Positions 1-64,000 of a stretch of 64,000 nt of DNA are shown here, piece after piece (positions within the stretch are counted from its first letter, which is position 1; the number at the start of each line of letters is the position of its first letter). Origin of the DNA: Pecten maximus (taxonomy: Eukaryota). The notes beneath the pieces were generated by a model. The model was not told where the DNA came from and ran no database searches. It saw only the letters and a program-made list of their open reading frames with translations. The DNA lies in the NCBI RefSeq assembly GCF_902652985.1, contig NC_047021.1, forward strand, positions 35,526,001 to 35,590,000, in the 5' to 3' direction. Made by a program: the position numbers and the translations under genes.

Positions 1-53
1 CTGTTAATCAATAAATATGTTCCAATGTATCAAGTGATTACTCTTTTGTCTAG

Positions 54-3000
54 GGACCATCGTGGCGGGAATGTGCATGCCATGTTGTGGCGATGCCGAG
101 GAGATGTCTCGGCGCCGGAAGTTATGTTCTGGCGCAGCCGTAGTTGGTGTGGGGTTCCTGCAGCTTCTTCTTACAGCCTGTTTCCTTGTTGGTTGGATTT
201 GGAGCGCCATCTGGGGGTTGTCCCTCGTTGGTACATCATGTAAGTTCAATAACCATTTATATAAAATGTTAAAATATTATCATTCTTATTTTACCAGGAT
301 GTATTTAGTAACTTCAAAATAAGCAAGAGCATTTTCACCTTTGACATTTTCTATTTACGGCGTTACGTTCATGTGACAATAAATGCAATTAGTTGACGTG
401 ACGAACATTGGTGTGGTAATAGTATGTGACAAAGACCGGAGCATATGACAATAGATGACAATAGATGACAATCAAAATCACCGTAATACATGTACAGTGT
501 ATATCACAATAAATAGCATGTGACAATAACCGGAGCATATGGCAACAATGCAGGTATGTGAACATTGTAATTATCATATTACAATGTATATAGCAATATA
601 TGGTAGATATTGTATGTGATAATAACTGTAATACGTGTGCATACATTGTAATGGAAAGAACCGTAATATGTGACAAAAAGTGTATGAGTTGTTTAGTGTG
701 TGACGATATCTATTACATTACATTAACCCTACTATATGATAATAACCGCAATATGTGATAATAACAGTAATTAGATGATAATAACCGAAATGTTGGACTA
801 TAAACATATTACGAAACATTATATGTGACTTGTGACTTGTCTGAAATGTGACTTCTATGTTTTTGGACACAACAAGATTTATTGACAGAATAACCATCAG
901 TTTCAGACCAATTCACCTGGTTACAAATGTATTTATGACATGCTATTTCTGTTTCATTTAAGAACCCCATCCCACCCTGCACTAGTTATATATTTAAATC
1001 ATGCGATATTTTTGCGTTGAAATGACAGTGGATTACTACGAAAAGCCGCAAGAAGTATCCAGCTGGAGAAATCGTGTCAGCAGTGCGCGCGCACAGTCAG
1101 ACAGTACATGTGGATGCTTTTCCCGGCCACTAGGCTCCGGCAGAAGACGGCCTCGTTCTAATTTCATCTACCCGATGAGGGCGCCATCTGACATCGACCG
1201 AGATAGCCCGCCACCACCCTACGTGATGTTTGCCACACCCCCTCCTTCCTACAGCCCGCCATCCCCTGCAGTTGGCGCCAACAGTAACGCTGGTCAGGTG
1301 AGTTCTTTTGAAAAGAAGATACATTAAGCTTAGGTCTTTTCACGTGCATGTATAAATATGGTTATCGGATATCTACGGGTCTTTCCATAAGGCACAGCCA
1401 AAATAGTTTTTGATGAAAATTCCGAAGTTTGACGTTACTCTATGAAGTCAGCCAAGTAGCCCTATTCCACTGCTACCAGAGTATCTTAAAATATCATTAA
1501 TAACATATTCCTGTTAAAATATGATCTAACGAGATGGCGATCCTCATGCTGAAAATAGTTTCCGATGAGACTGTTTAGAGGGCGGGTCGGCCCCTTCCCT
1601 CCCTTTCACTATGGCAGGAGTCGGCCCTCATCAGATTTTAAAAGTCTGATAAAACATGAAAACCCTTCGAATTAACTTATAATCTATAAGAGCCCAAAGT
1701 TATATTTAATTATTTCCCCCGCCTTTCCTCATTAGACCTCACTGCGCATACTTTTTAGCGACGAAATGGGCGGGAATTAAAACAAAGTTTTAAGACAAAC
1801 ACCTTACACCCCATAAGTAGATAAAGGCTGTTCGATGGCCATCGCATTGTTCATGCCATCAACAAATATATGATTTCCAGTATAAATGATATGTAACCTG
1901 AATTGATAGCGAAGATGCGAATAATGTGACTGGTTATCAAGCCCTGATTTAAGTAGAGAGAGTTATGGGCCTTTGTTAATTTTTCATCGAAGTTACCCGT
2001 GCATGTTGTACATTTATGTGCTGGGTAAAGCTCAGGGAAACACGGACTTTACCAGGATTTGTTCAAAAGTATATCTTTTTTTTAAAGTTTTTTTCAAACC
2101 CAAGTTGAACGTGGTCATAAATATTCGTTATAAAATTACCGAAGCGTGTCAGATATTGACAGCGACAGTTTCGTATTCTATTGACTGTGTCCATTTAAAC
2201 TAGTTTTATGGTTGAAAAAGGATTATATACGTCTATCTACAATAATATAGAGAAATCGATACGGCTTTCGGTGTTTTCATAATTTATAAATTAACGATCA
2301 CTCAACGACGTCTGCCAAAGCTGTCGACACTTTCCATACACTGGACACCGATAATGGACGCTGTAAGCTCGATTCTCGTCGAGGCATCTTAAATCAACAC
2401 GAATTATTGGTCATGGAATAGTGAAATATTTACATTGTATAGCATTGTAAATATTAATATCTGCTCAATATAATTAATGTAATCTAGTTAATATTAAAAC
2501 TACATAGAGTAGATATCGTTTTAACACTACAGGCGACTACAATGGAAATTTCTGTAAAGGAGATTTTCTTTTTTTTTCAGTTTTTTCTGCTTTGGAAATA
2601 TAAGAGAACCCATAATAGGAAAAAATTATTTGTATTACATAAATCACAGGGAATCGACACAATTTTCAGTCCAAGATCGATACGCTATTATCAGTATATC
2701 ATACTATTGATATACAATGTACGCAATGCGGGGTTGATGAATGGTGCCAAGCCCCTGTGACATAAACTTTGTCTGATGTGTCCGATGAGAAATTCGATAT
2801 TCGTGAACATGTCGACATGATATAAATCATATCTATATAATACCCGTATACACGGACCTGAAATCAATACTATATCATTTATTCGTGTGTCAAAATAACT
2901 TATAAATTGTATATCAAACAGCCATTGTATTTAGAAGAATGGAGCTTGGCCTAAATATTTTACACGTACAGAATATTTTTCGAATTGTCTTATCAAACTG

Positions 3001-4979
3001 ATGTTAATATATGTACATACATGATGTTACAGCGAATATTTCTAAAACCACAAAATGCCATGACAGCTGATATTTAGATTAAGAGACTTAAAATGTATAT
3101 TGAAATTATATGAGAAGAACTTTAGTTTTATAACTGGAGAATGTCATGCAAAAAAAAAAAAATGAATATATATATATATATTGCCCATTTAATCAGTCAA
3201 TATTAATAATTAATGAAGAGCTTGAAACATTTTTTATTTACAGCCTTGCATGATATACTGTAGGAAACTATATTTAAACCCTAACCCCAGGTTTAAATCA
3301 AACATACTTATAGATGTTAATTTGTCCCGTTTATCTAAGAGTTATGTGTCTATAATATCATGGTTTTATTCCGCAAAGAAAGTGTATCACAAATTGATTT
3401 TATTGTTTAGTCATATATTTGACTCTATTACTAAAATTAAGTTTTTTGGCTAACCAATGGAAGCTGTTGTACTTTCACTGCCTTACTGTATTAAATCATT
3501 TGTAATGAAATATATACATTATGTATATGGGTAGTTGAGACTACAAACCTTATTGTATAGACTTTATATACATTGATAGACGGTGTATTGTTTTGTTGCC
3601 ATCATGTATCGAATTTCTGTCCCCGAGGATATGGCATTATTAACATTCCAAAACAGACATTTAAACTTTACAATGACTTATTGTGAATCAATGTTTTTAT
3701 ATGGAATCACGAATTTCATTAACATTCAATGCTATATTGCTTATCTCCCTTACATATTTTGCAAGTTGTTTATAAACTAAAAATCTACTGTTCCTTAAAC
3801 CTATAATACAGAATTTTAAAGCGTTATATTAGAGTTAAGGATGTATGTTACTTTTATACATATCGAGTTAAGGATGTATGCTACATGTACCTTTTATGCA
3901 TGTCTTTTATTGAAGAGTTAAGGATGTATGCTACCATTTATAGATATCGAGTTAAGGATGTATGCTACCTTTTATACATGTCTTTTGTGTTAGTGTTAAG
4001 GATGTATGTTACCTTTATACATATCGAGTTAAGGATGTATGCTACCTTTTATACATGCCTTTTTGTGTTAAAGTTAAGTATGTATGTTACCTTTTATATA
4101 TGTCTTTTGTGTAAGAGTTAAGGATGCATGCTACCTTAAACATTATATTTCGATCTGTGTTATAGTAAATGGTATATCCTACATTATACCGGTGAATAGT
4201 GTTAGGAGTTGTCACCCTTCCAAGCATTTTGTTCCGCATGGGTTAAATACTGTGTATAAGGTGTTGAAAACTGCTGCATGTATCTAGTATATGATATTTT
4301 TTGACTAAAAAATAAGAATAAGACTTATATATATCCTAGTGTATCTTAAAAAAAAGTAAATGTAAAAATGATCATGTAACAAAATCAACAAATGTGATAG
4401 AATATAGCAGAAAACTTTCGGTGGTTTGAGAGTGTTTCTAAAGCTAAAAATTGCAAATTGATATGTTACAGCTCCCGACGCAAGACTTGCCAGAAAATAA
4501 TGAAACCCCAAATCTCAGCTCCGCAAATCGATGTGCAGTGTGCCAGAAAGATTTCGTTACAGAAGAACACAGGGTAAGCTAGTGACGTCATACTCAACAA
4601 TTGTCAATCCTTCACAGAGTTATCGTTCTTTTTTAAGCAAATCTTCTGACAATACTATGACTATATTTGTATGTATTGAATGTATCGAGTACATATTTAC
4701 GTAAAAATAATGAAAATGTACGGAGGAAACTGAACTAATCAATACCATGGATAACGCCATAAACTAAAATCAATATCAGCAAAAAATTTAATAATGAATA
4801 ATAAAAATTATTTCTATTTTTATATATTTCAGTTTTCCTGTCGGCGGTGTACAGATATTGTGTGTGGTCATTGTTACACAAAACGTATTCCATTCCAAGG
4901 GGGAGATTGCTCTATCGTGTGTGACGTATGTTATAATGAACATCTCGAGATGGAGGCGGAAATGAACGACCACATATAG
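54..4979 (+). CDS. stum/SPEC3-family membrane protein, copy 1 (5' exon outside window), with PPxY tail and C-terminal FYVE-like zinc finger. Exons 54-239, 1029-1297, 4472-4573, 4833-4979
   Basis: Exon 54-239 (tag|GG...T|gtaagt, phase 1/1, 186 nt) encodes GTIVAGMCMPCC...GFLQLLLTACFLVGWIWSAIWG, the stum/SPEC3 signature. Exon 1029-1297 ends at CAG|gtgagt. Exons 4472-4573 (cag|...AGG|gtaagc) and 4833-4979 (ttcag|...TAG) join in phase 0 to give CAVCQKDF..HRFSCRRCTDIVCGHC...IVCDVC. Confidence 0.8.
3826..4137. repeat. Degenerate minisatellite (core GAGTTAAGGATGTATGCTACC)
   Basis: About 8 imperfect tandem copies of the core in an intron of stum copy 1. Confidence 0.85.
4472..4979 (+). CDS. Two exons (4472-4573, 4833-4979) encoding a degenerate FYVE-type 8-Cys zinc finger
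   Basis: Spliced peptide CAVC-x12-CRRC-x4-CGHC-x15-CDVC has FYVE Cys spacing and the conserved Phe after the first Cys pair. Splice sites are canonical and the frame is preserved. Confidence 0.75.
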
Positions 4980-6385
4980 CACTGCGCAAGCGCAATAGAC
5001 GTATCGGTTTTCAAAACCGATTTGGATTAACTTATTTCATACCGTTTTTAAACAATATTGAATCATAACTCGATGTCCTTACTAGGATTTTAAAATTTGG
5101 TATGGATGTTACAAAGATCAAGCTCAGCTACAGAACATGTGGTGATACACACAAGACCATTCTCTGGAATTTAAGTATGCCTACGATATTATGTATCTGG
5201 GTGTTTGTGAACTTCTTATAGGGAGATGATTTGATCTTCATCAGACAGATGCTTGTTGAATTGGCGAGAGTTTTACTCGCATATCAAGCGTTTTGTCGAA
5301 CATGATGTATAACACAATGTTACTTTATACTGTGATATTCTCTCTCCCAGGGTTCATAGTGCCAGTAAATATGTTGGGGGCCGCAAAGCACTCTGGGAGA
5401 TATGTATAATGTGATAGAAATATATTATGGTGCTGATCTTCGGTTTGGTTTAAGATTCATTTTTGACTTCGTCTTGTTAATATGTTATCTCCTCATTTCC
5501 AACGTGAGCGGGCGTTTTCCTGGTGGTATACACACCCGGAACTCCTCGGGGAATCTACATTATTTCAGTGACAATGCCCGTCAAATACTTACACTTGGAT
5601 GTCAATATTTTCATAAAAATAAGTATGTTCATTTAGTGATTATAAGATTTAATAAATCAAAAGTTTCATACACAGAAGAATGTTGAATTTCTCCGCATGC
5701 AGGTGCCGGTGACTGCTATTTGTCACTGGTATCTTTTGATTTCTCAATATTTTTTCTAACCTTACTCGGAGCACAGGGACAAACAATAGAATATTACATG
5801 TCATATTACAGGAAAATGAAATATTACAAGTTCATGTGACTCGGAGTTATACGAGGGACTTATGTCAGGGACCTGAGAATTTGCCTCAGTCTATACATGA
5901 TATAGTTTTAAATGTAATAAAACCTGTATAGAGGTTACATCAGCATTCGACAGACACACTATACATACATCATTGAGGGGAACCTACTATTAATATACAA
6001 CCTAATTACACATGTACAGTATAATAAGTATCTACTGATATACTGTAGTCGTCGCGCTAGGTCTTAAGGAACCCTAACAATTTCTCTGGTCCCTAGCGAT
6101 CGTCTACGCAGATCCGTCCTTTTCTGATAGACAGACGGATAAATCAATCATTCACCATCAATCAAATTATAGACAACAGTGATATTGTAGTTGCTACCAC
6201 AATTAATATCAGAAGAATGTTTCGAAATCCGACCCAAAGTTTGAAAGATATTTACGCTTATCAATTCCACGAAACACATCAAGGATAGAATTAGAATGAA
6301 GAAATGTACATTATAAATAACAAAGATCCCAATGTTATGATGTATGAATAATGGAAATACGATATAAACATCACGTGTAAAATAG

Positions 6386-8097
6386 AAAGATACAGCATCA
6401 ATAACAAAGATACAGCATAAATATCAAAGATACAGCATGGATAACAAAGATACAGAATGAATAACAAAGATACAGCATGAATTACAAAGATACAGCATCA
6501 ATAACAAAGATACAGTAGGGATAACAAAGATACCGCATCAATAACAAAGATACAGCATCAATAACAAAGATACAGCATGAATGACAAAGATACAGCATGG
6601 ATAACAAAGATACAGCATGGATAACAAAGATACAGCATCAATAACAAAGATACAGCATGGATAACAAAGATACAACATGGATAACAAAGATACAGCATGA
6701 ATGGCAAAGATACATAATGAATAACAAAGATACAGCATCAATAACAATGATACAGCATGGATAACAAAGATACAGCATGGATAACAAAGATACAGCATGG
6801 ATAACAAAGATACAGCATGAATTATAAAGATACAGCATGGATAACAAAGATACAGCATCAATAACAAAGATACAGCATCAATAACAAAGAAACAGCATGA
6901 ATGACAAAGATACAGCATGGATAACAAAGATACAGAATGAATTACAAAGATACAGCATGAATTACAAAGATACAGCATCAATAACAAAGATAAAGCATGA
7001 ATGACAAAGATACAGCATGGATAACAAAGATACAGAATGAATTACAAAGATACAGCATGAATGGCAAAGATACAGAATGAATAACAAATATAGAGAATGA
7101 ATAACAAAGATACAGCATCAATAACAAAGATACAGCATCAATAACAAAGATACAGCATCAATAACAAAGATACAGCATGGATAACAAAGATACAGCATGA
7201 ATGGCAAAGATACAGAATGAATAACAAAGATACAGCATCAATAACAAAGATACAACATGGATAACAAAGATACAGCATGGATAACAAAGATACAGAATGA
7301 ATAACAAAGATACAGCATCAATAACAAAGATACAGCATCAATAACAAAGATACAGCTTGGATAACAAAGATACAGCATGAATGACAAAATTACAGCATCA
7401 ATAACAAAGATACAGCGTGGATAACAAAGATACAGCATGAATTGCAAAGATACAGAATGAATAACAAAGATACAGCATGAATAACAAAGATACAACATGG
7501 ATAACAAAGATACAGCATGAATGGCAAAGATACAGAATGAATAACAAAGATACAGAATGAAAAACAAAGATACAGCATCAATAACAAAGATACAGCATCA
7601 ATAACAAAGATACAACATGGATAACAAAGATACAGCATGAATCGCAAAGATACAGAATGAATAACAAAGATACTGCATGAATAACAAAGATACAACATGG
7701 ATAACAAAGATACAGCATGAATGGCAAAGATACAGAATGAATAACAAAGATACAGAATAAATAACAAAGATACAGCATGAATGGCAAAGATACAGAATGA
7801 ATAACAATGATACAGCATCAATAACAAAGATACAGCATCAAAAACAAAGATACAACATGGATAACAAAGATACAGCATGAATCGCAAAGATACAGAATGA
7901 ATAACAAAGATACTGCATGAATAACAAAGATACTGAATGAATAACAAAGATACAGCATCGATAACAAATATACAGCATCGATAACAAAGATACTGCATGA
8001 ATAACAAAGATACAGTAAGGATAACAAAGATACAGTAGGGATAACAAAGATACAGCATCAATAACAAAGATACAGAATAAATAACAAAGATACAGCT
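6386..8097. repeat. 20-bp minisatellite (ATAACAAAGATACAGCATGA and variants), about 85 copies
   Basis: Exact 20-bp periodicity visible over about 1.7 kb; it generates the spurious Cys/Leu-rich minus-strand ORFs. Confidence 0.98.
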
Positions 8098-8220
8098 TTT
8101 AATTGATAAACTATATAAGGTTAAATGATAAAATGCGTGGACGTTCCTTTTACCTTGAATATTATGCGTAAATTGCGTTTTTTTGTATGTTGAATATCGG
8201 TAGGTAATAATTAAGATCGG

Positions 8221-9130
8221 TACGATAATGATAAAGTTATACCGATAATGATAAAACAATACCGATAATGATAAAATTATACCGATAATGATAAAACTAT
8301 ACCGATAATGATAAACTATACCGATAATGATAAAACTATACCGATAATGGTAACGTTATACCGATAATGATAAAACTATACCGATAATGATAAAAATATA
8401 CCGAAAATGGTAAAGTTATACCGAAAATGATCAAACTATACCGATAATGATAAAGAAATACCGATAATGATAAAACTATACCGATAATGATAAACTATAC
8501 CGATAGTAATAAAACTATACCGATAATGATAAAACTATAGCGATAATGATAAAACTATACCGATAATGATAAAACTATACCGATAATGATAAAACTATAC
8601 CGATAATGATGAACTATACCGATAATGATAAAACTATACCGAAAATGGTAAAGTTATACCGATAATGATAAAATTATACCGATAATGATAAAACTATACC
8701 GATAATGATAGAACTATACCGATAATGATAAACTATACCGATAATGATAAAATTATACCGATAGTGATAAAACTATACCGATAATGATAAACTATACCGA
8801 TAATGATAAAGAAATACCGATAATGATAAAACTATACCGATAGTGATAAAACTATACCGATAATGATAAAACTATACCGATATGATAAAAATATACCGAT
8901 AATGATAAACTATACCGATAATGATAAAACTATACCGATATGATAAAAATATACCGATGATGATAAAACTATACCGAAAATGATAAAACTATACCGATAA
9001 TGATAATATATACCGATAATGATAAAATATACCGATAATGATAAAATATGCCGATAATGATAAGTTATAAATGATACAGCTATACCGATAATAATTAAGC
9101 TTTACCGACAGTGATAAAGCTACACAGATA
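8221..9130. repeat. 19-20-bp minisatellite (ACCGATAATGATAAAACTAT), about 45 copies
   Basis: Direct tandem periodicity. Confidence 0.97.
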
Positions 9131-9618
9131 ATAAAGCACCATCAATATTGTGATTTTAAGAATGAAAACAAAACAATGTAAGGTATTTTTTAGATATTTA
9201 TTTATTAAACTTGAGAATTGTTTCCCTGAAAAGTTGTCATATTTTTTCACATACCTATCGTTCACCTTGACTTTATGATTTGGTTTGGGATAATGTAAAA
9301 AACGGACTTGTGTAAGTCTAGGGAAAATATCGTGATATCATATAATTATATAGGAATATATCATATATACATGTAACTGGTTTGATAGGCTGCCTCAGGT
9401 GTTGTATGAAGGCTGTAATACCTGTTATACATATCATACGCATGCACATTATAAGTTTCCTTATCAATAATAGAGTATAGACCCAATACACAGACACATT
9501 CGCTTGCTGACACACATACCACGGTGATGCTACGGTAAACACACATACACACAAACTGGCTGAGCATACCGGATGTGGTGATTCCTAAAGAATTAATCTG
9601 ACCCCACGGGATAGCTAG

Positions 9619-11057
9619 ATGGGTGTCGGTAGTGGTGACGGGACCCTGAGGGCCCGGGGTAAGAAGAAACGGATCTATATCCCTGCCCTTCCAATGCCCC
9701 TGGCGACGCTGTGCTGTGTGCTCAATTTCATAATACCTGGACTTGGTATGTATACTTATGTTTACATTTACTTACCTGTTTTAAACATATTTAGGTACAT
9801 TTCACATTGCTATGTAATGATTCAAATACGTGTGTTGCGTGTCTACAACATAATGGACAAGTTCGTCACACGTGTGTATTTCTCGTATGAACCATTTGTA
9901 CAACTACATGTAGGATGTTTACATTCTATGGGCGTTGGTGACGCATTCCTGCTCCATTTCACGTGCTTTCGAGTTTAATTTAACAGAGCATATGTCAGGA
10001 TCACATTATAAGCACAGATAGGAACTATATAAATACAGTATAAACAATATACGAAAAGAGGACAAACGGGTTCCAGACGTTGACGTAATCACCAATGAAG
10101 TGGTTCCGTGTTATCTGACACAAGACTGCTAGAGTTATTCCCCTTTATCCAGGTTTTGGATTTTAGAACTTTGCTTGATACTATCACGTCATTCTTGACT
10201 AATTATTTAGGAACTATCGTGGCGGGATTATGCGTGTGTTGCTGTTCACGGAACGAGGACATGGGAGGCGGGGAGCAGTGTGGGAGTTGCACAATGAGCA
10301 TCCTGATCGGACTCCTTCAGCTAATTCTTACAGCTCTAATCATTGGCTGGGTGTGGTCATGTGTCTGGGGCGTCATGATGATTGGCATGTCATGTAAGTA
10401 TATCAACTTAATTTACGCGTGATGTCATTACAAACTCCCTGCATGTCAGGTTACCAGTTTTAATGAAAGTTCCTAAGCTAAGATTTTCCCTTTTGAATTT
10501 TAAGTTACAAAGTACCTTGGTCCAGGTAAGATAATGTACTAGCCCCCTACCGACTAACTAAACTCATCTTTATTTGTAAAGTGAATAATTTGCTTTACCA
10601 CTTAATTTTCATTTCAGCTGAATATTACCACGACAATCCGGCGTATGGCGATACGGCGACATATCCGGTAAATCCACAGCAGCAAGGTGTCCCTGCTAAC
10701 CAATACGGATCTCCGGGACAGGCGGGAGTTCCTCCTAATCAGACATACCCCTACCAACCAGCACCAGGTGGTTACCAGCCAGGTCAACAACCACCTTACA
10801 ACCAGCCTCAACCCTACCAAACACCGGGTCAACCGTACCAATCACCGGCTCAACCCTACCAAACACCGGCTCAACCCTATCAACCGTCAGTTCAACCCTA
10901 CCAACCACAGCCAGGGCCCCACATGGGCGGGTTCCCTCCTCCAGAGCCAAATCCAAAGATGGCCCCTGCGGGTCCGCCACAAGCACCCCCCTACTCAGAA
11001 AACAGATTAGAACCATCAGCGCCAATGGAACCACCGCCCCCGTATTCACCAACGTGA
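9619..11057 (+). CDS. stum/SPEC3-family membrane protein, copy 2 (249 aa) with Pro/Gln/Tyr-rich tail. Exons 9619-9745, 10211-10393, 10618-11057
   Basis: IPALPMPLATLCCVLNFIIPGLG|TIVAGLCVCCC...IGLLQLILTALIIGWVWSCVWG is the SPEC3/stum motif. Splice sites G|gtatgt, ttag|GA, T|gtaagt and ttcag|CT are all phase 1. Total 750 nt in frame, ending PPPPYSPT*. Confidence 0.92.
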
Positions 11058-12116
11058 AACAGAAATGTGAGTCCATTTCCGGTTTACTAGAATTCAAATC
11101 ACACATTCCCGGCAATGCAGCTTGGGACTGTCAGATGTCAATCGGTGCCGCATGATTGGCTCTGGTGAAGGTTGTTTAGATATCTAATTTTGGAGGAGAT
11201 GCTTTATGAAATTAATGATTCACACTTGGAAACTGGAATTGTGACATGTCCAACAAGTGAATGACGTCATCGTCTCAATATTGTGAGAGGGTTACTCATT
11301 TATAGGAAACTGTAATCCAGCTTGGATTTACTGATCTACTGAAATTGTCAGAAGCGTATTACTGATATTTACGCTTCCAATTCTGTAATGTCTCATAACT
11401 TAGACTAATTTTCATTCCAAGTGTCGTTTTTGTCATTATACTTGATCGTGAAAAAGTTTGAGAACAAACTTGTAAATAGCGACGACATATTTTCGAAGAC
11501 TTCCGATTGGCAGTGTTATCTTTAATCAGGGCGAGCAGATTTGGTCTGCGGGCAATTAAATGCTGGCTTGTACATGCCCGATAAACAAGCGGAATTTCCT
11601 TAAAAGTTTTACCTTTTCATTTGAGAAATTAAAAATGCTACTTATTCAGTTTAATTGGACCACCATGTTTCACCTTTGACCTACATTGTAGTACTTTTGA
11701 TCCCAAACTTGCCCGAAGGACCAGTGACGCTGAAATCATACTACTTGCCCTTCAATATACATGTAATATTACTTATCTCAGCTATGGGGCGCCAAACAAA
11801 GCTAACAATTATATGCACGATTTACGACACTTGGTAACGGAACTAATTAAAATCTCAATGTGATAATTACATTTGTCTTTCAATATTCGAGTTCTGATAA
11901 GATACAGTTTTTATCTTTACTCAACAAAAAGTTGATTTAAACAAATTGAAACCACGCCTTTTTAATATGATTTTTCATCTTAGTTTAAAAAAAGATATCT
12001 TTTTGAGTTACGTTTTTAAGCTTTTATGTGTTTTTGTAATGTACATAGCTTCTTACTTGATTCTCAATTTCGAGCACATATTATTGTACAGATTTTCAAT
12101 CAAATATTACGTACTG

Positions 12117-12457
12117 TCGGTGGCTAATATTTGATATTTGTCTTTTCGATTTGTCACCCGCGAAAAGACACAACGCGACAAAGCGAAACAGCCTTAAAGC
12201 AATAATCGCCAAAGCGAAATAACGAAAAATAGGTAAAATCGCCAAACTGAAATACAATTTGACGACAGTTGTGTTTTATGCTTTGTGCCCTAGTTTCTTC
12301 GGTTTTTTAGGATTTATTCATATCAAAACATGATTTTTGTTTTGGCGATTTTTCATCTTTTCGCTTTGACGGATTTTCGTTATTTCGTTTTGTCGCTTGA
12401 TATTTTTTCGCAGGCGATAAAGCGAACTGACGAAATGTCGTATGTAAGCCAACGTTA
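12117..12457. mobile_element. Degenerate foldback/MITE-like element with long inverted repeats
   Basis: The left arm (ggtggctaat...tttgtcacccgcgaaaa...gcgacaaagcgaaa) is an imperfect reverse complement of the right arm (tttcgttttgtcgc...ttttcgcaggcgataaagcg...taagccaac). Confidence 0.55.
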
Positions 12458-12655
12458 TTGTATATACATGCACGATGATGATAATGACCTTAATTCACAA
12501 TAACACCCAGCATGCCTGATACCTACAATGCAATGTATATATATGAACATGCAACAAGTGTTCAACTACTTCAAGTTCATGGGTTGTGCTCGTTATATTG
12601 AATAAGTCAAGTCATATATGTATATGAGTGTGGTGGGTGTATCCGTGTGTTTGAT

Positions 12656-12692
<37 letters not shown>
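12656..12692. repeat. Poly-G run (37 nt)
   Basis: Homopolymer seen directly. Confidence 0.95.
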
Positions 12693-14041
12693 CTGTTTGA
12701 TTTTATAAATATTTTACATTAAGTAGATATTACATGATAGTGCATGATGTTGTATTTTGTTTATATACTGCACTTAAAAAAATCTATCACCAATTTGTTA
12801 ACAAACAAACATAATTGGTTTAGCATAAAATACATATAATAAATTTAAACTTACCTATTTGTAACAGTACATGTACTAAAGAATATGAAAAAGTATGTAT
12901 GCAAAGGTTTATTTGATAAGTTAGTATAATTTTTTTGTCATTTAAAAAACAATGTTAATGTGAATCTGTACCTTATTTTAAAGATTCATTATCTTTGAAC
13001 ATATTTTTAGATGACATGGATTTCTGTATGGCTGTTTAGTTAACCAATACAATATCTGAGGAATATGTTACCCATAAGTTGATTATTGTCTTTATTTTAC
13101 TTAGTGACATGGCCAACTTGTGTATAGTCAAGATACTAAGTACAGCAATGTTACTAATTATAATTACATGTTGATGCATGCCGGGTAATGGATGAAAGTC
13201 TAAATGAAATATTGAATGGAATTTGGTGAAACACGAGATGTTGGAAAAAGAAAGAGAATAATTTAAGAAAGAATGAAAAGGAAGAGACCGAGAGAGTAAG
13301 ATCATACATTAAAAATAAGATTATGGGTGAAAAACAAGATTTTGTGGGAAAAACAAGATTTTGGGTGAAAACAAGATTATGGGTGAGAAAAACAAGATTA
13401 TACGTGAAAAATGGCATATTTTGGATAAACTTCATGTGATATGGTTGTGGATAATGTTTATTTAATCTTCTGTCTAATAAAAAACAATATTGTGTTTATA
13501 TGCCGACCTTTACTGTTATTATGGTTCGTCGTTAACGCCTGTAGCTACTACGTCACGTAATTAATAATAATGTTTTAAAAATCATACAATGTTATTAGTA
13601 TGTTAAAATTGTATAATAAATCATACATTTATGTTATCAAAAAATTGTTAAATTTTAATTATTCACGGGTACATACTTCATCGTAATAAATCCCTCAAAA
13701 CAAGCTGATTTACCCTGATAGTTATCTTATTGCTGAACATATATATATATATCATACACATACTCTTTAAAGTGACATCTGACAATCAGAAATGTTTAAG
13801 TTCCAAGTTTAAGTTCAAATGCATAAACAGCAACAGATAAGATATAAAAATTGATACAAGTAATATAATCAGGAACATATACACTGCTATATCATATCAT
13901 ATAATAATTAATTGATTTAAATATAACATTTACTTATAAATTTCTAACATAAGGTCATTTCAATGGTACAAATTTCTTTCTAATAGTATATATCGGCGAT
14001 AAGATAGGCCCATTATCTTCAGGTCAAGGTTTTTAAACAAA

Positions 14042-16822
14042 ATGGCGACATTGATGTATGTCATAGGTCTGATAGGCATCGCTACTTGTGCCAGAACTGG
14101 ATCGCATTTGCAGGAACGTTTTCTTTTCCATAATGTTTTCCCGGACCGGATTAATCCTAACTCTCTTCAGAAACTTTGGTGGATCCGGAAAATGTCTCCA
14201 GACTTATATTTGACGGGACGTCTCACGGACAGACAAGTTAAGTATGCGTCCGAGGGGGGATTCAGAACCATTATTACATTATTCCGTTTCAATTCCCCGG
14301 GACAATTGGGACTGGAGACATTCCCGACGACAGATGGGGCGAAGTTGATGGCAAATAGTCTAAACATGAATTTTCGGGCGATATTAGATTCAGAAGACGA
14401 CTGGTATAAAGTGAGTACCATTGAAAAGCTGTCCAAAGCCATTAACGAGATGGAGAAACCAATTCTTCTTCACTGCCATCGTGCACATACCATTACATTT
14501 GCTACATTGATGTATTTGGCTAACCAAACAAGATACGATCCTAGCTTTCGTCCAAAAATTACGAGTGACGTCTTTTATCAAGAAAGTGCATCTATAGGTT
14601 TAGACTTTACGGCAAATAAAACGTCAGAAGTTGTATCGAAAATCACCGGAAGTAAAGTACCGGAAGTGTTTCCGAGGACGACAGCATATCCGACAGAATG
14701 GTCGAACTATTGGCTGGTTCATTTCGTTTACAAAAATTGGTTTGTTGGAGGGCAGATCCACTCCACACATCTATCTGCTATCGTCGACACTGGCATTAAA
14801 CATATCATCAACTTACGGTTAGGAGTCTCAACACACAGTCGGGCGTCACAGGAACCTGTCACATTGCTTAACATCGTGGACGGCACGCCCACCTACGGAA
14901 ATACCACGCTTGGGCCTCGACAATCTCCGGAAACGCTGATCAGAACTAGAATTGATCTTGACAAACCGACTACTTACATATCCGAAACGTCGCCGGTGAA
15001 CTATGAAGAGAGGAACTCCCTGGAGTTTGGAGACGAAACCGGATATAATGAAGACATGGAACAAACTGCTGTGGAGAAAGCTGGATTGACCTACCATCAC
15101 CTTCCGCTGGGTAAGTGGTCGTCTTTTCCTGTAACACGAGACCAACGTCTGCTCCCCATCTCCATATTGAGGCAAGTTGGTTTATTTTAAATTATATTAT
15201 TCAATGGTAATGTTGTAATGCTTGAATGGTTTGTTTTTGTATTCTCCCAGATTCTCATAATTGACTTGTATTTTGTTCAATTTCAGTCAGAGCGTGTCCC
15301 AATGTGTTATTTTACTTTCTTTTGTACTCCAATTATAAGGTGTTATTTGTTTTCACCAAAATTACGAAAGTAGAATATGGAAAGACGCCCAGGTTAAAGC
15401 CTTTCAATGTGTTTGTTTATGAATATAAAACTTTATCAGGTTAAACTTTATGATACCCTATGGATTATCCTCATATAATTTCTACCAAATCTGCTCAGTT
15501 ATGCCAAAATTTCATAAATAAGTATAAGTATGTATAATAAACATCTAAAAATCATACGATATATATTTTGTAAATTTTATCATAAAGGTAAATTTTGAAA
15601 TTTCGTCATTGTCTTTTCTGAAAAAAATACGGTCATATGTATATTTTCATCATTGATGTTTTACGGGAGAAGACTGGAAGCAAACACGGGCGCGCCGAGC
15701 AACATTCCCAGATTATCCCAATACCGAGAAGTTTCACTGTCAATTCCGGATGGCTTTTCGCAGTTAATCTATATGTAATTGTTGTCTAGCGGACACACAT
15801 TGACCCTGTAAATGATATTTTGATTTTACCAAATCCTTTTCATTGCCTTCGTGGCAACAACCAGTGCGTCTGATTTCATCACAGGGAATCGAGAGACACG
15901 ATGGCATTTTATCGAATTTCAAAATGGCCCCCAAAACGTCTCAAAATGTGCTATACACACTAGGGAAGGTCCAAATACATGTAGACTGTAACTAATTCTC
16001 AAGTCCCTGTGACAGAATCTAATATCTGTAGTTCCAAGCAAGTCATGTCCTACCCACATACCCTGATCGCATTATAACACAGATACCATCCAACTAATGA
16101 AAGTATATCCCATTTCTTACAGACGAGAATCGGCAATACAGCAGGGAGTTGTATTCCGAATTTAAAGATAAATTTATGGAGGTCGGACAGACTGGTGAGC
16201 CAATCATCTTACACTGCTCTGACAGCAGACGTGCAGGTAAGGTATTACAAGATTTAGTTTGTACTCAGTTACACGGAAGGTTCAACACAAGGTCACAGAA
16301 ATTGTACAGATCATGGTGGAGTGTCATAATTTGTTAAGACCTTTTTGAATCTTCAAGACTTGTGTTTAGGTAGCAATGCTACGTCATTTCAGAGCCATGT
16401 TGAAATATGTCATTGGATTTCCCCTCACATAACACGCATTGTCACTTTGGATTGTATCTCCATTTATTTATTTAATAGGCTCTACCAATGAAAAATTACA
16501 TGTGCATAGGCATATCTTTAAGTTTGTTTCATATAGAATATACATGGAAAACCTCTGCACTGTAAATATTCTATTACCCGTATATGAACGCAGTTTTACA
16601 GTAACATAAGCCAAAACAGTCGTTATATGTATTTTCTTTATCCTATATATAGCCTACATGACGGTCCTCTCTGCAGCACTCCAGGAGGGTCAGCATTTAC
16701 AATGGGCTTTGGCCAAACTTGACGAGATAGGGTTTCCAATAGGACCGCTGGTCAAACCGGACGTATACAGTATGTATGTCGCGTGGTTGACCGATTCCAT
16801 CAGCAATGAGACTGGCCGCTGA
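14042..16822 (+). CDS. Predicted secreted tandem DUF442/TIGR01244-like (PTP-fold sulfurtransferase/phosphatase-like) protein, copy A (450 aa). Exons 14042-15110, 16123-16236, 16653-16822
   Basis: Hydrophobic N-terminal signal-like peptide. Two repeats of the pattern (G[RQ]...G[FI]xx[IV]IxL...xGxxYxxxP...P[IV][IL]LHC); second active loop HCSDSRR (CX4R). Phase-1 introns with canonical sites, and exon 2 is 114 nt as in copy B. Confidence 0.88.
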
Positions 16823-18752
16823 TGAAGACAAAGCAGGACGATGCCAAAGTCGCTTCAATTGCTGTTAAGATAACCATCATGTTTACAACTCGTTAATTAT
16901 ATCTGACTTATAATTAAACTAAAGCAAATCGACAAAATATGTTTTTATTGGAAAATTTCGCATCTGCTGTTTACTTTTTGTTATTCATAGTAATTTGCAA
17001 TTTATTTCATTTAAATGAATTACAAAGAAAGAAGTTATATCATAAAAATAAATTTCTGCATATAAATGGGATAAAATATATATTTTGATCCGTAGTTTTT
17101 CGTATGGGTCCGGATTAACAAGGTAATTCCATTTCTTGTCAAGCATAAGGCAAGTTTGCTTCTTCAAATAATATTTTTATTGATTTAAACATATCTGTTG
17201 TTAAACTTCTAACAAGGGATTTGGCATAAGATAAAAAAAAGATTGTATTATAACATAACAACCGTGTTTTCTGTGTCCTCGTCCATTACATAAAGTGAGC
17301 TATGAGCACACGTGTTATTGGCCTAGCGGCCCCGTGATTCGTTGTAAGTTTTCATCTTTTCCATTGTGACGTCATAATTTCTTGACGTCACATGTGTTGT
17401 GACATCATTAAAAAAAGAGAAATGCAGTTACAAATATTGCCATTTTTGTATCATGTCACTGATAAAAAATTTTATTATGAAAGCCACGAAGATATCATTT
17501 TATCTCCACAGACTTGAAAAAATAAATAAATAAAAAAAACTCGTAGAATAAACCTCACTTGAAATGGAATCACTGGTACAATCTTCCTTTTCTGTATTGT
17601 TTTACAGACATAACGCCATTATTAATAATTATTTTATAGTAGATGAATCAAGATTGAATATGACATATTTGATTATTTATATCATGAATAATAATTAAAA
17701 AAATAGCTAGATATATATTGTAATAAATTATGACTACCCCATAAACCTTGGACTGATGACTGCTATAGCTTATACGGTTAATACAGGTACCCGTATTAAT
17801 GGTAACTGTACTTAACACATACGTCCGCGAATACAATGAAATTTAAAGGTTTGTTTAGAATTGTTTACTTGTTGCCAAGGGAAGTAAACCATTTTGCAAT
17901 GTATACCTTACCACAAACGACGACACAGGTCACTGGATCTACATATATATATTCATTGATATACATATAGACTTAACAAAAATTAAGTTAAAAATATATA
18001 GGTTCATAAATATATTAAAAAGTAAAATGAATATATTGAATTTATATTATGGAATAATGAACGGAACTTTTAAGAAAAAAAATTATGATTGCTTTCACAG
18101 AGAATGAACGGATAGAGTTATTTCACACATTGATAATTAGACAGGTGAGCGAATACAGGTAAACACAACAAACACGTGTATACACACATACATGTACAGT
18201 TCTGTACGTACTTGGAGTCGTTAAGAACTGGAAATAACAACACTAGGTCATACAGGACAAAGATAGGCCGATTTTTATTTGGTACATACAAAAACACGAC
18301 ATTCGTGATTTTCACTATGCAAAAGTTTTCAGTATTTTTAAACTGGTGTTATCTAAGATCAAATGAAGACCTGTTTGAACGATTTTGGATATATATATAA
18401 CAGATCGAAGGGAAACTAGATAGCGACCACCTGTCCGGATAAAAAACGTCCATGGACTTCATAGAACTGTGCAGTTATCCTGAAAGTTGTAGTCATTTAA
18501 CCAGGAATTGGGATACGCCTCCCTGCCGTCGGAATATTCATGTTTATGAACATGCATTGTTTCAACGTATTTATTTATTCCTGACTATCCTGTATGTTTA
18601 CAGAGACATATCGAAAGGTTTGTGTGTTTAAGGATTAGTTAACAATCGATTCTTTGCACTGTATAACAAGCAGATATGGCCGTTTGTCAGAGACACAACG
18701 ATCTGAGTATATTTTACATTTGGTCATATGATCCGTTTGATTTTTAATAAGT

Positions 18753-21700
18753 ATGCAAAACGGAAGTTTGTTACCAGAAGGATCCACAAGAACCGGAAGT
18801 GTTCTAAACGAAAGGATGCAACAAAATGGCGGCAGATCCTGTCAAATTCATGAAGAGACAACGCCAACACATACAATGGCGATGGCTGCCCTTCCCAAAC
18901 CCGTGGCCGTCGTCTGCTGTGTGTCGAATTTCGCCTTTCCGGGACTTGGTAAGAAAAAATAGCATCACATTACGCATGCGTACTCACTTCCAACATTATA
19001 CATGACGTGCAGTCCCCTGAAGCATATTATGCTGCATTGGAATGTAGGTTTTGTGTAAAAAAGCTTATGTTATTCTCGTTACTTTGTGTTAAAAAAACGT
19101 CAAGGTCATAACTGTTTGTCAAGGTCAAAAAGATTAACAATGAAACAGAGACTTGGCACGAATTTTCAACCCATGGTCCATATTAAATGTATTGAATATG
19201 TACCGTGTATAGACCATGGGTTGGAAATTCGTGCCAAGTTCCTATGGTAGAGGATGTGTTCAAACGAGATAATGTTATGTTGATAGCAATAATTCTGTGC
19301 GAATGGAAGACTTGATGATGTCTGAACAGATAAAGCCATTTTCTAACTGTCAGGAAAATTGTTGACATTCCATGTAGACTATTTTCTTCTCTTTCTGTTG
19401 TTATTGTTAGTTACTAACATTACATCATTCCATACTCTCATAGAGTAAATGACGTCACAACAGAGCAAATTACGTCATACACTGTCTAAAACATTTTTTC
19501 ATCGTACATTTATATAAAGACATGTACATGTATGCAAACAATAACAACCAACATAACAGTTTGATATGTAGGAATATTGCAAGGTTTGAAATGAAATAGA
19601 ATTCGTTGTAAATTAAGCTGACTGATGTCAGCACAGTTCAGTCAACCCCGGATTTTTGAAAACATGAGTAATTTACAAACGTATTTTATCAAAATTTGAT
19701 TTTATAAAATATTTATAAGAAACAAGATTAAGATATAGCATAAATGCTACAAAAGAAGTGATGTTTTGAAAGTTTCAGATATCAAGAACTAACAATTACC
19801 AGAAAAAAAATAATATTTAATATTGTTAACCTAACAATGCTTCTAAAATGCCAAACCGTTGTCCGATCTGGCCAATTACGCCATTGCTATACATAAAGAT
19901 AACAAGCAAAGAAAAAGTCAGCTTAACCTTTGTAAGTGTTAACAACAGTAAAATTGTACACAATGCTTGTTAGTGAGAAAGGCATTCAACCGGACAGGAG
20001 AAACACTCTCCGGTTTAAATGATTTCATTCAATTTCAGCGACATGGAAAGACAAATACTTAATCTCCTTTAAAGAGGTAACAACACATGTTAAGTAGTGG
20101 TTGGATCCTTACGAAGTTAAACCGATAAACATTCTTTACAGAAAAAAAAACAAGTATGTAAACATAGCTGAATGTCGTTAAATGCTTATGTGTCTCGTAA
20201 TAGAATTAAAGGGGTATTCCTTCGTTTGAATAAAGTTTAGGTCGTCAAAATGGAACTTAACGGAAAACATGTATTTTCCCCCAAGTAGTGGAAGTTATAA
20301 TCTTTACATTAATTCGGCAGTTTTACTCGTAAGGTAAACCGAAGTTCTGCAAGTATTAAGTCCTAAATATTTTGAATTCGCTAATTACCGCAAAGACAGA
20401 CGGTATTTGTGTTAGTTTAGTTTAGTTTAAACGTATTTTATTGTAACAAATTTACAACAGGATTGGGCACAAGTTATTACAACTTATAAACGCCCTCTCC
20501 TAACACAGTGACATATAAATAATTACAAAATGCTATAAAACACATATTTAGTATTAAATAATATATGTATATTTTTTTATAGAAAGATGGAGAGAGAGAG
20601 GGGGGAGAGAGAGATAGAGAGAGTGAGGGGGAGAGAGAGTGGGGAGAGGGAGAGAGAGATAACTTATGGATGGGCAATAAAAATGTACAAAATAACACAA
20701 GCAACAATGGTATACATTCAATAACGTATAACGCATATAACAAACAAGTAATAAGGATAAACATTCTCATTTCAGACACAATGGATACACGTTTTACTTT
20801 AGAATATAAATCGATTGATTTCTTAAAATCTGTTACTGTCCTTTATGAAATGTTGAACACATAAGAATACTTCAGAATTAATATTAAAAGACATTTCTTG
20901 ATTACCATATAACAGAAAGTCTAAATCTAAGGGTACATGTAAATTTAAATCATCTAACTTCTGAAAGAGAATGTTTCTTTGAATAATGTAACGGCCACAC
21001 TCAAAGAAGAAGTGATGAGCATTCTCACACAAATGTCCACGCGAGCAGCTCGGAGTTTCCGCAAGGTTCACTCGAAATAAATCATAATTTAAAGAACTAC
21101 ACTGGTGCCTAAGCTTCGTGTGACTAATGCTAATTTTGCGGTCACCGATGCCAAAGAAGGGAGGAGGAGAAATCTGATTTCTAGGTTTCAAAGAATTTTT
21201 GAAAATGCTAAGAGAAGCCGACGATCTGACAGAATGTTCAAGGGTGTTCCAACAACGAAGCGTAGACGGTAAGAATGAAGAGGAAGTTGACGGTAATCTA
21301 CAATATGGGATTCTATAATCATTTACATTTCTCAATGGATACCTAACATTATCTTGAACAGTAGGGGGAAGTAAAGAAAAAAGATACTCTGGAGTTTGAT
21401 CGTTATGCATCTTATACAAAAGTTGGAAGTTTTCTCCTCTTTCTTCTAGCAGACAAAGTTTCTAAACCAGTTTCAAATTGTAAGGCGTAAACACTTGCAT
21501 ATGATGGAAGACCCATGATAATTCTTGCCGCTTCGCGTTGGGCTTTTTCTAACTTTTCAGATTCTAAATTAGTACATCCATCCCACAATTCACAAGCATA
21601 CTCTAAGATTGGTAAAATAAAAGTTAGGTTAATTCTCAATAGAGCGTCTCGTCTTAGTATACATTTCAATTTTCTCAGAGTATTTATTTTCTTCATAACA

Positions 21701-24700
21701 GAAGTGTATATAGCTTCTACATGATCTCCCCATTTTACACTAGAGTTTAAAGTAACACCCAAATGCTTATGGCTATCTGTAAAGTCTAAAATGTTTCCGT
21801 CAAATTCAAGATCTAATATTTCATCTAGTTCATTTCTATTCGAGATAAAAAGTACATCAGTTTTGACCGAAGTATTAAGAGATTCAAGATCTCTATTAAG
21901 AATAGTTTGAATTTGAATACAAGAAGAGGAGGAACATTGAAGAGAGGTGTCATCAGCGAATAGACGAGAAGCTGAATAAAAAATATATGCTATATCGTTA
22001 ATGTATATCAAAAATAAAAGAGGCCCTAAGATAGAACCTTGCGGAACCCCGGCACAATTAAGCTCAATTTTGAAACAGACTCGTTAATACATACCATTTA
22101 CTGCCTTTGATGTAAGTAATCCTTTAACCAAACGATCAGTTTACCTCCTATTCCATATGATTATAATTTTACTAATAGACCGGTATATGTGTACAATTTG
22201 TCATTTTTTTTCCTGTACATTTCGGCGAAAATTTCGTTATACTAGTAGACACAAACACATATATAATCCTTGTTCGGACATCATCAATAGAAATTTCGCA
22301 TTTTCTGTTGTCCGAACGAAGGAATGCCCCTTTAAAAGTTAATTATTGCAAAACTCTATAAATAACTTGCCTGTTTTGGGCATGGGGTGGTTGTAGTTAG
22401 TTGTATGAACTATTATTGCATAAACCAGCTAAACAGCGAAACAAAAATGTATTTTTCTGGCACACACCGTACAGCACAAAAAACAATGTCGGTCTTTATT
22501 TTCTTATCTATAATGATAAACACAACACCTGCTCCGGACCTTATTCACCTAATGTAACGACACTTTGTGTACAAAACATGTAAAATTTAGAAGCGGTATA
22601 CATGGGAATAGCAGAAATTGAATAAGATAAATAGATCAATGGAATTTGAAAGTGAAAGTAAATCCATACTATCTCAAATATCACAGCCAGCTGTTTGTTT
22701 TGCAATACGATCGATACGGATTTTTTTTCTCGCAATAATCTGTATCAAAATGTTATAAAGTAGCACTTGCAAAATCAGATAAGACAATGTTATGATAAAA
22801 ACATTGTAAACGTAAAAGCCAAGATTTTTAATGCCGAATCAATACGCATGGGTCTTTGTGTCTATGCTGCAATAGGAGATATCAAGCGGTGATGTTCAGG
22901 GTTTCCGGACTTTTCTTCTCCAAAGTGGAAAAAATGGGGAAAAATAAGAGATTTAGTACATTGTTATTAAGGTACATGTACATCAAGTTTTATGATACTG
23001 TTCTTCTTTTCATTAGACAGACATACATTTTCCGGAAGTCACACCCACAACCGGAAGTTGCATATGCTTGGAGTCAAAATCAACATACAAAGTATTATAT
23101 TTACATTCTGTGTTGCATTTGCCTATATGTCGTTAGTAAACCAAATTGTATTCACGAGACTGTATACTACAATTTACAGTGATTCGGTCAGAGTAGGAAT
23201 ACAGCCCCAGGTGTTGCTGGTCAAAACAATGGCCGCCAGTTACTTTCGGCCTGGAGAGATTTCGAATGCTAGCATTTATTATCCACAAAACAAAAAATAA
23301 AGCAACTTCACAAGTTATGAGAGTAATATTTTATAATTAAAACAAAATGTAGTCAACACAAAATAACTATAAGCACCGTTCTTGATCTAAGAATGATCAA
23401 ATTGTCAATGTCGTCACACTCACAGGGGCTCGTTTCCGAATTTTCAGAAATGTAAGACAACATTAAAAGTCCAGTATTTGTAAAAATAAAAATAAGATAA
23501 AAATCTTGTGAAAAATCGGGAGCATCGACATGGTTTCCGGTTGTGTATGTATATTAGATTTTAGTTTTGTGGTTATTCACTGATGTTAAAGACCTACCTT
23601 ACAAAATCGAGCCCCTGTGAAGTTGAAAATCGTCTGCTAAGTTAGCGACACTGATGTGACCGGTTAGACTGAAATCTTTTTCGAACGAAATATCTTTGGA
23701 ATCGTTTTCACCTACTGTCAAGACGACTTTCATTTAGAATTTAAGAACTGAAATTCTTCTGAAAACAATGTAAATCCAGTCGATAGAAACTGAAGTATAT
23801 CCGAGGAATCGAGTCTGTCCTGTGCAATACCCGTTCAAAGTCGCATCACTTCTAAATGTTAACCGTATAGCATTGCGCCGAAAAACGACTTAGATTTTAA
23901 ACAATCAAAAATTATGCAATTGTGAATAACTTGACGATATCTACAAACGTATATGAAATAGAAAATAAAGCCAAATTTGTGTAAAACCATTGTATGTGTT
24001 TGCTATTAATAACGACATGAGGGACTATATTATTCCTTCTGGAAGTTTCGGCTGTTCCGGTATTTGAACCTGATGACGTCAGTGATAGGGGAAGCGGCAA
24101 ATTTAAACGCGTCTTAAGCTACAGTAAATAAAAAAAAAATATGAATGTAAATATAAGCATTGAACTGTTACCAAATGGTAGTATACAGTCGATATGAATA
24201 CAATTTGGATGACAGATAAATAGAATGGATGAACTATTTATCTGTCAAGTAAACAACCGGAAGCTAATATATTTTTTCGTATTTTCCAGGAACCATGATG
24301 ACTGGATTTGCTATGTGCTGCTGTGATCGACATGGCGTTAGGAATCGTTCGGATGTGTGTGCTAACTGTACAGCTAACGTTGTGATTGGACTGTTACAAA
24401 TCCTCCTTACCCCAATCTTCCTGCTTGGCTGGTTATGGAGCTGTATGTGGGGAATACTCTTCCTTCGTACCGCAGGTAACTTTATACATGTTATCATTTC
24501 CTTGCTTGAACCGGATGTTGTTAACACGGGAAATAAAGGAGCACACCGTGATATCTGTAACCAAACAGTACTAGGTAGCCCTAGTTTTCTCTGGCCCTGT
24601 CACTATGTCTCGTGTAGGGCCAGAGCGCACTACTATATGAAAACGTGGAATTCTCCGACACCGTTTGGTGTCACTAAGAATCTGGTGCAAATACAATAAA

Positions 24701-26875
24701 ATCGGGAGTGACATAACACCTACCTTACATGTATGGATAAATGAGATATTTATTTACCCCAGAACACCCATTTAGTCCCATTTAGGTGTTTAATCCGTCC
24801 GTATAGACCCTCGCTTTACGCTAGTCAAAATTTCGTACTGTCACATTTCATTAAGTAGGCGGGGCTTCCGTCCCATTAAATTGTAAACAGAGTGAAAACA
24901 CGTGATTTCTGTTTGATTTGTTGCTTCTGACATATGGAAGTCTGACCGACCAGGGTTTTCTCATTTGGAATTAATATTTCATCGATGGATTATCCCAATT
25001 GACTGTTAGGCTTACCGTGTTTATGCTGTTCAATAGCCGCATTTTCGTAAAATGTTTCTATTAAGCTTCTATCTATTCAATTATGGCATTTGATTAATAC
25101 CCATTCGGAGACATTCTTTAATCTGTTCCAGACCATTATGTTTATTAGAAAAGCATAAAGCATATCATGGGAATGAGTGGCTATGGAAAATTTGATATGC
25201 CACTAGCCACTGAGGCAATTCAAGTGGCATATAAAAATATAAAACGAGTTTAATAAATGTCATTTTACATAGCCACGAGTGTAAGATTCTGTTTATCAGA
25301 TAACTTTTATTTATGAGAATAAATTTGAATTCAAATTTACTTCTTCACAGTAAAAGACAAGTGGAATTTTTCGGACAATCATGAGATGTCACAAATTCAT
25401 TGTGCCGTTATAAAATACATTTGCATGTGTGACGTCACAATAGTGTTACTACATGTGTGTCTTACGATATGTATTCCATGGCCATGCTGTTTAAGGAATT
25501 TCAATAGTTCAATTCAACTTTAAGCCTGACTGCACATAAGTGTGTACAAAGAAACATCATTTTCAACAATATATATATACAATATGTAAGTTAGGAGATG
25601 GACACAACAATAGGCGTAACTGGTGATAGGAACAAAGAAATGTTCATTTCAACAACATATATAACTGGTGATAGGAACAAAGAAATGTTCATTTCAACAA
25701 CATATATATATACAATTTATAATAGTCGGGGGATGGACAAAGCAATAAATATAGCCGAAGATAAGTACTTAAAACATTATTTTCAATAGCAATAAACAAT
25801 TTGTAAGAATAGTTAAGAGGCCAAACAATAGGTTTTACTGGAGATAAACACATATAAATATGATATTGATCTACATGTATAACAAAGGTTGGAACATGAA
25901 CCGTGTTAGCCATCTTGATTGCCAACACTCCACATTACAATCAGTCATGCATATAATTGATAATATTCAACCTGTTGGTGAATTTAAAAGTGTATAAGTG
26001 AATTAGGTCAAGCAAATTGTGCGCGTTAGAGACGAGGACTATACACATGTACATGTATAATGTCAAACATGCAATGATCTTTTGATTTAAGTCCTTCTTG
26101 TACTAATCAGGCAGACCGTCGATCATGTTTTACTTTTTGTAAACTTTATATCTTGGCAAAGAGAAGCATGTGTATATTTTTTCCGGCCATAAGCATTTTT
26201 CATACCGTTAAATGTGGAAAATAAAACATATACTTATTAATCAGGATGGCGGTCATTCTTTCCGGAATCATTCTGACATAATGTAGTGTATAATGATGAT
26301 TTGAATTTTAATAAGAATGTTCCGGAATCCATCATAAGTTGTATATATTCAGTTCTTAGGACATCAATCATTTCCTGTAAACTGTCATATTATCATATAA
26401 TGATTATTTTTTCAAATTTTGATCTTACTGTATACTAGTCGCAAGCCCATGCGATTCCAAGTGTTACAGTCTACCAGTGCGCGCTTGGACCTATGTTAGT
26501 GAGTATAGATTTCACACGCTAGAATATGTACACTTGACGAATTCTCAGGTCCCCGTGTGGTAATGTCATATACTTATTAATGAACAATTAATATGTATGT
26601 TTTCTTATAATGATGTTGTAGATGAGTATGACAATCAGCACAGACAGAATGACTGTATGACGTCATCATCTAATGACGTCGACATAATCCAGCAGACAAT
26701 CGTCAACATTGAGGCATGCGCACTAGACCCTGGTCAAATTCACAGAACAGTTAATCCGTACGACGCAGACAAACACGATCCTCCCCCTCGGTATGAAATC
26801 CTCATCCAGGATTCTGATGAAGACGATGACCTTGAGCCGTCCCCTGAGGACAACGAACCTCCTCCCCCATACTGA
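18753..26875 (+). CDS. stum/SPEC3-family membrane protein, copy 3 (about 211 aa) with acidic PPxY tail. Exons 18753-18948, 24290-24475, 26622-26875
   Basis: MAALPKPVAVVCCVSNFAFPGLG|TMMTGFAMCCC...IGLLQILLTPIFLLGWLWSCMWG. Intron positions and phases match copy 2. Ends EPPPPY*. The start codon is uncertain. Confidence 0.88.
20210..22331. mobile_element. Non-autonomous TTAA-flanked DNA element (Kolobok/piggyBac-type MITE) interrupted by a LINE
   Basis: TTAA|AGGGGTATTCCTTCGTTTGAA ... TCCGAACGAAGGAATGCCCCT|TTAA: terminal inverted repeats of about 21 bp with TTAA target duplication. Confidence 0.7.
20413..22160 (-). mobile_element. 5'-truncated, frameshifted non-LTR retrotransposon (CR1/L2-group reverse transcriptase ORF2 remnant)
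   Basis: GVPQGSILGPLLFLIYIND and RLFADD RT motifs (about 22050-21950), HKHLGV, and a C-terminal Cys/His motif. Frameshift near 21415. The 3' UTR has (CT)n, AATAAA and a (TAAAC)n tail. Confidence 0.93.
23420..23620. mobile_element. 200-bp MITE
   Basis: Terminal inverted repeats TCACAGGGGCTCG / CGAGCCCCTGTGA. Confidence 0.7.
25617..25708. repeat. Short tandem duplication (about 45 bp x2)
   Basis: TAACTGGTGATAGGAACAAAGAAATGTTCATTTCAACAACATATA is repeated directly. Confidence 0.9.
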
Positions 26876-29800
26876 CACTGGCCAAAAGTATGGATCATTT
26901 ATCGTCAAAACTGTTCTCTGTACCGTAAATCTGGTTTTGGAGATGGTGCGGAATTCTGACACATGCCTTTTATTTTGTTATAGCAGGCGGAGTTAGAAAT
27001 CGGAAAGTCAGCTGTGTGTCAAAGTGTTGTGCTTTTTCAACAGATTGGTTCAAACTGCGAACGAAACCAAATACACATTTGTACATAGAACGAATATTCA
27101 TACCCTGCCTACACTGCTCTCCGGCAGGGTATGAAGTCCCTCCCATTGCCGATAGTGTAGCAAGCCCCGATGTGATTCACATCGGGCAGTATTAGCTGTG
27201 GTTTAAATTTTCTCGGATAAAAAAAACACAAGTAAATTGATGATTCTGGTATATATTATCAATATTCAAGCCGCAAACCCGCACATTACGTCAATTGTTT
27301 GACAATAAATAGTAAAATCCGAAACGAGCAAGACACACAGAAATATCAGTTCAAACATACCGCCATCTTTGATACAAGTGTAAAGGTCAATTTCCTTATA
27401 AGGAAATCAAAATAAATTGATGCTCATGAGATTTCCCGCGAGATTTCAACAGAAAAACAGAGTTATATACCTCGATGAGGAAGGTCAATTCATTCTGAAA
27501 TTATTTAATTACGCAAAGTAAGATTCGCTTTCTTCACAAGAGTTACAAAAGAGTGGTTAAATATCTCTGATTATGTATTTATTTATCGTAGTAGCTTCAT
27601 CCATATATGAATCACGGGTTCCATATTTGGGTTAGAATCCTCGCGAGAGTTCTTCGAGAAGTATCATGGCGTATCACGGAGACAACTCCGAGTAGTATGA
27701 TATCAGAATATGCGAATTAAAGATTTTTAGATTAGACGGTAGGCTGATACATTGCAAAATTGTATTAGAAATGTTAATTATACGAACTATTACTCCAAAG
27801 TTAAACGATATCCGTTATTTGTAGCATATTCGAGGTTCACTGTTTTGCTACATTACGAGCAATGGGATGGAATCGTAGCTTTGACGACGATCATCTGTCA
27901 GAAATAGTCCGTCCGTCGTCCAGAGCTACGTTATCGCGGCTAATTTGTACATAGTGTAAGATAGACCGGCCACCAGCCCGTATAAGTTTTTTTGTTGTTG
28001 TTAAGAATTGCTCATCTAAATCCTAACACTAGGTTATCTACCCCTAGTTTAACACTTATGCTAGAATCAAGACACGTCTTAGAGATTAAAATGATCAAAC
28101 TCAATTCTATTTTTGATTTTAATATTCTAGAGACGGTAGCTAGTCTAAGCATTAGATAATCGTCCGTTTTATTAGTGACCACATTTACAGTGAAACTGAA
28201 GGCTGAACTGTTTTCCTGTTTGGTTACAGGACAATTTTAGTACGAAAATGCATTTCTTTAAACAACGCTTTTGAAGTAAATCTCATTAGCATCGATTCTT
28301 CACATTCTATGTTTAATTTATATTTTCTCTAGAAGTGTCACGTTTAAAACATGGGAGTTACCTCCCTTTGAGTGACCACCACGGTTGTTTTGTATGACAG
28401 TGAATCCCACATTGTAAGACTAGAGCTTCACGTATTTGAAATTTTCGAAATGAATGAATCACCCAAAGTGAAGAAGTATTGAGATATTTACTGATGAAGT
28501 ATATGGTGTATACTGTATCTATTTTGGGATATTGAATCCGGTTAAGCGAAAATGCGTCATATTGATTGGAGTTAGTTTAGCGTCACTTCCGGACGACGGA
28601 ATTCGGATTATTGATATTTCATGATAACTGAGCGAGTTCACACTGTTTAACATGACCGAATAGTGGACATAGTATTAGGAACTAATTTATTTTATTGGTG
28701 GTCGGATTAACGTGACAGAGTAGTTGACATCCGGACAAGTAGAGACCGGATTAAAACAACACGGATAGAGGTATATCCAGATTAGTAGTGACTGGAATAA
28801 CGACACCGGGTAGTGGTATTTCCGAATTTTCCGGATTATAGAGTCAGGTTGTAAGTCCTCAATAATTTTCTCAAAGTTCATTCACAACATCTTTGAACCT
28901 TTCCAGAAACTACAGCGTTCCGGATTAAGAAGGTACTGCATTTCATTTTGTTCAGTGTCATGACTTCACACAGTTGACGACAAACATAGATATGATGGAT
29001 ACATATGAACTATCAAAGGTTTATGAATTTGTATTGTACCTCAAGAAAACTGCAAAGAAACAGAGAATTGTGAATCTGTTTTTTTTTTCTTAAAACGTCT
29101 TGTAATAAAATCAGAATACCTGATTATGCTTGTGTCTAGAGTTTCGAAGAAAATGAATTTTTGCTAACACTCGAGGTCATAGGAACACGAATCTTAATGT
29201 GTTAAATCACGTAATGTAGGATTTATTCGAATCACATGATGTCATCCTAAACAGACAAAATCTTCCAATCCATGGTCCATAATTTTATACCTGGAAGTAT
29301 GAGTTGGGAAATCTTGTCAAGTCCCTGTGACAATCTACACGGATTTATTGCTAGATTTTGTTTTTTGATTTACGGGTACAAATTTTGTATCTGTTGATAA
29401 ATATTTTCATTTGCCATATCAATGCAATCCGATAATTTGTACTTTTTGAAACTAAATTATGGTGTTTAAAACAACAAGGTGTTTGTGTTTTATTTCATTT
29501 GTTAAAATACTGCCACACCTGTATATAAAAGTAAGTACACTGTAAAAGACTTGATAGCTTGTATACTATTAAGTAGCACGTTATCTTATATTCTCTTTTA
29601 CGCAACCTCGCACCCCAGGGGCAGTTTCGTAATGCCTAATTGAAATACAGAAGATTTTCGAAATTAGACGTTGGGTGCGACGATGTCTATTATGTAGATG
29701 GTAACATCAATTACACGTGTCTATACATCAATCAATGACAACTTTTTTGTATCGTTTGGATTACAAAATAGATTTCATTTCTATTTTTTCTGTCATTTTA

Positions 29801-31743
29801 ATGATAAAATTAACGTCAAATTCCACTAAATATTTTCTATCATTAGTTGTGAGACCAATTTCATCTGTCGTGTCGGATTCTGATAATTTTGATAAACCAC
29901 CTTTTTAAAATTTAGATTCCGAAATTAATTTCAAATGTCTGTTACATAATTTATCGGTTGTGAAATGCAATCTTTTCAAATTCTTCAACCTATCTTGTAT
30001 CATTTAAGTTGTAAAATAAATTCCTTAGGTCTGTTTCGCTGATATTTAACTTGACACTATGCTGTTTAGTATTTATGTGTGTGGAATAAATCACATGCAT
30101 GTGCAATATGGATGTTGCAAAGACTATAATCATTACCTTTGAGGTTGATAAAGTGTTATAATAATCAGGGAAACCTGTTTGAAAAGGGATAAATTGTATT
30201 ATATTTATCCTGTTAACAGGAAATCTATAGGGGCATTTTGACGTCACAATGAAATCCACCACAGTCAGTCTTTCAACACAAATTTATTTACATCTTTATT
30301 TAGGAGCACAGGCGTATGTATCTGGTAAGTAAAACAAAATATAGGGGTAAGGGCTAGATTTGTTTTCTATAATACTTATAATAACCAGATTCAGACGCCA
30401 GTGATAGGAGCTTTCATTTGCCTGCTGTTGTGATGTTAACTTTGTAAATCAGATGGGGGGAAAACGAGGAGATTTACAAAAACTGTGGAGTATAAATGTT
30501 GACTCAAATGTGCATGACTAGTTTTTTATCATTTTAAAAATTAGCCAGAATTACCAGAGACATATATACACATGTGTATATATGTCTCTGGAATTACTAA
30601 TAAATACTTGTCTCTATATCACCTGTTGTTACTATTGATTACTTTAAATTGTCGTCACTCAAACTTTAAAACATTCGCCTGAAGATGGACTCTTCTTGTT
30701 TTTCTAAAAAAATGTTTCTGGCTTATTTATCATTGAAAGCTAGATAACTCTTAGTGGTTAACACACAAATCTTTTCGCCAAATCAATCTGACAAAACAAA
30801 ATGTTTAAAAAAGAATATCCATGATAACAGTTTATCTGTAACATTAGAAATTGGGTTTTTTGAATGCGAGGTAAAAGGATAGGTTGCACATTGATTTTAT
30901 CTCAATATGTGGTATAAGTTTTTCAAGATTCTTGTAATGGCGCGAGGCGTTTAGATGTGTTATGCATGGGGAACGAGATTCACTCTGGAAGAGGTTGTGG
31001 AATAAGTTCAAATCGTGCCAAACACTATGATATAATGTGTAAATAAAGCCCTCTACAAATAAATGTTTAATTTTGATAAGAAAATAACATAAAAAAATTG
31101 TTAGAAAATTGCTAAGAAATTGTTTAGGAATACTTCATTTCACTAGATAGATTGATCAGGACACACTAGCCTCATTTTCTTTCTACCCAAACATTATATC
31201 GTTTTAAGTGTTCTCGTGTCAATTTCCGACGCCACACCTCTTTCATTTGAAATATAATTACACAAGTCTGAAATATAATAAAAATAACTTTTATTTTCAA
31301 TATAGTACATGTGTTTAACAGACTGATCATGATCAATTCTGTAAAAAGAATACTGAATTAGGAACCTTTCACATCAGAAGAGGGATAACTCGGTCTTATA
31401 AATTGCCAACAGTAAGTGTATTGCACTTGGTGCAGAAATCCGTAAAACAATTGTAATTTCCTTCTGACAATAGAAATGTTTATTTCTCTCAAAATCAAGA
31501 GGTTACTTTTCAAGTACAAACACAACACACAACAACGGCTTTGAGAAATGTACTTGCGGCATTTCTCGATGCAGAAATAGGTTCGATTAAGATTTATAAA
31601 TCTAAATACATTGGGTCATCTTTTGTCATACTTCCGGTTCACGTTCTGGTGCTTCCGGTCTACATTTATCATTCAGGCAACCTTTCACTTAAATGCATTT
31701 TGTCATAGACTGTAAAACAGTAAGATAGCTTAATGTATCCGGG

Positions 31744-31812
31744 TAGCACGAGTTTCCTCAGGCCCTGACACCATGTGAGACATGGTGTCAGGGCCAGAGG
31801 AAACTCGGGCTA
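31744..31812. mobile_element. 69-bp palindromic miniature element with 9-bp target-site duplication
   Basis: GTATCCGGG|TAGC...GCTA|GTATCCGGG with a near-perfect 33-bp stem. A degenerate relative lies at 24576-24632. Confidence 0.8.
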
Positions 31813-32426
31813 GTATCCGGGTTACAAAGGACTAGAAAATATAAAACGATAAAATCATGTAACATCCAAAACACATTTTTTGTACAATGCTATTTCAAAC
31901 ATTGATTCCTTGATTTCCATTTTCTTGATACGGAATTCGAAACAGTTCATTGAGTTATGAATACATAAAAAGTTATAGTATATGTATATAAACTGTAAAA
32001 TATGGCATGTTTGGGCAGCATCATCAATAGCACGTTCTTCAAATACGGTGTTCAATACATACAATATAAAATCTACTGATTTACACAAGTAATCATCATT
32101 ATCGTATCATCATTTTTTATAATTCAACTCGTTAATAAAAATGACACGTGGTGCATCACTTTCTATTTTCATTTATGTTAAGGAAGAAGCTTGTACAAAC
32201 ATAACCTGTTGCCTTATTCCAGATTAAATCTTTTTGATTAACAAACTATTTCAAAACAATAGAACAAAAATAAAGTAAGTAAATTATGTTTGACATTGAT
32301 GATTTTTAAGTAACAAAAATGCATGTATATTGTTTCTTAAATGTAATTAATACAAAAATCATATTTTTATATGGATTTTAACGGTAAATATGTATTAAAA
32401 TTATACAGGAATTTTCATGAAGATAA

Positions 32427-35400
32427 TCACAGTTCGTCTTTGGTTGAGTTGAATTTCTTGGTGTCTAACCAGGCTGCGTACATAAGATACACGTCCTTAT
32501 GTTCGGTGGGACTAACAACAAACCCGAGCTCGCGCGTCCGCTGTAGGGCCCAGTTAAGGTCCTTGTTGTACTGTAGGGCGGCGGCCAGCACCGTCATGTA
32601 GGCTGTGGATTGTAACAGAACAAGGCAATGTAAAAATGGTTAAATTGTATCAGAAAAAAAACAACGTTTTATCCAACAAAGGAGAAAACAACTTTGTTGA
32701 CACAATTTTGATTTTATTTTCCAAAGTATGATAGTATCAAAGTAAGAAGTAGAAGAAGAAGTCAAGTTTATCTGTTTATAAAGATGGCACCATTTTAGAT
32801 ACTCAAGTTAAATATTACTCTAGATATCATGGCATAATCGCTCTAATTTTCTTCACGATGTGAAAGAAACCGGATGGACAGCATTTCTGTTTTACATACC
32901 GGAAATGACGTCAACTACATTCCGGCCTACAAACAGGTTTCTTGTGGTACTGATTGATTTATTTCCGAAAACTTGCCATGGTAGCCGACTTTAAAATTCT
33001 AACCAGTCGCCTCTTTGTGGCCTGTGATAATGGTCTGATGTTCTGGTCAGTTTTCTGGTCAGTTTAAGCGGAATACTGTATATACTTACCCACTCTGTGG
33101 GCGCTAGCACAGTGAACTAGGACAGGCTCTCCCGTTCTCCCGATCTCCAGTAACTTATCCTTGTATTTCCCGAATAACTCCGGACTAAACTTTCCACTGG
33201 ACACTGCAAATACATGGAAATTAGTAAAATTATATCCACAGGAAACCGAACATATTTGACTCAAAGATTAGTAATATTTATGACACTTTTGTATTTCACT
33301 CATGAAAGACTGTTCCGGCGTTTTTTCATTAAGAGTTTGTTCCCCTTGGAAATATTTAGTACTCCCCCATCCCAACATTACCTTAGTTATAAGCTTTGCG
33401 TTCATACCAGTAACGTAATACCCCCACAGTGACTTTTCTCTGTAGTAAGATGATTAGATCATAGATGCTCGACTTCTTTTAATAATACATATAAGTCATC
33501 CATAAAGGCATTTAATCAAAAATGTTGTGTCGTCGTTGAAAAAAAATATGTGAGAATCCAACTTTAAGATATATAAGTATCACGATTATGTGGACAATTT
33601 CTAAGTGCAGTCAGGGACCTCTCTATTTAAACGGTGTACAATGTACCTGAGTTTACTCATTTTCGCTTTAAAAAGTTTTAATCGCAACCTAGCATGAGCG
33701 GTATTTCATGGTAGGTAGGTGTACATGTACGTGTGTCTTATCAGTAACTACCGAGGTTAATTTTTAAAGGAGAACTTTCAATATTATTACGCTGTGCGTT
33801 TTATGTTTGATAATGTTTAGGGTGATATTTACAGTTAATTATTAAACGAAACTATGCAAATGTTTGAATGTGTGTTTAAAAAAAAAAAATACAAATGTAA
33901 TAACATTTGTTAGACACACCTTTGGTTTTCGTATGACGTCATTAAAATACCTGTATGCAAGCTACATAACTATACACAATGAATATGCATTTGATCTTAA
34001 TGCACTTAAAAATAAATTTTATTTATTTAACAACATTTGTGAAGCAAGTTATATCAACTTATATCCATCACGCTTGTTGGCCATATTTGAAGCGCGCGAG
34101 GGGTCTTACTGTGGGAGGAAATCGGGAGTACCTGGGGAAAACCCACGTGGTCAGGCAGGTGACCCCAATATCTTTTCACGCCCGATCGCGAGAACCAACC
34201 CCGGCCGCATATTGTATAATCCTTATATACCAAATATTATCGCTGTTATATAAACCTGTTATTATACTATACATTGGTCAATTACACTGTCTTACATATA
34301 TATACATTGAATATCAATATCAACACCACCATATGAACTGGATATAATCATTATTATGTGAAACACTTTTTTTCACAAATATACATGTATGTACTGGATA
34401 TTATCATCAAATCGGATAACACCACTGTTGTAATCTAAAATATATGATATAATTATATTTTAGCACAAATCAACGTGCGGGAGGGTAAATATGGCACTAT
34501 TGCTTCTTTGTTTAAAATCATACTATGGTTAATTAATTAATATTCAGCCTTATATCACAACGGTTTTTCTGGTCGTTGTAATATTTTTGTAGAATAGATA
34601 TAAAATCCAAAGATGTTGAAGTATGGTCCAAGATATCGTATTTATTAAACTAAACTTTCTAGGAGTCAGGCGGGTGATTTACGGAATATCCGAAAATTGA
34701 CCCGTGCAGTCCGCACTCTAGGTTTTAATTAATTTTACAAAACGTTACACATGGTATTAAGCTGGAGTTAATGCAATAATTGACAGGTGGCATTTTGTCA
34801 CATTTCAGACTGGCGAGATACCCGCGGCTAGGTGTCATACCTGGCCAGACCAGTTAAGTAACTCAATTAACATCAAAAGATAAAAGTACATACATATTAC
34901 GTGGTTTAATCCGATAACAATGAGAAAAAAGGAATTATGCATATCACTTTCAAAAGACATATTGCTTGTTGAGATGTAATCAAATGATTTTTAAATAAAA
35001 CATTGAACAAAGCGAAATAAGACGGCGAATAAATTCAAAATTATGAAAAATGTAAAATGTCCAATAAATGTTCCTATTATCACTTATTTCATAAAATTAA
35101 CTTTGGAACTTAGATCAATAAAAAAGAAAAGAAAAAAAAAAAAAAAAACATTGATGAATACATCAAATAATATAGCAAACGATAAACCTTGTATTGAAGG
35201 TTCACATTATGAATGTATTGCGTCATTAAGCATTAAACTCGTAGACATCACAGTCAGTGTATTCTCGCTGACCTGTCTCCAAGGATACACACGTGCATGT
35301 GTAAAACATGTTTTACTTACGGACTGGCATGTGATAATAATGGAAACCCGCCTTTTCCAGAACCTGTCTTTCTCGATCTTCATTATAGCCTATCTCGTCT

Positions 35401-36404
35401 CCGAACTCTCCCGGATTTCTCGACTCGAAGTTCACGGCCGAATTCTTGGACACAAAGGTCTTGTTTTTTGTTGGGTCAAGGACAAGTTTCGTTAAAGTTT
35501 CCGGGATTTGTCGCGGACCTGTCTCTTTGCTGCCGTACGTCGGTGTGCCGTCTTTGACGTTGATGAGAGTTACCTGCTCTTGGGAAGGATTTCCGTTTTC
35601 GTCCTGAACACCCATTCTCATGTTGATCACGTGGATAAAGCCGGCCATTTGTAAAGTTTGAAGATGACTTTCGCTTATTTGTCCAGCTGTGAACCAGTTT
35701 TTATAGACAGGGTGGGCCATCCAGTAATCATACCACTCATCTGGCACAGAGTTTGGTTCCGGTAAATTCTCTGGAATTGCTTCTCCAGTAACTTCCGCTG
35801 CAGTCATTTGCGTAAAGTCCATAGCAAAATCTAAACCCATGGCGGCAGCCATCTTGTATACTTTTTCGAAACTGACTTGAGGTATGTAATTTTGGTCGTG
35901 TTTTGAAGCGTTGGCTAAATACATCATAGTCACAAACGTTATCGTGTATGCCCGGTTACAATGAAGTAAAACAGGCCTTTTCAAGGTAGGAATAATGGCA
36001 GACATTTTATTTACAGCTTCGATCGATGCCCAATCGCAGTTGTCTGTCTCTAATACAACCCGATACTCGAGTCCTGCTTGCTTGGCGATTTCAGCAGCTT
36101 CGGCACTCGTAGGAATGTATTCATCACCGATACTGGATGGCTCATCATCTTGGAAAAGCGACACAATGCTTTTAAATCCTCCGTCTGCTGCATATTTAAT
36201 TTGTCGTTCGGATAACCTGCCAGCGACATGGAAATCTGGCGTTATTTCCTTGGCCCACCATAGTTTTTTAGGGGCTCGAAGTCCCGGGGCACTTCTCTGT
36301 AGAAATGTGTCAACATAGACGCTATTTGAATGTTGTACATCGGCTCGCACTGACGTAACGCATAATTGAAATGTCAACAAAATCAGTGTTAATATTCGAT
36401 ACAT
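32427..36404 (-). CDS. Predicted ER-luminal (signal peptide + KDEL) tandem DUF442/TIGR01244-like protein, copy B (457 aa). Exons 36404-35321, 33203-33090, 32602-32427
   Basis: Signal peptide MYRILTLILLTFQLCVTSVRA. Donor C|gtaagt. Exon 2 (114 nt) encodes GEPVLVHCASAHRV (CX4R). Exon 3 reads AYMTVLAAALQ...FNSTKDEL*. Exon structure is identical to copy A. Confidence 0.92.
34050..34210 (-). mobile_element. V-SINE remnant
   Basis: Minus strand GTGGGTTTTCCCCAGGTACTCCCGATTTCCTCCCAC matches the conserved V-domain core, preceded by a degenerate B-box-like stretch. Confidence 0.75.
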
Positions 36405-36467
36405 GTCTCAGATCACTCAAAACTGTACCTTTATCCGAATGCTAGATACCCGAGTAATCCCGAATGG

Positions 36468-36505
36468 TGACGTGGCTATATATATCTGACTTCCTGTGCA
36501 CGTGG
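36468..36505 (-). promoter_or_regulatory. Putative core promoter of copy B: TATA box with adjacent TGACGTGG (UPRE-like) and CCACGTG motifs
   Basis: TATATATA at 36477-36485, about 75 bp upstream of the ATG. TGACGTGG at 36468-36475 and CACGTGG at 36499-36505. Confidence 0.45.
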
Positions 36506-36773
36506 AAACACCGAAGCTGATATAACTTTCTTCATTCATATATACACATTCACACACAAATTAAAATCGATTATTGTTACATCATCTCGTAGCAGACTTG
36601 TTATGTTTCATTTTAACAGAAAATCAGCACTATCTACAGGGTTACGACGTTACCAGTTTCAATGGCTTGTCCTTTACGATATCCGTGTATACTGCACAGC
36701 TGCGCTTCTCACGCAAATCCATCACGTATACAGCTATGTGTGTGTGTGTGGCGTGTGTTAGGTGGCATGTTGT

Positions 36774-37953
36774 AAATTTCGGACTCGTCACGATCCATTT
36801 TTATTCTGGTATCTTTGGACATAAGCTGTAATTGATTGCCTACCCTGGTGCTTCCAGCCGAGAAAGAACCTAACAACAATTGTCACCAACATAAATTATA
36901 GACAATATGAATTAATACACATTTGCAATTATAGATTTCTTATGAATCACAATTATTACCGAATTATCACAGTAAAACTATTCGCGATTATATGATCATC
37001 GGGTTTGTGAATGGTTCTTTATGACGTGTTATTTCAACACCCTTTTAACCATGCAAGCTATAGCCAAGTGACGTCGACATTACCATAAACCAATATCAAA
37101 TTTCGGACTCGTCACGATCCATTTTTATTCTGGTATCTTTGGACATGTTGAAAATTAGTCTTTAATAATTCGATCTCCCGTAACGCATCGACATCTTCTG
37201 TTATTGGTGGAGATTCATTTTTCGTTCCGGTGTTTTAATACAGTCAGACTTGGTTTATATCAATACGATCTCGTGACATAACACTTAAAAATATTAGTCG
37301 ATGTTAGTCTAGACATTCCAATGTGTTTGATCTGTTTATAATGATTTAATCCGTCAATCGTATTAAATGGAATAGCCACGATGACTTTGCACTAACGATC
37401 AAATCCACGGTCCAATATATATACACACGTTCAGACTGTTGGGTCCGATATTTCTCCCGGTGATATGTATTCTATCTTTACTTACTATCGCAGTCCCTTA
37501 GCCACTTACTCCGTGACACATAAGTCATGTCCTTAGCGATGTTTTGAACAGCTTCTGCGGCTGTGCCACGCCAGCTGACCCAGTTAAAGGTTTTATTACT
37601 ATATTTTTTGTGGCCTATGATACAGAGGCTGAGATACACTATGTACAACGTACATGTATGTATATATTCTACATAAGCTGTAATTGATTGCCTGCCCTGG
37701 TGCTTCCAGCCTGACGAAAGAACCTAACAACAATTGTCACCAACATAAATTATAGACAATATAAATTAATACATATTTGCAATTATAGATTTCTTATGAA
37801 TCACAATTATTACCGAATTATCACAGTAAACTTTTCGCGATTCATATGCTCATTGCGTTTGTGAATGGTTCTCTATGACGTGTTATTTCAGCACCCTTTT
37901 AACCAAGCTAGCAAGCTATAGCCAATTGACATTACCATACACCAATATCAAAT
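36774..37953. repeat. Local tandem duplication with internal deletion (A-B | A'-X-B')
   Basis: 36774-36822 matches 37098-37146, and 36819-37101 closely matches 37671-37953. The first copy lacks X (about 525 bp), with ACAT microhomology at the junction. Confidence 0.88.
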
Positions 37954-38829
37954 CATTTTAAAAGTCAATCATGATTTATTTCTGATATTGGTCACTGTCA
38001 AGTTTATTCATTAATTTGGGTCGTTTTGATAACTCTTTGAAACAACAATTTACCGTCAGGACGAATTAAAGGCGTACGATTCATAGCAAAAAGGTTGAAA
38101 AATATAACTACATTTACACCCAAGGAAACTTAAGACGTCGTTGAAAGATTTAAGCATTGTAACACATATGACATTAAATTTGAGTCAAACTAACACACTA
38201 TAACGCGGTTGAAAGTCCTTATAAAATATTACCCTTTGCACATGTATTTTTTTCTTTTCTTAAAAAGAAATTTCGGGCAAAAAGTGCATCTAAACCAACA
38301 TTTAGGTTTAGCATTCTGACTTCTGACCCACGCCCCCATGTTCATCAAAGGGTTCTCCCTGAACTGAGCTTTATAATAAAATTCAAATAAGATATGCATA
38401 TTCAAATAAAGTACATGTATGCCATACTTGAAATACAGAATTAATTAATGAGTACAATTTTGTCTTCATTTTTTGAACATAACCAAACCTTTTTGTCGGT
38501 TCAGGTGTGGTCCAGTTTACAGAGGTTAGATAAGTCGTAGTTACCCCCTGGTAACTTTTATATGATAAATTAAAATTTGAGGTTAAAGAGAGGCAAAATA
38601 CAACACTAAATCTCATACGACGCGAAGATTCGGGCTCAGATAAATGAAATATGAGCAGACCGCATTTTGTAAAAATATATATGATGTATTCTGATACAAT
38701 TAGAACTCTATCATTTCTCAGCACACATTTAGCAATAAAATCATGGCTTGTTAGAATTGTTGATATGTAAACATTTTTATATTTTACGACTAACCACAAA
38801 CCGTGGCAATAAAATTGACTAGACGTGAC

Positions 38830-38980
38830 AGGGTCGACTCTAAAACCATGACAGTAGTGTTTACTTGATTGGCTAAGTCCAATCTAAAACCACGGCATCA
38901 GAGTTTACTTGACTTGACTAAGACCAATCTGAAACCATGACAGTAGAGTTTACTTGGCTTTACTAAGACCAATCTGAAAT
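38830..38980. repeat. About 46-bp tandem repeat x3
   Basis: Recurrent CTAAGACCAATCTGAAACCATGACAGTAGAGTTTACTT motif. Confidence 0.75.
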
Positions 38981-41559
38981 CTTAAGAACGGAGTTGGCTA
39001 GACTTTTGAACCCATGAAAACCCATTTGGGGAGCCCGACTGGTCCTTGCTTTACATTTGCCAACACTCTATCTATACCTACATATGTTCTACAAAGATAA
39101 GACGATTTATAGCACTATGTGAAATAATGGACTAGAAATACATATGGGAAACAAGGAGCTGGAGACAAATGTGACCATTTAAGGGGGTTTTCTATGACAG
39201 ATCAAGACACATTGACCAGACATTTCTTTTCCTTACATTAGTACATTAGAAATGCATGTCTTATATTGTGACAATGATACAAGGCTACTACATATTTGTT
39301 GGAAATGTAAGGTTTCGTAAAAACATATTTGTATGAAAATATAGAATGACTTCTGTTTATGCAATACAGACGTATGTAACCACTTCTTCGTTTGTAACAG
39401 TTATGGAGATCAGAAAGTAAAATAGCACCGTAAACTGAAGCATTTAATACTACAAATCCTGCAGATGTTACTACATAAATGTGAAGATTTATTTCTAGAA
39501 GACCAGTGGATTAAAAACTTTTGCCTTTCTTCCAAATACAGAAAATAAGAAAATGAATATCAATATTATATACAAATATTGTTACTTTTGTTGTATCTAA
39601 TGTTACTCTTTGTCTTTCTCCACTCTGTTTGTGTCCCTCTCTCCGTCTCTCTAATATACATGTAACACCCTATAAAAATGTATATTGTAAAATGCTATTG
39701 AAAAAGGGCTTGATATCAGATGGAAAACCCTATTCCCGAGTATATAAAACATGAGGTAAGGTTTAAGTGTTGTCTAAACAAGCCATGGCCGAAATTTCCC
39801 CAAATCATGTCAGGATAAATTGATGTGAAAATCTCTGCAGAGGTTTTGGGGATTAGAAAATATCAACATGATAGAGAAACTAGAACAAACAAAAAACAAA
39901 CAATAAAAACCCCAGAAAATACTCAAATTAAACTGAAAAAGTAAGTAGACTGGAAAACCAACAGAGATATATTAACGAAACCTTAATTTGAAATAATAAT
40001 CGATAAAACGAGGAGAAATCAACAAAGAGTAGCGACATTATAACGAATAACGAAATCTTAATTTAACTAATAATCGATAAGACCAGAGAAAAAATATACG
40101 AAAAAAGGTTTGCATGGATGACCTTGAATGTATTAAAGGGTAAGCGTCTTCTGCTTCGATGACGTCACCCACAGTACAAATCTAGGCCAAATCTTGGTTA
40201 AGTCACGTTCAACGAATCAACCAGGCATATCGACGAGCTTCAGTCACGTTCAACGGTACCACAAGGCATATCAACGAGCACCAGTCACGTTTGTCAAAGT
40301 CAAATGGTATATGGGAGCAAACAATTTTTCCAATATATACATGTATATATGAGGACTGTTCTATATATGTACGTACGCTACAACAAGAAAACGTGCACTC
40401 TGGACAACAATACTGGTATAAGTATATCTAAAACTACCCGACGTGAAAGTTTATCGATGCTGGACATTCTAAATGGGCATCAGGCGAAAAGATAGAATTG
40501 ATGTTTGTTGGTTAAGGATAAGAAGGAATTCGTATAGACTGATAGTCAACTAAATATTTCTGACATTGAGACTGGATTTATTTTTTTAAGATACTGAAGT
40601 AAATATGTTTCTAAGATGCAAGGAAAATAAATAAAAAACTTAAACAGAAATAGAAACATGTTCCTTTTTTATGATATATATATATATATATTTACAACGA
40701 ATCTGAAAACATGCTTACGGTACATCTCTGAATTGAGAGAATTCCTTTAAGACAGAAAACTGTTTTACAGAGAAAAATATTATATTGCTTGTTTTATTAC
40801 TAACATCACTTAATAAACAACATATATCTAGCCATGAAATCATAACGAGACGATACTATTAAACTGTTCCAATATAGTAGTTAAGCTAGAATTAACAGAG
40901 ATGCAAACCTATTTGGATCAAGCCAATATTTAATTATTTCCAATCCTTCGCTGTAATTTTAATATTTCGTATTAGAAGGAATGAGAAATGATCAATTTAA
41001 ATCTAACTACTCTAACCTCAGCACTAACACTGAAAGTTTACCGAAATTATTACTACAAGGTTATATAGAGGACATTCTAAATATAAAAATCTAAATGTTA
41101 TCAGCGACACATCACAGTATTTACGACTTTTATTTAAACTCCTCGATAACTCGTGGTGACGTTGGAATTGTATCTGCAGTACAAACCTGCCCTCTCATGC
41201 ACAATACAGTGCAGGTCATTCACCGAACTACGCGGCTATGTGCACACATCGTCGGGTCTAGTGCATTTTATAGAACGTTAAAAGCGACGTGCGGAATGTC
41301 ACGTGCATTTTGAGTTCATAATGCTTCATACATGTATGTGTATATACTGTTTATCACAAAATGATATAGAATGACACATGATATGCAAATATGTCTAATT
41401 TACACCAACAAATGAAAGAAGCAATAACAACGTCCTAAATACTATAGAACTTATTCAGGACGCAGTTGATTAATTATTGACAACAATTTTGAAAAATGTA
41501 AAGAAAGTTCAAACTTTTGGAAGGATTGTAGTAGTGTTACATATGTGGTGGAATGGTAA

Positions 41560-42190
41560 ATTATATAACGTTTAGAAAGGGTAGTAGTAGTGTAAAGTAT
41601 GTTACGGTTTGAAGGTGGTAGTAGTGTAAAGTACATGTATGTTGCTTTTGGAGGGTGGCAGTAGTGTAAAGAATGCAGCGTTTGAAAAGGTGGTGCTAGT
41701 GTAAAGTATGTAAATTTAGAAAGGTGGTAGAAGTGTAAAGTATGTAAAGTTTGGAAGGATGGTAATAGTGTAAAGTATAACTTTTGGAGGATGGTAATAG
41801 TGTAAAGTATGTAACTTTTGGAGGATGGTAATAGTGTAAAGTATGTAACTTTTGGTGGGTGGTAATAGTGTAAAGTATGTAAAGTTTGGAAGGATGGTAA
41901 TAGTGTAAAGTATAACTTTTGGTGGGTGGTAATAGTGTAAAGTATGTAAAGTTTGGAAGGATGGTAATAGTGTAAAGTATAACTTTTGGTGGGTGGTAAT
42001 AGTGTAAAGTATGTAAAGTTTGGAAGGATGGTAATAGTGTAAAGTATAACTTTTGGTGGGTGGTAGTAGTGTAAAGTATGTAAAGTTTGGAAGGATGGTA
42101 ATAGTGTAAAGTATAACTTTTGGTGGGTGGTAGAAGTGTAAAGTATGTAACGTTTGGAAGGTGATAGTAGTGTCAAGTACGTAACTTTTT
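41560..42190. repeat. Minisatellite of alternating 35/33-bp units (68-bp higher-order repeat)
   Basis: GGTAATAGTGTAAAGTATGTAAAGTTTGGAAGGAT alternates with GGTAATAGTGTAAAGTATAACTTTTGGTGGGT. Confidence 0.95.
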
Positions 42191-43362
42191 GTATGATATG
42201 TATATATACAAACTATTCTTATTTTCAATCGATCACAATTACTCTATGTTGGAGAATCACAGTTTATTACCACTATTTTTTCCCCTTGTAGTTAAGTATA
42301 TTTTACTTGATTAAAACATGGTATGTATAATTAAGCTATTGAAATTCCTGCCACCTACCGATATTGAAATATCAACTATTTATTTATATGCATGTGCATA
42401 TGAGTAAACAGAACAATTGTAAAATAATATTTATTTGGCCTATCAATGTCACTTGTCAATCACCTGCTATTGTTGTATTATTGACACAGTAACGACGAAA
42501 ACTATCTACATAAGCTGTTAGTGATGTCTGTTGACGAAGACCATCTGGATTATAATATTATTCATTGACTGCACAAATGACACGCAAATTTATACCAATA
42601 TCTTTGATACTCAATTTAATCTTTTATAGATGCGCAATAATGAATATTAGATTACAAAATAGAACTTCCATCACGACATTCCGTATTTATATATTTACAA
42701 AAAAGTCACTGTGTTGTGTCCAGCTGTTTTGATCATTTTGTTTCGCGATAGAACATTTTTATATAGGTAATGCTGTAGTTGTATTTTAGCTGGTTTACCT
42801 TTATAAAGGTGAACCCAATTGTGTAACATATCACAGCGGTGTCAAAACATTTACACGTGCACAAACAAGATGATCATAAGACCTTTCTTAACAATAATAC
42901 GTTTCCCATATATCTACATATATAAAACCAAAATATATATTATTGATATTATTGTTTATGTTCAGAGTTATATGTAACAAATACACTGTATTTGTTCTAT
43001 ACACAAATGCAACAGAGCGAATGGTGACATACATGCAAATATATAGTGATATTTTCAAATGATTTGTCGTTCGGAATTATTCTTTCAAAAATGTAAATAC
43101 GTATTCAAATATACTGCAAAGCTGTGATACGAAGATAAAATTTTATATTTCGTTGTATAAGCAGCAAACTAACTCATAAAATGAGGATGTGATTTAAGTT
43201 TTTTGCATTTTGCAGACATTTTCTCCGGCTGCTTTTGGATATAGCTTCATTGGTGATTCAATTTAACAAAGGTTTAGTTAGAATCGAATAGCTTGCTAGA
43301 TAACTGTAGTGTATGCAATGTTCTGTTCATTACTCGAACACATCTTTGGTAGATATACTTAC

Positions 43363-44449
43363 GGACTGGCATATGGTAATACTGGAACCCTGCTTCTTCC
43401 AGAACCTGTCTTTCCCGGTCTTCGTTATAACCAATCTCGTCTCCGAACTCACCGGAGTTTCTCGCTTCGAAGTTTACGCCCGAATCTTCGGCGATGAAAG
43501 AGTTTTCTCTTCCCGAGTCGAGAACGATTCCTTTAAGGGTGTCCGGGATTTGTCTCGGACCTGTCTCTTTGCTGCCGTACGTCGGTGTGCCGTCTTTGAC
43601 GTTGATGAGAGTTACTTGCTCTTGTGAAGGATTTCCGTTTTCGTCATCGACACCCATTCTCATATTGATCACATGGATGAAGCCATCCATTTTTAACTTT
43701 TCCAAATGACTTTCGCGTATTTGTCCGGCTGTATACCAGTTCTTATAGACAGGGTGCGCCATCCAATAATCGTACCACACTTTTGGTACCACGTTTGGCG
43801 ACGGTACATTTTCCGGGATGACTTCGCCGGTTATTTCTGCAGCAGTCTTCCGCGTAAAGTCCATAGTAAAATCTATGCCCATGACAGAGGCCATCTTATA
43901 AAATTTCTGTATATCCATTCGCGGTGAGTAATTTGGGTCTTGTTTTGAAGCATTAGCCATGTGCATCATTGTTACAAAGGATATCGTATAGGCTCGGTGA
44001 CAATGAAGTAGAACTGGTTTTTCTAAAGTCGGCATGATCGCAGATAATTTGTCCACGGCTTGAACTGAAGCCCAATCTGAATTTCCAGATTCCAGAACAA
44101 CCCGATGCTGAAGTCCAGCGTGTTTAGCAATTTTTGCAGCCTCGTCGCTCGTTGGGAGATACTCATCGCCGATGTTTGATGGCTCATCGTAATGGTACAA
44201 AGAGACAATGCTTTTGAATCCCCCGTCTGCTGCGTATTTGATCTGACGTTCGGATAACCGTCCAGCGACGTGAAAGTCGGGTGTCAATTCTTTGGCCCAC
44301 CATAGCTTCTTTGGAGCCCGTAATCCTGGAGCACCTCTCTGTACTAAGGTATCCACATATGTACGGCTTGGCTGTTGCACGTTGGCAGCTCGTAAAGGTG
44401 AGACGAATAGTCTTAAAGAAACCAAACGTAATGCCAAAGCCAGTGTCAT
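43363..44449 (-). CDS. Tandem DUF442-like protein, copy C: intact first coding exon (1087 nt, phase 1), probably spliced to copy B exons 2-3
   Basis: Colinear with copy B exon 1, same donor (ATGCCAGTCC|gtaagt), many synonymous differences and no stops. No exon 2/3 homologs were seen between 36.4 and 43.3 kb. Confidence 0.88.
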
Positions 44450-44560
44450 GATTACAACCTGGTTTTGGAAACTTAGCTGTGTATACAGAATACAGCCAAA
44501 TTCTGGGTCGTTAATGACCCCGGATGTCTAACTCTGCCTCTGCGCACACACATACAGTTC

Positions 44561-44574
44561 TATATATGACGTCA
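44561..44574 (-). promoter_or_regulatory. Putative TATA box with abutting CRE (TGACGTCA) upstream of copy C
   Basis: TATATA at 44561-44566, about 112 bp upstream of the ATG, and the TGACGTCA palindrome at 44567-44574. Confidence 0.4.
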
Positions 44575-45023
44575 GTGCCTGAAAGGCATATGCTAAAGTG
44601 TGGTCTAAATAAAGACTTTTTGGTTTTGTTTTTAAACAATACATTATTCGAACATACTTACACACTACTTCACAATACACTTACATCTATGAGTTGGTTG
44701 TAAAACAACCTATAAGCTTATATCAATTTCTCTCCTAATATTTTGTGTCTTTTTGACAACAAAAGAAGTAAGAAGTATTGATATCACCTAAAATGTATGT
44801 TAACTTTTGTATTTGAAGTTGAAAGAATTTTTTATTCAGATAAACGTAAGTTTTTTTTCAGTATTACCTCAACCATTAAACGTTTTGAGAAGAAAATATG
44901 GGACTGCCTAGTGTATAAATCTAATGTGAAGTTTCGTTTCAAAACCCTGTTATGTATTATTTTCATACATAAGCATTCCGTCGCGTGATATTTAATATAG
45001 CGGAATTTTGAATATTGCTCGCA

Positions 45024-45082
45024 GGTTTGGTTTGGTTTATTTTGTATAACGTCCTATTAACAGTTAAGGTCATTTAAGGATG
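45024..45082 (-). mobile_element. 3'-end fragment of the SINE family seen at 54-54.6 kb
   Basis: AACGTCCTATTAACAGTTAAGGTCATTTAAGGA resembles 54067-54099, with an (AAACC)n tail on the minus strand. Confidence 0.7.
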
Positions 45083-45595
45083 TAAATGATCATCACTTTT
45101 GCTTTAAATATTTCCTTTGTTTTATGTGTATGGTAGTTTTGAAATAATATTTTGTAAATCATCGATACAATGTAATCTTATTCTGTTAATTTTATTGGTT
45201 AAGTCATATTATATACGATATATTCATGAAAAATATCTGGCTTTCAGGGAGGTTGCCCTCAAGATGAAAACAGGAGTTTAAACAAAAATAGAAATAATGT
45301 AGCCGTAGCAATATGTATAACATATAACACGTTTTGACTATAACGAGCTATACATGAAATGTATGAATTCCGGTACCGTGGAAACTTAACTGTATCTTAA
45401 AGTAGGTACAAAAAGACCATTTTGAAAGAAACAAATACCATCTTCACACAAGACAGTACGGTTAGTGAAATTGAGTATGTGGTGGTTTTAAGGGTGCATG
45501 TTTGGAGTTAGAAGATTTCAGGGTTGGGCGAGTTGTGTTAAGTCACAGCCGATGTATCACTACATTGATCGTACTAGTATTAATCTGCTATCAAA

Positions 45596-45782
45596 TACTG
45601 TAGAACCTCGTTATCTGGAAGCAAAAAGGAGTCATGAAAAATTTCCGAATATTCCGAGTATTCGAGATAACCGAATGTATTTTACTATATGGAACTTTTA
45701 CTGTTAGGACTGGATTTTTAATTCAAGTTAAATAGGATCTTGGGTTTATCAAAGTTCAAGATAACAAAGTTTGACTACAGTA
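45596..45782. mobile_element. Tc1/pogo-type MITE
   Basis: Imperfect TIRs TACTGTAGAACCTCGTTATCT / AGATAACAAAGTTTGACTACAGTA with TA ends. Confidence 0.55.
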
Positions 45783-46225
45783 TACTAGAGACAGATGACA
45801 AGACAAGATCAGAACACCAAGTCTAATAAAGAGCACGGGCGCACACAAAGGCCAGACCGTATTTTATATCATGCTCTCAATGCTTAGATTATTGATAACA
45901 GCATACACTGTCAACCCAATACATACCAAAATGGATTTGAATTGATTACCGCCATGTGCAGCGAAGCTTTACATTGCAATACATTTAGTACATCTATGTG
46001 AATATAAATGTTCCGTCTTGTCTACGTGACAAACACAGAATATACTTATTAGAAATTTGTATTTAAAATACCTACAGACCACAGATAGTAATTCTAGAAC
46101 AACGAGGCAGTGTGTATGTTGCTATTAAAAGGATTTAAATACAAAATCAAATCGCATATGGTTACCTCGAACTAGAAACTTCAGTAGATTATGAAGTTGG
46201 TATTTGTTGCAGGGTTGCAACAGGG

Positions 46226-46406
46226 TTGAAGAGAAATTGATATCACCATGCGATCATGCAATGAGTTACAAAACTTTTATTTACTTAATATTTAATAAAA
46301 CAAATATTAAGTATATATATGTAAAATACACTCTGCAGTTCGTAGCTAAATCATCATGTATTGTAACCCATTGCATGATAGCATGGTGATATCGATTTCT
46401 TCTCAA
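46226..46406. mobile_element. MITE-like element with about 45-bp inverted termini
   Basis: GAAATTGATATCACCATGCGATCATGCAATGAGTTACAA versus TTGTAACCCATTGCATGATAGCATGGTGATATCGATTTC. Confidence 0.75.
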
Positions 46407-47459
46407 TTTTCAAATAGGATTTCCCCTTCATTATCATATAATGGAATTTTAACTCCAGCATGATACTTATTTATTGCTGTCTTAACAATTTCGTTCTAAT
46501 ATATTCAATCAAAACAATATGTAGAAAACACACTGGTGAATACTTTAGCGCAGATAAAATGAAATAATGATTGTATGTATGTCATGACATAAAGTATACA
46601 TTCTGATGTCGATATGCGAGACACTACGTCTTACTGACCAAAGAATTTGTTCTCTGAAAAAAACCTCGTATTGTCATAGTCAAAGTCCTATGACCTATAA
46701 TATAATATTCACGTGAAATATATGTGTCTAGTTTTCAAGGACACGACTGTTAAACCGAGTAATTGGATTAAAAAAATACCTTACCTTTTTTTTTTTTTTT
46801 TTTTTTACATTTTACTCTCATGATCGTTATTAAGTAGATATTGACGATTATTTTCTGCCAACTCATTATGATCGTAGCAAAAATAATAACCTACCGATTT
46901 CCAACATACAAAATCAAATTTCCAAGGTAATATTCAAGGTAAAAGAAAGTTTCATACATGGTTTTCCATTACACATGATATAGTTATATTAATTAAAACA
47001 GACGATGTTTTTGTGAGGAAATATCATAGATCCTAGCATTTAATAATTATATGACACTTTGTACGGAACCAGGACGAGTTCAGAGTTCTATGTGCCAACA
47101 CACAACGATACTATGGGAACGAAAATCTGGTATCCTGCTTTGTAACTCAACATATGTAGATTTAAATGTCTGCTATGACCTCCTTAGCGTATCTCGAATG
47201 GTTCGGTTTCTCTGACGTCTAAGGAATGTTTCATTCAAAATTTGGTTTAGAGAGAAGTTACACATTTTCTGAACGAAACAAACACATGCGATAAAAAACG
47301 ACACAAAATGATGATAATGACGAATATATATTTTAAATCAGATTCATTAATAACTTTCCTATAATCTTTTCTGATTGCTGAGTGGTAAGCTCTGCTGGCG
47401 AACTTGAAGTCTCCAAGGTTTGCCGTGATCTGGTCATCATTTCTAAATTCTGATGGATG

Positions 47460-50400
47460 GTGACAGTGGTCCGAATGACTACACCTCGGTTTGTATATTT
47501 CTAACAATGTGATTTCCTTAGCACACTTTCTGGATGAATTCTGGATACTCCATACAGGGCCGGTGCGATTTCGCATTTGTTTTCGCATCATGGGATTTGA
47601 GAGCTTAAATCTTTCCTTTCTTTCCTCATTGCTCATTGCTATGTCTTTCTGTGCTTTGAATCCCTCTATAGGTATCTGCTAGCACACGTTCTAATATGAC
47701 TCTGGCTGTTGCAATGACATAACCTCTGGTTATTAAACTAATCAAGCATTTTAATCATGCAATTTCATAATCATTATGCAGCATGCGCTGCAGCTAAACC
47801 TAATTCATTATAAAAGGACATGTTCACTTTCATATCTGTTGTAAAATCTATTGTTTTTTTCTCCTGAATACATGACAAATATACAGAAATTACATACAAA
47901 TGAATGTGTTCTATTATGACAATGTATGTCATAGCTTATCTATTGTCTAAATCGAATGTTGTAACAATTGATATCCATTGTTCTCTTATTAGCTGTAAAA
48001 TATCATACTCTAGCTGTCAATCTTGTTGCAGTACAATCATGTACATATATATGTCACATATGTAACATTGACCCGACCCCTCAACAAAACTGATGTGTTA
48101 ATGGCCCAATTTCCGTATTATTGTTCTCGCGTAGTTCTTCATTGTAATATATGGTTGTCCTGGAAACCATAGATCGTGATTGTAAATTAGAAATGTTCTC
48201 TGCTATATGGTTCAATTTTTTTCCAGATAACGTTATCATTTGTGTATGTTATGTCATGAAATAAGTCTCTTATTTTTGTCTGTGCAGAAGTATCCAACTT
48301 GTCCGCATTCTACATATATTTAAAGAACATTATTATAAGTTGTAAAAATGTAACTATGATTTATTTAGATGCTGTCAATGTGTTTGATGTTAAGATGTTT
48401 TGTCAATGTGTTTGAATTCTTGCTTTATACAGCACATACTAAAATTGTGTAAACATTACATCTATATTTGTAAAGTGCGATAACCTCTACGGTATTAATA
48501 GTCGCTGTAAGAAAACATAAGGGACATAACTGTGTATGGTTTGGATGATATTCACAAAATAATCTGTTTTAAATGTCATGTTATGGAGTTGACTTTATGG
48601 AAGCAAGTTTACGTCTAATTTAGAGCGTACCGAATCACATTTCACATTAATTGTTGTTATATTCTTTACTTACCGGACAGCCACGTCCTAATCTCATTCT
48701 CCTCAATAAATGAGATTGAGGGGAATCTCAGTCCCCTTAATAAATGAGTTCAAGTAAAAAAGATGAAATATATATTCTCCATGGTTTGCGTTATCTGGGG
48801 GATAGTGACAGTGGTCCGAATATACACACGCGTTTCATGTTACAAAACTACACCTCGGTTTGTATATTTCTAACAATATGATTTCCCTAGCATATTTTCT
48901 GGATGAATTCTGGATCCTACCTGTGGGGTCGGGCGATTTCTCCTTTGTTTTCAGATCAGGGGATTTCAAAGATCCCAAATTAGGGGCCGCAGAATCCCTC
49001 TGCAAGGCGACTAAAAGTGGGCCCCTGAAGTAATCGGGATGTTTTCTCCTGTCTACTATTTAGGGAATATTGAAGAAGTCTGCCCCATGGCAACACCTGG
49101 GATCTTAGATCTTTCCTATCTTTTTGCATTACTATGTCTTCTGTGCTTTGAATCCCTCTATAGGTATCTCCTAACACACGTTCTCATATGACTCTGGCAG
49201 TTGCAAGGACGTAACGTCTGGATATTAAACCAATCAAGCATATCTACCATGTAATTTCATAATCACTATTCGGCAAGCGCTGCATCGAATTATTATTTCA
49301 TTATAAAAGGATCTGTTCACTTCTCTGTTTTAAAAGCTATTGTTTTTTACCTGAATACATGAGAAAAATATACAGAAATTACATACAAATGAGTATGTTC
49401 TATTAAAACAATGTATGTCATTACTTATCTATTGTCTAAATCGAATGTTGTAACAATTGATATCCATTGTTCTCTTATTAGCTTATGTCACATATGTACC
49501 TTTGACCTGCACCCTCAACAAAACTGATGTGTAAATGGTCCAATTTCCGTATTATTGTTCTCGCGTAGTTCTTCATTGTAATATATGGGTGTCCCGGAAA
49601 CCATAGATCGTGCTTGTAAATTAGAAATGTTCTCTGCTATATAGTTCAATTTTATTCCAGATAACGTTATCATTTGTGTATGTTATGTCATGAAATAAGT
49701 CTCTTATTTTTGCCTGTGCAGAAGTATCCCACTTGTCCGCATTCTACATAGTTTTATATTTAAAGAACATTATTATAAGTTGTAAAAATGTAACTACGAT
49801 TTATTAAGATGCTGTCAATGTGTTTGATGTTAAGATGTTTTGTCAATGTGTTTGAATTCTTGCTTTTTACAGCACATACTAAAATTGTGAAAACATTACA
49901 TCTATATTTGTAAAGTGCGACAACCTCTACGGTATCAATAGTCGTTGTAAGAAAACACAAGGGACATAACTGTGTATGGTTTGGATGATATTCACAAAAT
50001 AATCTGTTTTAAATGTCATGTTATGGAGTTGACTTTATGAAAGCAAGTTTACGTCTAATTTATAGCGTACCGAATCACATTTCACATTAATTGTTGTTAA
50101 ATTCTTTACTTACCGGACACCCACGCCCTAATATCATTCTCCTCAATAAATGAGATTGAGGGGAATCTCAGTCCCCTCAATAAATGAGTTAAAGTAAAAA
50201 AGTTAAAATATATATTCTCCAAGGTTTGCGTTATCTGGGGGACAGTGACAGTGGTCCAAATATACACACGCGTTTCATGTTACAAAACTACACCTCGGTT
50301 AGTATATTTCTAACAATATGATTTCCCTAGCATATTTTCTGGATTAATTCTGGATCCTACCTGTGGGGTCGGGCGATTTCTCCTTTGTTTTCAGATCAGG

Positions 50401-51560
50401 GGATTTCAAAGATCCCAAATTAGGGGCTGCAGAATCCCTCTGCAAGGCGACTAAAAGTGGGCCCTTAAGTAATCGGGATTTGATTTCTCCTGTCTACTAT
50501 TTAGGGAATATTGAAGAATTCTGCCCCATGGCAACACCCGGGATCTTAAATCGTTTCTTTCCTTTTTCATTGCTATATCTTTTTGTGCTTTGAATCGCTC
50601 TATAGGTATCTCCTAACATTCGTCCTAATATGACCCTGGCTGATGCAATTACCTCTGGATATCAAACCAATCAAGCATTTTTATCATGGAGTTTCATAAT
50701 CATTATTCGGCATGCACTGTATCGAATTTTAAATTGATTATAAAAGGACCTGTTTACTTGTATATCGGTTGTGAAATCTATTGTTTTTTCTCTTGAATAC
50801 ATGACAAATATACAGAAATTACATACAAATGAGTGTGTTCTATTATGACAATGTATGTCATTACTTATCTATTGTCTAAATCGAGTGTTGTATCAATGTA
50901 TATCCATTGTTCTCTTATCAGTTGTAAAATATACTCCAGTTGTCAATCTTGTTGCAGTACATATACATGTCACATATGTAACATTGACCTGACCTCCTCA
51001 ACAAAATTGATGGGTTACTGGTCAAATTTCCGTATTAATGTTTTCGTGTAGTTCTTCATTGTAATATATGGGTGTCCTGGAAACCATATAACGTGCCTGT
51101 AAATAAGGAATGTATATGGTTCAATTTTATTCCCAGATTAAGTTATCATTTGTGTATGTTATATCATGAAATAAGTCTTTGTTTTGTCTGTGCACAAGTA
51201 TTTGTCCGCATTTTAGATACTTTTATATTTAGAGAACATTATTACAAGATGTGAAAATGTTAACCATGATTTATTTAGATGCTGTCAAGGTGTTTGATAC
51301 TAAGAAAATAATACATTTATATTTGTAAAGGATGACAACCTGCACGGTATTCAAAGTGTTTGTAAGAAAACACAAGGGACATAACTCTGTAAGGTTTGGA
51401 TATGATGTTCACAAAATAATCTGTTTTAAATATCATGTTATAGAGTAATGACTTTAAGAAAACAAGTTTATGTCTTAATTATAGTATACACAAACACAGT
51501 TCACACTTATTGTTGTAAAGTTAACTTACCGCACAACCACGCCCTAATCTCATTCTCCCC
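47460..51560. repeat. Tandem triplication of a unit of about 1.35-1.44 kb
   Basis: Units begin GTGACAGTGGTCC at about 47460, 48805 and 50245, with long colinear identity throughout. Confidence 0.95.
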
Positions 51561-54053
51561 TATAAATGCCGACCATCTGCACCATATCACAATTTTATTA
51601 TCAATACGTATGCTACATTTTACCTTCCTCGGTGCCTGTTTTTTTGTATCCCATCTTTTGTTGCTGCATATTAACAGAAAACGTTGTATTTAATATAAGT
51701 ATGATATACATCATATTTGAATTAATTACAATATTGTGCACTTAAACTGTTCCTTTTTTTTTGTTTTTTGTTTGTTTTGTTTTTGTTTTATAAATTTCAT
51801 TAATAAAATGACCATTTACAACATTTCAATCTCTGTTATTTTTTCCATGATTTACAACAAAACAACTTTCAGACTCTGAAGAGATTACCTAACTTCTATG
51901 AATATTGATAATTACCTTTGACTCGAGACCTTACTGTTTTCCGATTAACAATAACGCACTCTTCTTTACTTCTTGTTATTCTTTCCTTTTGACATATGCA
52001 TCCCTACCTACCTACTTACCTACCTACCTTCCTACTTACCTAGTTGTCAGACTAAGGCAAATCAGTGACGTTTGATCGGGTAATAAATTCTAGTAAAGAG
52101 GACAGATTTTTAAATATTTATATGAAGACTGATTTAATAATATGTAACTCCAGTCATTCCCCTCAAAAAGTGATTAACGAATAAGATAAAATGAATTGAT
52201 AAATGAATAATATAGAAATGACAATAAAGTATCCAATGCATTTTTTAAAAGTATACCTGAATGATTCTCTCCATACCAGGAAAGTTCTATTAATCCATAC
52301 CTTGTCAAGTCACATTATCCAACACACAGCCATCGATTTTACCTGAAACATTGTTCGATGAAATTATTTCTAACATTCTAAAACTCTATTATCATGTTTA
52401 GGAGAACAAACGAAAGACTATACCCACTTCAAACATTTAAATATTTCATCGCCGGACAGTAAATATATCAGATTTTCTAGAAATAATACTTGATATTGAT
52501 TTTTAAGGCGAACCAATAATCGTAAAGAAAAATCCGGTCTTTATACCTGAACGAATACATGCATAGAAGCGTCCGGATAATATAACCGCATACGATTCTA
52601 TCATTATTCATACACAGATGTCGTCCTTGCTATTTATGACACTGACAATGAAGTCCAGCGTCCACGAGTCCACGACGTTCTGACAGAATCTATGTGTCAC
52701 TCACGCTTGAAATTAATATCTACAGCAGATTTCAATTTGTCACTGAATACCCTTGAGATTCGTGACAGGATATCAACACGTTCATGGCTATATACAAGCA
52801 ATTTATGTTATAAACCCACCATCCGTTGTCAATAAACGATTAAGCCTACACACATGGGTGCTTTTACACAAAACATGATTCCTCTAAATGTAGATAATTT
52901 AATACAATTATGTCTATATAATGTTACAAAATGAAACCGTATCCTGCTTTATAGAGCTGTTTGTAGATTAAAAAATTACAGGTTTAAAATCCAAGATAAT
53001 TATTATCGTTTAAAATGGTTTTACATTTAGACGTTATCTTAAAGCTAGGTTGAAAGGTATTTTCCTTTTTAATTAGTATCATCTCTTGATTGAGGTATTG
53101 ACGTAGATATTACATTGAGATGAAAGATATATTTATTAGGGGCCGAATATGTAGCATAATATTGCATGTATCCCTGACTGGTTCAGTTCCTGTTAATTCC
53201 CTATACATTTGTGCAATGTCTCTTATTCATTCGTCACACCACACAGCCCGTGCAATATTATCTCTGGGGGTAGAATATTTTTGATTATGCCAAATGTACA
53301 GGCCAACCATATACCCGATCGATTGGGGCATTATAAAAAATTCTAATACATGTTCCAATCAAAATTAGTAAGAATACATAAAATTAAGTTATTTCACGAT
53401 TTCTGCAAGATTATGAATCATTTAGATGTTCAAGTTAGGTGTAAAAAAACTGGTTTGATTATAACAAAGATAAAATACAACAATAAAACAAACAAATAAA
53501 CAAAATCCGGTATTTTCATGTTTGAATTAAGGAAAACATGTAATACAGGAAAAATACGTTCCTACTTGTCATCTTCGACGTCCAGTGCGACACTTTGTTC
53601 ATAATACTACAATTTGATGAACTATTGAACTTTGACACCACTGTGACCTAAGATATTAATGATACAGACGTGCGTAGTGGCAATTAAAATCTCATTCGAC
53701 GTTTTTCGATACATTTCACATAGTACTGCCTTATCTCAAAAATATATCCATTGATGCATAAACTAATTACATGCAAATAATAAATTCATGCGATCTAGCC
53801 GCTGGCATACCAGTGAATCGCCTTATTGAACACTACCTGACATGTCTGGTAAATAGAACCAATTTCAATTAATCTTAAACTTGTAGTATTTTGTAAATAA
53901 CTGGAATGTGTATTTAGAAGTGTATAGCATGAACATTACGCGATGTACATGTTTATATATTTTGTATATGACTTCATGGCATAGCAAATAAACACAGTAT
54001 GTTTAGGTGCCATAGCTCGTGCATACGTGGTAGACATCAACAAGAATACGTTG

Positions 54054-54591
54054 ATTTGTATGGTTTAATGTCCTATCAACAGCTAAAGTCATTGAAGGAC
54101 AGGCTTCCCCCTCCTCTTGGGAGATCACACGTGTGATATAGGATGTGTGCGTTTTGGGAGGCTGAGGTATGATTCTCTCTACCTCCTTGAGATAGCACAA
54201 TTCTGGAATCGACTTTATAGTGCTACCTCACTGAAGCATAGTGCTGAAGTACTGTTGAAGACACACAGCAGAAAACCTCACCCGGTCACATTATACAACG
54301 GGTGAACCAGTCGTCCCACACTCAAAAATGCTGAGCACTAAGCAGGAGCAGCAGCTACCATTTTAAGAGACTCTGGAATGTCTCGGCAATGAGACAAAAC
54401 CCAAAGCCTCCCTCACACTCACAGTGGCAAACGCTTAACTAAAGGTAAAAAGTGAGGCAGTGCCAAAGGAGACATTAGAAAGAAGACGGTTTATAAAAAG
54501 AACTAGAAAAGATAAGATCCCAAATTTAGTCGCATCTTACGATCATGCATCAGGGGCAGCAGGCACAATCTTTCGCCCTATCTGCAGGGCA
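54054..54591 (-). mobile_element. Meta/MESC-domain SINE-like element
   Basis: Minus-strand core CCGAGACATTCCAGAGTCTCTTAAAATGGTAGCTGCTGCTCCTGCTTAGTGCTCAGCAT resembles the molluscan Meta-SINE central domain. Its 3' end is shared with 45024-45082. Confidence 0.65.
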
Positions 54592-57500
54592 AGATAAGAG
54601 TGCTCATACCTTTAGATATGACCAGTGACGGATTTTCTGAATTTCAAAACCTAGAGAAAGTTAAGTCGAGCTTATAGTAACAAGCAGGGTCTTGTTAAGG
54701 CTATCAATCTACATTTTGTTTCAATGTTTACATTTCTTTAGCAGTCTCTATCAATCTACAAATAAGTAAAACGTGTGTAGAAACAGAGTAAAGATATCTG
54801 AATTTGAAGTTTCGTTTTAATTCCCACGTTAACTTGTGATACAATGAATAACAATATATGAATTCAGTTAAATATATTTTTACATAAATGGATATAATGA
54901 TCACAACTATTCATACATATATCCATCCGTCGAGGATTCTCAACCGATGTAAGGGACCTACAATATATTTTGTTCTATTTGTGTACTTCTTAAAAATAAT
55001 CCTTTACCATAATGTATGCTTCTGTTCACTATTTCCTTTATATATGCTTATTGGTAATATATTTGTTATTATAATTATATTTTACTTTTAGCTTATCGTA
55101 AAATTAATTTCGCTGCAAAAGTCTTAATGGTATCTATTTCATTTAATAAATATTATTTATGATATGTATTTCAATCTATATTCAATGACAATGTTTAATG
55201 CCTATGCAAAATTTATGTTAAGTTACATATTATATATTAGCTATTTATTTACTCCATTGATTTTTAGACAAAATAATTGTATCTAGTACATGTTGTATAT
55301 ACAAATGTAAGGAATGTGATACGAATTCCGGTGATGGAATCATTGCTTACATCTCAGATATGCGGTTATCTTACTAACAAAAGGATATTTACAACAGTTA
55401 GGTATTTGACTTTGAGGACAATGTTTAACCTTGGGTCTTATCAGAAGGTGAAGCTTTGAATGAACAATGAAGGACGAACGTCCTGGCTGATATAAGACAT
55501 GGCTCTTGTTTCGCCTACAATGGTACTGTACTGGTAAGTATTGAAATGAGTCCAGAGTGTTGAAATGTTCACAAATGACAATGGAAAAAAATAATGCATA
55601 TTTTATAGACATTGGCTTCTCTGATTTTGTTTTGAATTTAAAGCAAAAATTTAAATCTAAATAAAAAAAAAATAACAACAAAAATCTAAATATGTCGCCA
55701 AGAACGGAATTTGCATTGTAAATACGGTATATGGCTAAAACAAACAGTTTTAATTTACCACTAAAATAGGTACAACTATAATAGAAGTATAATAGTATAT
55801 ATAAAAGAATCTTGTCAACTCGAAAGCCATCCCTGGGCTTTATCTGAAACGTTCAAGTCTCGTTAAAACCCCTCCATAACTATTACTTTACTTCTGGGAA
55901 AAAGTTCAGTCATCTTTGTCTGCAGTCATATTTATTAAAGTAAGGCAGCCCAAAATTATGAAGGCATTGCATACATACGATTCCTGAAGCATTTTTTTTA
56001 TACAGGATTCCATTGAAAATAGGGTGTCTTTACTATTGATCATTATGCTAATATTTTCACAGACTTGGTACGAAAAACCTCCATCGGACCCTATTAACGG
56101 TCAAACAATTACTTCAAGAAGGAAAAACATGAAAAAACAATGGAAATACATATAGAAATCGCATCATTTCAGCTAATTTCGAAATTTCTCGAGATGAAGC
56201 GAATCAGTAGATAAGAAGGTCTGGATCGAATTATGCATACGTTCATACCAGGAGATATGGCTATAAATTCTGCTATTAGAAATGTTTCTTATTTTAATTC
56301 TATGAATGAGAATCACATTTCAGAACAGTATAAGTACAAAAGAGGAATGTAGACGCCCAAATATGTTTTTGACATTTCGAGTAAAAACACCTGTACAGGT
56401 AAAAATACGGACCATAGCCTACTTTACAAGGATGACTTATGTTTTTGTCTAGGGAGCCTATGGTTTGATGGTAACGTAATCCTATCCCCGTATTCTCAAA
56501 CACGAGTTATATTACTGAATGCTAACATATCTGGGATTGGTGAATATTTTGTTTAACAAGGAACAAAGGCTTTCTATTACTGTAAAACCTTTTCATGATG
56601 TTGTCAATACTTGTAATAAGCCAGAAACACAAGGTTATATACTAGAAACACAGATAACAGACAGGTCTTAGGAATATACTGAAATTTGAAACACAATACT
56701 TCAGATATCATTATTTGTCCATCTGAGGTTTGAAATAAGATTCGATCCGGTTAAAATCAACTATACGGAATCAGCTTGTGAGTTGACAAAAAGGAGTATA
56801 TATGAGATGAAATGAATGATAATAGCCTTTTCCTTTCGTGCTAATTACAAGTTTCAACTTGCATAATAGTATTGACGTAGAATATAATTTGGGAATATGT
56901 ATACATTTTAATTAAGGGTGTATGTTATGTTACTGACATTTTAACGTCTACTTAAGTAATCATACGGCACATCTTACTGGTGTCGTGCACTCATAGGACG
57001 TACATCTTCAAAAATCAGTAACATGTTTAACAGAGGTTATACACCCAGCAATAAGTAATATATGTTTTTAAAAGACGATGTAGACCATGAAATATATTTC
57101 GCATTCCGGAAGATTGCACAACACACACACAAATGTGAATAATCTATTTAGATATGGATTTAGTAATACATATAGTATATGACGAAATGGATATAGAACT
57201 GCAACATATAGCTGTTTTATCCTTGTATGTTGAAATAGAAAAAACTAAATTCAGTAATGAAAAAATTATATTAATAAAAAGGAATTATAAATGAAACATG
57301 AACTAGCAATGATGAGGTAAGGATAATTTATGAACAGTACATAAATTAGTACGGACACCAATGAAAACGTACCAGAGAAACGATCCAGAGAATAAACGTC
57401 TTCTGAATTTTAAACCTACATGTCAAATCTAGGAAATGTCCTGCTTTCAAAAGGAGGAGCGACCGATCATCAATCATGTTACCAATGTCACAAGCTACAT

Positions 57501-59049
57501 AGAAATATAATATAAAGGTTAGAGTACGATGTTGACCATAAATAGTTTCCATACAGTGAGTTTTTTTCGCGAGGGGAAAATTAACAATTAACATACGAAG
57601 GTCACCAGATCGTGAAAATTTCTCGCATGCGTATTATTTTTTTTTTGATAATTTTGGCATGTGATATTTATCGAACAGGTGAAAACGCAAAAAAAAAAAA
57701 AAAAAAAAAAAATACATCGATTTAGGAAGCAACCTCAACGCGTATAGTTTGCCTATCGAAATCGCGAAAATACACCCCCACGATAATTACTGCGTATACA
57801 GTATTTTAGGAGAGATGCACGCATATCAATAAAATGTATGAGAGCTGACAGGGATAGGTAAAACACGAGGGATAACGGCCATGCTACCCTTATCAAATGT
57901 CGTGCAAATTGTAAGATATTTATTTACATAAAATGTTCCGCAGAACTTTAACATTCTGAATATATTACAGTAACTGATTAAATAAGAAATGTTGTATTAT
58001 ATATACAAAATGATACCAGTTTCAAGTTTAAATTACGTCATAAATGTATACACACGTCTCGAAAGATTAAAATGTCTCGTGAAAAAGGTAAATAACATGT
58101 TTTGCGTCACAAATTAAATACACTTTAAATCTCAAGAGTAAATAATATTATGTATATGTGTACCTCTCTGTAACAGTACGTACCTGACTTACTGTACCAC
58201 GTATCGCCAACCCATTACTATGTATGCACTCCGTTCAGGAAGTGATATGCAAAATTATTCCTGAATAATTTAAAAGAAGTTCTTCTTTTAATGAAGTAAA
58301 AAACCAAACTTACAACGTCAAAAAGTACAATTAGTTTAATACATGTTCTTATAAAGTTTTATTAAGATATAATCAATATTCACTGATATTAATTGCTATA
58401 TAACAGTATATTCTCGGTACAGGACATTTCAATATACAAAACACCATTACTTCAGTTTTATTAGTCAGTGGCAATGTACATTTGTAACAGGACAGTCTGT
58501 AGCTGGATTTATAGGGCTTTAGCTGTAAACCGATATCACAAAAAAAAATCGTTGTATAAAGTATACGTACTGAGATACAGACCACTACATACGTAGATAC
58601 ATAATTTATGATGTAAATAAAAAGGTACAGGAAGGGTTAAATGAATGTATCAAGTCATATTGATATGGTGAGGTATTGATTAAATTCGTTATGTACCGAC
58701 TTTATAACAACCATGGAATGTTACACATAAATACGTTTACAGTAGACGTCATAAGTATGTTTCAAGTAGCTTCCAAGTCTTATCGTGTGGTTTTAAAATT
58801 CATATTTATTGACTATGCAACCTCATTTATCAAAGACGATCAGACCGGAACACCCAGCCCTCCAAAATAAGTAATTATGACAATAAAGTGATACAGGTTT
58901 TGAACTTTGTGTTTGCTTAGGAATGACAAATTAAATCAGTAGATTATATAAAAATATACAACTCTATTTATAGTGTTATGTTAAGTATTACCTCGACACT
59001 CATCTAACTATTTTCCAAATGTACAGTGTATAATAAATATATCTATATA

Positions 59050-59428
59050 ATTAATTTTTCTTTGTTGTCACGGTAAATACTCAAATGTGATTGGTCGAAA
59101 AATTCTTTTCATTCTTCTATGAAAGAAATTCCGAGAATGGTGCGAAAAATGTGACGTCACAATACGACAATTGACGTTGCGTATTGATTTGAGAAAAATA
59201 ATCCCATTTAAAACCAGTAAAATTGTACATAAAACATGTTTTAAATTAGAAAATCATTTTCAAAAATTAATTATAAGCGTTGATGTCAATTTTTTTTAGT
59301 TTCATCGGGGTATGAAACAAATTTTGTTTGCAAAACTTCTGTAAGAATCCGCTACGCGGATTCATACAGTTTGCAAACAAAATTTGTTTCATACCCCGAT
59401 GAAACTAAAAAAATGACATCAATGCTTA
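59050..59428. mobile_element. Non-autonomous repeat ending in a 155-bp palindrome
   Basis: 59274-59428 is a near-perfect inverted repeat centred on GAATCCGC-TAC-GCGGATTC. Confidence 0.6.
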
Positions 59429-61123
59429 AATGATTATGTATATTGCAAAATAGAATATCTTAAAAAATGGCGTATATATATTAGAATTTTCCAGTATGTA
59501 TTCCAACGTAACGGGACAACAAAAAACTCAATGGCGATTTCTATTCTCAATGCCGTTTGCAGTGCTATGCGAAATGTTCTGAGAATTGTCTTCCTAAGGG
59601 GACACTGAAAATGTTTTAATAGCCGATGAAAAGTCGATGGCATAAAAAAACAAGCATTTGGTAGCAAATAAACATCATGCTGCTATACTCTTTTCATAAA
59701 CCAGTTTAAATCTTATAAATGGATGTCTTATGTTGCTTCCTATTGAGATGGATTCGGTATTAAATAGCTAAAAAGTTTTATTTGAAATAAATTAGTTATT
59801 ACAGTTTATTTTATAGGTCCAGTCCGAAAAAGTTTGGTAGGCTTTAAGAAAAATTATATACACTGTACATATATTATGATTTTTTCTTCAACTTGTCAAG
59901 CTGACAATGCTAAGTCTCAAAGACTCCTCAAAGGCATGTTCAAACCACTCTCCTTAACACTGTGCCAATAACATACAGCTTTATTGAGATTTATTAAAAG
60001 TCCTCTATTAGAGTACAAATTTAAATCAAACAACAGATCCTTAGGTAGTGTTACATAATGGTTTCCAGTATGTTTGACCGCGTCAAGCAGGTCCTATGTA
60101 TAATAGGAACATTAAATGCCTTTCAAGGTAAACCAATATTCAAAAATTAAATAACGGGTATATTCTAAGGTATATTAAGTTACACTAAAATAACTAATTA
60201 GATAATTTAATTCTAATTTGCCTTAAGGTATTTATCAACCACTTAAATCAATAAAAAATGAATATATCCATCATATTTATTAGGCATGGACCTTCGGTAA
60301 GGCCACTATAGTTTGATACCGACCTTGTAGAATCAAATATTAACCAAGATCGAAGGTCCTTAATTTCTAATATTTGACATGAAACATGTTTCCAAAAGGA
60401 TGATATTGCATTATATTGATTTCGATAGCAGGAAATATGCATTGGGACATTATGACGTCATCAGCACATTCCTGTCGCGGTGTTTCCAAAAAACAAAAAG
60501 AAACATCAGGTTGATATGACAAAAATAACCTCCACGTGACTATGTTAAGCCAATGAGTATTGAGGAAAATGGCCCTTTTCTAATATTGCTGAATATCCGA
60601 TATTTTCTGAAATTTTATCACCAATACATTGACAATAATAATAATAAATCAAATGCAAATCATTTTAAGCTTAAGATAAAGTAGGAATGTCTTAAAATTG
60701 ACCTTTAAATTGACAGATACCTTTAATGTGGTGAAACATTTTTCTGAACCTTAATCTGATTTCAAGTCGTCACTAAAGGCTGATATACGCCCGTATATGC
60801 CAGTGATAGTTTCATATTACCATATATGCGTCTATGTTACAGGACGTCTATCCTAATGCACTTTGCTAAATCTCTTGCTATACACTGATGAAAAACATTT
60901 GTGGACCAAATGATCTCCTTAGGATTCACAGTTGCCAATATCATGATTGCTTTCCTTCGTTATAATAGTACATCAAAATGGAAGTTCCGTTAGTTGCATA
61001 TATTTTGTGATAATGCACTTCAACTCTATATCCTGAGCTGTTTCAGCTCAAATAAAACATTTGTGCTAAAATTATTACATTTCTGCTGTCTCCATTGACG
61101 TTCTGTATTACGAATACACACTA

Positions 61124-62764
61124 TCACATATAATTCCAGGTTGAATTTGATGTCGAGCTCTGGTAAAAATGATGGATATTCCTACGTGGGTTAGGAGTTC
61201 CAAAATCCAGAGATGCAGCCCCCATGGCCGACCTTGACCACACAGACCGAGCTTCAGACGGGCTTAATTTTAGAACATCATGTCGCCCACGTGGTGAAGT
61301 TTCCTCTAATCTGTCCATAAAACTTCTGTTTACCTCATCCCATTGTTTACATACAACATCAAGCTTTGGCATGGAGGCTGCTCCACGGAAACCGTGTGGA
61401 TTTGCTTTGGATTTGTCCTCTTCTGGTCCTCTGATAATTGTGTTATTATGGGTATCAAGTTTTGGATGATTCAGTATGATATTTAGACTTCGATCATCTA
61501 GATTGACCGATCCTTTCCCTTCACTTGGTTTATGGTTTCTGCAATACACTTTTTTGTCAGTTTTATCGCTGAAATTTTGGAAGTAGTTTTTAACAGTCAG
61601 TGCAGAACCACATGTACAACATCGGAAACACTGCTTATGAAAAAGAACCTTCCTGATAGGGCCTACTTTATCGAGCTGGTACACTGTTTTACCACACTTA
61701 AAACAGGCATCTTCGTCATTCTGATACGTAAACGCGTACGACATATAATCGGAAGGAGAGGTAGTGGAAGAGCTACGACTTCTTGACATTGGTGATCGGT
61801 CACCTGTTGGTGACAAAGCAGGCACCGTGGGGGATGAAACTTGTAACACAGATTTTGATCGTTTTAAAGTGGATTTTGGTTTGAAGTCTAAGTCTTTGAC
61901 CTTAGGTCTTGTCGCCTTTCTGGTCAATGCTGTAATGTCCGTAAGTATTTGGAACTCGTTCTTTGGTTTAATAGTTTCCTCGTCATCCTGGGGTGTTGGT
62001 GGTGGAGGGATCTTTGGCACATTGACGGAAATAAATTTGTAAGTTTTGCATTCTACATCTTCATTCAAGTCGTGGTCCTCTGCCTTTCCTCTCACCAAGG
62101 GACGTGAAAACGATCGTGCTGCACGAGTAACATCACGCAGTTTGATAGCTTCCGTGGATGTTTCACCGCGTGACGTAATATCCTGTGACGTCACTGAAGA
62201 ATTAAGACTACGGTTCCTTGGAGATTCTAATTCCGCTGGATTTGGACAGCTTTGTGTGCGAATATGGGGTCGTATAGGAACAATCTGGCGCCGCGTGACC
62301 TCTATCGAGTTCAAAGGTCGTTCTATATATTTTTCTGTGTGATGCACTGGTTTAATTACATCCTCTTCATCTAATGATAATTTGTGAACATCTAAAATAA
62401 TATCTTGATTGTCTGGCATGGCGGAATCATAACTCAAGTCCATCTCGCTTGAATAGTTACTATCATTTGATTCCGCGGTATTTTCATCGAACTTTGAAGA
62501 CGATTCATCGTCTTTGCCATTTGTAAAGCCGATTTGATTACTGAGAAACGAATCATCATTGTTACTAAGATCGAAACCTTCATCACTTTTATAATCTAAA
62601 TACCTTGGTTCAGTCGTCATCGATGTCTGCATGTGAAAAACATCTTCAATTTCCTCGTCAATATGCTGCCAGGTTTGAAGTGTCTTGACCGGAACATCGT
62701 TTGGACATTTAGCTTTCCAAACCATCGAAAGTGGTCCGAGGGTATCCTCCTCTTCGTTAGCCAT
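61124..62764 (-). CDS. LIM-domain protein, hillarin/LTD-1-type LIM (546 aa, single coding exon)
   Basis: CFKCGKTVYQLDKVGP...FHKQCFRCCTCGSALTVKNY...DKKVYCRNHKP is a LIM double zinc finger. The ATG at 62764 directly follows an acceptor (ttctacaag|ATG). A candidate non-coding first exon ends at 63142 (CCG|gtaagc). Confidence 0.88.
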   Translation of the reverse strand: MANEEEDTLGPLSMVWKAKCPNDVPVKTLQTWQHIDEEIEDVFHMQTSMTTEPRYLDYKSDEGFDLSNNDDSFLSNQIGFTNGKDDESSSKFDENTAESNDSNYSSEMDLSYDSAMPDNQDIILDVHKLSLDEEDVIKPVHHTEKYIERPLNSIEVTRRQIVPIRPHIRTQSCPNPAELESPRNRSLNSSVTSQDITSRGETSTEAIKLRDVTRAARSFSRPLVRGKAEDHDLNEDVECKTYKFISVNVPKIPPPPTPQDDEETIKPKNEFQILTDITALTRKATRPKVKDLDFKPKSTLKRSKSVLQVSSPTVPALSPTGDRSPMSRSRSSSTTSPSDYMSYAFTYQNDEDACFKCGKTVYQLDKVGPIRKVLFHKQCFRCCTCGSALTVKNYFQNFSDKTDKKVYCRNHKPSEGKGSVNLDDRSLNIILNHPKLDTHNNTIIRGPEEDKSKANPHGFRGAASMPKLDVVCKQWDEVNRSFMDRLEETSPRGRHDVLKLSPSEARSVWSRSAMGAASLDFGTPNPRRNIHHFYQSSTSNSTWNYM

Positions 62765-64000
62765 CTTGTAGAATAATATATATATATATAAACAGTCAGA
62801 AATCACATTTAACCTCCAAGAGAACGAGGGCCATCCTCACACTAGTAATATTAACTTGTGTAGAATAACAAATCTCTGAACTCCAATCCTTTCAAAGTCA
62901 AATAAATCCAATACTTTAACCTTTTGCACTTCGTTTCTCAACCCGCTGATCCGTTATTATACGATTAGTCCAAAGTTAGGTTTGGCAGTGTAGGTAAGGT
63001 ATTTGTAGGGCAGGCTTATAGTTAAATCCATCAAATAACAGCAGGTGCACAATCCTTTCACTCTCTCGATCCATACTACAGCCAATATATACATACATAT
63101 ACATACATGAACGGGTGGCATGGATCTATCCTCGTGCTTACCGGTTAATTTGATCTTGCGTCGTTTGTCAATATACGTTTACACTTTCTGTACATATACA
63201 GAATATATGTATATATATATACCTACATTCAGTATAGGAAAACCTGTATGGGCAAGTTAACAGCGTCCATGTATAGGCTTCCGCTCAGGTAATTCAGATG
63301 TGTATCGGCTTTATAACCTACCTTTATATACCCACATTTCTATAATGTCACTAGCTAGTCTGCGCCAGAATGTTTGTTATTGTTTCGTGACCAGTTAGGT
63401 GTATGCATTGTTCTTCGATACATCCACAATGTTAAATCATGTTGTCCCCACATTTTACATGAACACCTCTGGAAAAATATTAATCCGCTGTCGATCTCTA
63501 TTAACATGGAAGGTAATTATCTTATGAAACAATATTTTGATGTAAGTCGACCTTTGGTACACTTTGAAACAGATATACCCAGGCGCTGTTCTGCAGTTTT
63601 CTTTGTATCTAAAGTTATTTCCAAATTATTGATCCCTTCTTGTTCTACTTTTGTATATCCACAATGAAAACATGTTGTATTGTTTTCATATTCCGCACAC
63701 GCTCAATAGACATATTTATACTCTGTAAATTGATCCCGCATGTACATAGCTGATATTATGATTAAAAGCCTGGAAGTCTAAATGTCACAATAGAGAAAAT
63801 GTATGTTGTTTAAAGAGGTTGAACATTACGATCTCTTATAAAAACACCACAAGTCGTATATATACGCGATATATTTGATTTTGTTTTAAATAACCGTTCT
63901 CCGTTTTGTGTATACAGTCTAGAATGGTGTCCGACCAGTTCAAGTTTTGCGTTTTACACAAACACAAGCTTTGCCTTTGTATGTGTACAGAAAGGCATTG

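What the first reader, a model, noticed from the sequence alone, without database searches (positions are those of the whole stretch)
14042..44449. Animal family of secretory-pathway tandem DUF442-like (CX4R) enzymes, a mainly bacterial fold
Seen: three paralogs, each with two PTP-fold repeats (xGQ/GR...G[FI]xx[IV]IN[LM]R...AGxxYxHxP[VL]...P[VI]LxHC). Established: DUF442/TIGR01244 domains carry a CX4R loop instead of the PTP CX5R. They are best known in bacteria, as sulfurtransferase modules fused to Blh persulfide dioxygenase or SQR and as atypical phosphatases. Inference: an expanded, intron-poor, signal-peptide-bearing animal family that could handle sulfide/persulfide or luminal/extracellular dephosphorylation, possibly acquired by ancient horizontal transfer.
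Basis: partly seen in the sequence, partly recalled or inferred. Interest (0 to 1): 0.8.

Follow-up and report, generated by a model that had tools for sequence, protein, structure and literature searches.

The report
Scallop ER tandem DUF442-like enzymes
The scallop locus holds two genes (one with two interchangeable first exons) for secretory-pathway proteins made of two phosphatase-fold domains related to bacterial DUF442 sulfur-transfer enzymes; the family is old and inherited vertically in marine invertebrates, not a recent bacterial import, and its chemistry is untested.

Summary
The window is from Pecten maximus. The three 1.1-kb ORFs are real and paralogous, but they are not three genes. 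Two are mutually exclusive first exons (isoforms X1 and X2) of one gene, LOC117330705. Both splice to one shared 114-nt catalytic-loop exon and one KDEL exon, and RNA contigs confirm this. The third ORF belongs to a separate gene without KDEL. The genome has no further copies, so the family is not expanded.

Pfam PF04273, TIGR01244 and a confident AlphaFold model support two PTP/DUF442-fold domains. Domain 1 best matches NMA1982 (Z 14.6). Domain 2 matches Tk-PTP and DUF442 3gxh (Z 13-14). Only domain 2 carries the invariant H-C-x4-R loop. Domain 1 has C-x4-T, with no arginine.

A signal peptide, a conserved N-glycosylation sequon and a C-terminal [KRH]xEL in 33 of 40 members point to the ER lumen.

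Named members are molluscs, annelids and hemichordates, and all three share both intron positions. Two-domain relatives occur in nuclear contigs of protists, and the duplication predates that split. A bacterial transfer into animals is therefore not supported.

The most likely function is a Cys393-dependent luminal sulfane-sulfur transferase. A phosphatase is the main rival.

The scan had already noted the shared-exon layout and the KDEL exon on this same stretch.

The parts
43363..44449 (-). Gene B (LOC117330705) alternative first exon 1a (isoform X1). Encodes the signal peptide, domain 1 and about two thirds of domain 2. Ends in phase 1 after H-M-P-V, followed by a GT donor.
   Evidence: 100% tblastn match to P0005 residues 1-362. 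Junction read. An RNA contig in run X6 joins exon 2 to 28 bases that match 43363..43390 exactly.
35321..36404 (-). Gene B alternative first exon 1b (isoform X2), with the same content as exon 1a. It is 74% identical to exon 1a at protein level, dN/dS 0.10, dS 1.55.
   Evidence: 100% match to P0001 residues 1-361. Junction read. RNA joint 33203/35321 seen in runs X4 and X6. dN/dS.
33090..33203 (-). Gene B shared exon 2 (114 nt). Encodes the strand and helix leading into the domain 2 catalytic loop H-C-A-S-A-H-R, whose codons lie at 33094..33111.
   Evidence: Sequence and AG/GT boundaries. tblastn. RNA joints to exon 3 and to both first exons. Cys393 and Arg398 are invariant in 40 of 40 members.
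32427..32602 (-). Gene B shared exon 3. Encodes the C-terminal helices of domain 2 and the KDEL ER-retrieval signal plus stop codon.
   Evidence: Sequence. tblastn. RNA joint 32602/33090 seen in runs X3, X4 and X6.
35943..35960 (-). Domain 1 loop of X2, C149-N-R-A-Y-T154: a CX4T loop with no arginine at C+5. The matching loop of X1 (C150..T155) lies at 43985..44002.
   Evidence: Residue numbers. Ungapped alignment with D2 and bacterial loops. Coordinates computed from the ORF start.
14042..15110 (+). Gene A exon 1: signal peptide, domain 1 (loop C145-H-R-A-H-T at 14474..14491) and most of domain 2. Phase-1 GT donor after H-L-P-L.
   Evidence: ORF. Junction read. 44-48% identical to other molluscan members. 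TIGR01244 E 4.1e-5.
16123..16236 (+). Gene A exon 2 (114 nt, the same length and phases as gene B exon 2). Encodes the domain 2 loop H-C-S-D-S-R-R; the CX4R codons lie at 16215..16232.
   Evidence: Sequence and splice sites. tblastn. Separate translation.
16653..16822 (+). Gene A exon 3: the C-terminal helices of domain 2. It ends ...N-E-T-G-R-stop, with no KDEL-type signal.
   Evidence: Sequence. tblastn (51% to P0001 residues 399-453). Translation.

Best explanation
The locus encodes two members of an old eukaryotic family of secretory-pathway proteins. Each protein has two tandem PTP-fold domains related to bacterial DUF442.

Gene B (LOC117330705) makes two isoforms. It chooses one of two 1.1-kb first exons, each encoding a signal peptide, domain 1 and most of domain 2. 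Either exon is spliced to a shared 114-nt exon that completes the domain 2 active-site loop, and then to a shared last exon ending in KDEL. The product should therefore stay in the ER lumen. Gene A has the same three-exon plan but no KDEL, so it is probably secreted or travels further along the pathway.

Domain 2 is the catalytic domain: its H-C-x4-R loop is invariant. Domain 1 keeps a Cys in most members but has Thr where the arginine should be. It probably acts as an accessory or relay domain packed against domain 2, as in other tandem PTP-fold proteins.

The most likely chemistry (inferred, not shown) is transfer of sulfane sulfur through a Cys393 persulfide, as in the DUF442 domains of Blh and SQR.

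The gene was inherited vertically at least since the protostome-deuterostome ancestor. The two-domain architecture is older than animals.
For: Gene structure and isoforms:
- The annotated isoforms X1 and X2 match the window at 100%.
- Splice sites were read directly.
- RNA contigs join exon 3 to exon 2, exon 2 to exon 1b, and exon 2 to exon 1a.
- The two first exons have dN/dS 0.10.
- The X2 orthologues of other scallop genera (81-84% identical) are closer to Pecten X2 than Pecten X1 is (73%).

Fold and family:
- PF04273 scores 38.0 and 32.9 bits, above the 26.1 cut-off. TIGR01244 gives E 1.9e-8.
- The model has pLDDT 90.4.
- D1 versus 2f46: Z 14.6 over 140 of 142 residues. D2 versus Tk-PTP: Z 13.9. 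D2 versus DUF442 3gxh: Z 13.0.
- Foldseek's top whole-chain hits are tandem PTP-fold proteins: 3f41 phytase and Cdc14.

Active site:
- D2 C..R is present in 40 of 40 members; D1 is C..T in 34 of 40.
- The D2 loop is one residue shorter than the CX5R of TpbA.
- No acidic residue is conserved where a PTP general acid would sit.
- D2 'HCAS..R' equals the loop of bacterial sulfur-transfer DUF442s that sit in ArsR-DUF442-MBL/PDO-TauE/YeeE operons.
- The DUF442 of Blh is a robust sulfurtransferase (PMC5823870). The CX4R protein NMA1982 is a phosphatase with kcat of only 4.4e-5 per s (PMC10716126).

ER location:
- Hydrophobic N-termini in 37 of 40 members, a conserved sequon at N165 in 34 of 40, and an x-x-[ED]-L C-terminus in 33 of 40.

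Descent:
- Named members come from Mollusca, Annelida and Hemichordata.
- Both intron positions are identical in Pecten, Capitella and Saccoglossus.
- D1 and D2 form separate clades, each containing animals and protists.
- No prokaryotic genome of 185,579 species encodes the signature peptides.
Against: - No activity, localisation or persulfide has been measured for any member.
- The fold is a phosphatase fold, and sequence profiles hit dual-specificity phosphatases (TpbA, VH1, VHR) about as well as solved DUF442s.
- Sulfide oxidation in animals is mitochondrial, and an ER-luminal sulfurtransferase has no known partner there.
- No sulfur-metabolism gene lies near the locus.
- TIGR01244's curated cut-off of 85.85 bits is far from met.
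- Signal peptides were judged only by hydrophobicity, not by a dedicated predictor.
- The bacterial outgroup in the tree is small: 9 sequences from two phyla.
Confidence: 0.5

Rival explanations
1. It is a luminal or secreted phosphatase. Domain 2 hydrolyses phosphate esters on secretory proteins, inositol phosphates, lipids or sugars through a Cys393 phospho-intermediate. Domain 1 acts as a pseudophosphatase substrate-binding domain, as in Cdc14 or the D2 domains of receptor PTPs.
For: - The fold is a PTP fold, with best matches to small PTPs (Tk-PTP Z 13.9, SsoPTP Z 12.7) and tandem PTP-fold proteins.
- Profile hits go to TpbA, VH1, DUSP14 and VHR.
- A CX4R loop can support PTP-type catalysis in NMA1982 (PMC10716126).
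- Weak Pfam hits go to DSPc and PTP-like phytase.
Against: - No conserved general-acid Asp follows the YYHxP strand.
- The only assayed CX4R phosphatase is extremely slow, with kcat 4.4e-5 per s, whereas DUF442 sulfurtransferase activity is robust.
- The closest bacterial relatives lie in sulfide-oxidation operons.
Confidence: 0.3
2. This is the reader's transfer hypothesis: an animal ancestor acquired a bacterial DUF442 gene horizontally, and the gene then duplicated in tandem and gained a signal peptide.
For: - Single-domain DUF442 is overwhelmingly bacterial. The nearest large clusters by language-model features are bacterial PF04273 families (scores below 0.9, a lead only).
- The animal distribution is patchy. 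No vertebrate, arthropod, nematode, echinoderm or cnidarian appears among the named hits.
Against: - Both introns are shared across three phyla.
- Two-domain and three-domain relatives sit in nuclear contigs of microbial eukaryotes beside proteasome, ERO1, PUF and PIG-U genes, and one is from the chrysophyte Epipyxis.
- The D1 and D2 clades each unite animals with protists (98 and 98), with bacteria outside (96).
- There is no close prokaryotic relative.
- A bacterial origin of the whole eukaryotic clade, before animals, remains possible but is a different claim.
Confidence: 0.07
3. It is a non-catalytic ER-resident binding protein (a pseudoenzyme) that uses the PTP-fold pockets to bind anionic ligands or client proteins.
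For: - Domain 1 has lost the arginine and, in some lineages, the Cys.
- Many PTP-fold proteins are pseudophosphatases (general knowledge).
Against: - His392-Cys393 and Arg398 of domain 2 are invariant or nearly so across molluscs, annelids, hemichordates and protists. This is typical of a working nucleophile loop.
Confidence: 0.1
4. The three long ORFs are three independent paralogous genes, each with its own downstream exons.
For: Each ORF starts with ATG and a signal-peptide-like segment.
Against: - The whole genome has only two copies of exon 2 and two of exon 3 for three first exons.
- RNA contigs join both minus-strand first exons to the same exon 2.
- NCBI models them as isoforms in four scallop genera.
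Confidence: 0.02

Closest known systems
Bacterial DUF442 / TIGR01244 sulfur-transfer domains (the Blh ST domain of Xylella/Agrobacterium, the SQR-fused DUF442 of Cupriavidus pinatubonensis, and stand-alone forms in ArsR-DUF442-PDO-TauE operons)
   Same: PTP-like fold, H-C-x4-R loop (often H-C-A-S-x-x-R), a single nucleophilic Cys, and no conserved general acid. PF04273 is the best Pfam match.
   Different: The animal proteins have two tandem domains with a 60-residue conserved insert in domain 2, a signal peptide and KDEL. They are not fused or linked to a persulfide dioxygenase or SQR, are only about 27-35% identical over parts of a domain, and fall far below the TIGR01244 cut-off.
NMA1982 of Neisseria meningitidis (PDB 2f46), a DUF442-type CX4R phosphatase
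   Same: It is the best structural match of domain 1 (Z 14.6, rmsd 2.8 over 140 of 142 residues). Its CX4R loop length is the same as in domain 2.
   Different: NMA1982 is a single-domain cytoplasmic bacterial protein with Asp71 as general acid. Domain 1 of the scallop proteins lacks the loop arginine, and domain 2 lacks a conserved acid.
Tandem PTP-fold proteins: Cdc14 (inactive A domain plus active B domain), the Mitsuokella tandem PTP-like phytase (3f41), and receptor PTP D1-D2
   Same: Two PTP-fold domains lie in one chain, with only one carrying the full catalytic loop. These are Foldseek's top whole-chain hits.
   Different: In those proteins the loops are CX5R and the function is phosphate hydrolysis. 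They have a different subfamily origin and are not ER-luminal. Whole-chain superposition is poor (rmsd 14-25), so the relative placement of the two domains differs or does not superpose.
Variable-first-exon genes (UGT1A, clustered protocadherins)
   Same: Large alternative first exons each encode the N-terminal bulk of the protein and are spliced to shared constant exons.
   Different: There are only two variable exons, and the constant exons carry the catalytic loop itself. Separate promoters are inferred, not shown.

Membership tests
DUF442 / Pfam PF04273 (BLH_phosphatase) | Profile match above Pfam's gathering score (26.1 bits) | tested here: met
   P0001 scores 38.0 bits and P0005 32.9 bits, each with two stretches. 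X2 exon 1 alone scores 28.2 bits. X1 exon 1 alone (23.8 bits) and gene A exon 1 (no hit) fall below the cut-off.
DUF442 / Pfam PF04273 (BLH_phosphatase) | PTP-like alpha/beta fold closest to solved DUF442 structures | tested here: met
   D1 versus 2f46 gives Z 14.6. D2 versus 3gxh gives Z 13.0, tied with Tk-PTP at 13.9. Model pLDDT is 90.4.
DUF442 / Pfam PF04273 (BLH_phosphatase) | C-x4-R active-site loop, one residue shorter than the PTP CX5R | tested here: met
   Met in domain 2: 40 of 40 animal members, also in the protist groups and in gene A. It is one residue shorter than TpbA's CX5R in the HMM alignment. Not met in domain 1, which is C-x4-T/S.
TIGR01244 family sulfur transferase (NCBIfam) | Score above the curated cut-off (85.85 bits) | tested here: not met
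   The best score is 34.4 bits, E 1.9e-8. The proteins are related to this subfamily but are not members of it.
Blh-type bifunctional sulfur transferase/dioxygenase (NF040641) | Fusion or operon linkage with an ETHE1-type persulfide dioxygenase | tested here: not met
   Only the ST-domain part matches (30.6 bits against a cut-off of 625). There is no MBL-fold domain in the proteins, and no such gene among the window's long ORFs.
Sulfurtransferase (rhodanese-type activity) | Cys-persulfide intermediate and thiosulfate/GSSH sulfur transfer | not testable with these tools
   Inferred from the loop length and the relatives. An enzyme assay is needed.
Classical Cys-based PTP/DSP phosphatases | C-x5-R P-loop plus a conserved general-acid Asp | tested here: not met
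   The loop is CX4R. No column between P360 and C393 has a conserved acidic residue in loop positions: the maximum is 33% at residue 362.
ER-resident soluble proteins | N-terminal signal peptide plus a C-terminal KDEL-type retrieval motif | tested here: met
   KDEL is encoded in exon 3. An x-x-[ED]-L C-terminus occurs in 33 of 40 members, a hydrophobic N-terminus in 37 of 40, and a conserved N-x-S/T sequon in 34 of 40. Gene A lacks KDEL. No dedicated signal-peptide predictor was available.

The most novel reading that the evidence does not exclude
An ER-luminal sulfane-sulfur (persulfide) transferase that has been conserved since the bilaterian ancestor and lost in vertebrates and ecdysozoans. 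A rhodanese-like C-x4-T loop in domain 1 and a DUF442 C-x4-R loop in domain 2 would form a two-cysteine relay. This would link sulfide/persulfide chemistry to the oxidative-folding compartment of sulfide-exposed marine invertebrates. In scallops it would be diversified by swapping the whole N-terminal two thirds of the enzyme through alternative first exons.
Probability: 0.25. Interest if true: 0.75.

Novelty: new variant of a known kind. Interest (0 to 1): 0.5.

Why it matters
DUF442 has been studied only in bacteria, as a sulfur-transfer module of sulfide detoxification or as a very slow atypical phosphatase. This work defines a eukaryotic clade with its own architecture: an N-terminal arginine-less domain, a C-terminal CX4R domain with a conserved insert, a signal peptide and KDEL. 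The clade is present in molluscs, annelids, hemichordates and protists, and no member has been studied experimentally.

If it transfers sulfur, it would place persulfide chemistry in the ER lumen of animals that live with sulfide. If it is a phosphatase, it would be a rare luminal Cys-phosphatase opposite the secretory-pathway kinases.

The scallop gene also gives a compact example of variable first exons that exchange most of an enzyme while keeping the catalytic loop constant. The horizontal-transfer story does not hold, which is itself useful.

Tried and rejected
1. A scan of 185,579 bacterial and archaeal genomes with the family's most conserved peptides gave 44 pattern matches, none confirmed by tblastn. 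No close prokaryotic relative was found.
2. A PF04273 search of the window's own genome was blank. The weak domain score cannot pass a genome-sized E-value. The protein search is the valid copy count.
3. The ESM Atlas search by features returned only bacterial PF04273-type clusters, with scores of 0.89 or less. I treat this as a lead only.
4. My first reading was that the domain 1 loop is three residues shorter than the domain 2 loop (C-x-R). I rejected it after an ungapped alignment with domain 2 and the bacterial loops showed equal length, with Thr at the Arg position.
5. A literature search for DUF442 together with mollusc, bivalve or annelid terms, or with 'eukaryot', found no description of an animal family.
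6. Rfam found nothing in the window.
7. The upstream and intronic flanks of exons 1a and 1b share no detectable similarity, so there is no recent segmental duplication.
8. No names could be obtained for most of the unnamed Logan, ENA and JGI clusters. Absence from other animal phyla is therefore not shown.
9. Gene A was analysed exon by exon only. 

Full report
**Identity of the window and the observation.**
- The three long ORFs lie at the stated coordinates.
- A word-based protein search gave a 100% match to Pecten maximus 'uncharacterized protein LOC117330705 isoform X2' (P0001, 457 aa). It also found isoform X1 (P0005, 458 aa).
- Mapping both proteins back by tblastn showed that X1 uses 44449..43364 and X2 uses 36404..35322. 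Both then use the same two short downstream pieces, near 33228..33088 and 32633..32430.
- The plus-strand ORF (gene A) has its own downstream pieces near 16104..16301 and 16649..16813.

**Exon boundaries and copy number.**
- I read every junction in the sequence.
- Gene B has exon 1a at 44449..43363, exon 1b at 36404..35321, exon 2 at 33203..33090 and exon 3 at 32602..32427.
- Gene A has exon 1 at 14042..15110, exon 2 at 16123..16236 and exon 3 at 16653..16822.
- All introns are GT-AG and phase 1, and exon 2 is 114 nt in both genes.
- A six-frame search of the whole 918-Mb assembly finds exactly three first exons, two exon 2s and two exon 3s, all in this window.
- So the 'three paralogs' are two genes, one with two alternative first exons, and the family is not expanded in this genome.

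**RNA evidence.**
- Contigs of four runs were laid on 32400..36450.
- The joint 32602/33090 (exon 3 to exon 2) appears in three runs.
- The joint 33203/35321 (exon 2 to exon 1b) appears in two runs.
- In run X6, a contig ending at the exon 2 acceptor continues with 28 bases that occur once in the window, exactly at 43363..43390. That is the 3' end of exon 1a.
- Both first exons are therefore spliced to the same exon 2.
- The runs are contigs, so they show presence, not abundance. Two of the four runs are RNA only by guess.

**Age of the two first exons.**
- They differ by dN 0.155 and dS 1.55, giving dN/dS 0.10. Their flanks are unalignable.
- X2 orthologues in Argopecten, Ylistrum and Mizuhopecten are 81-84% identical to Pecten X2, against 73% for Pecten X1.
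- The exon duplication is therefore old (it predates these scallop genera), and both copies are under purifying selection.
- This agrees with the scan's earlier notes s1-784572 and s1-784604 on the same stretch, which I tested independently here.

**Family and fold.**
- PF04273 (BLH_phosphatase, formerly DUF442) is the best Pfam family. It scores 38.0 bits for P0001 and 32.9 for P0005, each with two stretches, against a cut-off of 26.1.
- On the exon 1 ORFs alone, only X2 passes.
- TIGR01244 matches at E 1.9e-8, but far below its curated cut-off.
- An AlphaFold model built on a 40-sequence alignment is confident: pLDDT 90.4, pTM 0.88.
- Foldseek's best whole-chain hits are tandem PTP-fold proteins, namely 3f41 phytase and Cdc14. 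Its best single-domain hits are DUF442 structures 2f46 and 3gxh and Tk-PTP.
- VIA-align separates the two domains. Residues 49-206 match NMA1982/2f46 at Z 14.6 over 140 of 142 residues. Residues 225-447 match Tk-PTP (Z 13.9), ShufPTP (13.8) and DUF442 3gxh (13.0).
- A profile search of PDB sequences hits TpbA, VH1, DUSP14 and VHR (E 5e-5 to 0.02) and 3gxg (0.017). Its alignment shows the family loop to be one residue shorter than TpbA's CX5R.

**Active-site loops.**
- In the 40-sequence alignment, Cys393 and Arg398 of domain 2 are invariant, and His392 is present in 39 of 40.
- The domain 1 loop aligns without gaps to the domain 2 and bacterial loops. It reads C-[DNH]-R-[GA]-Y-T, so Thr replaces the arginine: C..T in 34 of 40 and C..S in 1.
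- The Cys itself is lost in Mytilus and Pinctada paralogs, in Patella, in one Ptychodera copy and in Lamellibrachia.
- No acidic residue is conserved in the loop after the Y-Y-H-x-P strand, where a PTP general acid would sit.
- Domain 2 carries a conserved insert of about 60 residues with several invariant positions: E276, N282, R298, Q299, N325, E333, G335 and D336. The bacterial proteins lack it.

**Secretory-pathway features.**
- 37 of 40 members have a hydrophobic N-terminal segment.
- 34 of 40 keep an N-x-S/T sequon at N165, which gene A also keeps.
- 33 of 40 end in x-x-[ED]-L: KDEL 13, KEEL 5 and others.
- Gene B ends in KDEL. Gene A ends N-E-T-G-R.
- ER-lumen residence of gene B products is thus well supported by sequence, though not by experiment.

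**Distribution.**
- Named members come from bivalves and gastropods, from the annelids Owenia, Capitella and Lamellibrachia, and from the hemichordates Saccoglossus, Ptychodera and Glandiceps.
- Many unnamed metagenomic 'DUF442 family' proteins of 350-410 aa end a few residues after the H-x-P motif, with G-K or G-E. This is what a prokaryotic gene caller would produce by running into this intron's GT donor.
- The exhaustive profile search found 101 clusters at E <= 1e-30 and 1105 at E <= 1e-3.
- Among these are two further groups of two-domain proteins with the same asymmetry, D1 without Arg and D2 with CX4R.
- One group is found in EukProt (the chrysophyte Epipyxis), in MMETSP, and on contigs whose neighbours are PUF, SRR1, PIG-U or SET genes. 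The other has a member in the Tara eukaryotic catalogue.
- A three-domain relative lies beside proteasome, ERO1 and HAT-repeat genes.

**Test of the transfer idea.**
1. Capitella and Saccoglossus genes have the same two intron positions as the Pecten genes: after H-x-P-V and just after the CX4R arginine.
2. In a maximum-likelihood tree of 51 D1s, 51 D2s and 9 bacterial proteins, all D1s form one clade (SH-aLRT 98) and all D2s another (98). Bacteria lie outside (96), animal D2s are monophyletic (96) and molluscs form a clade (98).
3. No prokaryotic genome encodes the family's signature peptides.

The duplication and the D1/D2 asymmetry therefore predate the split between the animal and protist versions, and the bilaterian genes descend vertically. 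The caveats are that the bacterial sample is small and most protist sequences are unnamed. A bacterial origin of the whole eukaryotic clade is neither shown nor excluded.

**Function.**
- The closest bacterial matches in annotated plasmids are a Nostoc and Chroococcidiopsis 'PTP family' protein (27-29% to D1) and a Limimaricola 'sulfur transferase domain' protein (35% to the D2 C-terminal half).
- Both the Nostoc and the Limimaricola genes lie in ArsR/BigR-like regulator, DUF442, MBL-fold dioxygenase and TauE or YeeE operons. Their loops, H-C-A-S-T-M-R and H-C-A-S-G-K-R, resemble the family's H-C-A-S-x-x-R.
- The DUF442 domain of Blh transfers sulfur from thiosulfate to cyanide or GSH, with Vmax about 18 umol per min per mg (PMC5823870). 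The SQR-fused DUF442 is a rhodanese acting through Cys94 (PMC9163753).
- The CX4R protein NMA1982 is a true but extremely slow phosphatase (PMC10716126).
- It is established knowledge of the rhodanese/Cdc25 superfamily that six-residue loops serve sulfur and seven-residue loops serve phosphate.
- Taken together, I rate sulfane-sulfur transfer through a Cys393 persulfide as the most likely chemistry, at about 0.45 of the total. A luminal phosphatase is next at about 0.3, and a non-catalytic role is at about 0.1.
- Domain 1's C-x-x-G-x-T loop resembles the rhodanese loop pattern. That comparison is from memory and is a lead only. Domain 1 might be a second sulfur site rather than a dead domain.
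- The surroundings give no functional hint. They hold Spec3-family exons, a LIM-domain ORF, a retroelement fragment and a minisatellite.

**Limits.**
- Gene A was handled exon by exon.
- Gene A's expression was not tested.
- No model coordinates were available, so the geometry between the two loops and the position of the insert are unknown.
- Absence from other phyla is not established.

**Verdict.** The DUF442-like, secretory-pathway reading is supported and sharpened: ER-resident, D2 catalytic, D1 arginine-less, with variable first exons. The expansion and horizontal-transfer parts are not supported. This is a new, uncharacterised eukaryotic variant of a known fold family and is of moderate interest.

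Noticed in passing
window 24295-24699 (+): This ORF has a clear Spec3 (PF15795, ectodermal ciliogenesis protein) match, E 1.1e-12. It looks like a second stum/SPEC3-type exon, between gene A and gene B. It is separate from the stum/SPEC3 feature that the scan noted at 1029-4979.
   Followed up: partly
window 20823-22011 (-): Two adjoining ORFs of 198 and 199 aa carry a reverse-transcriptase-like 'F-A-D-D' motif. They are probably a decayed non-LTR retrotransposon fragment. They have no Pfam hit at E <= 0.01.
   Followed up: partly
window 41556-42189: A minisatellite with period 34/67 nt, about 8-18 copies and 78-90% matches lies in the intron between exon 1a and exon 1b. It produces the spurious 241-aa and 170-aa repeat ORFs.
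   Followed up: yes
window 34032-34167: A short segment inside the intron is covered at high depth in all four RNA-type runs. The contigs run on into unrelated sequence on both sides, so this is a dispersed repeat (SINE-like) and not part of the gene. Rfam finds nothing there.
   Followed up: partly
window 61124-62806 (-): A 560-aa ORF has a LIM domain (PF00412, E 1.1e-6). It is an unrelated neighbouring gene or exon.
   Followed up: no
P0061, P0062, P0064 (Mytilus paralogs): A second Mytilus paralog group lacks the hydrophobic signal segment, the KDEL-type end and the domain 1 Cys, but keeps the domain 2 CX4R. Its Arg-rich N-terminus might target another compartment, possibly mitochondria.
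   Followed up: no
L013 6001-7002 (P0205): A three-domain relative with three CX4R loops lies in a microbial-eukaryote contig, about 2.7 kb from an ERO1 gene. The proximity is probably coincidental, but it is worth noting given the ER hypothesis.
   Followed up: no
L001 (Logan contig, 19.8 kb, P0129): The two-domain relative here is intronless. It sits in a gene-dense contig whose neighbours mostly lack Pfam hits, apart from one SET-domain protein. The contig could be a compact protist genome or possibly a giant virus; this was not resolved.
   Followed up: no

Follow-up and report, generated by a model that had tools for sequence, protein, structure and literature searches.

A scallop gene with alternative first exons and a shared KDEL exon, predicted to encode a DUF442-like sulfurtransferase

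A single scallop gene is read from two alternative first coding exons, here called B and C, which are spliced to the same two downstream exons; the last of these encodes a C-terminal KDEL. The gene lies in a 64-kb window of the Pecten maximus genome, the window being the whole stretch of DNA that was analysed. We read the locus as follows: the shared KDEL exons belong to a DUF442-type sulfurtransferase, with isoform B in the ER, isoform C possibly in both ER and mitochondria, and the paralog A likely secreted. This joint reading is partly predicted, and we give it an even chance.

Exon structure of the B/C gene

The features of the gene are:
43363..44449, minus: alternative first coding exon C (RNA joint to exon 2)
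35321..36404, minus: alternative first coding exon B (RNA joint to exon 2)
33090..33203, minus: exon 2, common to B and C (RNA joints)
33111-33094, minus: domain-2 loop C393-ASAH-R398, in exon 2 (C393 and R398 in 56/56 homologs of at least 415 aa)
32427..32602, minus: exon 3, terminal coding exon common to B and C (AG acceptor, RNA joint 33090-32602)
32441-32427, minus: KDEL and stop at the end of exon 3 (sequence)
31500..32426, minus: 3′ UTR of the gene, reaching at least to 31500 (RNA contigs of X4 and X7)

Exon B encodes a predicted signal peptide (about aa 1-21), domain 1 (loop C149-NRAYT, sequon N165) and most of domain 2. Exon C is a duplicate of exon B (76% amino acid identity) with an Arg-rich leader (R8, R13, R20, R29) and the loop CHRAYT. 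The two exons have the same splice phase at their ends. Exon 3 (32602-32427, minus strand) translates as AYMTVLAAALQYNKDLNWALQRTRELGFVVSPTEHKDVYLMYAAWLDTKKFNSTKDEL followed by a stop, with the ending ...KKFNSTKDEL. Spliced B (36404-35321 + 33203-33090 + 32602-32427) has GT-AG boundaries at all introns and 457 aa, and is identical to P0001, which is isoform X2 of NCBI gene LOC117330705 of Pecten maximus. Spliced C is identical to P0005, which NCBI annotates as isoform X1 of this gene.

A preliminary description of this DNA had pointed to exon 32602-32427 and its FNSTKDEL end as a missed exon, and to a different end, SISNETGR, in paralog A. The AG acceptor and RNA joints confirmed the exon, and the end of A was as described. 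The exon was indeed missed by the open reading frame track but not by the annotation: the NCBI models already include the KDEL exon and annotate B and C as isoforms.

The exon 2-3 joint (33090-32602), for which an RNA check had been proposed, was present in contigs of 4/4 runs from three studies. The end of exon C at 43363 was joined to exon 2 in contigs of 4/4 runs (X1, X3, X4 and X7) and the end of exon B at 35321 in at least 2/4 runs (X1 and X7) among the joints listed; this RNA support consists of contigs, and the short side of the first-exon joints is only 20-29 letters. Runs X4 and X7 are recorded as RNA, X1, X3 and X8 are presumed to be RNA, and the kind of X15 is not stated.

Between exons C and B (36405-43350), blastn and tblastn found no copy of exon 2 or 3. 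A genome search gave at least two matches to exon 3 and at least three to exon 1, copy numbers that are lower bounds, and every match was inside the window. The preliminary description had treated C as a third paralog with an inferred KDEL exon of its own. A separate C gene with its own exons 2-3 was rejected, since no such copies were found and RNA splices C to the exons of B. As RNA connects each of the two first exons to one common set of exons 2-3, B and C belong to a single gene as alternative first exons.

In four scallop genera (Pecten, Argopecten, Ylistrum and Mizuhopecten), isoforms occur in pairs whose tails of 95-102 aa are identical, and in the tree B-type and C-type exons clustered by type, not by species. 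This pairing and grouping imply that the 1.08-kb first exon was duplicated before the genera split, with the KDEL exon as a constant region. At UGT1A-type loci, duplicated large first exons are likewise spliced to constant exons that carry an ER signal. The scallop locus has the same exon arrangement, but with only two variable exons, a soluble KDEL protein and an unrelated enzyme.

A single AATAAA/ATTAAA hexamer is located near 31480, by the 3′ UTR. A 78-base element within this UTR was skipped in contigs of all four runs and is likely a polymorphic insertion. Long minisatellites with 20-base and 34/67-base units occupy 6386-9132 and 41556-42189, the second inside the intron that separates exon C from exon B. 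Short repeats of high copy number, where RNA contigs have many loose ends, were observed at 31734-31820, 15907-16012, 34089-34167 and 45024-45080.

Conservation of the tail and predicted ER residence of B

The K/HDEL-type tail, on whose conservation in orthologs the preliminary description had relied, is widely kept. Among homologs of at least 415 aa, 42/56 end in EL or DL and 16/56 in KDEL; by family residue frequencies the chance of a KDEL end is 2.8e-5 and that of an EL or DL end 0.012. The tail variants are within the tolerances given in the accessible part of PMC2140024. Metagenome matches of 350-413 aa were considered as bacterial homologs and rejected: the alignment stops at the end of exon 1, so we read them as exon-1 ORFs and omitted them from the tail counts.

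An xxEL or xxDL tail was found in 38/41 full-length mollusc homologs with a signal-peptide leader, the exceptions being two A proteins and one further record; the exon-1 fragments P0016 and P0023 are excluded from the 41. It was found in 0/8 stand-alone homologs with Arg-rich, weakly hydrophobic leaders, and a ninth, P0255, is also without it. The N165 sequon is present in 38/38 signal-type proteins versus 0/11 Arg-rich-leader forms. The leader and tail counts come from the 91-row set with 7 non-mollusc rows excluded, and some rows were taken as molluscs by their position in the tree. Leader type and tail type match family-wide.

By home-made measures, the B leader has a 16-residue uncharged core, a KD9 of 2.84 and a V-R-A end. 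B thus has the marks of a KDEL protein, with the motif at the true C-terminus and a predicted N-terminal signal peptide, and is very likely ER-luminal. We are confident that such a classical signal peptide would direct ER entry, followed by retrieval by KDEL receptors. The preliminary description had proposed that the family split into ER-resident and secreted enzymes. The leader, tail and sequon of B agree with the first part, and an A without KDEL is real and occurs in Mizuhopecten too. A simple two-way division is not supported, since Arg-rich, mitochondrial-looking forms and GPI-like tails are also found in the family.

Fold, active-site loops and predicted activity

An AlphaFold2 model of B from 53 sequences (pLDDT 89.5, pTM 0.87) had two alpha/beta domains, with residues 451-457 of the tail disordered. 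From this model, two domains of the PTP/DSP fold are predicted with high confidence. Structural matches were NMA1982 (2f46; Z 12.7, rmsd 2.8, 140 aligned) and Shewanella DUF442 (3gxh; Z 12.2) for aa 49-206, and Tk-PTP (Z 13.3, rmsd 2.6, 145 aligned) and ShufPTP (Z 13.2) for aa 226-450. The top structural matches, true phosphatases among them, were tied within about 1 Z.

Against the Pfam cut-off of 26.1 bits for PF04273 (BLH_phosphatase), B scored 38.0 and C 32.9; Mizuhopecten A, at 25.1, fell slightly below it, and no PF04273 match was obtained for mussel P0061 or limpet P0225. The best NCBIfam matches were the TIGR01244 sulfur transferase (E 2.3e-12) and Blh, with scores under the curated cut-offs (47.1 vs 85.85 and 41.4 vs 625, respectively).

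The domain-2 loop is CX4R throughout the 56 homologs, and the domain-1 loop C149-NRAY-T154 (CX4T) has its Cys in 47/56 of them. Compared with the CX5R of TpbA, the loop lacks one residue, and the classical PTP/DSP signature is absent; none of the 56 has CX5R at the domain-2 loop. The acid-loop region of domain 2 (columns 361-369, after P360) is at most 39% D/E. The D124 column in domain 1 is 93% acidic.

B and C share the PTP-like fold and the six-residue Cys...Arg loop with bacterial DUF442/PF04273 proteins (the N-terminal domain of Xylella Blh, an SQR-fused Cupriavidus protein, TIGR01244), as far as the accessible parts of the sources describe these, and pass the Pfam cut-off. The scallop protein differs in being a eukaryotic tandem of two domains with some 80 aa inserted into domain 2, a leader, a glycan sequon and KDEL. 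It is not fused to SQR or a dioxygenase, is below the TIGR01244 cut-off, and its sulfur transfer is predicted.

In the accessible text of the following papers, the Cupriavidus DUF442 domain (loop CRTGTR) has a thiosulfate:cyanide kcat of 4.89/s (PMC8533005); its sulfur transfer needs the loop Arg, and the loop of TST is CRKGVT (PMC8533005, PMC9163753). The DUF442 domain of Xylella Blh is a sulfur transferase despite its PTP fold (PMC5823870). By analogy, the B/C enzyme is somewhat more probably than otherwise a cysteine-persulfide sulfurtransferase. In such an enzyme C393, its loop closed by R398, would take sulfane sulfur from thiosulfate, GSSH or polysulfide and hand it on to an acceptor (glutathione, sulfite, cyanide or a protein thiol), in the manner of the Cupriavidus and Xylella domains. 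Its role would likely be to clear or route reactive sulfane sulfur in the oxidising compartment and, in mitochondria, beside SQOR and ETHE1. The preliminary guess at thiol or persulfide chemistry gains support from the CX4R and CX4T loops and the DUF442 matches; the chemistry itself is a prediction.

With the same gene and the same ER residence, the enzyme could instead be a hydrolase, either a Cys-based phosphatase or one of another kind, resembling NMA1982 or the PTP-like phytases and acting on phosphoproteins of the lumen, on phosphates of inositol or sugars, or on sulfate esters. We consider this rather unlikely. It would fit the DSP/PTP fold, the best PDB sequence matches (TpbA and VH1-type phosphatases), the best structural Z scores (Tk-PTP and ShufPTP), the top Foldseek row (a tandem PTP-like phytase) and the conserved D124 of domain 1. 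NMA1982 is like scallop domain 1 in fold and has the CX4R loop in common; according to the accessible part of PMC10716126, this loop has a measurable PTP mechanism and can hydrolyse phosphate esters, but with a kcat of only 4.4e-5/s, about 1e5-fold below sulfur transfer by DUF442 with the same loop, a comparison between different proteins. NMA1982 is moreover a single domain with the general acid D71, whereas scallop domain 2 has no conserved acid there. The missing CX5R at the domain-2 loop and the first rank of DUF442/sulfur transferase in both Pfam and NCBIfam also argue against a phosphatase.

Still less probable, in our judgement, is an ER factor that acts in thiol redox or like a chaperone, for instance as a de-persulfidase or a relay of reductant to client proteins, with A kept in the ER by binding partners without KDEL. 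Two conserved Cys in an oxidising compartment would suit such a factor, as would the persulfidation reported for the PDI family in the accessible part of PMC12781119 and, in that of PMC2140024, the many ER proteins that stay without the motif. However, the B/C sequence has no CXXC, the loop Arg is invariant, as expected with an anionic small substrate, and the extra sequons, higher pI and long branch of A (see below) fit a changed place.

For the sulfurtransferase, the domain-1 site C149-X4-T, which no stand-alone mitochondrial-type form retains, would be a second site needed in the secretory pathway. The domain-1 Cys is present in 0/11 Arg-rich-leader forms versus 62/66 signal-type proteins. 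Ser replaces it in the signal-type proteins P0041, P0047, P0085 and P0100 (Pinctada among them), so a protein of the secretory pathway can lose this Cys as well. Mitochondrial rhodanese TST is also built of tandem domains with an active loop in one domain only, as in the mussel and limpet forms, and its loop CRKGVT ends in Thr like that of scallop domain 1. TST has the rhodanese/Cdc25 fold, which is other than the PTP-like fold here; because the folds differ, the likeness would be convergent.

The leader of isoform C

Stand-alone forms with Arg-rich leaders were found in mussels and limpets. They represent just two lineages, the first lying within the mussel KTEL proteins and the second in Patella, and Fisher p-values on leader-linked traits therefore overstate the case. 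From the established features of presequences, we infer that these mussel and limpet forms are mitochondrial. A single origin of Arg-rich leaders was rejected by AU tests, with p 8.9e-5 for all together, 5.7e-105 for C + mussel and 0.023 for mussel + limpet; the tests used 31/91 rows and a quick LG+G4 model, and the groups were named after the first tree had been seen. A genome search found no stand-alone Arg-rich-leader copy in Pecten maximus.

In the four genera, the C leaders have four invariant Arg, 0-1 acidic residues and a longest uncharged run of 8, compared with 12-17 in B. Conservation over these genera is 0.70 for the C leader versus 0.45 for the B leader, and 0.86 versus 0.83 for the mature parts. 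A home-made classifier gave mitochondrial-type scores of 0.82-0.92 for C leaders and 0.00-0.19 for B leaders; it made 1 error in 49 by leave-one-out, and its positive class consists of two lineages that were first noticed by their leaders. Arg content and charge of C are in the mitochondrial-type range. Its 12-residue hydrophobicity (1.78-1.99) is within the ER range and above the mitochondrial-type maximum of 1.59. An ESM Atlas search with residues 1-40 of C and B gave no usable match.

A known precedent is human MsrB3A/MsrB3B, a gene for a Cys enzyme in which different first exons direct the product to ER or mitochondria and the C-terminal retention signal is common to both, as given in the accessible parts of PMC1431549 and PMC6316033. 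The scallop gene has alternative first exons and a common C-terminal ER signal too, and the mitochondrial address of C is putative. It differs in its unrelated fold and in the size of the alternative exon, a duplicated 1.08 kb that encodes one complete catalytic-type domain and, in all, about 79% of the protein. The chances seem level that the C leader has been remodelled toward a matrix presequence, C being at least partly mitochondrial and its KDEL a passenger as in MsrB3B.

Alternatively, C could be another isoform of the ER, entering by a weak signal peptide and driven from a separate promoter; the duplication would then vary expression or domain-1 specificity, as with a UGT1A-like variable first exon, and not location. 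As regards the location of C alone, we place this a little below an even chance. C retains all eight sites that both stand-alone lineages have lost (E66, H148, C149, R151, Y153, T154, N165 and D226) in 4/4 species, so that N165, the whole domain-1 loop and D226 are kept. The 11 fixed differences between B and C, of which several are in domain 1 with N150H in the loop, would also suit an ER-only C, as would the B leader of Mizuhopecten, which already has R13 and R20 and scored 0.19. The short uncharged run of the C leaders, their four invariant Arg, near lack of acidic residues and unusual leader conservation speak against this, and clear Arg-rich leaders arose in relatives at least twice more. 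As judged from the sequence, an address in the ER only falls just short of evenly balanced, a dual address in ER and mitochondria is doubtful, and mitochondria only is unlikely.

Paralog A

The exons of A are:
14042..15110, plus: exon 1, with a signal-peptide-type leader, domain 1 (loop CHRAHT) and most of domain 2
16123..16236, plus: exon 2, with the loop CSDSRR (RNA joints)
16653..16822, plus: exon 3, with the end SNETGR and stop, then a second TGA, and without a retrieval motif (RNA)

Spliced A (14042-15110 + 16123-16236 + 16653-16822) has 450 aa and both Cys loops, and ends in SISNETGR. Both joints were present in contigs of 3/4 runs. Run X7 gave zero cover of A, which we do not read as tissue specificity. 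An assembly error at the stop was rejected, because the stop is covered gap-free in X1, X15 and X8 and the Mizuhopecten A ortholog, which ends in EIGRR, is also without xxEL. Read-through to a hidden xxEL was rejected too, as there is none in any frame within 60 bases past the stop.

A was found in two scallop genera only. It ends ...NETGR where oyster and ark-shell proteins continue as ...KTGREEL and ...NETGHLEL; the loss of the KDEL-type tail is therefore likely a derived truncation. The two A leaders scored 0.16 and 0.21 with the home-made classifier. Relative to the family, A has more sequons (3-5 vs a mean of 2.45), a higher pI (6.4-7.3 vs 5.3) and a long branch. Without the final 2-3 residues of the ancestral tail, which it has lost, A would probably leave the ER, and secretion of A is predicted with about the same fair confidence. 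A may nevertheless not be secreted, because in the accessible part of PMC2140024 only 3/16 proteins left the ER for the Golgi after deletion of the motif and 13/16 did not.

The final residues of both A proteins (16814-16822, plus strand; P0074) are Gly-Arg(-Arg), perhaps a side effect of the truncation. We take this ending to resemble a C-terminal amidation signal.

The wider family

With E 1e-30 as the threshold, a profile search yielded 102 representatives, with distant members in annelids (Owenia, Capitella) and hemichordates (Ptychodera, Saccoglossus, Glandiceps). Among 20 distant proteins picked by eye, 10 have hydrophobic, GPI-signal-like tails (12-residue mean of at least 1.7), and one Owenia protein ends in KQEL. 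A secretory-pathway location looks ancestral, with ER retrieval mostly molluscan. A distant group of 370-420 aa has signal-type leaders and a conserved terminal Cys (P0142, P0143, P0153, P0154, P0158, P0173, P0174 and P0187).

A broader reading, which we hold only tentatively, is that of an undescribed eukaryotic family of tandem-DUF442 sulfurtransferases of the secretory pathway, membrane-anchored in annelids and hemichordates, in the ER in molluscs, where it would be an enzyme dedicated to persulfides in the lumen, and re-routed to mitochondria on three independent occasions within molluscs. Mussels and limpets would each have duplicated the gene and, by convergence, lost KDEL, the glycan site and the domain-1 Cys. 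In scallops just the first exon would have been duplicated, a single gene then supplying both ER and mitochondria, with A secreted.

KDEL retrieval, DUF442 and address switching by first exons are each already known. In open-licence text, with supplements such as proteome tables outside the search, we found no paper on this DUF442-like family; A or B may be listed in a mollusc proteome. Nor did the search of open-licence text find a paper that brings together sulfurtransferase, rhodanese, persulfide and the lumen of the endoplasmic reticulum. In the accessible part of a scallop genome paper, SQOR, ETHE1, SUOX and TST are listed for sulfide detoxification, with 0 occurrences of DUF442 (PMC13212745), and neither sulfurtransferase nor rhodanese occurs in the accessible main text of a recent review of ER redox (PMC12781119). 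The rhodanese-type sulfur transferases in the accessible parts of the cited literature are bacterial or mitochondrial.

A conserved ER-luminal candidate would make the formation and removal of persulfides in the secretory pathway directly testable, and would fill a gap in how molluscs and burrowing worms handle sulfide. Comparing exons B and C amounts to a natural experiment on how small a number of substitutions can convert a signal peptide into a mitochondrial presequence. Should the enzyme prove to be a phosphatase and C be confined to the ER, what is left is the correct annotation of an uncharacterised ER protein.

Promoter motifs and neighbouring genes

The palindrome TGACGTCA, which we take to be CRE/ATF-like, occurs 16 times in the window against 0.79 expected; the copy at 44567-44574 abuts a TATA-like box directly upstream of exon C. 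The motif TGACGTGG, presumably UPRE/XBP1-like, has its sole window copy at 36468-36475, some 65 bases ahead of the B start codon. We gave no weight to it, since one match compares with 0.90 expected in the window.

At least three genes for small membrane proteins of the Spec3 family (PF15795), whose tails are Pro-rich with PPPY, are interleaved with the DUF442 locus (38-322, 9619-11057 and 24268-24699, all on the plus strand). A broken LINE-like element is located at 20823-22083 (minus), with a weak RVT_1 match (E 6.4e-5) across two frames. At 61124-62836 (minus), an ORF of about 546 aa encodes a LIM domain.

What the first reader, a model, noticed from the sequence alone, without database searches (positions are those of the whole stretch)
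32427..44449. Variable-first-exon / constant-exon gene: two 1.1-kb alternative first exons appear to share one catalytic-loop exon and one KDEL exon
Seen: copy C (44449-43363) and copy B (36404-35321) are intact paralogous first exons. Each has its own TATA and ATG and the identical phase-1 donor ATGCCAGTCC|gtaagt, yet only one exon 2 (33203-33090) and one exon 3 (32602-32427) lie downstream. C differs from B at many third codon positions while the protein is conserved (for example across DFHVAGRLSERQIKYAADGGFKSIVSL), so it is not a decaying fragment. Unspliced C would lack the second domain's catalytic HCASAHR loop. Inference: promoter choice selects a variable N-terminal 1.5 domains joined to a constant catalytic/KDEL C-terminus, as in vertebrate UGT1A or clustered protocadherins, but in an uncharacterised enzyme family.
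Basis: partly seen in the sequence, partly recalled or inferred. Interest (0 to 1): 0.85.

Follow-up and report, generated by a model that had tools for sequence, protein, structure and literature searches.

The report
Scallop gene with two alternative first exons
A great-scallop gene for an uncharacterised ER enzyme has two interchangeable 1.1-kb first exons spliced to the same two last exons; this is real and conserved across scallops, but it is a known kind of gene layout and NCBI already annotates it as two isoforms.

Summary
The window is Pecten maximus. On the minus strand, first exon C (44449-43363) and first exon B (36404-35321) are both open. Both end on the same phase-1 donor. Only one exon 2 (33203-33090) and one KDEL exon 3 (32602-32427) exist, in the window and in the whole assembly.

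NCBI already lists LOC117330705 isoform X1 (C + exons 2/3, 458 aa) and X2 (B + exons 2/3, 457 aa). RNA contigs from four studies cover exon C and stop exactly at its donor. One contig continues with 20 letters that are the start of exon 2, so the 43363->33203 junction was seen.

Argopecten, Ylistrum and Mizuhopecten have the same two-plus-two layout; Pinctada has a single first exon. In the trees, C-type and B-type exons form separate clades inside one scallop clade. dN/dS is 0.04-0.12.

The protein has two tandem cysteine-phosphatase-fold (DUF442) domains, a hydrophobic N-terminus and KDEL. Differences fixed between the two exon types cluster around the active-site loops of domain 1.

The closest analogues are vertebrate GCNT2 and UGT2A. 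Verdict: a new member of a known kind, of modest interest. The scan's other note on this window (KDEL exon; paralogue A lacks KDEL) agrees.

The parts
44561..44566 (-). TATA-like box upstream of first exon C
   Evidence: Read directly from the sequence. The farthest upstream RNA contig end is at 44532, about 30 nt downstream. Promoter function is inferred.
43363..44532 (-). Variable first exon C. The 5' UTR runs from about 44532, the ATG is at 44449 and the phase-1 donor follows 43363. It encodes the signal-like N-terminus, DUF442 domain 1 and the first two thirds of domain 2 (isoform X1).
   Evidence: Open frame. 100% match to RefSeq isoform X1, P0001. RNA contigs in 4 runs from 4 studies cover 44532-43363 and stop at the donor.
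33204..43362 (-). Intron removed from C-initiated transcripts (10.2 kb). It contains first exon B and its promoter.
   Evidence: The junction contig shows 20 loose letters at 43363 that equal window 33203-33184. Depth in 42200-43362 is zero in the three cleaner RNA runs.
41556..42189 (.). 67-bp (34+33) tandem repeat inside the C intron. It is not an exon of this gene.
   Evidence: TRF. RNA contigs that lie on it run on into unrelated sequence at both sides (table 7), so they come from other copies.
36476..36485 (-). TATA-like box upstream of first exon B
   Evidence: Read directly from the sequence. Function is inferred.
35321..36404 (-). Variable first exon B (coding part). It is the paralogue of C and has the same phase-1 donor (isoform X2).
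   Evidence: Open frame. Identical to RefSeq isoform X2, P0005. B-specific sequence (window 35470 onwards) appears as loose ends of RNA contigs in runs X1, X3 and X4.
33090..33203 (-). Constant exon 2. It encodes a helix, a strand and the Cys-X4-Arg loop (HCASAHR) of domain 2.
   Evidence: It is the only copy at this locus. C394 and R399 are invariant in 42 homologues.
32427..32602 (-). Constant exon 3 (coding part). It encodes the C-terminal helices of domain 2 and KDEL followed by the stop.
   Evidence: The C-termini of X1 and X2 are identical.
43542..43650 (-). Tract of about 100 nt in exon C that is nearly identical to exon B (98% identity; 95% at third codon positions). It is probably a short gene-conversion tract on top of strong constraint.
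   Evidence: Sliding-window comparison. B-type RNA contigs lie on C here and leave it at 43542.

Best explanation
This is one Pecten maximus gene, LOC117330705, with two mutually exclusive coding first exons. Each first exon has its own upstream region with a TATA box, its own ATG and signal-like N-terminus, and the same phase-1 donor. A transcript started at C uses the C donor and removes 10.2 kb, including exon B, to reach the single exon-2 acceptor. A transcript started at B uses the B donor and the same acceptor. The products share the last 96 residues (the domain-2 Cys-X4-Arg loop, C-terminal helices and KDEL). They differ in the first 361-362 residues (all of domain 1 and the N-terminal part of domain 2). 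The first exon was duplicated in the scallop lineage after it split from pearl oysters and before the four sampled scallop genera diverged. Both copies have been kept by purifying selection since then. The protein is a likely ER-luminal tandem DUF442 (cysteine-phosphatase-fold) enzyme. The two isoforms probably differ mainly in the substrate pocket of domain 1. Shown: the exon layout, the C->exon 2 junction, the presence of both first exons in RNA contigs, the conservation, the selection and the fold. Inferred: promoter choice, strict mutual exclusivity, ER location, enzymatic activity and the functional difference between isoforms.
For: Layout and frames.

Annotation: RefSeq isoforms X1 and X2 are identical to the two spliced models.

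RNA evidence: exon C is held by 20 runs from 7 studies, 4 of them recorded as RNA-Seq. Contigs of runs X1, X3, X4 and X11 end exactly at 43363, and the intron beside it is silent in three of them. The X1 contig (223 letters of exon C with no mismatch, depth 86) goes on with 20 letters that are the reverse complement of window 33184-33203, the start of exon 2. Twenty letters is what a k=31 unitig should show, because B and C share their last 10 nt.

No spare exons: there is no other exon 2/3 in the window or the genome.

Conservation: the same layout, with a Spec3 gene next door, occurs in Argopecten, Ylistrum and Mizuhopecten. All 8 first exons are open and share the same donor. Pinctada has the same 3-exon gene with one first exon.

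Trees: the C clade has support 99/99 and the B clade 89-92, inside a scallop clade at 97-100.

Selection: dN/dS is 0.04-0.12 between orthologues.

Family and fold: Pfam PF04273 scores 32.9 bits against a cut-off of 26.1. The AF2 model has pLDDT 89. Foldseek hits include the tandem PTP-like phytase, Cdc14 and the DUF442 structures 3gxh and 2f46.

Isoform differences: 11 differences are fixed between the C and B types, 8 in domain 1 and 1 in the domain-2 part. Five of them lie in the three loops at the C-terminal ends of the domain-1 strands, including the residue next to Cys150.
Against: Only one of the four laid runs shows the 20 letters across the junction, and that run's RNA status is a guess; it also has depth 2-4 in the intron. 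Contigs cannot show transcript starts, full-length molecules or relative levels, so separate promoters and strict mutual exclusion are not shown. The active-site loops were defined after seeing the model, and no 3D distances could be computed, so the clustering P values (0.0004 and 0.0015) are indicative only.
Confidence: 0.92

Rival explanations
1. C is a truncated duplicate, a dead-end gene fragment. Its transcripts are non-productive, and the X1 isoform is an annotation or read-through artefact.
For: No private exon 2/3 lies downstream of C. The direct junction evidence is one contig in one run.
Against: Exon C is intact in four genera, with dN/dS 0.04-0.08 among C orthologues and saturated dS. 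The phase-1 donor is conserved in all four. RNA coverage stops exactly at the donor in four studies, and the intron is silent. The junction to exon 2 keeps the frame through to KDEL.
Confidence: 0.04
2. Assembly collapse: C really has its own exons 2/3, and they were lost from the Pecten maximus assembly.
For: None positive. It could not be checked with long reads here.
Against: Four independent assemblies of four genera show the same layout of two first exons with one exon 2 and one exon 3. X1 and X2 have identical C-termini in each species. The observed junction letters match the single exon 2 exactly. There are no N runs in the window.
Confidence: 0.01
3. The architecture is real but the two isoforms are functionally redundant. 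The duplication would then be kept for expression control (two promoters, tissue or stage specific) rather than for different enzyme specificity.
For: The upstream regions and signal-peptide codons share no detectable similarity. Overall protein identity is 74%, and both catalytic cysteines are kept.
Against: Type-specific residues have been fixed since before the four genera diverged, and they sit in the domain-1 active-site loops: H151 vs N151 beside Cys150, G122/S124 vs D122/C124, and Y85/Y87 vs F85/D87. Both first exons appear in the same RNA libraries. This rival is compatible with the main explanation and differs only in why both copies are kept.
Confidence: 0.3

Closest known systems
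Vertebrate GCNT2 (IGnT) cluster: three similar variable first exons, each with its own promoter, spliced to two constant exons (PMC1885805)
   Same: A large first exon encodes most of a luminal enzyme. There are two short constant exons. The variable exons are tandem paralogues. The exon boundary lies inside the catalytic domain. The layout is conserved across a clade.
   Different: The enzyme family is unrelated (a glycosyltransferase, against a DUF442 cysteine-phosphatase fold). GCNT2 has three variable exons and this gene has two. GCNT2 is a membrane-anchored Golgi protein, whereas this one looks like a soluble KDEL protein. GCNT2 is from vertebrates and this gene from molluscs.
Vertebrate UGT2A1/2 and UGT1A clusters (PMC1885805)
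   Same: Each variable first exon encodes a signal peptide plus an N-terminal substrate-recognition part, and the constant exons encode a shared C-terminal part of an ER enzyme. UGT2A has exactly two variable exons with 64% nt identity, against 78% here.
   Different: UGT1A has about a dozen variable exons that turn over by birth and death. Here there is a stable pair with no turnover in the four genera. In the UGTs the boundary lies between domains. Here the constant exons complete domain 2 and carry its catalytic loop.
Clustered protocadherins (alpha and gamma)
   Same: A variable first exon is spliced to shared constant exons. Short gene-conversion tracts between variable exons are described for the Pcdh clusters (PMC1885805) and are suspected here.
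   Different: The protocadherin clusters have dozens of exons with stochastic promoter choice that gives neurons an identity. Nothing comparable in number or logic is seen here.
DUF442 / BLH_phosphatase proteins (Pfam PF04273): the Xylella Blh N-terminal domain and the structures 3gxh and 2f46
   Same: They share the fold and the Cys-X4-Arg loop.
   Different: The bacterial proteins have a single domain or are fused to a persulfide dioxygenase. The Blh domain acts as a sulfurtransferase (PMC5823870). The mollusc protein is a tandem of two such domains with a signal-like N-terminus and KDEL, and its activity is unknown.

Membership tests
Multiple-variable-first-exon gene (GCNT2 / UGT / Pcdh type) | Two or more tandem, paralogous first exons, each with its own start codon | tested here: met
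   C and B are 74% identical in protein, and both are open from ATG to the donor.
Multiple-variable-first-exon gene (GCNT2 / UGT / Pcdh type) | One shared set of downstream constant exons, with no private copies | tested here: met
   tblastn of the window at E<=10 and a six-frame search of the whole assembly. The same holds in three other genera.
Multiple-variable-first-exon gene (GCNT2 / UGT / Pcdh type) | The donor of each variable exon is joined in RNA to the same constant acceptor | tested here: met
   The C->exon 2 junction was seen in a run X1 contig.
Multiple-variable-first-exon gene (GCNT2 / UGT / Pcdh type) | [quoted passage not shown] | tested here: inconclusive
   There are separate TATA-like boxes, and the C contigs end about 30 nt downstream of the C box. 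Contigs cannot show transcription starts, and no CAGE or raw reads were available.
Multiple-variable-first-exon gene (GCNT2 / UGT / Pcdh type) | Variable exons are mutually exclusive (a downstream variable exon is never included as an internal exon) | tested here: inconclusive
   The only loose end at the C donor is exon 2, and no annotated isoform contains both first exons. Full-length molecules were not seen.
Pfam PF04273 BLH_phosphatase (DUF442) | Profile score above the curated cut-off | tested here: met
   P0001 scores 32.9 bits against a cut-off of 26.1, in two stretches. Exon B alone scores 26.6 and exon C alone 21.4.
Pfam PF04273 BLH_phosphatase (DUF442) | Cysteine-phosphatase fold with a conserved Cys-X4-Arg loop | tested here: met
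   Foldseek against 3gxh gives E 9e-6 and TM(target) 0.67, and against 2f46 TM 0.75. C394 and R399 are invariant. H149, C150, R152, Y154 and T155 are nearly invariant in domain 1, which lacks the Arg at +5.
Pfam PF04273 BLH_phosphatase (DUF442) | Phosphatase or sulfurtransferase activity | not testable with these tools
   This needs enzyme assays. The only biochemical precedent read here is the sulfurtransferase activity of the Blh domain (PMC5823870).

The most novel reading that the evidence does not exclude
The pair of first exons is an anciently fixed specificity switch. One ER-luminal tandem DUF442 enzyme would be made in two versions whose domain-1 pockets differ (H151/G122/S124/Y85/Y87 against N151/D122/C124/F85/D87), while both use the same domain-2 catalytic loop. 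The family may also be prone to this solution. Aplysia californica seems to carry an independent, much more divergent upstream N-terminal module that ends on the same phase-1 donor and is annotated as sharing the constant exons.
Probability: 0.3. Interest if true: 0.45.

Novelty: new member of a known kind. Interest (0 to 1): 0.3.

Why it matters
The finding adds a clean, conserved invertebrate example of the variable-first-exon / constant-exon layout, which is best known from vertebrate UGT, GCNT2 and protocadherin genes. It occurs in an enzyme family (animal tandem DUF442 proteins with KDEL) whose function is unstudied. The two natural isoforms form a ready-made experiment. They differ at a handful of residues that have stayed fixed across scallops, placed around one active site, and this could help find the substrate of the family. 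It does not change any general picture, and both isoforms are already in RefSeq.

Tried and rejected
- **Private exons for C:** tblastn with word size 2 at E<=10 over 36.4-43.3 kb, blastn between the B unit and the C unit and a whole-genome six-frame search all found none. RNA contigs on 38601-43362 lie only on the 67-bp satellite at 41.6-42.2 kb. They run into unrelated sequence on both sides, so they come from other copies and are not exons of this gene.
- **Retrocopy as the source of the junction contig:** rejected, because the assembly holds no further copy of exon C.
- **PDB by sequence profile:** only weak hits (TpbA and poxvirus/DUSP phosphatases, E about 5e-4) to the domain-2 loop region. 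The fold search was more informative.
- **Literature:** no paper mentions LOC117330705. The papers listed for DUF442 deal with bacterial proteins.
- **Placing the Aplysia upstream module in the tree:** it is a very long branch (about 1.9-2.3), so its origin is unresolved.
- **How searches were made:** joined exon models were translated and compared with the window only inside local scripts. All searches of shared databases used single-exon references or the database's own proteins (P0001 and others).
Full report
**What is there**

Exon C matches an NCBI protein named for Pecten maximus at 100% identity. On the minus strand lie two long open first exons, C (ATG 44449, last base 43363) and B (ATG 36404, last base 35321). 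Each ends on ATGCCAGTCC|gtaagt in phase 1. Downstream there is a single exon 2 (33203-33090, acceptor tttgcag|) and a single exon 3 (32602-32427, ending KDEL-stop).

Joining either first exon to exons 2 and 3 gives an uninterrupted frame of 458 aa (C) or 457 aa (B) (local script). DNA similarity between the two units is confined to 35314-36317 and 43356-44359 (78% identity). It excludes the upstream regions, the signal-peptide codons and all but 7 nt of the intron.

There is no second exon 2 or 3 between the two first exons (tblastn, E<=10). There is none elsewhere in the 918-Mb assembly either. The assembly holds only first exons A, B and C and two exon-2/3 sets, and the second set belongs to paralogue A at 14.2-16.8 kb on the plus strand.

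**Is exon C really spliced to the shared exons?**

Three independent lines say yes.

- **Annotation.** NCBI RefSeq holds 'uncharacterized protein LOC117330705 isoform X1' (P0001) and 'isoform X2' (P0005). They equal my C-spliced and B-spliced translations residue for residue.
- **RNA.** Exon C is held by 20 public runs from 7 studies, four of them recorded as RNA-Seq. I laid contigs of four runs from four studies on 38601-44600. In all four, contigs cover exon C from about 44499-44532 down to exactly 43363. The adjoining intron (42200-43362) has zero depth in X3, X4 and X11, and depth 1-4 in X1.
  - One X1 contig matches 43363-43585 without a mismatch (depth 86). It continues with 20 letters whose reverse complement is the first 20 bases of exon 2, and this string occurs only once in the window, at 33184-33203.
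  - Twenty is the expected overhang for k=31 unitigs. B and C share their last 10 bases, so the C-specific path must merge with the B path after 10+20 letters.
  - The assembly holds no retrocopy that could mimic this junction.
  - Contigs that lie on the near-identical tract of C and then leave it at 43542 continue as exon B sequence (window 35470 onwards). Both first exons are therefore present in the same RNA-derived contig sets.
- **Conservation.** See the next section.

**Conservation and age**

Argopecten irradians (L001), Ylistrum balloti (L002) and Mizuhopecten yessoensis (L003) each have two annotated products that start at different first exons and end at the same coordinate. A Spec3 gene follows in each. 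tblastn shows two first exons, one exon 2 and one exon 3 in each species. In each species with both proteins retrieved, X1 and X2 have identical C-termini.

All eight first exons are open and end on the same phase-1 GTAAGT donor. Pinctada has the same three-exon gene with a single first exon and nothing similar within 10 kb upstream.

In maximum-likelihood trees the scallop first exons form one clade (support 97-100). It splits into a C clade (99/99) and a B clade (89-92). The exon was therefore duplicated in the scallop stem, before these four genera diverged.

Synonymous sites are saturated between orthologues (dS about 1 or more), while dN/dS is 0.04-0.12. For B against C within Pecten it is 0.096. 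Both copies have been kept under purifying selection.

Local exceptions suggest short gene-conversion tracts. These are codons 281-300 in Pecten (98% nt identity, 95% at third positions), and several tracts plus a lower overall dS (0.68) in Mizuhopecten. That region is also unusually conserved between species.

The assembly-collapse rival is excluded for practical purposes, because four independent assemblies agree.

**What the protein is**

P0001 passes the Pfam threshold for PF04273 (BLH_phosphatase, formerly DUF442) with two matched stretches. An AlphaFold2 model built on 42 homologues is confident (mean pLDDT 89, pTM 0.87). It shows two alpha/beta domains.

Foldseek finds the tandemly repeated PTP-like phytase of Mitsuokella, Cdc14 (also a tandem of two phosphatase-like domains) and the single-domain DUF442 structures 3gxh and 2f46.

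Across molluscs, C394 and R399 (HCASxR, encoded by exon 2) are invariant. In domain 1, H149, C150, R152, Y154 and T155 are nearly invariant.

The N-terminus is hydrophobic and the C-terminus is KDEL. A soluble ER-luminal location is the natural inference, but it is untested.

The chemistry is open. The fold is that of cysteine phosphatases, but the one DUF442 domain whose biochemistry I read, in Xylella Blh, is a sulfurtransferase (PMC5823870).

**How the variable and constant parts divide the protein**

Exon 1 encodes the signal-like peptide, all of domain 1 and the sheet core plus a long insertion of domain 2. Exon 2 adds a helix, the last strand and the catalytic loop of domain 2. Exon 3 adds the closing helices and KDEL.

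The domain-2 part of exon 1 has to pack against the shared exons. It is more alike between B and C (78-86% protein identity) than domain 1 is (69-75%).

Eleven positions are fixed for one residue in all four C exons and for another in all four B exons: L35F, Y85F, Y87D, H115Y, G122D, S124C, H151N, H163Y, P172Q, V224E and D255A. Eight are in domain 1.

Five of them lie in the three loops that follow strands 80-85, 114-119 and 146-150. In this fold those loops surround the catalytic cysteine. One of the five is the residue next to Cys150, and two are in the loop where dual-specificity phosphatases carry their general acid (hypergeometric P 0.0004; the loops were defined after the fact).

My reading, as an inference, is that the isoforms differ chiefly in the domain-1 pocket.

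**Comparison with known systems**

The layout is the 'multiple variable first exons plus constant exons' type reviewed in PMC1885805. The nearest parallels are GCNT2 (three similar variable exons, each with its own promoter, and two constant exons) and UGT2A (two variable exons with 64% nt identity). UGT1A and the protocadherin clusters are much larger arrays.

That paper notes that thousands of human genes have alternative first exons, but that only a few of them have similar first exons. This case is therefore uncommon but not new in kind. No paper mentions the gene, although NCBI's pipeline already models both isoforms in four species.

**Limits**

- The B->exon 2 junction, tissue use and transcript starts were therefore not examined.
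- All laid data were contigs, which cannot show starts, levels or whole molecules.
- The run that shows the junction is RNA only by guess.
- Joined exon models were used only in local scripts. Database searches used single exons by reference or the database's own proteins.

**Verdict**

[quoted passage not shown] Interest is modest (0.3).

Noticed in passing
L001:20065-23564 (Argopecten irradians, intron 2 of the orthologue): A 3.5-kb tandem array of about 55 copies of a 63-bp unit. The unit is the 3' end of exon 2, including the catalytic-loop codons (EPVLVHCASATRV) and the gtaagt donor. The unit length is a multiple of three, so the array offers dozens of in-frame duplicate donors. Pecten has no such array; it shows only a 12-bp x2 repeat at 33041-33065. 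It could be a real minisatellite or an assembly artefact.
   Followed up: partly
L005:2-616 and 3098-3358 (Aplysia californica): About 7 kb upstream of the Aplysia orthologue's first exon lies a second, very divergent N-terminal module (38-41% identity). It is split by an extra intron and ends ...NLPL on a phase-1 gt donor. No exon 2/3 lies between it and the downstream first exon. NCBI lists a 541-aa product that starts upstream and ends at the same gene end. This may be an independent case of the same architecture. Its place in the tree is unresolved because of a long branch.
   Followed up: partly
window 41556-42189: A 67-bp (34+33) tandem repeat sits in the C intron. In RNA contig sets its words reach depths up to about 540, far above the gene itself. 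The contigs continue into unrelated sequence, so a dispersed or satellite family with the same unit is transcribed, or is abundant, elsewhere.
   Followed up: no
window 14168-16816, + strand: Paralogue A of the same family is about 44% identical to B and C. It has its own exon 2 (about 16104-16301) and exon 3 (16649 onwards). It ends ...SNETGR-stop and has no KDEL, so it is probably not retained in the ER. It is a long branch in the trees.
   Followed up: partly
window 36774-36900 vs 37098-37146 and 37671-37754: Short direct repeats (49-84 bp, 96-100% identical) lie in the region upstream of exon B. They suggest recent local duplication in the B upstream region.
   Followed up: no
window 43542-43650 vs about 35500-35605; also L003: There are signs of gene conversion between the two first exons: one tract of about 100 nt in Pecten, and several tracts plus a lower overall dS (0.68) in Mizuhopecten. 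The same codons are also unusually conserved at synonymous sites between species, which hints at nucleotide-level constraint.
   Followed up: partly
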